Shown one piece after another: positions 1 to 37,648 of a DNA stretch of 37,648 bases. The stretch is taken from positions 1-37,648 of the forward strand of contig CAYVSP010000005.1 of assembly GCA_964453655.1 (NCBI GenBank). The letters are read 5' to 3'. The position numbers and the translations under genes are program-made. Numbering within the stretch: the first letter of the stretch is position 1; each line of letters begins with the position of its first letter. This stretch comes from an uncultured Candidatus Saccharibacteria bacterium (GTDB lineage Bacteria > Patescibacteriota > Saccharimonadia > Saccharimonadales > CAYVSP01). Below the pieces are notes generated by a model that saw only the letters and a list, made by a program, of their open reading frames with translations, was not told the DNA's origin and did no database searches.

Positions 1-413
1 GCTGCTAAGTTATCTTCTAGCTTAAGAGCTTGCTCAAACGCCGTCGCGGCCTTTTCATAGTTCTCTGTCTCATAATAAATAAGCCCCAAATTGTGCAAAC
101 TTGAAGCCGTAGGTTCTATAGATGAAGCTATCTCAAAACAATCGATAGCATCCTTATATTCTTTTTGTTTAGCATAGAGAATGCCGAGCCGGTTATAGGC
201 AGCGGCGTTCTTTTGATCAATCTTAAGAATGGTTAGCAATGCTTTTTCGGCCCGTAGGAAGCGGTTCTCACGCATACCTTGATGCGCAATGTCCCAAAGC
301 TTGCCAAGCTTATCACTAATCTTGCGAGGCAGAGGAGATAACTCTTCGCTTCTAAATTTAGCGCCCCAGAATGTCAGAAAGCCGAAAAAACCAACGAGTG
401 CAAGTTCGAGCAT
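1..413 (-). CDS. Tetratricopeptide-repeat protein with N-terminal hydrophobic anchor (runs off window start)
   Basis: Manual translation from ATG 413: MLELALVGFFGFLTFWG...NAAAYNRLGILYAKQKEYKDAIDCFEIA...SLHNLGLIYYETENYEKAATAFEQALKL; typical TPR pattern; not in ORF track because truncated. Confidence 0.85.
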   Translation of the reverse strand, partial: MLELALVGFFGFLTFWGAKFRSEELSPLPRKISDKLGKLWDIAHQGMRENRFLRAEKALLTILKIDQKNAAAYNRLGILYAKQKEYKDAIDCFEIASSIEPTASSLHNLGLIYYETENYEKAATAFEQALKLEDNLA

Positions 414-431
414 AGGCCATATTGTACCAGC

Positions 432-1301
432 TTAGTGCAACTGCAAGAAGAGATGGGTTAAAAGCAACTTGGTATTGGCATTTAGTTGTAGTTGGCTTGC
501 GGCGTCATAAGCTGCTTGATAACGGACTTGCCAGCGCACTAAGCCAGTTTGATCCTTCTTTTGGGCGCTTACTAGAAGCCCAGCTTTGCATATCCGTTTT
601 AGGACATCGAACCTGTCGATTAAAGTTTCCTTGCTGGCTGACCAATTATCGACTTGCTGCAAGCGTTCAAACAGATTAAGTTGCAAAAGTTTTTTAGCAG
701 CTTCAACAGCTTCTATAACAGGATGTTCACTATCACTTTTAAGCAAAGTAATTGCTAGACCAAGCCTATTACCGCTATAAAGCAGGGCTTTTTGAATATC
801 TGCTGCCGCATATCCTTTCTTAATTAAGTAAGCCGTCATATCTTTTTCCTGCAACATCTTAATATCGATATGCTGAGTCCGGGAGTAAATGGTGGGCAGT
901 ACGCTTTGTCGCGAGCGAGCGGTCAGTATAAAAACTGTATCAGATGGCGGTTCTTCTAATATTTTTAAGAGCGCATTTTGCGCTTCTGTAGACATAAAGT
1001 GTGCTTCTTCAATGAACACAATACGACGAATCTTTTTGTCACCGATTGTCTTAAGTTGAAGCTTTCGCTGAAGATTGCGTATATCATCAATCGCAATTGT
1101 GCGGTTGTCGGGTTTGATGAATAACAATGACGTAGTGCCTTCCTCGTCTTTAGATAAATTCAAGAGCTCGCGGGCTAGGCTGTCGGCAATTGTTTTTTTG
1201 CCCACACCGTCTGCTGCAATCAACATAACCGCATGCCCGGGTGCAGATTTAAAGGCTAGCAGTTGGCTAGCGGTTTGCTGATGTAGCAATAGTTCGTCCA
1301 C
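432..1301 (-). CDS. holB: DNA polymerase III delta' subunit (clamp loader)
   Basis: Walker-A-like DGVGKKT, IAIDDIR, EAHFMSTEAQNALLKILEEPP, LPTIYSR; start moved to GTG 1301, just after the upstream stop. Confidence 0.85.
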   Translation of the reverse strand: MDELLLHQQTASQLLAFKSAPGHAVMLIAADGVGKKTIADSLARELLNLSKDEEGTTSLLFIKPDNRTIAIDDIRNLQRKLQLKTIGDKKIRRIVFIEEAHFMSTEAQNALLKILEEPPSDTVFILTARSRQSVLPTIYSRTQHIDIKMLQEKDMTAYLIKKGYAAADIQKALLYSGNRLGLAITLLKSDSEHPVIEAVEAAKKLLQLNLFERLQQVDNWSASKETLIDRFDVLKRICKAGLLVSAQKKDQTGLVRWQVRYQAAYDAASQLQLNANTKLLLTHLFLQLH

Positions 1302-1305
1302 GCAA

Positions 1306-2178
1306 CTATTCCAGCTTCTGTTTAAATTCCGATGGAAGGGGAGCTTCAAATGTATGCAGTAAATGATCAGGCAAGACTAAGGCGAGACTAAGCGCATGAA
1401 GATACAGCCTGCCAGATGGTTCACCGCCATAGAAGGCATCCCCTAGAATTGGATGCCCTAGCTGTTTTAAGTGAACTCTTAGCTGATGCGTGCGGCCGGT
1501 CAATGGTTGCAGTTCAAGCAAACTGAACTTAGAAGCAGCAGTTAAGACTTTGTATCTTGTTTGAGCCGACTTACCACCAACCGCCACACGAAAAGTGGCC
1601 GGCTTTTTGGGGTTGCGTTCAATCGGCATGTCAATAACTCCCTCTTTACTGGGTAATATACCTGAAACAATTGCTATATAGGTCTTTTGGACTTTGCGGT
1701 AGCTAAATTGGTTTTGCAGCCATTTCAAGGTTTCACTATTTTTGGCACAAACCATTACACCGCTGGTAGCTCGATCAAGCCGGTGGACAATACCGGCTCG
1801 CATTCCTTTTTGTTGAGTTTTTTGGCGCACAAAAGAGGCAACCGAAGGTTCGTCCCAGTATTTACTACGGCTATGGCTGATAATGCCGGCTGGCTTATTT
1901 ATGACTAACACATCTTTATCCTCATAAATAATTGGCAGCTCAATGGGTGCTATATTTTGCAAATCCTGCGCCTCAAAGTCGGTTTCAAGTTTATCGTCTA
2001 CTTTTACTTTACTACCAGCTTTAGCGCTCGCCCCATTCAATGTTATTCGTTCTTCGGCAATAAGCCGGTGAATATAACCACGGCTTAGCGAAGGAAAAAG
2101 CTCGCCAGCCACAACATCAAAGCGCTTGCCGACCTGTTCCGGCAAAATGCGCAAGGTCTTTGCCGGTTTAGTCTTCAT
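1306..2178 (-). CDS. RluA/RluD-family pseudouridine synthase with N-terminal S4 domain
   Basis: VINKPAG, GIVHRLDRATSG (catalytic Asp), TGRTHQLRVH, HPILGD; start moved to ATG 2178. Confidence 0.93.
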   Translation of the reverse strand: MKTKPAKTLRILPEQVGKRFDVVAGELFPSLSRGYIHRLIAEERITLNGASAKAGSKVKVDDKLETDFEAQDLQNIAPIELPIIYEDKDVLVINKPAGIISHSRSKYWDEPSVASFVRQKTQQKGMRAGIVHRLDRATSGVMVCAKNSETLKWLQNQFSYRKVQKTYIAIVSGILPSKEGVIDMPIERNPKKPATFRVAVGGKSAQTRYKVLTAASKFSLLELQPLTGRTHQLRVHLKQLGHPILGDAFYGGEPSGRLYLHALSLALVLPDHLLHTFEAPLPSEFKQKLE

Positions 2179-2317
2179 GCTGTTTCTTCTTTTTTGAACC
2201 AGAGAACGAGTCTTTAAAAAAGCGAATTCCCAAGGCAACTGCGCCGATGCCTAAGGCTAGTTCAAACAAACTATGGCCCAGATGCTCAAAACCTCCAAAT
2301 AAACCCTTCTCACTCAT
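2168..2317 (-). CDS. Small 49-aa putative membrane protein
   Basis: Manual translation MSEKGLFGGFEHLGHSLFELALGIGAVALGIRFFKDSFSGSKKKKQHED; ATGA overlap with trpS stop; fills the whole gap; hydrophobic helix followed by a basic tail. Confidence 0.65.
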   Translation of the reverse strand: MSEKGLFGGFEHLGHSLFELALGIGAVALGIRFFKDSFSGSKKKKQHED

Positions 2318-3336
2318 TGCTTTGATCGCAAACCAATAGCACGTTGCACACTAACAAGTTTTTGGTTGGCTTGCCGGTTCATTACCTCTTCGCTTGTCTC
2401 CAGTTTTTGCATGACCGTGTTCATATCCACCTGCTTTAGCTTGCTTTGAAATTCGTCTACAAAGTCCGCAAGCCTATCGCTTACCTTCTCTTTTAGGGGC
2501 CCGTACTTCGCCTGCCCCACAAAATCATTCGGATCACCGCCTAAAAGCTTTAAGATGTCTAGTAAGTTACTGATGCCGGGCTGATTTTGGTAATCATAGT
2601 TAATTTTGCCTAGCGAATCAGTCGTGGCGGCCATAACTTTTTGACGGGCTTCGTCAGGACTATCGTTCAGAAAGATGACGCCTTTGCCGCTTTCGTCACT
2701 CTTGCTCATCTTTTTGGCCGGGTCTAGCAGATCACGAACCCGCAACCCTTGATCCTTGCCAAAGAACCTATGTTGATCTGCTACAGGTTTAGGCACTGTA
2801 AAAAGAGCCCCGAACCGCTTGTTCATGCGCTGTGCCAAGTCACGGGTAAACTCTAAGTGCTGTGTCTGATCATCTCCGACGGGTACATAAGTTGCGTTGT
2901 ACAATAGTATATCTGCTGCCATGAGCACTGGGTAATTAAAAAGGCCTGCAGTCACTCGCTCTTTTGATAGTTTTGCTGCCTTATCCTTAAACTGTGTCAT
3001 GCGGCTAATCTCGCCGTAACCACTAAAGTTACTTAGTATCACCATCAGTTCACTGTGAGCTGGGACATGGCTCTCACGAAATAAGCAGACGTCAGGTATA
3101 TCAAGCGGGAGACCGGCGGCGGCGTATACACGGATGTTCTCAATGATTTGTTGGTATAGTGTGCTGTGGTTCACGGGCGTATTGAAGCTATGTAGATCGG
3201 CCATCATTAGATTGACCTGGTAGTCTCGTGAGTGTTTTTTTGCCATATCAATCAAAGGCAAGAGTGCACCAAAATAATTACCAAAGTGCAGGTCATTATT
3301 TGCCCTAAGGCCTGTTAAGATTACTGTTTTACTCAT
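2314..3336 (-). CDS. trpS: Tryptophanyl-tRNA synthetase
   Basis: HFGN (HIGH-type), YPVLMAADILLY, VPVGDDQTQHLE, KMSKS; SD GGAGG. Confidence 0.97.
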   Translation of the reverse strand: MSKTVILTGLRANNDLHFGNYFGALLPLIDMAKKHSRDYQVNLMMADLHSFNTPVNHSTLYQQIIENIRVYAAAGLPLDIPDVCLFRESHVPAHSELMVILSNFSGYGEISRMTQFKDKAAKLSKERVTAGLFNYPVLMAADILLYNATYVPVGDDQTQHLEFTRDLAQRMNKRFGALFTVPKPVADQHRFFGKDQGLRVRDLLDPAKKMSKSDESGKGVIFLNDSPDEARQKVMAATTDSLGKINYDYQNQPGISNLLDILKLLGGDPNDFVGQAKYGPLKEKVSDRLADFVDEFQSKLKQVDMNTVMQKLETSEEVMNRQANQKLVSVQRAIGLRSKQ

Positions 3337-3406
3337 ATTTCCTCCATTATATCTTAAATTTTCGTACGACGCCTCTTGCCTACTACACCTTAGCCTTTTC
3401 GCATTA

Positions 3407-3658
3407 TCAGTTTCTTCTATAGATTGTCATGCTTGATGTGCCTGGTACGAAAATATAGCCATTAGATAACATTTCAGCAATTTCCTGACTACTATAGGTG
3501 TCGTAATCTACTTGGCCCTGGAATCGACAATCACCTTCGGAAAGTGCTTCGTAGCCGTAGTGAAGCAAGTCTTCAATAGACAATACGTGACTATTACCAT
3601 CATTCATATATCCACAGCGGTAAAGTCCATCCGGACTTCCATCATTAAATTCACTCAT
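3407..3658 (-). CDS. Hypothetical acidic protein (83 aa)
   Basis: ATG 3658 preceded by AAGGAG; no recognisable family. Confidence 0.6.
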   Translation of the reverse strand: MSEFNDGSPDGLYRCGYMNDGNSHVLSIEDLLHYGYEALSEGDCRFQGQVDYDTYSSQEIAEMLSNGYIFVPGTSSMTIYRRN

Positions 3659-3675
3659 CTTGTTCTCCTTACAAT

Positions 3676-3698
3676 TAAAAAACTCCCTTGCGGGAGTC
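3676..3698 (-). terminator. Rho-independent terminator-like hairpin
   Basis: Minus strand ACTCCC-GCAA-GGGAGT followed by a T run. Confidence 0.7.
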
Positions 3699-3805
3699 AC
3701 TCTAAAACTTACTAAAATTCACAAATTCAAATAGACTCCCAAATATATTGAGAGTTCCACCAAGCTCCTTGTTGCACGAAACCGTTTAGTATAATGTCTA
3801 GCATC

Positions 3806-4114
3806 TTATTTCCCCTGTCCAGCTTTGGTTAACTGCTGATAGCGAACACACATTGGCTCATCAAGCTGCTTACATGTATAGCAATTGGGCTCATTATCAA
3901 TAATCATAAGACACGTTCCACCGACACGCTCAAGACGGCTGACGGCGCGACCTCTGGAAACGAATACATGCGCATTTTCATAGGTTTCGTTGACTGTGTC
4001 CAACCCTGCTACGTATCTTAGCTCATCAAGTGTTAATATTTCTCTTACCATAATTCTTTGCCTTCTTATTACATTAAAAAACCACCTGTTTAGGCGGTTG
4101 CTTTTCCCAGACAC
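3806..4114 (-). CDS. Hypothetical protein with C-terminal Cys cluster; start may be ATG 4051
   Basis: ORF track; C-x9-CxxC-x7-C; no recognisable family. Confidence 0.5.
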   Translation of the reverse strand: MSGKSNRLNRWFFNVIRRQRIMVREILTLDELRYVAGLDTVNETYENAHVFVSRGRAVSRLERVGGTCLMIIDNEPNCYTCKQLDEPMCVRYQQLTKAGQGK

Positions 4115-4197
4115 AAAGTAAATACTAGCTTACCGCCTCCAATGAGTCTGTAAACCAAAAATATAAATTACTTTGCATGTCTTGTGACATGACAAGT

Positions 4198-4226
4198 ATT
4201 ATACCACCACTATTAGTAGCTGTCTA
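4198..4226 (-). promoter_or_regulatory. Sigma70-type promoter immediately downstream of rpsI
   Basis: TAGACA-N17-TATAAT with TGn extension; the -35 overlaps the rpsI TAG stop. Confidence 0.6.
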
Positions 4227-4622
4227 GCGTTTAGTAAATTGTCGCTGTTTGCGGGCGCCGCGCAGGCCAAACTTCTTGCGTTCTTTTTCGCGAGGGTCAC
4301 GCCCAAGTAGGTCGGCCCGTTTTAGTGTACTTCTTAGATCTTCATTCATAAGGGCTAGAGCTTTTGCAATGCCCAGCTGTATAGCATCAACTTGACCACT
4401 GTGGCCGCCACCTGATACCACTGCGCTTACGTCATACTTATTATGCAGCTCAACTACCACTAACGGGCGCTCCAGCTCTCTAACTAGGCGCTTACTGGTG
4501 CCCAGGTACTCTTGGGCCGGTTTGCCATTTATAGTAATTTGGCCTTTGCCGCCCTGCAAACGAACGCGGGCTGTTGCGCTTTTGCGTCTTCCTAAAGCAT
4601 AAAAGTAACTGTCTTTAGCCAT
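4224..4622 (-). CDS. rpsI: 30S ribosomal protein uS9
   Basis: GRRKSATARV, GGGHSGQ, KERKKFGLRGARKQRQFTKR. Confidence 0.98.
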   Translation of the reverse strand: MAKDSYFYALGRRKSATARVRLQGGKGQITINGKPAQEYLGTSKRLVRELERPLVVVELHNKYDVSAVVSGGGHSGQVDAIQLGIAKALALMNEDLRSTLKRADLLGRDPREKERKKFGLRGARKQRQFTKR

Positions 4623-5063
4623 CTACTTATCTTCCCTTAAGCTAAGCGTCAGTGGCTTCTGGGCTGTGTGCTCATGCTCGTTGCCAGGATATACCTTAAG
4701 TCTTTTAAGTCGACCGGCGCGCAATTTATTAACAGGCAACATTCCACGAATGGCATGCTCAACGACTTTAGTAGCGTCTCGTTGCATCTGTTCTTCGAGC
4801 GTCCGCTCCTTTAGGCCACCAGGGAATTGGCTATGTCGATAGTAGGTCTTGGTTGTTGTCTTATTTCCGGTAACGACTAGTTTTTGGGCATTAACTACAA
4901 TCACAAAGTCGCCACAATCAATGTGTTGGGTAAATTGAGGCTTGCCTTTTCCTATCAATAATTGTGCTGCTTGGGTGGCAAGGCGGCCAAGTGGAATTTG
5001 GCCAGCATCAAGTACGTACCACAGTCGTGTCACATCGGTTGGTTTAGCGCTATAGGTTTTCAT
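4623..5063 (-). CDS. rplM: 50S ribosomal protein uL13
   Basis: WYVLDA, LGRLA, DCGDFVIVVNA, AIRGMLP. Confidence 0.98.
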   Translation of the reverse strand: MKTYSAKPTDVTRLWYVLDAGQIPLGRLATQAAQLLIGKGKPQFTQHIDCGDFVIVVNAQKLVVTGNKTTTKTYYRHSQFPGGLKERTLEEQMQRDATKVVEHAIRGMLPVNKLRAGRLKRLKVYPGNEHEHTAQKPLTLSLREDK

Positions 5064-5608
5064 TAGCGATCACCTCTGCGCCCGGTTCGTTTAGGAGCTT
5101 GGATGTTTTGGGCTGCTTTGCTTGCGGATGACTTTTGCTCTACAAGCGGCTTGTTGGAGCCTTCATCCCGACTGCCTAGGTCATGTTGTTGCTTTTTTGG
5201 TTGTTTTTGAGTATCTTTTGCGGCATCGGCTTCAGCCCCAGAAGCTTTGATATCATCAACAAAACTGACTTGTGCCATTTGCGCATTATCGCCGCGGCGT
5301 CTGCTTTTTGCTTCAATTTTTAAATGGCCGCTGTTTCGCTTGTTAAGTTTTGGTGCGATTTCATCCATTAACTTATGAGCACTTGCAACTGTTTGCAAAT
5401 CTTGCAATAACTGCCGGCGAGCAGCTAGATCGCCTCGTTTGGCTTTAGTAATGAGCTTTTCAACATAAGGGACTAGCTCTTTAGCCTTAGGCATTGTGGT
5501 TTGAATTGCCTCATGAATAATCAAAGCCTCAGCTAAACTCTTAAGTAGAGCCTGTCGCTGATCACGTTCCCGGTGAAGCTTTCTACCTTGATAGCCGTGT
5601 CGATGCAT
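5063..5608 (-). CDS. rplQ: 50S ribosomal protein bL17 with C-terminal extension
   Basis: MHRHGYQGRKLHR, IQTTMPKAKEL, RRGDNAQMA; follows rpoA. Confidence 0.97.
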   Translation of the reverse strand: MHRHGYQGRKLHRERDQRQALLKSLAEALIIHEAIQTTMPKAKELVPYVEKLITKAKRGDLAARRQLLQDLQTVASAHKLMDEIAPKLNKRNSGHLKIEAKSRRRGDNAQMAQVSFVDDIKASGAEADAAKDTQKQPKKQQHDLGSRDEGSNKPLVEQKSSASKAAQNIQAPKRTGRRGDR

Positions 5609-5611
5609 ATT

Positions 5612-6556
5612 CTATAGCTCCAGCTCTGCCATTTTCTCTTTTACTTCATCGAGCGCTTTGCTGCCAAAGCCTTTTAGGTCTCTAAGCTCGGCATCACTTA
5701 AGCTAAATAGATCTTTCAGCGTGTGAATATCGTTATTAACCAGGGCATTAGTAGTGCGAGCTGAAAGATTGAGGTCTTCTATTGACGTCATAAGCTCAGC
5801 CGGTTCCTCGTTTTCTTCACCTTCGTCGCCAGCTAGCTGATCGCTAAGAGCCGGGCCGGCTTCAACCCGTGTCTGGCCAGCTAGGGCTGTGTACTGATTG
5901 ACAAGAATGGCTGCAGCTTCTTCAAACGCGTCGCGCGGCGTGATAGAGCCGTCGGTATCAATCGTCAAAAGCAGCTTATCAAGGTCAGTCATCTGACCGA
6001 CGCGAGTATTTTCCACCTTATAACGCACGCGCATCACCGGGCTGAAAATAGCATCCACAGCGATCATATCGCTACTGGTCTTACGGTTAGCTCCTTCTTC
6101 AATAGTGCGGTAACCACGGCCGGTCTCAACTATCAAGTCGATGGAAAGAGTTGCTTTGCTGTCTTCAAGCGTTGCAATGACTTGATCGGGATTGACTATT
6201 TCAACGTCTGCCGTTGCCTGGATATCTTTAGCTGTGACGACACCTTTACCTTTTTTAATAAGGCGGACAGTTTGGGTATCATTTCCGAACACGCGAAAGC
6301 GAACACCTTTTAAATTAAGCATTATGTCAACGACGTCTTCTTTAACGTGTGGCAAAGTCGTAAACTCATGCGTTATTCCTTCTACCTTAAACGCCGTAAC
6401 CGCTGCTCCGGCTATGCTTGAGAGTAATACTCGCCGCAGGCTATTGCCAAGCGTCATCCCGTAGCCGCTATGTAACGGTTCGACAACAAATGTTGCGCTA
6501 TTGGCGCCATGATCATCGATTTTTACAAGTGCCGGGGTGTGTATTGTTTTAGACAT
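5612..6556 (-). CDS. rpoA: RNA polymerase alpha subunit
   Basis: EPLHSGYGMTLGNSLRRVLLSS, VDAIFSPV, CTD LSARTTNAL...GFGSKA. Confidence 0.99.
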   Translation of the reverse strand: MSKTIHTPALVKIDDHGANSATFVVEPLHSGYGMTLGNSLRRVLLSSIAGAAVTAFKVEGITHEFTTLPHVKEDVVDIMLNLKGVRFRVFGNDTQTVRLIKKGKGVVTAKDIQATADVEIVNPDQVIATLEDSKATLSIDLIVETGRGYRTIEEGANRKTSSDMIAVDAIFSPVMRVRYKVENTRVGQMTDLDKLLLTIDTDGSITPRDAFEEAAAILVNQYTALAGQTRVEAGPALSDQLAGDEGEENEEPAELMTSIEDLNLSARTTNALVNNDIHTLKDLFSLSDAELRDLKGFGSKALDEVKEKMAELEL

Positions 6557-6576
6557 TTTATCTCCTATAACCTTTC

Positions 6577-7200
6577 TTATCGTGAGTAATATTCAACGAT
6601 TAATTGTTCATTAATATCCGGTTCGGCTTCCTCCCTCGAAGGCAGACCAGATACAGTAACTTCCAATTTCTTGCGATTAACTTTCAGCCAAGCTGGAATT
6701 TGATCAGGGACTGCGGGGCTAGTATCGTCCAACTTCTTAAAATACTCGCTTTTTTGGCTTGCCAAGCGAGCCATAAAGACGTCGCCGACTTTTACACGCA
6801 TTGAAGGAATATCAACTCGCCGGCCATTTAGCGTAAAGTGCCCATGTGTAACTAGTTGTCGAGCGGCCCGTCTAGAAGGAGCAAAACCGGCCCGATAGAT
6901 AACGTTATCAGCTCGTCTCTCTAGAAACTCAAGCAAAACAGCCCCAGATTGACCCTTGCTCCGGCTAGACTCTTTCATAAGCTTAGAGAATTGCCGCTCA
7001 AGCAGTCCATAAAGACGCTTTACTTTCTGTTTCTCTCTCAGCTGCAGTGAGTATTGGCTAGCGCGCGAACGCCTACCAAAGCCACTAGCTTGCCCCCCGG
7101 GCGGTGTTGTACGCTTAACCAGTGCTTTGTGTGCCTTAGGATGCAGCGCGTAGCCTTCGCGGCGGCTCATTTTAACAATCGACTGTGTGTCACGTGCCAT
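6577..7200 (-). CDS. rpsD: 30S ribosomal protein uS4 (no zinc Cys motif)
   Basis: QLREKQKVKRLYG, ARQLVTHGH, INEQLIVEYYSR. Confidence 0.98.
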   Translation of the reverse strand: MARDTQSIVKMSRREGYALHPKAHKALVKRTTPPGGQASGFGRRSRASQYSLQLREKQKVKRLYGLLERQFSKLMKESSRSKGQSGAVLLEFLERRADNVIYRAGFAPSRRAARQLVTHGHFTLNGRRVDIPSMRVKVGDVFMARLASQKSEYFKKLDDTSPAVPDQIPAWLKVNRKKLEVTVSGLPSREEAEPDINEQLIVEYYSR

Positions 7201-7205
7201 AAGTG

Positions 7206-7640
7206 TTATACCCTTCGTGCCTTCCGTGGGCGAACACCGCCATGCGGGACCCCTGTAACATCTCTAACGGTATCAACTTGGAAATCCAGTGATTGTAAAG
7301 TACGAATGGCAGCCTCTCGGCCCAATCCAACGCCCTTTACATAGACCTCTATTTTATGCAGACCATAATTTTGCTTGGCAGCCTGGCCGGCGCGCTCGGC
7401 GGCAACTTGCGCGGCATAAGCAGTTCCTTTTTTGGACCCACGAAATCCGCAGGCACCGGCGCTAGAGGTCGTTAATACACCGCCGTTAGAGTCAGTAAAG
7501 CTCACAATTGTATTATTAAATGTCGACAAGATATGAACGCTACCAACTGAAACATTTCGCTTCGCCTTTTTCTTTTTAACAGAAGTGGGCTTAGCCGTCT
7601 TGGTCGTTTCCTCGGGGGGAGTTGCTATATCATCTGTCAT
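7206..7640 (-). CDS. rpsK: 30S ribosomal protein uS11
   Basis: STFNNTIV, GFRGSKKGTAYAAQ, PHGGVRP. Confidence 0.98.
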   Translation of the reverse strand: MTDDIATPPEETTKTAKPTSVKKKKAKRNVSVGSVHILSTFNNTIVSFTDSNGGVLTTSSAGACGFRGSKKGTAYAAQVAAERAGQAAKQNYGLHKIEVYVKGVGLGREAAIRTLQSLDFQVDTVRDVTGVPHGGVRPRKARRV

Positions 7641-7652
7641 CAGATTGCTTCC

Positions 7653-8039
7653 TTATGTCTTAGCCGGTACTTTTTTAGCAGTACCGCCAACCGTTATCTT
7701 CTTGCCTCGTCGTGTACGCGCATTAGTGCGAGTGCGTTGCCCGCGTGTGGGCAGGTTAGCTTTATGTCTTATCCCGCGGTAGCTATTGATATCCTTCAGA
7801 CGTTTAATGTTAGCCGTCACAATGCGCTGCAATTCACCTTCGACGACTAAATCAGCGTTAATAGCCTCCTGAAGACGGGTTATCTCTGCTTCCGTTAAAT
7901 TTTTAACGCGCACGGTCGGCTCGACTTTAGCTACTTTCAGTATGTTGGCGCTGGACTGAGGCCCGATACCATAAATATAGGTAAGAGCGACTTGAACTTG
8001 CTTGTCAGAAGGAATTGTAACACCGGAAATTCTGGCCAT
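7653..8039 (-). CDS. rpsM: 30S ribosomal protein uS13
   Basis: MARISGV, ALTYIYGIG, RGQRTRTNARTR. Confidence 0.99.
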   Translation of the reverse strand: MARISGVTIPSDKQVQVALTYIYGIGPQSSANILKVAKVEPTVRVKNLTEAEITRLQEAINADLVVEGELQRIVTANIKRLKDINSYRGIRHKANLPTRGQRTRTNARTRRGKKITVGGTAKKVPAKT

Positions 8040-8041
8040 AC

Positions 8042-8158
8042 TTACCCTTGTCTCTGCTTGTGCTTCGGCTTAAATTTATTAATTACATATAGCCGCCCTT
8101 TACGGCGGACTATCTTATCATCTGGACTAATTTTCTTAACACTCGCACGCACTTTCAT
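8042..8158 (-). CDS. rpmJ: 50S ribosomal protein bL36, Cys-free form
   Basis: Manual translation [38 protein letters not shown]; SD AGGAGG; between infA and rpsM. Confidence 0.97.
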
Positions 8159-8202
8159 GCGGATCATCCTCCTACAGTACTATCGATGACACACTGCGTT
8201 AA

Positions 8203-8424
8203 TTATGATTTGCGGTAGGTTATTCGACCCTTCGTAAGATCGTAAGGTGTCAGTTCAACCGTCACGCTGTCACCAGGAACGATGCGGATATAATGCTTTC
8301 GCATCTTGCCGGCAACATGAGCTATAATTCTGTGTCCGTTTTCAAGCTCTACCCGAAACTGTGTTCCTGGTAGCGTTTCAATAATCGTACCAGTAAGCTG
8401 GATTACTTCTTTACTCGCGGCCAT
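8203..8424 (-). CDS. infA: Translation initiation factor IF-1
   Basis: [31 protein letters not shown]. Confidence 0.99.
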
Positions 8425-8442
8425 AAATATAACTAAGGCGTA

Positions 8443-8472
8443 AGTATAGCAGTTTTCGCCCCCGTTTGTAAA
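8443..8472 (-). promoter_or_regulatory. Putative infA/alpha-operon promoter
   Basis: TTTACA-N18-TATACT with TGn extension in the secY-infA gap. Confidence 0.5.
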
Positions 8473-8492
8473 GTGTTTTTAAGCTGTTTATT

Positions 8493-10007
8493 TCAGGTAT
8501 TTTTATTGCCCTTTTTCTTACGTCGCAAGGGCAAAGCACCAAACCGTAAACGCCGGCCACCGGTAGCAGCTTCGGCAGCACTACCTGCTTCGTAAAAGAA
8601 GTCAGGTTCACTATATTGATCGTAGGTGACCATTAAAGCGCGGGACTCAATAGCCCGCAATGTTTCAAGCGCCACCGCCACGAGAATAAGTACGCTGGTG
8701 CCACCGATGGCGATATTAGTATTCAGGAAGATTTGAGCAATAATTGGCATAAGCGCTAATAAGCCTAGGCTGATAGCGCCGAATAGATTCAGACGATTCA
8801 CGACTTTACTTAAGTATCTTTCGGTTTCATTGCCTGAGCGCACGCCCTCTATAAAACCGCCTTGTTTTTGTAAATTCTCGGCAATCTCTTTAGCGTTAAA
8901 TGTAATGCTGGTATAGAAGAAAGTAAAGACAAAGACAAGACCAAAATAGGTTATTGGGTAGATGTACGGCGTGAAGCCGCCTTGGGCAAAGGTTTGAGGG
9001 CTAGGTGTTTGAAACCATTTCACCAGTTGTGTACCAATATGTTGGAAATGAAGGCTGCTATTACTTGAAATCAGCTGGCCAACGAAACTCGGCACACTTA
9101 AAAAGGCCACCGCGAAGATAATCGGTATCACACCGGCCGTAATTAGCTTTACCGGCAATATGGTAGTCACTCCGCCGTATGTGCGGTTACCTTGTATGCG
9201 TTTGGCATAATTGACCGTGATTTGTCGTGACGCCTCGTTTAACTTCACCACTAAAAATGTTACCAGAACCGATATTGCAAAGATAAGCAGTCCATACATG
9301 GTTGCGGATTTATTAATTGGCAAATGACGGCCAAAAATGATAAGCGGAGAACTTTTTGAGGCAATTGAGTTGACAATACCTACGAGTGTTTGCGGTAAGC
9401 GGCTCACGATGCCAACAGTAATAATAAGAGAGATTCCGTTGCCAACACCCTGTTCGGTAATTAATTCACCCAGCCACATTAAAATCATTGAGGCTCCCGT
9501 CATGGAGGCCACCATCAAGACCCACTGAATCGGTGAAGTATGCGCAGTAATATCGCCGAGTCCGCCAATACTTGAGGCGGTTTGGCGAACAAGATATAGA
9601 GCACCAACGGACTGAATAATTGCTAATGGAAACGTTATGATACGTGTATATTGGTTTATCTTCTTGCGGCCGTATTCGCCTTCATTGTTCAGTGCTTCTA
9701 GTTTTGGAATTGCTTTGGTAAGCAACTGCATAATAATCGATGCATTTATATATGGACCCAGCCCCACCAGCATGATCGAGAAGTTTGCCAAGGCACCGCC
9801 CGAAAGTATATCTATAAACTTCAACAGTTGTGGTGTTTGAGCAGAGGTAAATAGGTTTTCCAAGACTTGTTTTAGCGTCTCGGGATTACTCAATGGTATA
9901 GGGATGTGCGCCAGTATACGGAAGACTAAAAGCATGCCTAAAACTGCAAAAATGCGCTTTCGCATATCAGCATTTTTCAGCGATTGCCAAACAGTCTTCC
10001 AACTCAT
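8493..10007 (-). CDS. secY: Preprotein translocase SecY
   Basis: LGPYINASIIMQLL, WLGELITEQGVGNGISL, AGVIPIIFA, GGTSVLI. Confidence 0.99.
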   Translation of the reverse strand: MSWKTVWQSLKNADMRKRIFAVLGMLLVFRILAHIPIPLSNPETLKQVLENLFTSAQTPQLLKFIDILSGGALANFSIMLVGLGPYINASIIMQLLTKAIPKLEALNNEGEYGRKKINQYTRIITFPLAIIQSVGALYLVRQTASSIGGLGDITAHTSPIQWVLMVASMTGASMILMWLGELITEQGVGNGISLIITVGIVSRLPQTLVGIVNSIASKSSPLIIFGRHLPINKSATMYGLLIFAISVLVTFLVVKLNEASRQITVNYAKRIQGNRTYGGVTTILPVKLITAGVIPIIFAVAFLSVPSFVGQLISSNSSLHFQHIGTQLVKWFQTPSPQTFAQGGFTPYIYPITYFGLVFVFTFFYTSITFNAKEIAENLQKQGGFIEGVRSGNETERYLSKVVNRLNLFGAISLGLLALMPIIAQIFLNTNIAIGGTSVLILVAVALETLRAIESRALMVTYDQYSEPDFFYEAGSAAEAATGGRRLRFGALPLRRKKKGNKNT

Positions 10008-10069
10008 AAAGTGTTAAGCCCTCATTATTACCGGTTTATTTAAACATACGACTATATAAAAACGAAGAA

Positions 10070-10552
10070 TTAAGAACCTTCCGTGAGGTTCGATTTTTTG
10101 CTGGTCTTTGGCCGTCCCTGACGTGGTGTGTGCGTAAAATTGCCGCCGGCTTTTTCAATTGCATGGATGGCCGACTTGCTGGCAGATTGTAGTTTAACAA
10201 CTAGTTTTTTAGTTATTACCCCCCGCTTTAATAGCTTTACTGTGGCGTACGGCGACGATATAAGACCAGCTTCAGCTAAGGTTTGATTTGTAATATTAGC
10301 AGTCAGCTTTTCAAGCTGCTCCAGGTAAATGACTTCTGCATGATTACGATGGCTTGTAAAGCCACGTAGCTTAGGCAAGCGCTGCAAGAGCGGATTTTGG
10401 CCGCCCTCAAAACCAGCCCGTTTGCTAGATCCAGTTCGCGACTTCTGTCCTTTAGTGCCGCGGCCGGCAGTCTTTCCCTGGCCTGCAGCAATACCACGCC
10501 CGACACGGCGGGCTGGACGCGTAGTGGCAATGCCTAATTCATGGTACTTCAT
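10070..10552 (-). CDS. rplO: 50S ribosomal protein uL15
   Basis: RVGRG...GKTAGRGTKGQKSR, FEGGQNPL. Confidence 0.98.
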   Translation of the reverse strand: MKYHELGIATTRPARRVGRGIAAGQGKTAGRGTKGQKSRTGSSKRAGFEGGQNPLLQRLPKLRGFTSHRNHAEVIYLEQLEKLTANITNQTLAEAGLISSPYATVKLLKRGVITKKLVVKLQSASKSAIHAIEKAGGNFTHTPRQGRPKTSKKSNLTEGS

Positions 10553-11076
10553 GTTTTCTTCGCCTCTACGGAACGTGTTTTCCGGTCAGCTGCAGTCACC
10601 CAATCTTTAGCTGGCACCATTCCCTGTATAGCCGCAATCGTGGCATAGGCTGTATTCGTCTTATTAGTTGACCCTAGTGATTTGCTGAGAGCGTTGCTCA
10701 CGCCCGACACTTCCAGAACCGTGCGAACAACACCACCAGCGATCAACCCGGTACCGGGTGCTGCTGGCTTAAGTAAAATTCGTGCGCCGCCCACTTTAGC
10801 TTCCTGTTCATGCGGTAAAGTTTCTTTGTAGATCGGTACAATAATAAGCTGTTTCTTAGCCACATCGACAGCCTTGGTAACCGCTGCGGTAACATCAGCA
10901 CCTTTAGCACTGCCTACGCCAACTTTACCCTTATGATCACCTATCACTACTAATGCCCTGAACCTGAAACGACGACCGCCCCTTACTACTCTGGCAACGC
11001 GGTCGACATGTACCACTCGTTCATCAAACTGTTTTTCTTCCCCGTCCATACGGCGTTGTAACCTGTTATCTGCCAT
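10549..11076 (-). CDS. rpsE: 30S ribosomal protein uS5
   Basis: RVARVVRGGRRFRFRALVVIGD, PAAPGTGLIAGG. Confidence 0.98.
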   Translation of the reverse strand: MADNRLQRRMDGEEKQFDERVVHVDRVARVVRGGRRFRFRALVVIGDHKGKVGVGSAKGADVTAAVTKAVDVAKKQLIIVPIYKETLPHEQEAKVGGARILLKPAAPGTGLIAGGVVRTVLEVSGVSNALSKSLGSTNKTNTAYATIAAIQGMVPAKDWVTAADRKTRSVEAKKT

Positions 11077-11433
11077 CTAAAACTCCAATCCTTGTTCACG
11101 GGCAGCATCAGCCAACGCTTTAACGCGACCATGATAGAGGCGTCCGCTTCTATCAAACACAACCTGTTTTACCTTAGCTTTTTTTGCCTTCTGGGCAATC
11201 TCACTGCCGACCCAGCTGGCTCTTTCAACCATAGTTCCGTCTACGCTGTTTTTGCCAGCAGTCGTTGCGGCAGCCAGCGTTAGATGTTTAGTATCATCAA
11301 TCAGCTGCGCGCTAATATGGCGGTTACTTATAAAAACAGCCAGTCTAGGACGTTGAGTAGTGCCTGAAACAGTTGTTCGTACTCGATTTTTACGAAGCTT
11401 CCTATTATTCAGAGTATGCTTTAAACGATTCAT
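11077..11433 (-). CDS. rplR: 50S ribosomal protein uL18
   Basis: [34 protein letters not shown]. Confidence 0.98.
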
Positions 11434-11972
11434 TACTTTTCCTTACCGCTTTTACCGCTTTTACGGATAATGCGTTCGCCGCTATAGCGGATGCCTTTGC
11501 CCTTATATGGCTCGGGCTTCTTTAGGGCTCGTATATCAGCTGCTACCTGACCAACCAACTGCTTATTAATACCACTGATGGTTATAGTATTTTGCTCCAC
11601 GCTGCCACTAATATCGGCTGGGATAGTGTACGCAACTTCGTGCGATTTACCTATGTTAAACTTCAAATCCTGACCTGATAGAGCAACGCGATAGCCGACG
11701 CCATGCAGCTCCAGCTGCTTAGAGAAGCCTTCACTAACTCCGGTGACCATATTCTGGATAAGTGACCGCATAAGGCCATGTCTAGCACGATTTTTAGGTT
11801 CGTCATTACTTCGGCTTACTGTTACTACTCCATCTTCTTGTATAACTGCAATTCCGGCTAGCATTGGTTGTTGTAACGAACCCTTCGCCCCATTGACTAC
11901 CACCTGTTCATTGTCAATAGCCACGCTAACACCACTAGGTATTTTGACTGGTAGTTTGCCAACGCGACTCAT
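11433..11972 (-). CDS. rplF: 50S ribosomal protein uL6
   Basis: [25 protein letters not shown]. Confidence 0.98.
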
Positions 11973-11974
11973 AA

Positions 11975-12370
11975 CTAGTACACCTTACATATAAGCTCGC
12001 CGCCGAGCTTTTTAGTTTTTGCATCATCGCCTGTCATAACACCTTTAGGGGTTGATATGACCACAATACCGCGGCCACGTTTAATAACAGGGATCTCAGT
12101 TACACCGGCATAGTGCCTCCGGCCGGGTTTGCTCAGTCTAACAATTTCAGTAATTCGTGCGTTACTATCAGGTTGATTGATAGTTAAAATCAGCTGTTTG
12201 CGGCCATCTTCGTCAGTAACGTTAACCGCTTCAAGAAATTTGCGTTCGCTTAGAAGCCTAGCAATTGCTTCCTTCACATTAGAGTGCGGCACACGTACTT
12301 CGTGTTTGCGCACTGCTACAGCGTTGCGTATTCGAGTTAACATATCTGCAATTGGGTCGGTGGATACCAT
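11975..12370 (-). CDS. rpsH: 30S ribosomal protein uS8
   Basis: DPIADMLTRIRNA, SKPGRR, STPKGVMT, GGELIC. Confidence 0.98.
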   Translation of the reverse strand: MVSTDPIADMLTRIRNAVAVRKHEVRVPHSNVKEAIARLLSERKFLEAVNVTDEDGRKQLILTINQPDSNARITEIVRLSKPGRRHYAGVTEIPVIKRGRGIVVISTPKGVMTGDDAKTKKLGGELICKVY

Positions 12371-12379
12371 ATATACTCC

Positions 12380-12649
12380 TTACCAGCTCGACTTAGTGAC
12401 GCCTGGGATTTCTCCCTTACTTGCTCGCTCACGGAAAGAAATCCGGCTTAAACCGAACTGGCGCATATAGCCGCGCGGCCGGCCTGTTTCGGTGTCGCGG
12501 TTCTTAAGACGCGTGGGGGAAGAATTACGAGGTAAGCCATGCAGGCCTTCTTGGTCGCCGAGTCGCTTCAATTCAGCGCGTTTGGCGGCGTATTTATCAT
12601 GCATTTTTCGCCGCTTGGCATCACGATTAACGATTGATTTTTTAGCCAT
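12380..12649 (-). CDS. rpsN: 30S ribosomal protein uS14, long zinc-independent form
   Basis: [14 protein letters not shown]...[16 protein letters not shown]; 89 aa, no Cys. Confidence 0.98.
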
Positions 12650-13218
12650 TAGTTGTTCTCCTTTTCAAACGGCATACCGAACTTCTCTAGTAAGACTCTG
12701 GCATACTCAGGTTTATTAGTATCTACTACGAAAATCACTTGTACACCATGAGGGGTCGTCGTGTCTTCAAATGTTAATTCCGGAAAGATCGATTGTTCAT
12801 TGAAACCTATCGCAAAATTACCCTGTTTATCAAATGAAGAGCTTCTAACCCCATGAAAATCGCGTAGACGAGGCAGCACGACATTTATAAGTCTGTCCAT
12901 GAACTCATACATTCGCGCATCTCTGAGCGTCACTTTGAGGCCAATTTTATTACCTTCACGCAACTTAAAGCTAGCGATTGACTTCTTGGCAAATGTCTCG
13001 ATAGGCTGTTGGCCTGTCACTTTTCGGAGTGTATTAGTTGCTGCTTCCATCGCTTTCTTGTCATCCTTGGCTCTACCAAGCCCTACATTCAGTATGATCT
13101 TTTCCAGTTTTGGTACCTGATGTCGGTTATTAAGTTTTAATTCTTTTTCCAGTTCCTTAACGATCGAAGTATTGTACTGTTGTTTCAAGCGGGCCATCTG
13201 ATTAGTTGAGGCAGTCAT
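12649..13218 (-). CDS. rplE: 50S ribosomal protein uL5
   Basis: [27 protein letters not shown]. Confidence 0.98.
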
Positions 13219-13337
13219 TATTTGACCTCCTTTTCAACGGCTTCGCCTTTTGAGACAAACCTGCGGTTTTTCTCAACGCGCAGCGTTTGGAATGAATCCA
13301 AAGCTCTGGCTCTCTTTTCCCTAAAAAAAGCAATCAT
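13218..13337 (-). CDS. 39-aa basic micro-protein bridging rplX and rplE
   Basis: Manual translation MIAFFREKRARALDSFQTLRVEKNRRFVSKGEAVEKEVK; ATGA overlap with rplX stop and TAATG overlap with rplE start. Confidence 0.65.
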   Translation of the reverse strand: MIAFFREKRARALDSFQTLRVEKNRRFVSKGEAVEKEVK

Positions 13338-13669
13338 GACTTTATCTCCCGACCTGTAGACTTGAAAATCCTGGTTTTTTTACCATCTTTTGTGACCTTG
13401 TAGCCAATGCGACTCGGGTGCTTTTTGGTTGGCTCCACAATGCCGACCTTTGATACCCAAATAGGCTTAGTAAGTTCGATTATGCCGCCTTGAGGGTGTT
13501 CACGGTTTGGTTTAAGATGCTTCTTTACTTTATTAATGCCCTCAACGGTGACTTTATTGTCATGGGGATGAGTAGCCAATATTTTTCCACTCTGCCCTTT
13601 ATATTTACCGGCGCGGACTATGACAGTATCACCTTTTTTGAGCCGAATCTTGTATACAGGATTATCCAT
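13334..13669 (-). CDS. rplX: 50S ribosomal protein uL24
   Basis: KKGDTVIVRAGKYKGQSGKI, VEGIN, PQGGII. Confidence 0.98.
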   Translation of the reverse strand: MDNPVYKIRLKKGDTVIVRAGKYKGQSGKILATHPHDNKVTVEGINKVKKHLKPNREHPQGGIIELTKPIWVSKVGIVEPTKKHPSRIGYKVTKDGKKTRIFKSTGREIKS

Positions 13670-14037
13670 TATAGAACCTCCGGTGCAAGGCTGATTATCT
13701 TAGCGAAGCCCTTATCGCGCAATTCACGGGGGACAGGGCCGAATATTCTAGTTGCTCGCGGTTGTTTATCGGTATCAATAAGTACAGCAGCATTGTCATC
13801 AAAGCGTATGGTTGAACCGTCCTTTCGGGCAATCGTATTACGTGTTCGCACTACTACCGCCCGCACAACTGACTTTTTCTTCACTGCGCCAGCCGGATTT
13901 GCGTCTTTAACGGTAGCAACAATAACGTCGCCCACACCAGCATAACGGCGTCGTGTGCCACCGAGCACCCGTATACATAAGATTTCCCGTGCACCGCTAT
14001 TATCAGCCACTTTTAAGCGCGATTCTTGCTGAATCAT
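13669..14037 (-). CDS. rplN: 50S ribosomal protein uL14
   Basis: [34 protein letters not shown]. Confidence 0.99.
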
Positions 14038-14321
14038 GATATCTCTCCTTGAAGTGTTTCTGGAGCTTCATCGACCGGAATAACTGGACGTTCAACTACT
14101 CGTTTTAACGTAAAGTGTTTGCGCTTACTAATTGGCCTTGTCTCTGTAATTTCTACCTTGTCTCCCAGAGCAGCCTCGTTCTTTTCATCATGCGCAATGA
14201 ACTTCTTTGTTGTGGTGTATTTCTTTTTATAGAGAGGGTGGGTTTTAGGAGCCACCACTGTTACGACAATGGTTTTATCAGCTTTATCGGATGTAACTAT
14301 ACCAATCAGTTTTCGTGCCAT
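14034..14321 (-). CDS. rpsQ: 30S ribosomal protein uS17
   Basis: [25 protein letters not shown]. Confidence 0.98.
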
Positions 14322-14521
14322 TACATATTCTCCTTCTGAAGTTGTTCGCCCAGAACTGTAAGCATTCGAGCTAGATCTTTACGCTTCATTCTAAGCAAAC
14401 GGACATTTTGGACTTCACCCCCACCTAGACGCCGCCGGAGTTCAGCAATTTCTTCACGCAGTTTGGTACTTTCGGAAGTCAACTGCCCTGTTGAAAATTT
14501 GCGGATTTCAGCGATTTTCAT
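14321..14521 (-). CDS. rpmC: 50S ribosomal protein uL29
   Basis: MKIAEIR...RKDLARMLTV; between rplP and rpsQ. Confidence 0.93.
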   Translation of the reverse strand: MKIAEIRKFSTGQLTSESTKLREEIAELRRRLGGGEVQNVRLLRMKRKDLARMLTVLGEQLQKENM

Positions 14522-14524
14522 ACC

Positions 14525-14938
14525 TCAAGCCTCATCCTTCACTAGAAATTTCGTCTTAACGGGCAGCTTATGGCTGGCTAAGCGCATCGCTTCGCGAGCA
14601 GTTTCCTCAGCTATACCTTGCATCTCAAATAAAATGGTGCCCGGCTTTACTTTTGCCACAAAGAACTCCGGATTGCCCTTACCACTGCCCATCTTTACGT
14701 CTTGCGGCTTTTTTGACACGGGGGTATGAGGAAATATTCTTATCCAAATCTTTCCGCCGCGTTTGACGTACCTTGTCATGGCTTGACGAGCAGACTCAAT
14801 TTGGCGAGCCGTAATACGGTCCGTGCCTTGTGCCTGCAGGGCAAAATCGCCAAAAGCAATGTAATTACCAGCCGTAGCTACACCTCGAACGCGGCCTTTG
14901 AAAACTTTGCGATGTTTGGTTCGCTTTGGCATCAACAT
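14525..14938 (-). CDS. rplP: 50S ribosomal protein uL16
   Basis: [26 protein letters not shown]. Confidence 0.98.
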
Positions 14939-14940
14939 TC

Positions 14941-15573
14941 TTAGGCAACCTCGCCTTTATAAATCCAGACTTTAACACCGATAATACCGGCGCCTGGATA
15001 GTGAGCTCTAACGCATGCATAATCAACGTCAGCCCGAATTGTGTGCAATGGCACACTGCCTTGAATTTCCTTTTCACGACGCGACATTTCAGAGCCTTGT
15101 AAGCGTCCAGCTACTTCAATGCGAATACCTTTAGCCCCAGCGCGCATAGTAGCTCCGGCGCCTGCCTTTATAGCGCGGCGGAAGGACATGCGCCGCTCCA
15201 TCTGATGAGCTATATTCTCGGCTACAAGCTTGGCGTATAGTTCCGGCTTCTTTAGCTCTTCTATATTGACTCTAGCCGGTACTGTCATAATCTTCTCTAT
15301 TTCGCTTTTCAGTTCCTGCGCGCCTGTTCCACCACGGCCAATAACAACTCCGGCCTTAGCAGTGCTGATGGTAACCGTTATTAGGTTAGGTGAGCGCTCA
15401 ATATCAACCTTATTGATTGCGGCTCTCGAGCCGAGCTTCTTGTCAATTAGTCGGCGAACCGCTAGATCCTGGGTTAAAAACTTGGCGTAATCCTTTTTAT
15501 TTGCGAACCACTTAGAACGCCAGTCTTTATTAACTTGCAGGCGCATGCTGATTGGATTAACTTTTTGTCCCAT
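14941..15573 (-). CDS. rpsC: 30S ribosomal protein uS3
   Basis: [36 protein letters not shown]. Confidence 0.98.
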
Positions 15574-15956
15574 TACTTCTTCTCCTTGCTGGAGGCCTTA
15601 GCGGTTGGTTTCTTGACCTCTCTCTTTTCGCCATCTACTACAACTTGGATGTGGCTGGTGCGGCGCTGAAAGGGGTGGGCACTGCCGCGTGCAATTGGAC
15701 GATAACGCTTATAGCGAATACCGGGGGTAACAGTAATGGAAATAATCTGCAGTGTATCCGGCTTTAATTTATGGTTATGATCGGCATTGGCCTGAGCACT
15801 TAGAAGCGTTTTTTTAACTGGCAACGCGGATCTACGCGGTGTGTGCTCTAAAATAGTTAGGGCATCGCTAACACTTCTGCCACGCACTAAAGCCGCCACC
15901 ACGCCAACCTTACGGGGGCTCATGCGTACTCCTTTAGCGATTGCTTTAACGGCCAT
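15573..15956 (-). CDS. rplV: 50S ribosomal protein uL22
   Basis: RMSPRKV, SAQANA, RTSHI. Confidence 0.97.
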   Translation of the reverse strand: MAVKAIAKGVRMSPRKVGVVAALVRGRSVSDALTILEHTPRRSALPVKKTLLSAQANADHNHKLKPDTLQIISITVTPGIRYKRYRPIARGSAHPFQRRTSHIQVVVDGEKREVKKPTAKASSKEKK

Positions 15957-15959
15957 ACT

Positions 15960-16235
15960 TTACTCCTGTGCCTTTGCTAATTTACCGCCGTGGCTTCGAA
16001 ACTTACGCGTCGGTGCAAATTCACCCAGCTTATGGCCAACCATATTTTCAGTAACAAACACCGGCACATGGACTTTCCCATTATGTACAGCAATGGTACG
16101 GCCAACAAATTCCGGTGAAATCGTTGAAGCGCGCGCCCATGTCTTCACAATGGTACGGTCTTCACTGCCTAAAGCAGCTACCTTCTTGGCTAGTTTAGGG
16201 TCCACAAACGGTCCTTTTTTCAATGATCTAGACAT
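15960..16235 (-). CDS. rpsS: 30S ribosomal protein uS19
   Basis: [30 protein letters not shown]. Confidence 0.99.
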
Positions 16236-16539
16236 CGGAAACCTCCGACGATTGTGTCGGTTCGTTCTTCATCGTCTTTATTGCATACGCAGAAAGCATT
16301 GCACCTAGTGCGAATTCGTCAGTATGTTGAAACGCATCCGTAACAGGATTTCCAGTTTTTCTTTCAATTGCTTTAGTAACTAGATCAGGCAGTGTATCCG
16401 AGCCATCGCCGGACTCCACAAATACAGCTTGTACTGCATTTGCGCCGTGAGCGAAGGCAAGCGCCGCTGAGGGATCCATTTCTGCCATTAAAGCTGTGGT
16501 TACTCTAGCTAAGCTTGTTTCACTATCAATAATAGTCAT
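16228..16539 (-). CDS. Hypothetical 103-aa acidic protein between rplB and rpsS
   Basis: Starts 2 nt after the rplB stop; overlaps rpsS start by 8 nt; contains the rpsS SD (GGAGG). Confidence 0.75.
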
Positions 16540-16541
16540 AG

Positions 16542-17378
16542 TTATCTCCTCTTTCCTGCGTGTCGCGATCTTACAATAAATTTGGTTGTGCTTTTGCGGC
16601 GTCTTGTCTTATAACCCAAGGTCTTCTGTCCCCATGGTGTGCGAGGGTCTTTGCCCATGCCATGGCGTCCACCATCGCCGCCACCGTGCGGGTGATCGGC
16701 TGCATTCATAACTACGCCGCGAACTGTCGGGCGGATACCTTTACGGCGTGTCCGACCGGCCTTACCGACTTTGACATTTTGGTGCTGTTCATTGCCGATG
16801 GCCCCTAAACTCGCCGTACACTCAATATTAATCATTCTCACCTCGCCGCTTGGCAACTTCACTTGAGCATATTTACCTTCTTTAGCTACTAGTTGTGCAC
16901 TGTTGCCAGCGCTCCGAACTAATTGAGCTCCTTTGCCCGGTTGCAGCTCTATCGCATGAATAGTACTGCCTAGTGGAATGTTCTTAAGCGGCAAGCGGTT
17001 ACCGGTTTCAATAGCAACTTCTTCACCGCTTGTTACTTTTTTACCAACTTTTAGACCTTGTGTTGCCAAAATGTAGTGATATGTGCCATCATCTGCCTTT
17101 ATTCGAGCAATTCGGGCACTACGATTCGGGTCGTATTCAATTGCCTCAACCTTAGCTACGGTGCCTGCAGCAAGCTGGAAATTAACCAAACGATAAAACT
17201 TACGTGCTCCGCCGCCGCGATGTCGAACTGTAATACGGCCCTTATTGTTCCGGCCGCTATTCTGTTTTTTAATTGATATCAAGGAGCGGACCGGTTTTTT
17301 GGCCGTTATTGAATCAAAGTCACGCGTAGTCATGCCGCGTTGGCCAGGAGTGGTTGGCTTCATTGTCTTTATAGCCAT
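16542..17378 (-). CDS. rplB: 50S ribosomal protein uL2
   Basis: GRNNKGRITVRHRGGG, IEYDPNRSARI, RPTVRGVVMN..DHPHGGG. Confidence 0.99.
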   Translation of the reverse strand: MAIKTMKPTTPGQRGMTTRDFDSITAKKPVRSLISIKKQNSGRNNKGRITVRHRGGGARKFYRLVNFQLAAGTVAKVEAIEYDPNRSARIARIKADDGTYHYILATQGLKVGKKVTSGEEVAIETGNRLPLKNIPLGSTIHAIELQPGKGAQLVRSAGNSAQLVAKEGKYAQVKLPSGEVRMINIECTASLGAIGNEQHQNVKVGKAGRTRRKGIRPTVRGVVMNAADHPHGGGDGGRHGMGKDPRTPWGQKTLGYKTRRRKSTTKFIVRSRHAGKRR

Positions 17379-17738
17379 TTACTTCTTCTCCTTTTTGGCC
17401 TCTTTAGCAGCCTTTTTATCAACCTCAGCCTGCTTCTCTTCTTCTTGGGCAAAAATCGGTAATTTGTCACCCTTCTTAAGCTGTACATAAGCCCGTTTGG
17501 TATCACTACGCTTGCCCGATACTGGACGGCGTCGCTTATGGTAAGATTGCTTTACCTTGCCTTTGACTGTGGCTAAACGTACATCTTCAACAGCAACACC
17601 GTATTGCATGCTTACTGCCAAGGCAACGCCTAAACGATTAGCACTCTTTGGCACACTAAAAACGTAGGTATTAGCTTGTTGGCTGAGTCCGTAAGCCTTT
17701 TCACTGATGCGAGGGCGAAGAATCATAGTTTTGCTCAT
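17379..17738 (-). CDS. rplW: 50S ribosomal protein uL23
   Basis: PRISEKA, YVFSV, KRAYVQL; between rplD and rplB. Confidence 0.96.
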   Translation of the reverse strand: MSKTMILRPRISEKAYGLSQQANTYVFSVPKSANRLGVALAVSMQYGVAVEDVRLATVKGKVKQSYHKRRRPVSGKRSDTKRAYVQLKKGDKLPIFAQEEEKQAEVDKKAAKEAKKEKK

Positions 17739-18376
17739 TATTTTTCGCCTCCGAGCCAGTCATGAACAATATCGAGTGCCTTTTGGCTCATAATGATACT
17801 GTCGGCATTCATAAGATCATATACGTTTAAATAGTTAGCGCTCACTAGGTTCAAATTAGGTATATTTTGCGTTGCTCGTTCTTTGGTTACGTCCTTTTGG
17901 CTAACTACGCACAGAACCCTTCCCTTAACTTCAAGTTTTTCTAACAATTTTGCCATGTCTTTAGTTTTTCCTTCCATTGTGGCAAAAGTTTCAATTATAC
18001 TCAGGCGTCCTTCGTCAGCAGCCATGCTAAGTGCTTGCCGCAAGGCTTGTCGCTTTACGCTGGTCGGAACTTTCTGGGTGTAATTCTGTTCGCCTGTCGG
18101 TCCAAAAGTAACGCCGCCGCCAGCCCACAGAGGGCTTCTAATAGAACCGGCGCGCGCTCTTCCAGTTCCTTTTTGGCGCCATGGTTTACGGCCGCCGCCG
18201 CGTACTTCACTGCGGTTTTTTACTTTAGCACTGGCAGCACGGCCGTTGGCAAGGTAGGCGTCATAAACCTGCTTTAAGAGCTGGTGATTTTTAGCTTTCA
18301 CGCCAAAAACGGTCTTGTTTAATTTGGCGTTGGTACTGGCCTTATTGCCAGTCTTGGTATAGGTCATAATTGCCAT
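17738..18376 (-). CDS. rplD: 50S ribosomal protein uL4
   Basis: RSEVRGGGRKPWRQKGTGRARAGSIRSP. Confidence 0.99.
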   Translation of the reverse strand: MAIMTYTKTGNKASTNAKLNKTVFGVKAKNHQLLKQVYDAYLANGRAASAKVKNRSEVRGGGRKPWRQKGTGRARAGSIRSPLWAGGGVTFGPTGEQNYTQKVPTSVKRQALRQALSMAADEGRLSIIETFATMEGKTKDMAKLLEKLEVKGRVLCVVSQKDVTKERATQNIPNLNLVSANYLNVYDLMNADSIIMSQKALDIVHDWLGGEK

Positions 18377-18987
18377 TAGTTGGCTCCCTTGATTAACACC
18401 AAACCCTTACGCGGCCCGGGGATTGCTCCGCTCACCCCGATAACATTCTTATCTGCATCAACTAGCGTGATAGTAAGATTGCGCACGGTCACTTGTTCGT
18501 GTCCCATGCGACCGGCCATTTTCTTGCCCTTGAAGATTTTCTGCGGATACATAGAACCTATTGAGCCGGGACGTCTGTACGAGCGGCCACCATGCGTTTT
18601 GCGTCCGCGGTGGAAGTTATGTCGCTTAATGGTACCTGCAAAGCCTTTGCCCTTGCTCACACCTACAGCATGGACTTTATCGCCAACAGTAAAAACATCG
18701 GCTTTCATTTGATCGCCGACGTTCATTTCTTCTGGTAGCTCTTCAACTCGAATCTCGCGTACATTCTTTACTAGTATTTTGGCTAGTTTAAAGTGCCCTT
18801 CAAGGCTTTTACTAACCTTCTTAGCTTTTTCACTGCCTATCTGTACGGCACTATAGCCGTCATTTTCGACTGATTTAAGTTGAGTAACGACATTTGGAGT
18901 AGCCGTAAGCAAAGTAATAGCCTCAACGCTGCCATTATCATTAATGGCGCTGGTCATACCAATTTTACGGGCTAGCAGGGCTTTCAT
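18376..18987 (-). CDS. rplC: 50S ribosomal protein uL3
   Basis: KIGMT, DGYSAVQIG, SKGKGFAGTIKRHNF, KKMAGRMG; start moved to ATG 18987. Confidence 0.98.
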   Translation of the reverse strand: MKALLARKIGMTSAINDNGSVEAITLLTATPNVVTQLKSVENDGYSAVQIGSEKAKKVSKSLEGHFKLAKILVKNVREIRVEELPEEMNVGDQMKADVFTVGDKVHAVGVSKGKGFAGTIKRHNFHRGRKTHGGRSYRRPGSIGSMYPQKIFKGKKMAGRMGHEQVTVRNLTITLVDADKNVIGVSGAIPGPRKGLVLIKGAN

Positions 18988-19124
18988 TATGCTTTGGATC
19001 CTTACTCCTGGGCTTTGTTGACTTAAGCGTAACAATAAAATGCTTGGCTATTCGTAGTATCTACCTCTGTTAGGGGCGGACTTGCGAACCAGCCAAGTAC
19101 CACAGAACTTTTAAATACCGTAAT

Positions 19125-19154
19125 AGATTAGCAGTAAACTTCTACCTCTGTCAA
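19125..19154 (-). promoter_or_regulatory. Putative rplC-operon promoter
   Basis: TTGACA-N18-TAATCT with TGn extension. Confidence 0.55.
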
Positions 19155-19172
19155 GCCGTTGTGGATTCTACA

Positions 19173-19424
19173 TTAAATATTTAAGTACAGTCCGAATGAC
19201 AACCAAAAGCCAATTAAGGCGGCTATGAGCAATACTGCATACTCAATTTTACGGTCAATTTGAAAATGCTCATGAGATGCAAAGATTAACCCTGTGATAA
19301 GGCCTATCGGCACAGGTATCTGCAAATTTTGTCCACGGTTAATTTTAAGCCAAACCGAGCCAAGCATTAGATATAAAACTAATTTCATTAGATAAGCACC
19401 ATCTGTTTGGTTTGGCTTAGCCAT
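19173..19424 (-). CDS. Small membrane protein (about 3 hydrophobic segments)
   Basis: 83-aa ORF with hydrophobic helices around HEHFQIDRKIEY; TGnTACAAT 6 nt before ATG. Confidence 0.75.
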   Translation of the reverse strand: MAKPNQTDGAYLMKLVLYLMLGSVWLKINRGQNLQIPVPIGLITGLIFASHEHFQIDRKIEYAVLLIAALIGFWLSFGLYLNI

Positions 19425-19497
19425 AAGCGTATTGTAGCACTAGCATATAATGCCTCCCTTAGAGTTATTCTATAAAACAAAGATCTTAAAGTATGAG

Positions 19498-19526
19498 TTG
19501 ACCGCTGTTAATAATTATGTTACTAT
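19498..19526 (+). promoter_or_regulatory. Putative promoter of the plus-strand GNAT gene
   Basis: TTGACC-N17-TACTAT with TGn extension; second ATG (19533) lies 6 nt downstream. Confidence 0.55.
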
Positions 19527-19532
19527 ATGCTC

Positions 19533-20135
19533 ATGTCTGAACTATCGTTACTTTGTAAGCCTGAGGATCTATTGATTAACCCTACAGAAGTAGTTGGTTC
19601 ACACCTTATTCGCAGCCCTCGCGAAGGTGATGGATTGGCTTTTATGCCTACTCTTGAACTGCTTGCACGTGACCTGGAGACAGGCGAACCGGATTATGAT
19701 GATATTCATGAAATTGTTAATGCCGTTGAGTTTTCTACACAAGCCCTTATAAGCCGTCAATATGCTGTTGCTGAGAATTCAGATGGCCAGGTCGTTGGTT
19801 TGATGGGATTAAAGCCTCTTGATAGGCGAATGCGTCTTTATGCATTAACTAAAAAACCCGTTGAAGTAATCAACGCCTTTGTGCACCCGAACGAACAAGG
19901 TCACGGCGTAGGGCGCGCTTTATTGGCCCGAATAGAAGACATGGCAATAGAAAGGGGCTATGAGGAAATAGTATTAAACAGTGGCCCCCGTTATGAAAAA
20001 AGTGGCGGCTGGGAATTTTGGCAACATACTATTGGAGAGCCGGTATACATAGCTCACGGATACTACGGTGATGGTAGAAACGCTCCAGTCTGGCGTAAAT
20101 TACTAGCTAAAAGTGGTTCAGATGCTCAGGCTTAA
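19533..20135 (+). CDS. GNAT-family N-acetyltransferase
   Basis: GQVVGLMGL, FVHPNEQGHGVGRALL (acetyl-CoA motif A), ERGYEEIVL; alternative start 19527. Confidence 0.88.
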   Translation: MSELSLLCKPEDLLINPTEVVGSHLIRSPREGDGLAFMPTLELLARDLETGEPDYDDIHEIVNAVEFSTQALISRQYAVAENSDGQVVGLMGLKPLDRRMRLYALTKKPVEVINAFVHPNEQGHGVGRALLARIEDMAIERGYEEIVLNSGPRYEKSGGWEFWQHTIGEPVYIAHGYYGDGRNAPVWRKLLAKSGSDAQA

Positions 20136-20139
20136 CAGC

Positions 20140-20490
20140 CTACATCTTTATTTCGGCGTCGCAACCAGCTGGCAAGGATAGGTTCATAAGACTATCGATT
20201 GTCTTAGGAGTTGGTTCTAGAACATCAATTAGGCGTTTATGAACACGCATTTCAAATTGCTCTCGTCCTTTTTTATAAACGTGCGGGCTTTTAATAACCG
20301 TGTAAACGGTGCGCTTGGTTGGTAGCGGAATAGGTCCGGCAATGGTTGCACCAGTTCGAATAGCGGTATCAACAATCTGCTTCGCCGACTGATCAATTAC
20401 TTTATGATCATAAGCTTTTAAACGGATACGAATCCGTTGCTTGGTACTGGCTTCGGCTTTTGGAGCTGGTTTTTTCTTAGCCTCTGCCAT
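20140..20490 (-). CDS. rpsJ: 30S ribosomal protein uS10
   Basis: [31 protein letters not shown]. Confidence 0.99.
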
Positions 20491-20731
20491 CGGTTGTGCC
20501 TATGCCTTTGTTCATATCGACAGTTTGTACACCGGAAAGTCCACCGAGTACTTCTGCAACCGTGCTAAATTCAGAAACGGCACCATCAGATTCAACCAAG
20601 TCCACCGGAACAGTGCCTTCCCAGTAACTTCCTGCGTCCAAGGCTCTTTGAGTTCCTTCAGGACTATCAGTCGCGATATAGCGGCGCACAATTTCGCCAC
20701 CCATTGAATCCTCAACGCGATACACTTTCAT
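20477..20731 (-). CDS. Hypothetical 84-aa acidic protein directly upstream of rpsJ
   Basis: ATG 20731 preceded by AAGGAG; overlaps rpsJ start by 14 nt. Confidence 0.65.
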
Positions 20732-20817
20732 ATAGAACTCCTTGTGATGTAACATCCCTTAATTCTTATGTAGAAGAAGTAAGTGACTTTTAGTCATCAC
20801 TATTATTTAATGATGTA

Positions 20818-20845
20818 ATTATAGCCTGAAACCTCAAAATGTAAA
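20818..20845 (-). promoter_or_regulatory. Putative promoter for the orphan-rpsJ unit
   Basis: TTTACA-N16-TATAAT just downstream of the tuf terminator. Confidence 0.55.
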
Positions 20846-20863
20846 GAATAAAGTGACGTGAAT

Positions 20864-20891
20864 GAAAAGAGCCCTATTTTTGGGCTCTTTC
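20864..20891 (-). terminator. tuf terminator
   Basis: AAAGAGCCC-AAAAATA-GGGCTCTTTT; preceded by a second hairpin TCCGCT-AGTC-AGCGGA (20904-20919). Confidence 0.8.
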
Positions 20892-20923
20892 CTCGGCTTC
20901 TCGTCCGCTGACTAGCGGAAATC

Positions 20924-22105
20924 TTATTTATTGATCTTGGTAACAACACCGGCACCAACGGTTCGGCCGCCTTCGCGGATAGCGAAGCGAAGACCTTGCT
21001 CCATTGCAATTGGCGCAAGTAATTTAACCTTAAATGTTACGGTGTCGCCCGGCATAACCATTTCTTTATCGGCTGGCAATTCAACCTCACCGGTTACATC
21101 TGTAGTACGGAAGTAAAATTGCGGCTTATAGCCTTTAAAGAAAGGTGTGTGGCGCCCGCCTTCATCTTTATTCAAGATGTAAACTTCAGCATCAAATTCG
21201 GTATGAGGTGTAATAGTGCCCGGCTTAGCTAGCACTTGTCCGCGCTCAATGTCTTCACGCTCAATGCCGCGAAGCAGTATACCAACGTTGTCGCCGGCTT
21301 GACCTTGGTCAAGGTTCTTCTTGAACATTTCAACACCTGTCACAACACTTTTCTTGGTCGGACGAATGCCAACAATTTCAATCTCTTCGTTGACTTTAAC
21401 GACTCCGGTCTCAACACGTCCGGTTGCGACAGTACCGCGTCCCTTAATCGAGAAGACATCTTCAATTGGCATCAAAAATGGCTTGTCTAGATCGCGCTTT
21501 GGCTCAGGAATGTAATCATCCATAGCCTTAATAAGCTCCATGATAGCGTCTTCATTGGTAGCGTCGCCTTCCAAAGCTTTAGTAGCTGAGCCTTTGATGA
21601 TGGGTGCATTTTCGTCGAAGTCGTACTTTTTAAGTAGCTCACGAATATCCATTTCAACTAGTTCAACTAGTTCAGGATCGGCTAAGTCCATTTTATTCAT
21701 GAAGACTAGTACGCTAGGTACACCAACTTGCTTGGCCAGCAAAACGTGCTCACGAGTCTGTGGCATAGGGCCGTCAGCAGCGGAAACAACCAAAATGGCG
21801 CCGTCAACCTGGGCCGCACCGGTAATCATGTTCTTAACATAGTCAGCGTGGCCTGGCATATCAACGTGGGCATAATGGCGCTTTTCGCTCTCATATTCTT
21901 GATGAGAAGTAGCAATCGTAATACCACGCGCTTTTTCTTCTGGCGCGTTATCAATTTCGTCATATTTAACCGGCTTATTAATGTCGCTCGGTAGTTTCTT
22001 AGCGAGTACCGCTGTAATAGCGGCGGTTAAGGTAGTCTTACCATGATCAACATGGCCCATAGTACCAACGTTGACGTGTGGCTTGCTTCTATCAAAGTCT
22101 GCCAT
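20924..22105 (-). CDS. tuf: Elongation factor Tu
   Basis: [33 protein letters not shown]. Confidence 0.99.
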
Positions 22106-22174
22106 TCATCTATCTCCTGTTATGTTGAATGATATTTTCGCATGAGCTAATACACCCACACGAGTTACCAAAAG

Positions 22175-22203
22175 ATATTACCTTATCTTAAGAGGTTTGT
22201 AAA
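22175..22203 (-). promoter_or_regulatory. Putative internal tuf promoter
   Basis: TTTACA-N17-TAATAT. Confidence 0.5.
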
Positions 22204-22206
22204 GTT

Positions 22207-22440
22207 CTATGGAATACTTTGAACAACGCTACCCGCAGTTGGTTGTGGACACACCTGGACAGATGAGAATGGTACGGCAAATCGACCAACTGTTATGCGT
22301 TCAGTGCGTGCGCCTGGACAGTCTAACGGACACGCAACCTGATCAAAATCAAAAAAAGCATCGGAAAGCATGGCTAATTTAAATTGAGCCACGCGTTGCG
22401 GACAGATTCCAGGGCTGTTGGTTTCTTTTTCTAACGGCAT
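22207..22440 (-). CDS. Hypothetical 77-aa protein with four Cys-Pro motifs between fusA and tuf
   Basis: ATG 9 nt after the fusA stop; CP, CPxxCP, CP. Confidence 0.6.
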   Translation of the reverse strand: MPLEKETNSPGICPQRVAQFKLAMLSDAFFDFDQVACPLDCPGARTERITVGRFAVPFSSVQVCPQPTAGSVVQSIP

Positions 22441-22449
22441 ATACTTCTT

Positions 22450-24537
22450 CTACTTAGCGTTCTTCGCGATAATGGCTTCAGCCACATTATTAGGCACATC
22501 AGCATAATGATCAAGCTCCATACTGGAACTGGCCCGTCCTTGAGTCATACTACGCAAGTTAGTGGTATAGCCAAACATTTCACCTAAAGGTACAAAAGCG
22601 GTAATTTCTTTAATGCCGGCCTGTAAATCCTCCATCGATTCGATGCGCCCGCGATTCGAGTTAAGATCACCAATTACATCACCCATAAAGTTCTCGGGAG
22701 TTATTACAACAACCTTCATAATCGGCTCAAGCAGAACGGGGTTAGCCTTCTTGACTCCCTCCTGAATTGCCATAGAACCAGCAATACTGAAAGCCATTTC
22801 TGAACTATCCACATCATGATAACTACCGTCATAAAGCTCGGCCTTGACATCAACCACCGGATAACCAGCGATAACGCCATTATTCAAGGCTTCTTCTATG
22901 CCTTTACGAGCAGCTGGAATATATTCGCTTGGAATGACGCCACCCTTTATGGAGTTAATGAATTCAAAGCCTTTGCCAGCCTCGTTCTGGCTCAATCGAA
23001 GCCAAACATGACCATATTGCCCGCGTCCACCTGTCTGACGAATATATTTACCCTCGGCTTCAACGCCATCTTTACGGATGGTTTCCCGGTAAGCGACTTG
23101 CGGTTGTCCGACATTTGCTTCAACTGTAAACTCGCGCTTCATACGATCCACGATAATCTCGAGGTGAAGTTCGCCCATACCTGAGATAATCGTTTGACCG
23201 GTTTCATCGTCAACTTTTATACGAAAGGTTGGATCTTCTTCGGCCAAGCGCTGCAGCGCCAAAGACATTTTTTCCTGGTCACTTTTTGTTTTAGGTTCAA
23301 TCGCGATGCTGACGGGCGGCTCGGGGAAGGTAATACTCTCCAGCACAACTGGATTATTCGGGTCAGTCAGCGTGTTGCCAGTAGTTGTACCCTTAAGGCC
23401 GACGATAGCTGCAATATCCCCGGCAGCTACTTCGTCAACATCTTCACGCTTATCGGCTTGCATACGCACGATACGCCCGACACGCTCTTTTTCACCTGTT
23501 GAGCTATTGAGAATATACGAACCGGCCTTAACTTTACCTGAGTAGACTCTGAAGAAAGCCAGTTTACCAACAAATGGGTCAGTTGCGATCTTAAATGCTA
23601 GCCCTGCAAAAGGTTCAGACTCGGCCGGGCTGCGTTCAATTTCGTCGCCAGTCTTGGGGTTAGTGCCCCATACCGACCCCCTTTCCAGTGGGCTAGGCAG
23701 GAAGTCATTAACAGCGTCAAGAAGCTTCTCTACGATGACACCCCGTCCGTCGCCACCGCTAACAGCAAAGAATTTACCAGTCAGTACAGCACTGCGAATA
23801 GCCGTACGGATATCTTCTTCATTTAATCCTTCTTCACCAACTTCAAAATACTTTTCAAGCATTTTTTCGTCTTCAGCGACAGCGTTCTCGATCAGCAAGC
23901 TGCGATATCTTTTGACTTCATCAGCCATATCAGCTGGAATTTCAGCCTCAACCAATTCGTGATCGGTATAGGTTTTATAGGTGTAGGCTTTCAGCGTTAT
24001 TAGATCAACAACGCCATTTATACTTTGTTCAAAGCCAATCGGTAGGTGAATCGGAAAAGCTCGCTTATTAAGTCGAGCATGAATTGATTCCAGTGATTTA
24101 TAAAAATCACCGCCCGTTTGGTTAATCTTGTTTATAAAGCAAATGCGAGGCACGCCATATTTGTCAGCTTGTCGCCAGACGGTCTCAGACTGACTTTCAA
24201 CACCCATTTTACCGTCAAAAACCACCACCGCACCATCAAGCACTCGCAAGCTTCGTTCAACTTCTACCGTAAAATCAATGTGGCCGGGGGTGTCAATAAT
24301 GTTGATTTTATGGTCTTTCCAAAAACAAGTAACTGCAGCGCTGGTGATAGTAATTCCACGTTCTCGCTCTTGCGCCATCCAGTCAGTAGTAGTTTCCCCT
24401 TCGTGAACTGCCCCAATCTTGTGTTTTAGGCCTGTGCGATAAAGGATGCCTTCAGTCGTCGTCGTCTTACCGGCATCGATATGAGCAATAATGCCAATGT
24501 TGCGGAACTTCTCTAGTGGATATTTCTTTTCAGCCAT
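22450..24537 (-). CDS. fusA: Elongation factor G (divergent G4/G5 motifs)
   Basis: [35 protein letters not shown]; str-operon position. Confidence 0.99.
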
Positions 24538-24542
24538 TATTC

Positions 24543-24818
24543 CTAAATCCCATTGCTTAAGTCGGGTTTATCGATCATTTCTTGGGCAGGAGGTGGAGTG
24601 TTCGCACCAGAAAGGTAGCTTGCTACTTCAGTACAGGCAGAACTGCCTAATGCAAGCGGGAGGGCCAGTGGAAACAAAATTAAGTCGCGTATTGCTTCAG
24701 AAGGAGCCACATGTTCTGACGTTAAACCACTAACCAACGGACATAATCTGTTCGCCAAGGCATCTTGCCTGCTGGCTGTTCGTATAAGCAAGTCTGTTGC
24801 TATGCCGCGAATATCCAC
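24543..24818 (-). CDS. Hypothetical 91-aa protein between rpsG and fusA
   Basis: GTG 1 nt after the rpsG stop; ends 5 nt before fusA ATG; hydrophobic stretch [13 protein letters not shown]. Confidence 0.65.
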
Positions 24819-24819
24819 T

Positions 24820-25299
24820 TTAATACCTTGCGAAGTGGGCGAAGGCGCGATTTGCCTCGGCCATCTTATGAGTGTCTTCTTTTTTCTTTACGGCTGAACC
24901 TTGGCTATTAAAAGCCTCCACTAGCTCTGCGGCAATACGATCTTCCATACTCATTCCTTTACGCGAGCGGGCAGCTTCCACGAACCACATAGTTGTCAGG
25001 TGATTTTGTCGTTGGCCTTTTACCTCAAAAGGAATCTGATAATTAGCACCACCGACGCGGCGAGAGCGCGTTTCTAAATGAGGTTGGATATTCTTAAAAG
25101 CTTGCTCAAATACCTCTAAAGGATTATCCACTTTCAGTTTATTGGCCGCTTTTTGCATGCCATTGTAAACCAGCCGTTCAGCTAGTTGCTTCTTGCCATC
25201 CAACATAACACGGTTAATAAGCCGTTGTACTTGTACACTGTTATATATACGATCTGGTTCTATCTCACGCACGAGTGACTTAGTAACTTTACGCGGCAT
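24820..25299 (-). CDS. rpsG: 30S ribosomal protein uS7
   Basis: MLDGKK, SRRVGGANYQIP, HKMAEANRAFAH. Confidence 0.99.
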   Translation of the reverse strand: MPRKVTKSLVREIEPDRIYNSVQVQRLINRVMLDGKKQLAERLVYNGMQKAANKLKVDNPLEVFEQAFKNIQPHLETRSRRVGGANYQIPFEVKGQRQNHLTTMWFVEAARSRKGMSMEDRIAAELVEAFNSQGSAVKKKEDTHKMAEANRAFAHFARY

Positions 25300-25709
25300 T
25301 ATTTGCCCTTCTTTGTGCCGTACAAACTGCGGCCACGTTTGCGGTCTTGCACACCTTGCAAATCTAGCGATCCACGAACAATGTGATAGCGCACACCGGG
25401 TAAATCAGGTACCCGGCCACCGCGTACCAGCACAACAGCATGTTCTTGTAAATTATGGCCTTCACCGCCAATGTAAGCCCAAACTTCATGGCCGTTGGTT
25501 AAACGAACACGGGCGACTTTCCGTAGTGCCGAGTTTGGCTTTTTTGGTGTCTTGGTAGTTACTTTGATGCAAACACCGCGCTTAAATGGTGCCGGCTTCT
25601 CGTAGTTACGTGTCTTCAGGTTATTAGTAATGCGCATCAAAGCTGGCGACTTACTTTTATGTGTCACCTTTCGCCTGGGCTTACGCACTAATTGACTTAC
25701 GGTTGGCAT
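25299..25709 (-). CDS. rpsL: 30S ribosomal protein uS12
   Basis: [28 protein letters not shown]. Confidence 0.99.
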
Positions 25710-25742
25710 ACTATCTCTTCATCCTGTAAAGCGGTCATTCTA

Positions 25743-28700
25743 TCAGCTTTGTTCATCTGTTTCAACACTCTCTTCATCTTCGTCTTGTGCGCCATAACCG
25801 GTTCCAACCGGAATGCGGCGACCCAGGATGACATTTTCTTTTAGACCAAATAGTTTATCAACCTTACCGCTAGTAGCAGCACTGATGAGTACTCGGGTGG
25901 TGTCCTGAAAACTGGCAGCACTCAAGAAGGAATCAGTGCTTAGGCTAGCTTTGGTAATGCCAAGCAGTAATTGATTGAACTTAGTCGGCTGCTTTTTCTC
26001 ACGCTTGAGACGTTCATTGTCCTCAATGACAGCCTGCTTACTGGCGATATCTCCCACGACGAATTCACTATCACCGGCTTCCTCAATTTGAACGCGACTG
26101 AACATCTGTCGGACAATAATTTCTAAGTGCTTATCGGCAATGTTCTGTCCCTGGCTCGCAAAAATCTTTAGGATTTCATTCATGATATAGCGCTGGGTTG
26201 CCTCCACGCCTTGCAAGCGCATCAGGTCATGAAGATTAATCGAACCGTTCGTTAAACGCTGTCCAGCTACGACGTTTTGACCATTTTTAACATACAATTG
26301 TTTATAGCCAGGTATCTCGTACTTCAATACGCTTTGTTTGGTTGGTGAGATTGCTATATGGTCTTTGTTCACCTTAATCTTGCCCGATATGGTCGCCGTC
26401 AGTGGCTCACTGCCGTCCTCATTGGCGGCAATGACATCACCGATGGCAACCTCATTGCCAGTTTTAATTTGGGGTGTGCGCCCGGCCAACTTGAGCGTAA
26501 CTTTCTCGGCCTCGTCGGCAGCTAACTGCACAAGATAATGGTCGCCATCCTCACTAACTTTTACTGTTCCGGCAATATCCGCTAGAAAAGCTTGACCTTT
26601 AGGCATCCGAACCTCAAACAGTTCCTCAACGCGTGGTAAACCAGTTGTGATATCTTCTCCGGCTACACCGCCAGAGTGAAAAGTCTTTAGTGTTAACTGC
26701 GTGCCGGGCTCGCCAATACTCTGGGCGGCAATAACGCCCACTGGGTGATGTTCAGCAACCAGCTCGCCGGTTGCCGGATCAATACCATAAGACTTGCGAG
26801 TAATTCCCCGTAAGCTAGTGGTGCTCAGAACACTCATAATACGTACACCATCAAGTTGCTTATTGGCTTCAATTTTAGCAGCAACTTCGGGAGTGATGAG
26901 TTTGCCTTTTTTAACTAGGTCACTTATATGTTCAGCTGCAAAGCGGCCGCTTAGGCGTGAGGCATAGCTAACACCTATTTCATCAGCATCTTGGCGGAAC
27001 TGCGCAAAACCAGGATCAGGCGCTTCTTCCTCAAGCGTAAACACATCCTGACTAACATCAACTAGACGGCGAGTCAGATAGCCTGAGTCGGCCGTCTTAA
27101 GGGCAGTGTCAATCATTCCCTTTCGTGCGCCTCTGGTAGCCGTAAAGTACTCAAGAGGAGTCAAGCCATATTTATAGTTAGAGCGAATCGGCAATTCGAT
27201 GGCGCGACCGGTTGCATCAGTTGTAACGCCAAGTAGTCCTACGGCCGTTTTAACTTGGCCGATATTACCACGCGCACCGGAAACAACCGCAATCGACATA
27301 GCACTATCCTCAGTAGCGAACTGCTCACTTAAGGCAGCTTGCACTCGACCATCAACACTTTGCCAGTTTTCAACCGTCAGACGGTGCCTCTCTTCTTCTG
27401 TGATGAAACCTTGGTCATACTGGGCACTTATCTCGGCAGCTCGCTTTTCGCCCTCATCGAGTAATTTATCGAGGCCTTTAATATCCTTAAAGTCACCCAT
27501 GCCCATTGATAAGCCAGACTTTGTGGCATAAGCAAAGCCTATATCCTTCAAATCGTCGGCAATTTCAGCCGTTTTAAGCTGCCCATAAGCTTGGTATACC
27601 AGTGTCATAACAGTTTGTAGTTTCTTCTTGGTCATTGCCTCATCTTGAAACGGAAAGTCTTCAGGGAAAATTTCATTGAATAGTAAGCGCCCTAGCGTAG
27701 TTTCACGTACGATACCACGGTAGGGGGCCCGAACTTTTGTCTGCAAACCAATAGTACCGTTTTCTTCGGCTACAATGGCTTCTTCCAGATTGGCAAAACC
27801 TCGAACTTTTGTCTCTTTGGCACCGGGACGCTCATATGTTAAGTAATAGCAGCCAAGCACTATATCCTGTTCAATATGAAGAATAGGTGAACCATCAGCG
27901 GGTTTAAGCAGATTTTTATTGCTGGCCATGATGTCACGTGCCTCAGCTTGAGCCTGATCGCTTAACGGCAAGTGGACGGCCATTTGGTCACCGTCAAAGT
28001 CAGCATTAAAGCCTTTGCAGACAAGCGGATGTAATTGAATGGCTTTGCCTTCAATTAACACCGGCTTGAAGGCTTGAATACTTAAGCGGTGTAAACTTGG
28101 TGCGCGGTTCAATAACACGTATTTGCCCTTAATGACTTCGTCTAAGGCATCCCAAACTGCGGTTTCGCCCATTTCGATCATCCGCGTAGCGCTACGAATA
28201 TTGTGGGCATGTTCTTCTTCTATCAGATTCCCGATGACAAATGGCTTGAAGAGCTCTAAGGCCATCATTTTAGGCAAACCGCATTGGTCAATTTTAAGCT
28301 CAGGGCCAGCTACAATAACTGAGCGGCCAGAGTAATCAACCCGCTTACCAAGCAGATTTTGGCGGAACCTGCCTTGTTTGCCCTTTAGCATATCACTCAA
28401 GCTTTTAAGCCGACGGCGTTGACCAGTGGCAGCTATGGCACGGCCGCTACGAGCACTATTGTTATCAATCAGAGCATCGACTGCTTCTTGTAGCATACGC
28501 TGTTCGTTGCGGCGAATAACCTCTGGCGCATTAAGCTCAATAAGTTTCTTCAGACGGTTGTTACGGTTAATAACACGTCGATAAAGATCGTTTAAGTCAC
28601 TTGTGGCAAAACGGCCGCCAGTTAACTGCACCATAGGCCTTAGGTCTGGTGGAATAACCGGCAATACGGACATACATAAGCTACTTGGTTTAATGCCGGC

Positions 28701-29558
28701 ACGGTGCATGCTTTCAAGCAAGCGCAGACGCTTCATGAGTTTTTTCTTGCGTTGCCCCTTCGCCTCTTCTGCCTCTTTGGTAAGCTCATCAATGAGCTTA
28801 CCAAGCTCGACTTCATCCAGCAGGGCCTTAAGAGCGGCACCGCCCATACCAACGGTAGTAATATCTTGCAAGCTATCAGGTAGGTTGCGGTAATCTGTTT
28901 CACTAATAAGGTTGAACTGATCTAATGCTTCCAGTTGTCCCTTTACTACTTCATATTCTTTGGTCAGCTCATCAAGTTCTTTAGTTTGATTTTCGGCCAA
29001 CTGCTTTACATCTGCATCTAGATCTTTAGCATCTTTTTCATGTCGCAGTTTTATTGCTTCTTTGGCAGCAGTGAATTCAGCCTCTTTGTCCGCCAGCATT
29101 TTGTCGCGCTTATCGGTATCAACTGATTTGATAATATAACTGGCAAAGTAGGCAACGCGCTCCAGATTCTTGACCGTCATGCCAAGCACTAAACCGATTG
29201 CCGATGGCGTTCCACGTAAAAACCAGATATGTGCTACTGGAGTGGCCAGATTTATATGGCCCATTCGCTCGCGGCGGACAATGCTGCGTGTTACCAGCTC
29301 TCCATTTTTATCGACTGCCGCTTCTCGTGAGCGTACGCCCTTATACTTCGCATCATGCGGATTAATGTCTTTTACCGGGCCAAAGATCCGTTCGCAGAAA
29401 AGTCCATCTCGCTCTGGTTTTTGAGTTCGATAGTTTATCGTCTCTGGCTTAGTTACTTCGCCATAGCTCCACTCCAAGATATCCTCAGGGCTGGCAACCG
29501 CCAGTCTAACAGCGTCAAAGTCGGCAATATTAGTGCCGTGATTATAGCGTCTAATCAT
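25743..29558 (-). CDS. rpoC: RNA polymerase beta' subunit
   Basis: [31 protein letters not shown]. Confidence 0.99.
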
Positions 29559-32500
29559 TATGCGGTCTCCTTTTTCTCGCTGCTTTCGTCCGCAACGACG
29601 GTTGTGGCAGGAATGTCATCTTCCAGCTCCATTACGACAAATTCGTCAGTTGTGGCGTCTTGACTAATGTCAACATCAGAAATTGGCGCCGCCGGTACCT
29701 CTACATCTGGTTGATGGGCAGCTTCATCCTTTATGTTTTCGGCCAGCACTGCCTCGGCATCAATCAACTTATCAGAAGTCATCAAATCAACTTTAAGTCC
29801 CAAGCCCTGGAGTTCCTTAACGAGCACGTTGAAACTTTCTGGTACTTTCGGTCCGACAATTTCAGTATGTTTAATGATGGATTCGTAAGCTTTAGAGCGT
29901 CCGTAGACATCATCAGACTTAATGGTCAACATTTCCTGTAAGGTGTTAGAAGCACCGTAAGCTTCCAAAGCCCACACTTCCATTTCACCAAAGCGTTGGC
30001 CACCGTTTTGGGCTTTTCCGCCTAAAGGTTGTTGAGTAACCATGGTATATGGACCAGTCGATCGGGCATGGATCTTATCAGTAACCATGTGATTGAGTTT
30101 AATCATATACATCGAGCCGACAGTGGTGAGTTCCTTAAAGGGTTGCCCATTGCGGCCATCATAAAGCTGTTGTTTACCTTCTTCAGGCAGGCCGGCCTTC
30201 TTAAGTAATTGTTGAATTTCCTCAATTGGTACACCGTCGAATGATGGGCTGGCAACTTTCATACCTAACAAGCGGGCAGCCATGCCGAGGTGGGTTTCAA
30301 ATAGCTGACCGACGTTCATGCGTGACGGCACACCTAGGGGGTTTAAAACGATGTCGACTGGCGTACCGTCTTCCATGAATGGCATATCTTCAACTGGCAG
30401 AATGCGGGCAATGACCCCTTTATTACCGTGCCGCCCGCCAAGTTTATCGCCAACAGCGATTTTACGCATTTGAGCTACAAACACCTGTATTTGCATAATA
30501 ACGCCGGCTTTAAGCTCATGGCCAGTTGCCCGGCTGAAGACTTTTACACCAACCACTTTACCGTGCTTACCATTACTCATACGCTGTGAGGTGTCTCGCA
30601 CTTCCTTAGCCTTTTCGCCAAAGATTGCTCGCAGCAATCGTTCTTCGCTGGATAGTTCCTGTTCACCCTTCGGCGTAATCTTACCGACTAGAATGTCCCC
30701 CGGATGTACTTCTGCGCCAATGCGGACAATTCCTTCTTCGTCCAAATGTCTGAGCGCTTCTTCGGAAACATTAGGAATATCACGCGTTACAATTTCCGGC
30801 CCAAGCTTGGTCTCGCGAACTTCAACCATAAAATCAACGATATGTACTGACGTCAGGGTGTCGTCTTCCACCAGTTTTCTCGAAATAATAATGGCATCTT
30901 CGAAGTTATAACCAGCCCAGGGCATGAAGGCGACAATAAGATCTTTGCCAAGGGCTAGTTCACCGTCTTCAATCGACATTCCTTCTATTAGAATATCGTC
31001 GGCTTTTACTTTGTCACCAGTGTTTACCGCGACGCGATGATTTATGCTGGTACCCTCGTTACTACGAACATAATGCAACGGCCGATAAGTAGCCTTTCTG
31101 CCCTTATACTGCACCACAACTTCGTCAGCAGCAGCCTTAAGCACTTCGCCAGCTTCCTCGGCTAAAGTAACTTGTCCACTATTACGGGCGACGGCTTCTT
31201 CCATGCCGGTACCTACAATAGGGGCGGATGGACGGATAAGTGGCACGGCTTGCCGTTGTTGATTGCTGCCCATAAGTGATCGGTACACATAATTTTTCTC
31301 AATAAACGGAATAAGGCCGGCACTGGAACCAATAATTTGACGGCGTGAGGCATCCATGTGGGTTACCTCATTGGCGTCAACTTCACCAGAAACCAAACGA
31401 CTACGGGCACTGACGCGATCATTTACAAAATAGCCTTTGTCGTCAATCTTCTCGCCAGCACTGGCAATAACAACGCTTTCTTCGCCGGCAGCGTCAAGAT
31501 ATACCACCTCGTTGGTGACTTTGGCTTTGACCGGCCAGGTGACCTGACCCTTAACCTTAGCCAAACGTTTGGCAGCCTCAGCAGTAATTTTGGCACCAGC
31601 TTTTACTATTACCTTACCTTTTTCATTCTCGAGATTAACGGCGGCAATGTGTCCGACTGCATTCTTAGCCTGCACTGCGTTTATTACCTTGCGATAGGGC
31701 GTTTCAATAAAACCGTAATCATTAATTCGAGCATAGTTTGCTAAGTTTAAGACTAGCCCAATGTTTGCGCCTTCAGGGGTTTCGACAGCGCAAATACGGC
31801 CATAATGGGTAGCGTGGGCATCACGCACCTCAAAGCCGGCCCGTTCGCGAGACAAGCCGCCAGGACCCATCGAGCTAAGACGACGCTTGTGCGCCAGCTC
31901 ACTTAACGGGTTAATCTGGTCCATGAATTGACTAAGTTGTGAACTGGCAAAGAATTCACGGACGGCCGCTACTACTGGGCGGGCATTAATAAGTTGGGCC
32001 GGTGTAACCGTCTCTATCTCGCTCATGCTCATGCGATCTTTGGTGTTTCGCTCCATTCTGAGCAGTCCAATCCGGAATTGACGCTGCACCAACTCGCCAA
32101 CCAGCTTGACGCGGCGGTTTGCTAAGGAGTCGATATCATCAGCCGGCTCCTGAGTATTGTTGAGGCGGATAATTTCAGCCACAATGGCCACCAGGTCTTC
32201 AAGGCGCATTGCCCGATTTTCGATGGTATTCTTAACATCCAGATTAAGCCGCTTGTTAATTTTGTAGCGCCCAACGCGGCTGAAGTCAAAACGCTTAAAA
32301 TTATAGAACATGTTTTCGAGCAAACTTCGAGCATTATCAACCGTCGCCAAATCACCAGGCCGCAGGCGACGATAAACCTCAATTAAAGCTTCATTGGCAC
32401 CCTTCGCGGGGTCTTTTTCGAGCGTCGCGTCAATGTAGTTGAGCTTGCCTTGGTCAACGTGAGCCAGGCGCTCGCGCACTTCCGCTTCACTTAGGCCGAG

Positions 32501-33094
32501 TGCCCGCAACAACGTTGTGACAGGAATTTTTCGCTTGCGATCAATCTTGACATATAAAGCCCCGTTAGCAGCTGTTTCAAATTCCAGCCAGGCACCCCGC
32601 CCCGGAATTACTTTAGCTCCATAAAGATTACTGCCGCCATGTTTGTCGGCAGTGAAAAATACGCCAGCTGAACGAATAAGCTGCGATACAACCACTCGTT
32701 CGGCGCCATTAATTACAAAAGTACCGCGTGATGTCATCCATGGGTAATCACCAAGGTAAATTTCCTGCTCTTTAACTTCGCCAGTAACTTTATTCGTCAG
32801 CTCAACTTTGGCTTTTAAAGGTGCTTCAAAGCTGACATTGTTTTCGCGGGCCTCAGCCTCGGCCATTTTTGGTGCTTCAAACCTATAGTCTTTAAACCGC
32901 AGGCTTAGCTTAGCAGCCGTGTAATCATCAATCGGGCTGACTTCAGCCAATAATTCACCCAGACCCTCCTCTACAAACCACTGGAAAGACCGGTTTTGGT
33001 GGTCAACCAGGTTCGGTAGGTCAAGGGCATCATCAATGTTACTAAAATAGGTACGTGTCTGTTTTTTAGGTGAGCTAACTTTAGATCGGGGCAC
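29558..33094 (-). CDS. rpoB: RNA polymerase beta subunit
   Basis: SQLSQFMDQ..HKRR, GRHGNKG, GGQRFGEME; GTG start with AAGGAG. Confidence 0.99.
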   Translation of the reverse strand: MPRSKVSSPKKQTRTYFSNIDDALDLPNLVDHQNRSFQWFVEEGLGELLAEVSPIDDYTAAKLSLRFKDYRFEAPKMAEAEARENNVSFEAPLKAKVELTNKVTGEVKEQEIYLGDYPWMTSRGTFVINGAERVVVSQLIRSAGVFFTADKHGGSNLYGAKVIPGRGAWLEFETAANGALYVKIDRKRKIPVTTLLRALGLSEAEVRERLAHVDQGKLNYIDATLEKDPAKGANEALIEVYRRLRPGDLATVDNARSLLENMFYNFKRFDFSRVGRYKINKRLNLDVKNTIENRAMRLEDLVAIVAEIIRLNNTQEPADDIDSLANRRVKLVGELVQRQFRIGLLRMERNTKDRMSMSEIETVTPAQLINARPVVAAVREFFASSQLSQFMDQINPLSELAHKRRLSSMGPGGLSRERAGFEVRDAHATHYGRICAVETPEGANIGLVLNLANYARINDYGFIETPYRKVINAVQAKNAVGHIAAVNLENEKGKVIVKAGAKITAEAAKRLAKVKGQVTWPVKAKVTNEVVYLDAAGEESVVIASAGEKIDDKGYFVNDRVSARSRLVSGEVDANEVTHMDASRRQIIGSSAGLIPFIEKNYVYRSLMGSNQQRQAVPLIRPSAPIVGTGMEEAVARNSGQVTLAEEAGEVLKAAADEVVVQYKGRKATYRPLHYVRSNEGTSINHRVAVNTGDKVKADDILIEGMSIEDGELALGKDLIVAFMPWAGYNFEDAIIISRKLVEDDTLTSVHIVDFMVEVRETKLGPEIVTRDIPNVSEEALRHLDEEGIVRIGAEVHPGDILVGKITPKGEQELSSEERLLRAIFGEKAKEVRDTSQRMSNGKHGKVVGVKVFSRATGHELKAGVIMQIQVFVAQMRKIAVGDKLGGRHGNKGVIARILPVEDMPFMEDGTPVDIVLNPLGVPSRMNVGQLFETHLGMAARLLGMKVASPSFDGVPIEEIQQLLKKAGLPEEGKQQLYDGRNGQPFKELTTVGSMYMIKLNHMVTDKIHARSTGPYTMVTQQPLGGKAQNGGQRFGEMEVWALEAYGASNTLQEMLTIKSDDVYGRSKAYESIIKHTEIVGPKVPESFNVLVKELQGLGLKVDLMTSDKLIDAEAVLAENIKDEAAHQPDVEVPAAPISDVDISQDATTDEFVVMELEDDIPATTVVADESSEKKETA

Positions 33095-33284
33095 GCTGGC
33101 ACTGCTCCTTATTTATAAACTATCGTAATAATGGCTTTACTTTCGCGCGAAGGATACTAAGTGGGGGTTTTGGATGCTGACGAGTTACTAAACAACACGA
33201 GCACTGCCCAGCCTACACTACTTCTTAAAATAGAGTCTGGACTATGCGGCCTTCTATGTCAAGTCAAATTTATCGACAAGCTAT

Positions 33285-33968
33285 CTAAAGCTCTGGAAAA
33301 CCATCAGCCAGCCAAAGTTTTCGCTCAATTAAGGTGCGGCGAACACCGCCTACACCAACTTCTGCCTCGTAACGAACTTGATCTAATCTCTCTTCATCGA
33401 TTTCCAGATGGTTTGGCATTCGTTCTCTGGCCCTAAAACCGATTTGCTCGAACCAGTTATTAGTCCTGGGATTATCGGCAACGGCATCAAGTACAGCAGT
33501 GCGATCATCTTCAAACCGCCCAAGAGCTACAAAAAGTAAGGCACTACCTATTCCGTGCCCTTCTGCCACAGTGTCAACATCATTGATATAGCAATTTGGT
33601 TCACCTACCAACCTGTTAATGATCCCTGCGCGAGATGGACTTGTTTTGACAACCCCAAAAACATCATCAGGGCGTACGTAGCCTACTGGTTCAGCTACCC
33701 AATACGTAGAGCCTTTAGCCATGCTTGCTCTCATGCGCTCGGCTTGGCTTTTTTCATTGGCATGAGCATCAAAACGGCGATTAACTGCACGTTGGGATAA
33801 GACTTCCAGTTCTTCAACAAACCGTCGTGTATAGGCAGCATGCAGAACTCCTAGTATCTTTGGTGCATATTGCTCAATTGTTGCTGGCAGGACTCTTTTA
33901 ACTACAATTCTTTCCGGTCCAGATGGCGGTTCAAATATCACCCTATCAATTGATTTCCTCTTGGTCAT
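33285..33968 (-). CDS. GNAT-family acetyltransferase-like protein
   Basis: YINDVDTVAEGHGIGSALL (motif A-like), NPRTNNWFEQIGF (motif B-like). Confidence 0.75.
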   Translation of the reverse strand: MTKRKSIDRVIFEPPSGPERIVVKRVLPATIEQYAPKILGVLHAAYTRRFVEELEVLSQRAVNRRFDAHANEKSQAERMRASMAKGSTYWVAEPVGYVRPDDVFGVVKTSPSRAGIINRLVGEPNCYINDVDTVAEGHGIGSALLFVALGRFEDDRTAVLDAVADNPRTNNWFEQIGFRARERMPNHLEIDEERLDQVRYEAEVGVGGVRRTLIERKLWLADGFPEL

Positions 33969-34010
33969 ATAAAAATAATAACAAGGCCAAGTTAGCTAAC
34001 CATGAGAATT

Positions 34011-34622
34011 TTAATTTACTTTTGGAGGGTTGGAGACGATGCCGTCTACTAGACCGTATTTCTTAGCCTCTTCAGCCGTCAGCCAAAAGTCGCGTTCCAT
34101 ATCTTGGTGGATTTTGTCAGGTTTTTGGCCGGTGTTCTTAGCCATAATCTGCTCCATGAGCTTCTTCACGCGCAAAGCCTCTTTAAGGTCAATTTCTTGA
34201 TCGGTGACTTTACCACGCGTGCCGCTAGATGGTTGGTGAATCATCACAGTTGCGTGAGGTAGTAAGAATCGTTTGCCTTTGGCCCCGCTGCTCAATAAAA
34301 ATGCGGCTGCGCTAGCTTGTACGCCTATTCCGAAAGTCTGGATGTCTGATTTCACAAACTGCATCGTGTCGTAAATTGCTAGAGCGTCATAAACGCTGCC
34401 GCCCGGGCTGTTGATATATAAGAATATGTCTTTTTTATTATCTTCATTATCTAAAAATAACAGCTGTGCAACGATCAAGTTAGCGGTATGTGGGTTAACA
34501 TCATCGCCAATGAAAATGATGCGGTCCTTTAATAAGCGCGAATAAATGTCATAAGCCCGTTCCATGCGCCCATCGGTTTCAATTACGGTTGGGACAAGTA
34601 CTTGGCTAATTGGTTTACTCAT
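34011..34622 (-). CDS. clpP: ATP-dependent Clp protease proteolytic subunit
   Basis: YDIYSRLLKDRIIF, YINSPGG, QASAA (Ser), MIHQP (His), ERDFW (Asp); start moved to ATG 34622. Confidence 0.98.
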   Translation of the reverse strand: MSKPISQVLVPTVIETDGRMERAYDIYSRLLKDRIIFIGDDVNPHTANLIVAQLLFLDNEDNKKDIFLYINSPGGSVYDALAIYDTMQFVKSDIQTFGIGVQASAAAFLLSSGAKGKRFLLPHATVMIHQPSSGTRGKVTDQEIDLKEALRVKKLMEQIMAKNTGQKPDKIHQDMERDFWLTAEEAKKYGLVDGIVSNPPKVN

Positions 34623-34647
34623 ATGATAACGAGTATATACCAGCGAA

Positions 34648-34674
34648 TTAGCACTCGTCAAGTGAGAGTGCTAA
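34648..34674. promoter_or_regulatory. CIRCE element (HrcA operator)
   Basis: Exact TTAGCACTC-N9-GAGTGCTAA; overlaps the -35 (TTGACG) of a TTGACG-N18-TATACT promoter reading into clpP. Confidence 0.93.
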
Positions 34675-34682
34675 TTTGGCAC

Positions 34683-34880
34683 TTATTTCTTTGTCGGCCC
34701 GCTTTTAATAGCCGGTTTTTTCTGACTAGAATCACTGGTTGCGATAGAAGACTTCTGGCTGTCTAACCACCCATTAAGATAAGATAGTCTTAGCTGTAAT
34801 TGTGGTACTACATCATTGAGTTGCTTCAATATATTGTCCCGCTCAGCTACTGCTGCGTCTACGGTCAATGGTTCATCCAT
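34683..34880 (-). CDS. Hypothetical 65-aa protein (helical N-half, low-complexity basic tail)
   Basis: Strong SD AGGAGG; fills the tig-clpP gap. Confidence 0.7.
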   Translation of the reverse strand: MDEPLTVDAAVAERDNILKQLNDVVPQLQLRLSYLNGWLDSQKSSIATSDSSQKKPAIKSGPTKK

Positions 34881-34920
34881 GTAGGCCTCCTACTTCCTTT
34901 ACTAAAGTATAACTCTTGCG

Positions 34921-36204
34921 TCATTTGCGTACCGTTAAGTCGGTGAGTTTCTGGAGAGTCTTTTCGGTTAGTATTCTTGAGGCAATGTCGCGCCGGTTTT
35001 CAGGCTTGTCAAGCTCAGCCTGCATCGTGCTGTCCTTGTACTGGCCCCTCAATAGCTGCAAGCGAACTTCCAACTCATCAGGAGTCACCTCCAGCTCTTC
35101 TTTTTCAGCGATTTCCGATAATATAAGGCCCGCTTTTACGCTCTCTTCAGCTTGTGGCCGCTTCTGTTTGTGGTGTTCATCTTCACTCAAACCCTCTTCT
35201 TTTAAGTGCTCCTGCCAGGTTTGGCCACGGTAGGTCAGGTTCTGGCGCTCTTCTTGCTCGATTCGGTCTATTTGCTCTTCAATTAACTTTTCTGGAATAG
35301 ATACGCTGGCTTTGGCGGAAATATCTCGAACAAGTTCGTTCTCAAAGTCGCGATCGCGTTGCTGCTCTTTTTCAATTTTAAGTTGTTTTTTTATGTCAGC
35401 TTTTAATTCTTTGACTGTCTTAAATGGGCCGACTTTACTGGCAAAAGAGTCATCTAGTTTTGGGAGAATAACTTCCATGACTTTCTTCGCAGTCACTATA
35501 AAGCTGACGTCTTTACCAGCAATGGTCTTTACTCCGTAGTCTTTAGGGAACTTCAGTATAAATGTTTTCGTTTCCCCTGCTTTTAGACCAATAAGATTGG
35601 GTTCAAAACCAGGAATGAAGCTGTTGCTGCCTAAAACCAGCGGGTAATCTTTACCATCAGCACCATTGACGAGCTTGCCGTTAGTGTCTTTGCCTACAAA
35701 ATCAATCACTGCTTCATCGCCGTTTTTAGCAGGCCTTTTTACTTCTTTCTTTTCAGCAACGCGTAACTGCAAACTCTTCAGGACATCACTAACATCTTTG
35801 TCAGTAACTGTTATAGAAGGCTTGGTTCGTTTCATCTTTTTATAATCTGGTAGCTTAATCTCACCAATCACCTCAACAGCAGCTTCAAACTCCAGTTCGC
35901 TAAAGGGTACGAACTTCTTAATAGAGACTTGCGGTTGGCTGACAGGTCGCAGGCGCAGTTCATTGGCAGCGCTTACGTAGAGATGGTTGACCGCTTCTTC
36001 CAAAAAATTGCTTTGCAGTACCGAGTGGTCGACGTTTTTTTCAACTAAAGAAAGTGGCACTTTGCCTTCGCGAAAACCAGCTACTTTTACTTTGCTTTGC
36101 AGCTGCCTCAGCACATGCTGCTTGACAGGTTCAAGATCAGCCTCGTGAGCAACCACAGACACAGTTGCTTCGGTTGCTTTACTAACAGTCTTTTTAACTT
36201 GCAT
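34921..36204 (-). CDS. tig: Trigger factor
   Basis: GFREGKVP ribosome-binding motif; FKBP domain FIPGFE..LIG, FPKDY; upstream of clpP. Confidence 0.97.
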   Translation of the reverse strand: MQVKKTVSKATEATVSVVAHEADLEPVKQHVLRQLQSKVKVAGFREGKVPLSLVEKNVDHSVLQSNFLEEAVNHLYVSAANELRLRPVSQPQVSIKKFVPFSELEFEAAVEVIGEIKLPDYKKMKRTKPSITVTDKDVSDVLKSLQLRVAEKKEVKRPAKNGDEAVIDFVGKDTNGKLVNGADGKDYPLVLGSNSFIPGFEPNLIGLKAGETKTFILKFPKDYGVKTIAGKDVSFIVTAKKVMEVILPKLDDSFASKVGPFKTVKELKADIKKQLKIEKEQQRDRDFENELVRDISAKASVSIPEKLIEEQIDRIEQEERQNLTYRGQTWQEHLKEEGLSEDEHHKQKRPQAEESVKAGLILSEIAEKEELEVTPDELEVRLQLLRGQYKDSTMQAELDKPENRRDIASRILTEKTLQKLTDLTVRK

Positions 36205-36228
36205 GAAAGAGAACTATAACAGATTAGG

Positions 36229-37539
36229 TTAGCTTTTTCTATAGTCCTTGATGATACTCACTAGGCGCTCGGCACCATGTTTTTCTTCTTCACCGGTTTT
36301 AAGATTCTTGAGCGTAAAGCTGTTGGCGGTAAGCTCCTCTTCGCCAATAAAAATTGCGTATCTTAAACCGCGTTTATCAGCCATTTTTAGCTGTTTGTCG
36401 GGTTTACGGCCACTATAGTCAACTGCTATTTTTAAGCCGGCTTCACGCAGCTCTTTGAGAATAGGCTGGGCACTTGATGCTGTGTTCTCGCCTACTAAAA
36501 CGACATAAGCATCGGTTTCTGGTTTAAGTTTTGGCAGTAGTTCATGTACTTCCATGAAATTTTGAAGCGTGGCATCGCCCATGGCGAAACCGACTGATGG
36601 CACAGGCTCAACTCCGAATAAGCCGACTAAACCGTCATACCTGCCGCCGCCAAACATGGAGCGGTTATTGGTAGGATTGTTATCGAAAACTTCAAATACA
36701 ATATCGGTATAATAGTCAAAGCCGCGCATGATAGCTGGCTCAAACATTACATTAGTAATACCTAAAGCATTTAGACTTTCAATAAGGCTCTCGAGCTCTT
36801 TAATTGAAGCGTTGTCGCCTAAATCTGATGGCAGTTCCTGAATAGACTGAACCTTTAGAAGCTTGAGTAGTTTGTCGCCTTTATTGGCTTCACGTTCCGA
36901 CGGGCTTAAGATCACGTCAACATCAGCCGCAAATTTTTCCGGCTCAATTTTGTCCTTGCGATCAATCAGCTTAGCCAGCGTCTGTACTTCGACATCCGAC
37001 AGATTCAGATAGTCTTTGAGAACAAAATCCATAAATTTGCGACTGTTGAGTCGTATGGTGTACATTTCTCGCTTGGCACTAAAAGCTTGGAGTATAGCGT
37101 CTGCAACTTGAATGATTTCCAATTCCGCAACCAAACTATCCAGACCAAATACGTCAACATCAAGCTGGAAGAATTCGCGGTAGCGTCCCCTTTGAGGCCG
37201 TTCATAGCGCCAACGGCTTCCGATGTTATACCAGCGTACAGGGTAAGCCAGTTCCTGGCGCCGCGTGGCAACCATTCGTGAAACACTGGGAGTCATTTCC
37301 GGTCGTATTACAATCTTTCGTTCGCCTCGATCTGTGAAAGCATAGGTTTGATCGTTGACAATCTCATCACCTGTTTTAGCTAGATATAGCTCAAGCGGCT
37401 CCAAGAGTGGAGCATCATATTCTTCATAGCCAAATTTCTCAACGGTTTGACGCATGACATCAAACAAATATTTCTGCAGGCGCTTATCCTCAGGATAAAA
37501 ATCCCGCGCGCCTTTATATGGTTGTGTTGACAATGCCAT
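36229..37539 (-). CDS. hisS: Histidyl-tRNA synthetase
   Basis: KGARDF, RPEMT, RYERPQRGRYREFFQ, RGFDYYT, GGGRYD; start moved to ATG 37539. Confidence 0.98.
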   Translation of the reverse strand: MALSTQPYKGARDFYPEDKRLQKYLFDVMRQTVEKFGYEEYDAPLLEPLELYLAKTGDEIVNDQTYAFTDRGERKIVIRPEMTPSVSRMVATRRQELAYPVRWYNIGSRWRYERPQRGRYREFFQLDVDVFGLDSLVAELEIIQVADAILQAFSAKREMYTIRLNSRKFMDFVLKDYLNLSDVEVQTLAKLIDRKDKIEPEKFAADVDVILSPSEREANKGDKLLKLLKVQSIQELPSDLGDNASIKELESLIESLNALGITNVMFEPAIMRGFDYYTDIVFEVFDNNPTNNRSMFGGGRYDGLVGLFGVEPVPSVGFAMGDATLQNFMEVHELLPKLKPETDAYVVLVGENTASSAQPILKELREAGLKIAVDYSGRKPDKQLKMADKRGLRYAIFIGEEELTANSFTLKNLKTGEEEKHGAERLVSIIKDYRKS

Positions 37540-37563
37540 TCTAATTATTCTAACAGTAAATAA

Positions 37564-37648
37564 TGGTGCGGATGAAAGGACTTGAACCTTCACGCCTTTC
37601 GGCACTAGGTCCTAAACCTAGCGTGTCTACCAATTCCACCACATCCGC
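37564..37648 (-). tRNA. tRNA-Leu (anticodon TAG), CCA encoded
   Basis: Acceptor stem GCGGATG/CATCCGC, anticodon arm CTAGG-TTTAGGA-CCTAG, long variable arm, GGTTCAAGTCC T-arm, ACCA end. Confidence 0.97.

Follow-up and report, generated by a model that had tools for sequence, protein, structure and literature searches.

Small coupled reading frames between core translation genes of a Saccharibacteria genome are probably passengers in permissive slots

Few bacterial gene arrays are as highly conserved, or as tightly coupled, as the str, S10 and spc operons. We analyzed a 37,648-nt contig of an uncultured Candidatus Saccharibacteria bacterium (CAYVSP010000005.1, assembly GCA_964453655.1; hereafter the window), in which small reading frames lie between genes of this kind, raising the question of what these frames are. 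The original prediction, made from the sequence alone, described six such ORFs, four coupled to their neighbors at both ends and two flanking tuf coupled at one end. All six were found on the minus strand at the predicted positions, and their spacings agree with the predicted coupling. ORF1 (49 aa, 2168-2317, trpS|rlu) overlaps the trpS stop with its ATG (ATGA), and its last 11 nt overlap the start of rlu. ORF2 (39 codons, 13218-13337, rplX|rplE) shares an ATGA overlap with rplX and a TAATG overlap with rplE. ORF3 (103 aa, 16228-16539, rplB|rpsS) starts 2 nt past the rplB stop and runs 8 nt into rpsS, and ORF6 (91 codons, 24543-24818, rpsG|fusA) starts with GTG 1 nt past the rpsG stop and ends 5 nt before fusA. 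Of the two that flank tuf, ORF4 (84 aa, 20477-20731, tuf|rpsJ; alternatively 92 aa from a start at 20755) is separated from tuf by 192 nt and runs 14 nt into rpsJ, while ORF5 (77 aa, 22207-22440, fusA|tuf) begins 9 nt beyond the fusA stop and leaves 101 nt before tuf.

The gap sequences were each shuffled 5000 times, counting shuffles with an ORF that covered as much of the gap. No shuffle (0/5000) matched ORF3 and 7/5000 matched ORF6, indicating gap filling beyond chance. The counts were 71/5000 for ORF4, 160/5000 for ORF5 and 403/5000 for ORF2, whose openness is thus only marginally beyond chance. The GC content of the inserts and its GC1>GC2>GC3 order agree with the neighboring genes. Every junction was bridged by contigs of four sequencing runs with 0-1 differences, and with none inside the ORFs, although these runs do not constitute independent support, because all belong to a single study and the source sample may be among them. 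Sequence comparisons recovered no motif or flanking repeat common to the six, as had been predicted. The description of all six as unrecognised holds for ORF3, ORF4 and ORF6, which are orphans, but not for ORF1 and ORF5, which have relatives, nor for ORF2, which lies on a dispersed repeat. The six ORFs are heterogeneous and do not form one class.

ORF1 is a predicted single-pass membrane micro-protein of a conserved 47-54-aa family under purifying selection. Six-frame searches of 200 genomes gave credible matches in 8 others, and the protein collection contained six homologues of 47-54 aa. The homologue lay at trpS|rlu in 5/5 loci inspected, other families included. Values of pN were 0.15-0.37 against pS of 0.61-0.91, the codon score was gene-like, and the maximum hydrophobicity over 19 residues was 1.69. 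ORF1 thus combines the homologues, purifying selection, synteny and hydrophobic helix of a conserved small membrane protein. Downstream, the start of the pseudouridine synthase-like gene rlu (1306-2178, minus strand) was re-assigned to the ATG at 2178, because alignments with relatives begin only at about residue 26-39 of the longer TTG frame; the N-terminus from this ATG resembles the start of the relatives' proteins.

ORF2 was rejected as a protein gene. Its frame crosses a copy of a dispersed repeat of about 75 nt with two hairpins (core at 13238-13320, minus strand), identified from multicopy matches and covariation. Matches occur in 22/41 related genomes, with 4 in the window's own genome (G000; contigs C4, C39 and C40, plus partial copies) and 9 in a sister species of the same genus (G001). 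In an alignment of 26 copies, 15 of the 20 predicted base pairs show compensatory changes. Permissive Rfam scans returned nothing for the repeat, and a scan of the window at gathering thresholds returned a tRNA and nothing else. Many copies adjoin tRNA or 5S genes. Only 6/26 occupy a coupled junction, the rest adjoining tRNA or 5S genes or sitting between convergent genes, and on informal inspection the flanks of the 26 copies showed no consistent target-site duplication. The operonic copies share an ATGA...GGAGG...TAATG layout, with both overlaps present in the window copy, the C4 copy and two copies of the sister species. The empty site is also found: rplX and rplE directly abut in 16/18 related loci. 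The repeat beneath ORF2 is thus multicopy, lies between co-oriented genes with an internal ORF that overlaps both, and is lacking from this junction in most relatives, as is characteristic of MIRU-like elements.

ORF3 and ORF4 are, as far as sequence can tell, true species-specific orphans with native, gene-like composition. ORF3 matched only itself among 5.8 billion proteins, among 1.84 billion representatives searched with HMMER, and in 200 genomes of the order. It had no Pfam match and no usable match in the ESM Atlas. Its product is acidic and its codon score gene-like. A single-sequence AlphaFold2 model of moderate quality predicts a helical bundle (pLDDT 72, pTM 0.58), for which Foldseek found no PDB match at E≤0.001 (best E-value 3.3). 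A 23S-type intervening-sequence cassette, with its S23p four-helix-bundle ORF (PF05635), was considered and rejected for ORF3; a search of the insert for a long flanking stem found no terminal inverted repeat, with fold z-scores of -1.5 and -0.65. Sequence searches with ORF4 likewise returned nothing beyond itself. Its product is acidic, its codon score is the highest of the six, and its single-sequence model reached a pLDDT of 59. Upstream lie a promoter-like site (TTTACA-16-TATAAT at 20818-20845, minus strand), which at 11/12 is the best match in the scanned region, and a leader ending in an AAGGAG Shine-Dalgarno (SD) sequence (site and leader together 20732-20845). Most related loci keep the leader motif ahead of rpsJ. 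ORF4 is here the first cistron of the S10 operon and directly follows the leader SD, and so takes over the ribosome-binding site that serves rpsJ in relatives. A tentative terminator-like hairpin with a T-run after tuf (20861-20888, minus strand) was read by eye and is absent from the promoter scan list.

ORF5 encodes a four-cysteine mini-protein, the last cistron after fusA. Its family was found in 4/301 genomes, always adjoining fusA, the relatives being in G018, G029 and G089. C13, C37, C41 and C64 are invariant in a three-sequence alignment, and the G089 frame shows the same pattern. Their arrangement in two pairs suggests a zinc-ribbon-like Cys4 pattern, but no Pfam, NCBIfam or PHROGs family, and hence no described zinc-ribbon family, was matched. 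The ESM Atlas gave only leads below 0.9, and comparison of the ORF5 profile with other cysteine-containing slot ORFs revealed no relation. The codon score of ORF5 is ambiguous; since a conserved family scores low, the codon test evidently misses some real genes. Just past the ORF5 stop lies a tuf promoter-like site (22175-22203, minus strand; TTTACA-17-TAATAT, 9/12), and the same CTTTACAA box comes immediately after the fusA stop in the four loci where the gap is short. ORF6 is a putative orphan of doubtful value as a protein, with weak coding statistics: its codon score falls between the random and real ranges, and 200 genomes contained no credible match. Its junction, rpsG|fusA, is occupied in 12/12 loci.

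Comparison across relatives showed these junctions to be variously empty, filled with the same cargo or filled with a different one. In gaps of 90-520 nt from 20 loci of the order, ORFs covering at least 90% of the gap numbered 45/89 in sense and 7/89 in antisense, a few rows being artefacts (the rpsL tail of L015, an N-run). Of the gap ORFs with 60 aa or more, 25/36 passed both codon-usage thresholds, as did 291/304 ribosomal protein genes and 3/674 antisense ORFs. At rplB|rpsS, 14/20 loci are empty and six carry inserts, all of which start 1-11 nt past the rplB stop (five within 1-2 nt, that of G001 at 11) and end within the first 9 nt of rpsS. Slot ORFs are mostly acidic, and Cys4 mini-ORFs recur at str-operon junctions of relatives. 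Genome-wide, 128 gaps of G000 gave 21 gap-filling ORFs in sense and 2 in antisense, a survey that says nothing about specificity, since many gaps are filled by ordinary genes of less than 110 aa. Scans of the ORFs against Pfam, PHROGs and NCBIfam returned nothing above noise.

At the same four junctions, the sister species has ORFs that are gene-like and unrelated to those of the window. Orthology with the window inserts was rejected: global DNA alignments gave z of 0.6-1.0 at rpsG|fusA and rplB|rpsS, and local and global protein alignments gave z≤1.7. The two tuf-flanking gaps reached DNA z of 7-9, which we attribute to the promoter and leader segments that they have in common. Compared without gaps, the two 306-nt inserts had an identity of 0.288 (shuffled sequences, 0.255); 510/5000 shuffles reached the observed value. 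ORF3, ORF4, ORF5 and ORF6 are each unique in their own genome by blastn and tblastn, and hence are not repeats. An IVS-like or hairpin-element origin was rejected for them because their inserts lack significant RNA structure and terminal repeats. An integron or other cassette system was also rejected, the ends of the six inserts having no common repeat or site.

Our preferred interpretation, to which we assign a probability of roughly 60%, is that all six ORFs are real passenger cistrons, translationally coupled to the core translation genes between which they occupy permissive slots, and that they differ in nature and age. The start codon of the insert occupies the former place of the downstream gene's start, and the SD that it uses is embedded in the 3' end of the upstream gene or, for ORF4, is that of the S10 leader. 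The frame is open across the insert, and its end lies at the downstream start or shortly before it. The GGAGG SD of the downstream gene lies within the last codons of ORF2 and ORF3, and ORF6 contains only a weak SD; ORF4 has no SD for rpsJ and relies on the 14-nt overlap. This shared architecture would keep ribosomes delivered to the essential downstream gene. An insert would then persist only while its coupled frame stays open, and the contents of the slots would turn over fast, whether they are replaced or diverge very rapidly. The orphans with gene-like composition are probably made as small acidic proteins of accessory function, and ORF2 is a relay frame over a structured repeat that is mobile or multicopy. 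Gene-like composition without function could also result if peptides are selected for being harmless and efficiently translated. Among the origins first proposed, passengers in strong operons and products of insertion both fit the related-genome junctions, whereas ribosome association was unsupported by any test.

The relay role of ORF2 might extend to ORF3, ORF4 and ORF6, which would then be functionless inserted DNA whose frames stay open for ribosome passage and whose peptides are thrown away. Their lack of homologues, the weak statistics and GTG start of ORF6, and the unrelated inserts of similar or equal length (306 versus 306 nt) at the same junctions of the sister species are in keeping with this. 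Relatives also provide clear relay cases, with three paralogous, non-gene-like frames in G016 and heptamer hairpins in G032, and MIRUs act likewise in the accounts excerpted from PMC12548453 and PMC3184786. However, the codon scores of ORF3 and ORF4 are gene-like and those of the repeat-borne frames of G016 are not; ORF3 is modelled, confidently enough for a prediction without an alignment, as a helical bundle; the inserts are unique and without significant RNA structure; and 250-300 nt far exceeds what a relay needs. We regard this explanation as unlikely, but as a serious competitor.

It is much harder to see the ORFs as lineage-specific ribosome- or translation-associated proteins, with acidic or Cys4 products binding ribosomal components and co-expressed with them stoichiometrically. 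Their location among ribosomal protein and elongation factor genes, an acidity that would complement basic ribosomal proteins, and the recurrent Cys4 mini-ORFs would suit such a role. The contents nevertheless differ between sister species and are missing from most relatives, which is hard to fit to a conserved machine, and no similarity to a known ribosome-associated family was found; we hold this to be very improbable. If the ORFs had arisen by chance in non-coding spacers, or by faulty assembly, this would explain why the frames are short and without annotation or family, and why the openness of ORF2 is only marginally beyond chance. We give this almost no credence in view of the shuffle tests of ORF3 and ORF6, the contrast between sense and antisense, the conservation of ORF1 and ORF5, and the junctions reproduced in four runs, albeit of one study.

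Several known systems resemble permissive slots in part. The spc operon carries the non-ribosomal passenger genes secY, adk, map and infA, which are co-expressed with it and, like the slot ORFs, are same-strand cistrons embedded in ribosomal protein operons; these passengers are universal, essential and conserved, whereas the slot ORFs are tiny, mostly lineage-specific and different within one genus. Rickettsia palindromic elements (RPE) are located within protein-coding genes and are translated as part of the host protein. As with RPE and MITE-like repeats, a small structured repeat here survives in an expressed region by keeping a frame open, but unlike in RPE that frame is a separate, doubly coupled cistron. 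In accessory-gene hotspots flanked by core genes, too, one conserved junction holds different cargo in related genomes; the present slots, in contrast, lie inside essential coupled operons and hold single micro-genes, without an integrase or repeat signature. MITE classes are reviewed in PMC3184786, here in excerpt. According to excerpts of the same review and of PMC12548453, mycobacterial interspersed repetitive units (MIRUs; Supply et al. 1997, as cited there) carry an internal ORF whose ends overlap the stop of the preceding gene and the start of the following one, with little harm downstream. On that description, the ORF2 repeat is likewise a short dispersed repeat within a polycistronic operon, with ATGA and TAATG overlaps and empty sites in relatives. 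It differs from MIRUs so described in its phylum, its unrelated sequence, its two covarying hairpins and its further placement beside tRNA and 5S genes, and ORF3-ORF6 differ in being unique sequences, not repeats, and 2-4 times longer. A literature search found no published account of such inserts in Saccharibacteria.

As a more speculative extension, which we consider rather improbable, these operon junctions may be a cradle for new genes, in which inserts are forced to be open, coupled and highly translated from day one. The product of an insert would start as a harmless acidic peptide and later become a folded micro-protein, in occasional cases giving rise to a conserved family; the window would hold successive stages in the relay repeat of ORF2, the weakly gene-like filler ORF6, the orphans ORF3 and ORF4, the sparse family of ORF5 and the conserved family of ORF1.

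Slot ORFs and the 75-nt repeat are easily missed or mis-annotated in genomes of the candidate phyla radiation (CPR). Lineage-specific, doubly coupled micro-genes pepper these otherwise conserved operons across a whole order of ultrasmall symbionts, and translational coupling would act as a filter on the DNA that can be inserted. Dozens of small proteins, so far undescribed and presumably expressed at very high levels, become candidates for study, and the slots may offer a natural system for the origin or exchange of new genes inside essential operons.

All six junctions of translation operons that the original prediction described as holding a small same-strand ORF do so, with the spacings it gave, as a check of the sequence confirmed. 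The genes concerned lie on the minus strand; their names follow from gene order and length, and tblastn synteny with relatives bore them out. Read 5' to 3', this strand carries in its str part rpsL, rpsG, ORF6, fusA, ORF5, a promoter and tuf; then a hairpin, promoter and leader, followed by ORF4 and rpsJ; then, beyond a plus-strand GNAT gene, an 83-aa hydrophobic ORF, rplC, rplD, rplW, rplB, ORF3, rpsS and, further on, rplX, ORF2, rplE and rpsI; and lastly two ORFs of about 100 aa, trpS, ORF1 and rlu. ORF1, ORF2, ORF3 and ORF6 each touch or overlap the gene on either side, and the two beside tuf are coupled at one end, ORF5 abutting only fusA and ORF4 only rpsJ. When the gap sequences were shuffled, an equally gap-filling ORF arose in 0 of 5000 shuffles for ORF3, 7 for ORF6, 71 for ORF4, 160 for ORF5 and 403 for ORF2. 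All junctions are spanned, with 0-1 differences, by contigs from four runs of a single soil-metagenome study; as these runs may include the source sample, this rules out one-off mis-assembly only.

Between rpsI and trpS lie two unassigned minus-strand ORFs with GTG starts (3407-3700 and 3806-4114; 97 and 102 aa), for which no family was found and codon scores were weak; a 297-aa ORF occupies their place in genome G029 of the order. The GNAT acetyltransferase gene (19527-20135, plus strand) breaks up the S10 cluster from the opposite strand. In relatives, unrelated same-strand ORFs of 157-234 aa stand at its place, and in read run X3 one contig, a variant or relative without the GNAT block, links 19171 to 20140 through 12 other letters. 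The 83-aa hydrophobic ORF between rpsJ and rplC (19173-19424, minus strand) is kept in 14 of 18 related loci spanning the interval, at 44-65% identity, and matches no Pfam, NCBIfam or PHROGs family.

The operon region was compared across 19 genomes of the same order by mapping the window's proteins onto each. Each gap of 90-520 nt separating two mapped genes was scored as filled when an ORF covered at least 90% of it; a same-strand ORF did so in 45 of 89 gaps versus 7 of 89 for opposite-strand ORFs, counts that include a few artefact rows arising from the set gene ends (the rpsL tail of locus L015, an N-run). Unfilled junctions were those known to hold promoters or leaders, namely that of the 83-aa ORF with rplC (mem83-rplC), rplO-secY and parts of fusA-tuf and tuf-rpsJ. 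Of 20 loci, 14 have an empty rplB-rpsS gap (at most 12 nt) and six carry an ORF of 86-122 aa there; rplX and rplE lie immediately next to each other in 16 of the 18 related loci. All 12 loci have 233-630 nt between rpsG and fusA (the rpsG end being uncertain in L020). The fusA-tuf spacer takes a short form of 107-128 nt, with the promoter only, in 4 of 17 loci, and is long in the other 13.

Boundaries of these inserts follow a pattern. The rplB-rpsS inserts start 1-11 nt past the rplB stop (five of six at 1-2 nt, that of the same-genus sister G001 at 11), which is the position of the rpsS start in empty genomes, behind an AGAGGAG SD within rplB. Their stop always falls within rpsS, in its first 9 nt, where the conserved ATGAGTAGA / ATGTCTAGA provides each of the other two frames with a TGA or TAG, and each insert carries a purine-rich, usually SD-like stretch right before the rpsS ATG. 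All 12 ORFs at rpsG-fusA start 0-4 nt past the rpsG stop. This pattern in relatives makes two-sided coupling a general property of such slots, the operon junctions able to hold a coupled insert.

Other fillings were seen in the order. Genome G016 (locus L025) has three paralogous gap-filling frames of 75-92 codons, 42-47% identical, at rplV-rpsC, rpsH-rplF and rpmJ-rpsM; their codon usage is not gene-like, and they clearly exemplify an insert that is spreading and brings relay frames, open frames that only pass ribosomes onward. In G032 (L016), inserts of 100-160 nt made of inverted runs of short heptamer-like tandem units occupy six junctions (rplC-rplD, rpsK-rpsD, rpmJ-rpsM, rpmC-rpsQ, rpsC-rplP and rpsN-rpsH); most terminate in GACCGGAGGGAG and the downstream ATG, and an open coupled frame crosses each. 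At rpsL-rpsG and rpsG-fusA, many slot ORFs of relatives are acidic, with 4 or 5 Cys in CxxC-like pairs (L013, L014, L015, L021, L022, L026 and L028), and these showed no detectable sequence relation to one another or to ORF5.

ORF2, between rplX and rplE, coincides with a two-hairpin repeat of about 75 nt (13238-13320, minus strand), further copies of which lie in L055-L077, L013:9302-9404 and L032:2287-2389. Its DNA recurs in the window's own genome on contigs C4, C39 and C40 and in partial copies, and matches two operon junctions of G001, rplW-rplB and rplM-rpsI. A 96-nt query gave matches in 22 of 41 genomes from the order, up to 9 in any one; this tally includes genome G038, on which no specific claim rests. 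Alignment of 26 copies from 13 genomes gave a two-hairpin consensus with 20 predicted pairs, 15 of which show compensatory double changes (at one pair, 11 copies have CG, 9 have GC and 5 have AU), and the single-stranded parts are strongly conserved. Rfam contained no match for it. A 1-nt insertion in one G001 copy shifts the downstream frame, so it is not the peptide that is conserved. The repeat behaves like MIRUs, as these are portrayed in two papers (PMC12548453, PMC3184786). Of the 26 copies, at least 9 adjoin a tRNA or 5S rRNA gene without a gap, mostly on its upstream side and oriented like it; the 23S-5S spacer is among the repeat's frequent sites. Six copies occupy same-strand protein-gene junctions, where the common layout is ATGA, a few nt, the core, GGAGG, a few nt and TAATG. 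The repeat may be an RNA-processing or other cis-acting signal and not merely selfish DNA, and ORF2 is a structured repeat with a throw-away frame.

ORF3, ORF4 and ORF6 are orphans. ORF3 and ORF4 matched only themselves among 5.8 billion proteins, as did ORF3 when 1.84 billion representatives were scanned in full with HMMER; for none of the three did a six-frame search of 200 genomes of the order give a credible match, nor is there a further one within the window's own genome. Codon usage was scored with a test trained on the genome's own long ORFs, in which the 95th percentile of random open sequences was 0.06/-0.028. ORF3 (0.130/0.100) and ORF4 (0.259/0.136) exceed this and fall within the range of real gene fragments; ORF6 (0.015/0.043) lies in between, as does ORF5 (0.001/0.043), whose conserved family the test scores too low. 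When the test was applied to relatives, both thresholds were passed by 25 of 36 slot ORFs of at least 60 aa, compared with 291 of the 304 r-protein genes and 3 of the 674 antisense ORFs. The three repeat-borne frames of G016 failed, so the test separates relay frames from gene-like ones. GC content and the GC1>GC2>GC3 pattern match those of neighbouring genes. AF2 models computed without an alignment gave a helical bundle for ORF3 (pLDDT 72, pTM 0.58), with no PDB match, and a low-confidence alpha/beta fold for ORF4 (pLDDT 59). Neither terminal repeats nor significant RNA structure were detected in the inserts of ORF3 to ORF6.

Just upstream of rpsJ, most relatives share a stretch with a promoter-like box, a hairpin (GTGATGACTAAAAGTC) and then GATGTTACATCACAAGGAG. 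In the window this S10-operon promoter and leader (20732-20845, minus strand) contains TTTACA-16-TATAAT, the best promoter match of the region. The ORF4 ATG lies 7 nt after the leader's SD, and rpsJ, which starts 14 nt before the ORF4 stop, lacks a good SD. The ribosome-binding site of rpsJ has thus passed to ORF4, and rpsJ itself would now depend on coupling. In some relatives an ATG within the leader starts a mini-frame of 6 codons (MLHHKE), which runs up to the rpsJ start.

G001 is 100% identical to the window in rpsS, 96% in tuf and 85% in rplB, and holds slot ORFs at rpsG-fusA (146 aa), at fusA-tuf (98 aa), before rpsJ (81 aa) and at rplB-rpsS (100 aa), all four gene-like in codon usage. 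These have no significant similarity, in DNA or protein, to the window's ORFs at the same four places, including the two rplB-rpsS inserts, both exactly 306 nt. These data do not separate replacement from unconstrained divergence, since synonymous sites are near saturation between the two species. ORF5 gave a weak six-frame match (E 9e-4) within the fusA-tuf gap of G029 and a second just downstream of fusA in G018, and the three sequences share four invariant Cys (CP...C-x3-C...C). Searching 300 further genomes with a profile yielded a single additional member, in G089, likewise located between fusA and tuf. This family thus occurs in 4 of 301 genomes, from four different families, always at one position, and is absent from G001, whose 98-aa ORF there has no cysteine. 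Such a sparse, position-fixed distribution speaks more for replacement or transfer of what the slot holds than for simple vertical divergence. A TTTACA-17-TAATAT box lies just after the ORF5 end, and a box of this type directly follows the fusA stop in empty genomes, making ORF5 the last cistron of the str transcript.

ORF1 overlaps rlu only if rlu is taken to begin at the ATG at 2178. Relatives support this reset, since their alignments to the long TTG frame do not begin before about residue 26-39. Six-frame searches found credible ORF1 matches in 8 of 200 other genomes of the order (G002, G003, G004, G042, G061, G066, G074 and G115), plus two weak ones inside long frames, and the homologue lies between trpS and rlu in all five loci inspected. 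The protein collection holds six relatives of 47-54 aa, unnamed or 'hypothetical'. They share a core, MSEKGLFG..LGHGL.D.A.GIGA.ALG..FFK, and a lysine-rich tail. ORF1 is better conserved than its neighbours: it shares 77% identity with the G003 copy in the six-frame comparison and 82.5% in the stretch aligned by tblastn, whereas trpS reaches about 63%; pN is 0.15-0.37 and pS 0.61-0.91, the latter saturated. G001 has no ORF1, its trpS-rlu distance being 13 nt. ORF1 is thus judged a real, conserved membrane micro-protein.

The observation behind the original prediction was right, but the six ORFs make up a composite class, from the repeat of ORF2 to the conserved ORF1. Our literature searches returned no description of this filled-slot pattern for the phylum. 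Slot contents range from the throw-away frame of ORF2 through three orphans to the micro-protein ORF1, and what the six have in common is a slot architecture that would preserve ribosome flow into essential downstream genes.

Follow-up and report, generated by a model that had tools for sequence, protein, structure and literature searches.

Order-wide absence of the zinc-ligand cysteines from the RNA polymerase beta' subunit of the Saccharimonadales, and a probable metal-independent redesign of the transcription-translation core

The two zinc sites of the beta' subunit (RpoC) are regarded as a constant part of bacterial RNA polymerase. Of these, the N-terminal one in E. coli has been tied to functions of the RNA exit channel, such as termination and antitermination, and the second to assembly. 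Analysis of an rpoC gene from an uncultured Candidatus Saccharibacteria bacterium, and of its relatives, demonstrates that the loss of the ligand cysteines is common to every readable RpoC of one order, the Saccharimonadales, and is absent from the sister orders. Judged from sequence, this loss is probably part of an ancient and fixed redesign that made the structural zinc sites of the order's abundant transcription-translation core independent of metal. Since the loss from RpoC is order-wide and ribosomal zinc sites disappeared on the same branch, the core gene-expression machinery of these bacteria probably runs without structural zinc.

The beta' subunit and its two zinc sites

The window, by which is meant the whole stretch of 37,648 nucleotides that was analysed, carries rpoC directly downstream of rpoB, as expected for a bacterial RpoC, with the last base of the rpoB stop codon serving as the first base of the rpoC start. 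The features of interest are as follows.

29558..33094, minus strand: rpoB (beta subunit), an open reading frame immediately upstream of rpoC
25743..29558, minus strand: rpoC (RNA polymerase beta' subunit), 1271 amino acids, intact and single-copy, from the open reading frame and its translation, Pfam and matches to solved chains
29283..29381, minus strand: residues 60-92, equivalent of the N-terminal zinc-binding domain, Cys-less, from alignment to 8i23_D and 7l7b_D
29358-29360, 29352-29354, 29313-29315 and 29304-29306, minus strand: P67, D69, V82 and N85, equivalents of the first-site ligands, coordinates checked by translation
27987..28007, minus strand: residues 518-524, the NADFDGD catalytic magnesium-binding motif, intact
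26742..27041, minus strand: residues 840-939, the domain bracketed by the second zinc site, from alignment
27021-27023, 26820-26822, 26799-26801 and 26790-26792, minus strand: A846, T913, T920 and S923, equivalents of the second-site ligands, coordinates checked by translation

The product is best read as a functional bacterial RNA polymerase beta' subunit. RNA_pol_Rpb1 domains 1, 2, 3 and 5 (PF04997, PF00623, PF04983 and PF04998) are all found above their curated cut-offs, domain 4 (PF05000) was not reported by Pfam at E <= 0.001, and solved beta' chains match the protein with E = 0 and identities of 45-50%. The catalytic motif, which a first-pass annotation made from the letters alone had described as intact, is present in translation and is invariant in 120 relatives, the column entropy over residues 510-530 being 0.007 bits. 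Canonical bacterial RpoC proteins (8i23_D and 7l7b_D as well as E. coli and Thermus entries) thus share with the window protein their family, domain order, catalytic motif and position after rpoB; they possess two structural zinc sites, however, whereas the window protein replaces all eight of the ligand cysteines.

HMMER alignments of the window protein to 8i23_D and 7l7b_D are free of gaps across both zinc sites. At the first, in which 28 residues of the window protein lie opposite 28 of the solved chain, P, D, V and N occupy the ligand positions and the canonical N-terminal Zn(Cys)4 site is absent. At the second, eeeapd lies opposite etdcgt and a 17-residue segment opposite svltchseygvcakcyg, such that A, T, T and S stand where the Zn(Cys)4 ligands would be. 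In E. coli numbering the ligands are presumably C70, C72, C85 and C88 at the first site and C814, C888, C895 and C898 at the second. The claim of the first-pass annotation that all eight cysteines had given way to these residues is thereby confirmed, and its placement of them was also correct: positions 29292-29375 encode residues 62-89, and position 26784 falls in residue 925. Five cysteines remain in the protein, at residues 55, 295, 426, 514 and 570. It may be added that the N-terminal Zn(Cys)4 site, while near-universal in the RpoC family, lies outside the Pfam definition of that family.

That the missing cysteines reflect a pseudogene, an assembly chimera, contamination or a misread genetic code can be dismissed for practical purposes. 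The frame of 1271 codons is intact under table 11 and includes the catalytic motif; the gene is the only rpoC matched in its genome, a 92%-complete assembly of 45 contigs; and 240 protein clusters drawn from several public sources, together with 277 of 301 species genomes (single-contig ones among them), show the same eight replacements or close variants of them.

Distribution, origin and constraint

Among the 120 closest protein clusters (78-100% identity), the nearest public relatives of which bear the submitter label Candidatus Saccharimonadales, no cysteine occurs at the first site in any (120/120), while the second site retains none in 47, one in 55 and two in 18, and three or four in no cluster. 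A further 120 clusters, gathered around a member of a different family, lack cysteine at all eight positions (120/120). In a sample of 301 genomes from the order, a Cys-less first site was found in 277 and a canonical first site in none. Specifically, a DNA pattern for the Cys-less site was present in 256 of these genomes (a reversed-pattern control gave 0), and direct reading of the 31 pattern-negative genomes with an RpoC match revealed 21 Cys-less variants and one sequence that was partial and likewise Cys-less, the other nine having no RpoC N-terminus owing to contig ends; the remaining 14 genomes had no RpoC match.

Outside the order, the picture is reversed. The canonical first-site pattern was detected in 0 of 174 own-order as compared to 107 of 127 sister-order genomes in a sample of the class, and in 0 of 23 own-order as compared to 367 of 378 other genomes in a sample of the phylum. 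When sister-order RpoCs were read directly, four cysteines were found at the first site in 20/20 and at the second in 23/23. No second Cys-less lineage was seen among the five examined of the 11 outside genomes (11/378) that lack the pattern, four of the five having no assembled RpoC N-terminus and one being cut at a contig end. Among 78 comparison loci from named genomes outside the Cys-less clade, the first site was readable in 77 and is CCCC in 76 and CSCC in one, and the second is CCCC in all 73 that could be read; in the RpoC of one Paceibacterota MAG (L019), Ser takes the place of the second ligand. Given these comparison loci, the absence of cysteine from both sites of the window protein is far from chance. 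Related genomes are non-independent samples in such counts. The suspicion of the first-pass annotation that the loss may be lineage-wide therefore stands for one order of the class, in all of its readable RpoCs, but fails for the CPR/Patescibacteria as a whole, in which the canonical first site is kept by the sister orders and by 367 of 378 further genomes of the phylum.

In a FastTree phylogeny, the 12 RpoC rows of the order form one clade with an SH-like support of 100, the sister of which comprises four rows with all eight cysteines present; the stem branch of the Cys-less clade measures 0.21 changes per site in RpoC. The best reading is that the ancestor of the whole order exchanged both Zn(Cys)4 sites for ordinary residues, and that this happened once. 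Compared with the closest Cys-containing sister clade, about one in two of residues 62-91 is changed, and across the 120 closest clusters residues 60-92 are nearly invariant, with a mean column entropy of 0.16 bits as compared to 0.61 bits for the whole protein. Since the loss, the N-terminal domain in its rebuilt form has hardly changed and is not decaying. At the second site, ligand columns 846 and 920 have entropies of 3.3 and 2.3 bits in the same clusters, and across the clade the third and fourth ligands are missing almost without exception, whereas the first and second positions drift, sometimes holding relic cysteines.

Alternative ligands and predicted folds

A domain so strongly constrained might be Cys-free without being metal-free, still holding zinc or another cation through His68, Asp69 and Asp83, and perhaps Glu79 or Glu87. 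In favour of this, both sets of 120 clusters show little or no variation in the motifs P-H-D and V-D-K-N, most members share H68, D69 and D83, which might in principle coordinate a cation, and the AlphaFold2 model is uncertain at this domain. Nevertheless, we regard such retained binding as improbable. Across the order these and the ligand-equivalent positions vary: H or N occurs at position 68; position 69, otherwise D, has E in a single genome and N in one other; P, S, Q, I and A are all seen at position 67, and N, K and R at position 85. In addition, D83 together with H or Y at position 68 is already present in Cys-containing relatives, so these residues are not new ligands. The first site has at most two conserved carboxylates, which do not suffice for a structural zinc site, and the second has no conserved residue capable of serving as a ligand. 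As to His or Asp ligands at both sites, the counter-case raised by the first-pass annotation itself, no set of at least three conserved alternative ligands was found at either.

We therefore infer that the RNA polymerase of the order binds no structural zinc. The naturally zinc-free enzyme proposed in the first-pass annotation is supported at the level of sequence by an intact single-copy gene, by order-wide loss, by a constrained domain and by this lack of conserved substitutes. In such an enzyme, the N-terminal zinc knuckles would be held by tight turns that form by themselves, Asn-Pro-His-Asp in the first and Asp-Lys-Asn-Gly in the second, and the second-site domain would fold through packing alone. 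Structure predictions were obtained for both regions. Residues 840-939, which contain no cysteine, were modelled by AlphaFold2 with pLDDT values of 87-98, and a Foldseek search of the PDB with this fragment returned beta' chains as matches, with TM-scores that are poor owing to floppy flanks, so that the search says nothing about the site itself. For residues 1-420, the model places a hairpin around D-K-N-G (strands at 81-82 and 88-89); pLDDT is 52-60 over residues 61-90, and the model is therefore no confirmation of a stable metal-free N-terminal fold.

Ribosomal proteins, a proposed zinc economy and known zinc-sparing systems

Two ribosomal protein genes in the window bear on the extent of the change.

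8042..8167, minus strand: rpmJ (ribosomal protein L36), with S, D and N at the positions of the three Cys of sister orders, and the His retained
12380..12649, minus strand: rpsN (ribosomal protein S14), an 89-aa long form with no cysteine

Firstly, L36 is Cys-less in 9/9 genomes of the order and has three Cys in 21/21 genomes of sister orders; the turn Ser-Pro-Asp-Asp in place of C-x-x-C may represent the same solution as that proposed for RpoC. Secondly, L31 is Cys-less in 9/9 own-order genomes, including a long type with 0 Cys in the genome under study, and has four Cys in 29/30 sister-order genomes. Thirdly, S14 is a long form with 0-1 Cys in 5/5 own-order cases (four loci and the gene of the window) and a short form (61-66 aa) with four Cys in 6/6 genomes of the closest sister clade, a long Cys-poor form being found again in more distant sister-order families (17/26 sister-order loci). 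L33 has 0 Cys in the genome under study, and Cys-less L33 and L32 already occur in some or all of the sister orders. L32 in particular is uninformative as a marker of the order boundary, all 23 L32-like matches (20 above the Pfam cut-off) being Cys-less in own and sister orders alike; it was not detected in the genome under study (PF01783). The loss of zinc ligands from L36, L31 and S14 at the same boundary as in RpoC is new here, and all three became zinc-ligand-free on the same stem branch while rare zinc-finger proteins kept their cysteines. Indeed, UvrA, Fpg, DnaJ, PriA, NrdR, RadA, prepilin peptidase and MsrB retain zinc fingers in this genome. A genome-wide purge of cysteine or zinc can be rejected, with cysteine making up 0.68% of 837 crude ORFs and 19 ORFs, classic zinc fingers included, carrying at least two CxxC motifs.

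As the abundant machines lost their ligands and the rare zinc fingers did not, the most likely cause would be selection to free the ribosome and RNA polymerase, as the most abundant machines, from their need for zinc, although the case for a zinc-economy motive is indirect. Alternatively, the sites may have eroded neutrally, or at slight cost, in a lineage of small populations and reduced genomes and been compensated later with no zinc saved, the coincidence with L36, L31 and S14 reflecting only a long stem. At 0.21 changes per site that branch is long, so several independent losses could have piled up on it without a common cause; the second-site columns drift freely and keep relic cysteines, Cys-less forms of L33, L32 and S14 are found in sister orders too, and no difference in ZnuA separates the order from its sisters. 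Sister orders with equally small genomes nonetheless keep these sites (first 20/20, second 23/23, L36 21/21, L31 29/30), so that loss is rare per lineage; on a single branch, five sites came to differ from those of the closest sister clade; abundant machines were hit and rare zinc-finger proteins spared; and the rebuilt N-terminal domain is frozen. Erosion is thus considered unlikely, though clearly less so than retained metal binding.

Other features of the class do not discriminate. The ZnuA family (PF01297) was found in 4 of 61 class genomes, 1/16 in the order and 3/45 in other orders; being as rare in the one as in the other, it reveals no difference in zinc uptake and was rejected as a discriminating factor. 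Neither the omega subunit (PF01192; controls 14/14) nor Rho (PF07497; controls 9/14) was detected in any of the 61 class genomes, and, both being missing class-wide, neither explains an order-specific change. The lack of a detectable omega in the genome under study is thus a further difference from the canonical polymerase, though one common to the class.

Selective removal of zinc from such proteins has parallels elsewhere. C-plus and C-minus forms of ribosomal proteins are reportedly the subject of Makarova 2001, 'Two C or not two C'. DksA2 is a Cys-less paralogue of the RNA-polymerase-binding factor DksA. C-minus ribosomal proteins follow the principle seen here, a protein with a Cys4 or Cys3His zinc ribbon giving way to its own metal-free version, and L36, L31, L33 and S14 of the genome under study are exactly such forms. 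Elsewhere, zinc-independent (C-minus) L31, L33, L36 and S14 are alternative paralogues controlled by Zur (PMC5912738, PMC13343924). That switch relies upon coexisting pairs, whereas this genome contains none, with one match each for L36, S14, L33 and L31 and one rpoC, and extends the change to RNA polymerase; with one copy of each ribosomal protein, the zinc-ligand-free state is therefore constitutive and involves no paralogue switch. A third paper presents FolE_IB as a zinc-sparing replacement for the zinc enzyme FolE_IA, and states that RpoC binds zinc firmly by four cysteines and that zinc shortage in Cupriavidus metallidurans leads to RpoC misfolding and inclusion bodies (PMC12632275). FolE_IB and DksA2 resemble the window RpoC in being zinc-independent versions of a zinc-dependent protein of central metabolism or transcription; they differ in being extra paralogues induced under zinc shortage, while here the sole and essential rpoC has been rebuilt in place and fixed throughout an order. 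The order would thus be sparing zinc constitutively, where other bacteria do so with switchable paralogues.

The first-pass annotation allowed that its observation might already have been noted; full-text literature searches on RNA polymerase or Saccharibacteria and zinc turned up no paper describing a zinc-free RNA polymerase or the loss of RpoC cysteines. We tentatively suggest, at somewhat less than even confidence, that this is the first known cellular multisubunit RNA polymerase naturally without structural zinc, and that it forms one part of a concerted adaptive process which stripped Zn(Cys)4 sites from the entire abundant transcription-translation core (both beta' sites, L36, L31 and S14, with L33 and L32 Cys-less already) by way of self-folding Pro/Asp and Asn-Gly turns, which would let epibionts grow on very little zinc.

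A large and species-rich order living without either beta' zinc site offers a natural answer to the question of what the zinc is needed for, and its N-terminal domain provides a ready-made metal-free design to test in model enzymes. If cultured Saccharibacteria fall within this order, as we assume that their GTDB placement may allow, the zinc question would be directly testable at the bench. These data suggest that a whole lineage has constitutively reduced how much zinc its ribosomes and polymerase require.

The rpoC gene and its two zinc sites

On the minus strand of the window, rpoB and rpoC are followed by a long ribosomal-protein operon.

29558-33094, minus strand: rpoB
25743-29558, minus strand: rpoC, 1271 residues, uninterrupted under table 11
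28923-29126, minus strand: coiled-coil insertion of RpoC (residues 145-212)

The rpoB stop and rpoC start overlap by one base at position 29558, which makes translational coupling of the two genes probable. The rpoC product matches Pfam RNA_pol_Rpb1 domains 1, 2, 3 and 5, and its gene is single in the genome holding the window (759 kb, 92% complete). In HMMER alignments to the solved beta' chains 8i23_D and 7l7b_D, both zinc sites are free of gaps; P67, D69, V82 and N85 stand in for the ligand cysteines of the N-terminal first site, and A846, T913, T920 and S923 for those of the second, coordinates that were checked by translation. Five cysteines are left in the protein, none of them at a ligand position, and the catalytic NADFDGD is intact. 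The alignment and translation thus bear out the first-pass annotation, which had reported the loss of all eight zinc-ligand cysteines and an intact NADFDGD and whose coordinates proved correct; its motif strings and residue numbers are labels after E. coli. Its further proposal, a zinc-free RNA polymerase, is supported at the sequence level. The protein is RpoC by homology, but it fails both near-universal zinc-site features of canonical RpoC.

With regard to overall fold, actinobacterial beta' chains are the top structural matches of the N-terminal model (TMq 0.68), and the insertion of approximately 65 residues, predicted to form two long helices (pLDDT 96-98), is missing from the Clostridial beta' chains compared.

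Extent and origin of the cysteine loss

The order to which the window belongs, Saccharimonadales, was sampled as 301 species genomes from 71 families, 287 of which contain an RpoC match. A DNA-level search for the cysteine-less motif K-D-I-x-P-H-D-x-K-x-K-G succeeded in 256 of the 301 (reversed-pattern control, 0), and all 31 genomes with RpoC and no motif match were read: 21 carry cysteine-less variants ([P/S/Q/I/A]-[D/E/N]-[V/R/I]-[N/K/R]), one is cut and cysteine-less where legible, and in nine the N-terminus is lost to a contig end. Conversely, the canonical two-knuckle pattern was found in 0/174 genomes of the order versus 107/127 from other orders of the class Saccharimonadia. Three genomes flagged as unpublished (G033, G262 and G280) enter the 301-genome counts, and G280 also the count of 174; without them the values are 253/298 and 0/173, and no other claim depends on them.

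Among the 120 closest public protein clusters (78-100% identity), the first site is invariably P-D-[V/I/L]-[N/K/R], while the second retains no cysteine in 47, one in 55 and two in 18. These relics are confined to the first two ligand positions, the last two always being S/P/G/A/T/N/H and S/A. In a second set of 120 clusters, centred on a protein from the family with the most species sampled, all eight positions are free of cysteine, and more than two second-site cysteines were not seen in any RpoC read from the order. Two side observations concern individual members. Family f53 RpoCs (L086/L087 in G170; L315/L317 in G194) are approximately 1390-1410 residues long, 50-55% identical to that of the window and on a long branch (0.93), with a first site that is nonetheless cysteine-less; and G238 (76% complete) holds two differing cysteine-less N-terminal motif copies on contigs C32 and C40, which may reflect either a bin of mixed strains or duplication.

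Within the class, 20 genomes from other orders lack the canonical pattern; the five of these that were searched comprise one with four cysteines and a variant knuckle, three whose RpoC is cut at the N-terminus, and one without an RpoC match. Five of the 11 corresponding phylum genomes were likewise searched: in four the N-terminus is not assembled, and in the fifth RpoC is truncated by the end of its contig. Sister-order RpoCs read directly carry four cysteines at the first site in 20/20 and at the second in 23/23. In a tree of 44 RpoCs (FastTree alone, midpoint root), the 12 rows from the order form one clade with SH-like support of 100, and its sister is four rows (families f72, f73 and f77) that keep all eight cysteines. 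On this topology the loss happened once, long ago, and encompasses the whole order. The suggestion that the loss is lineage-wide therefore holds for Saccharimonadales, where a cysteine-less first site is seen in 277 of the 301 genomes and a canonical one in none, and does not extend to CPR as a whole: across Patescibacteriota the canonical pattern occurs in 0/23 genomes of the order versus 367/378 others.

Farther afield, the comparison took in 78 RpoC loci of named genomes that lie outside the cysteine-less clade and span many phyla. The first site, legible in 77, is CCCC in 76 and CSCC in one, and the second is CCCC in all 73 in which it is legible. Only two loci are without all eight cysteines, and both come from soil MAGs, one labelled Patescibacteria group (73% identity) and the other Candidatus Saccharimonadales (68%). 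The CSCC locus, L019 from a Candidatus Paceibacterota MAG, has Ser as its second first-site ligand and Ala for the next Gly (C-D-S-A-K-Y) and keeps the remaining seven ligand cysteines; it may represent an independent early step toward the same kind of loss. A full-text literature search, with most subscription journals outside its reach, found no cysteine-less or zinc-free RpoC described for Saccharibacteria or any bacterium.

Character of the replaced sites

Across the 120 closest clusters, residues 60-92 average 0.16 bits of entropy per column versus 0.61 for the whole protein, placing them within the most conserved 17% of 33-residue windows, and neither P67 nor D69 varies. Roughly half of the positions from 62 to 91 nevertheless differ from those of the closest cysteine-containing sisters; this combination shows that the N-terminal domain was remodelled on the stem branch and thereafter frozen. 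The second-site region (840-930) is of below-average conservation (1.0 bit), with ligand columns 846 and 920 nearly free (3.3 and 2.3 bits). Despite these variable columns, AlphaFold2 gives pLDDT 87-98 over residues 840-939. Its N-terminal model reaches only 52-60 at residues 61-90, is confident on either side, and places a putative short hairpin around D83-K84-N85-G86.

Zinc could in principle be held by other residues. Alternative metal ligands are unlikely, however, because order-wide conservation at the first site is limited to Asp69 (itself E in one genome and N in another) and the ancestral Asp83, His68 is replaceable by Asn, and no conserved residue capable of binding metal was found at the second site in sequences from the order. 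Metal-held knuckles have probably been swapped for self-folding turns. The first knuckle is now Asn-Pro-His-Asp, and Asp-Lys-Asn-Gly occupies the second; both Pro-x-Asp and Asn-Gly have a well-established propensity for tight beta-turns. The same exchange would apply to ribosomal protein L36 of the order, in which C-x-x-C has become Ser-Pro-Asp-Asp and the third cysteine Asn.

Zinc sites of the ribosome and a proposed wider zinc economy

8042-8167, minus strand: L36 gene with S-P-D-D and N for C-x-x-C and C (loci compared across both groups, L123-L152)
12380-12649, minus strand: S14 gene, zero cysteines
G000:C23:4552-4782 (genome holding the window), plus strand: L31 gene (loci compared across both groups, L233-L271)

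Table. Zinc ligands of ribosomal proteins in Saccharimonadales and its sister orders
L36: own order, cysteine-less 9/9; sister orders, three Cys + His 21/21
L31: own order, long cysteine-less type 9/9; sister orders, four Cys 29/30
S14: own order, 89-aa form with 0-1 Cys 5/5; closest sister clade, 61-66-aa form with four Cys 6/6; other sister families, 17 long and 9 short among 26
L33: own order, cysteine-less 8/9; sister orders, mixed
L32: cysteine-less in both

The boundary of L36 loss coincides exactly with that of RpoC (9/9 genomes of the order versus 0/21 of sister orders). L31 sequences of the two groups differ along their whole length, so that the change looks like a replacement of type and not point changes. 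L36, S14, L33 and L31 are each single in the genome holding the window, where L32 was not detected with PF01783. Among other sequences, a relic cysteine in an N-R-C motif is kept by the four other S14s read from the order and by sister-order long forms; one L33 of the order (L209, G031) has three cysteines, two in C-E-N-C and one further on, versus eight cysteine-less ones; and four sister-order genomes (G303, G323, G326 and G329) have two L33 matches each.

Cysteine zinc fingers are kept in the genome holding the window by UvrA, Fpg, DnaJ, PriA, NrdR, RadA, prepilin peptidase, MsrB and others. Compared with its closest sisters, the order has thus lost five zinc sites, each of them in a ribosomal protein or RNA polymerase, and has kept those of rare proteins. 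This pattern most likely reflects a constitutive reduction in how much zinc the most abundant machines require, although ZnuA occurrence is the same in the order and its sisters and independent losses could also have piled up on one long stem branch. The omega subunit (PF01192) was detected in 0/61 class genomes and 14/14 named controls, and the Rho RNA-binding domain (PF07497) in 0/61 and 9/14, respectively; missing class-wide, neither explains the order-specific change.

Like the zinc-independent forms of ribosomal proteins, RpoC would dispense with zinc, but it differs from them in that the change was made within the one essential copy, without a paralogue switch. Omega is reported to guide zinc insertion into RpoC (PMC12632275), and the Saccharimonadales polymerase, with omega undetectable, is apparently also without this guiding subunit. 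Such a variant enzyme is of real interest for specialists in transcription and metal homeostasis.
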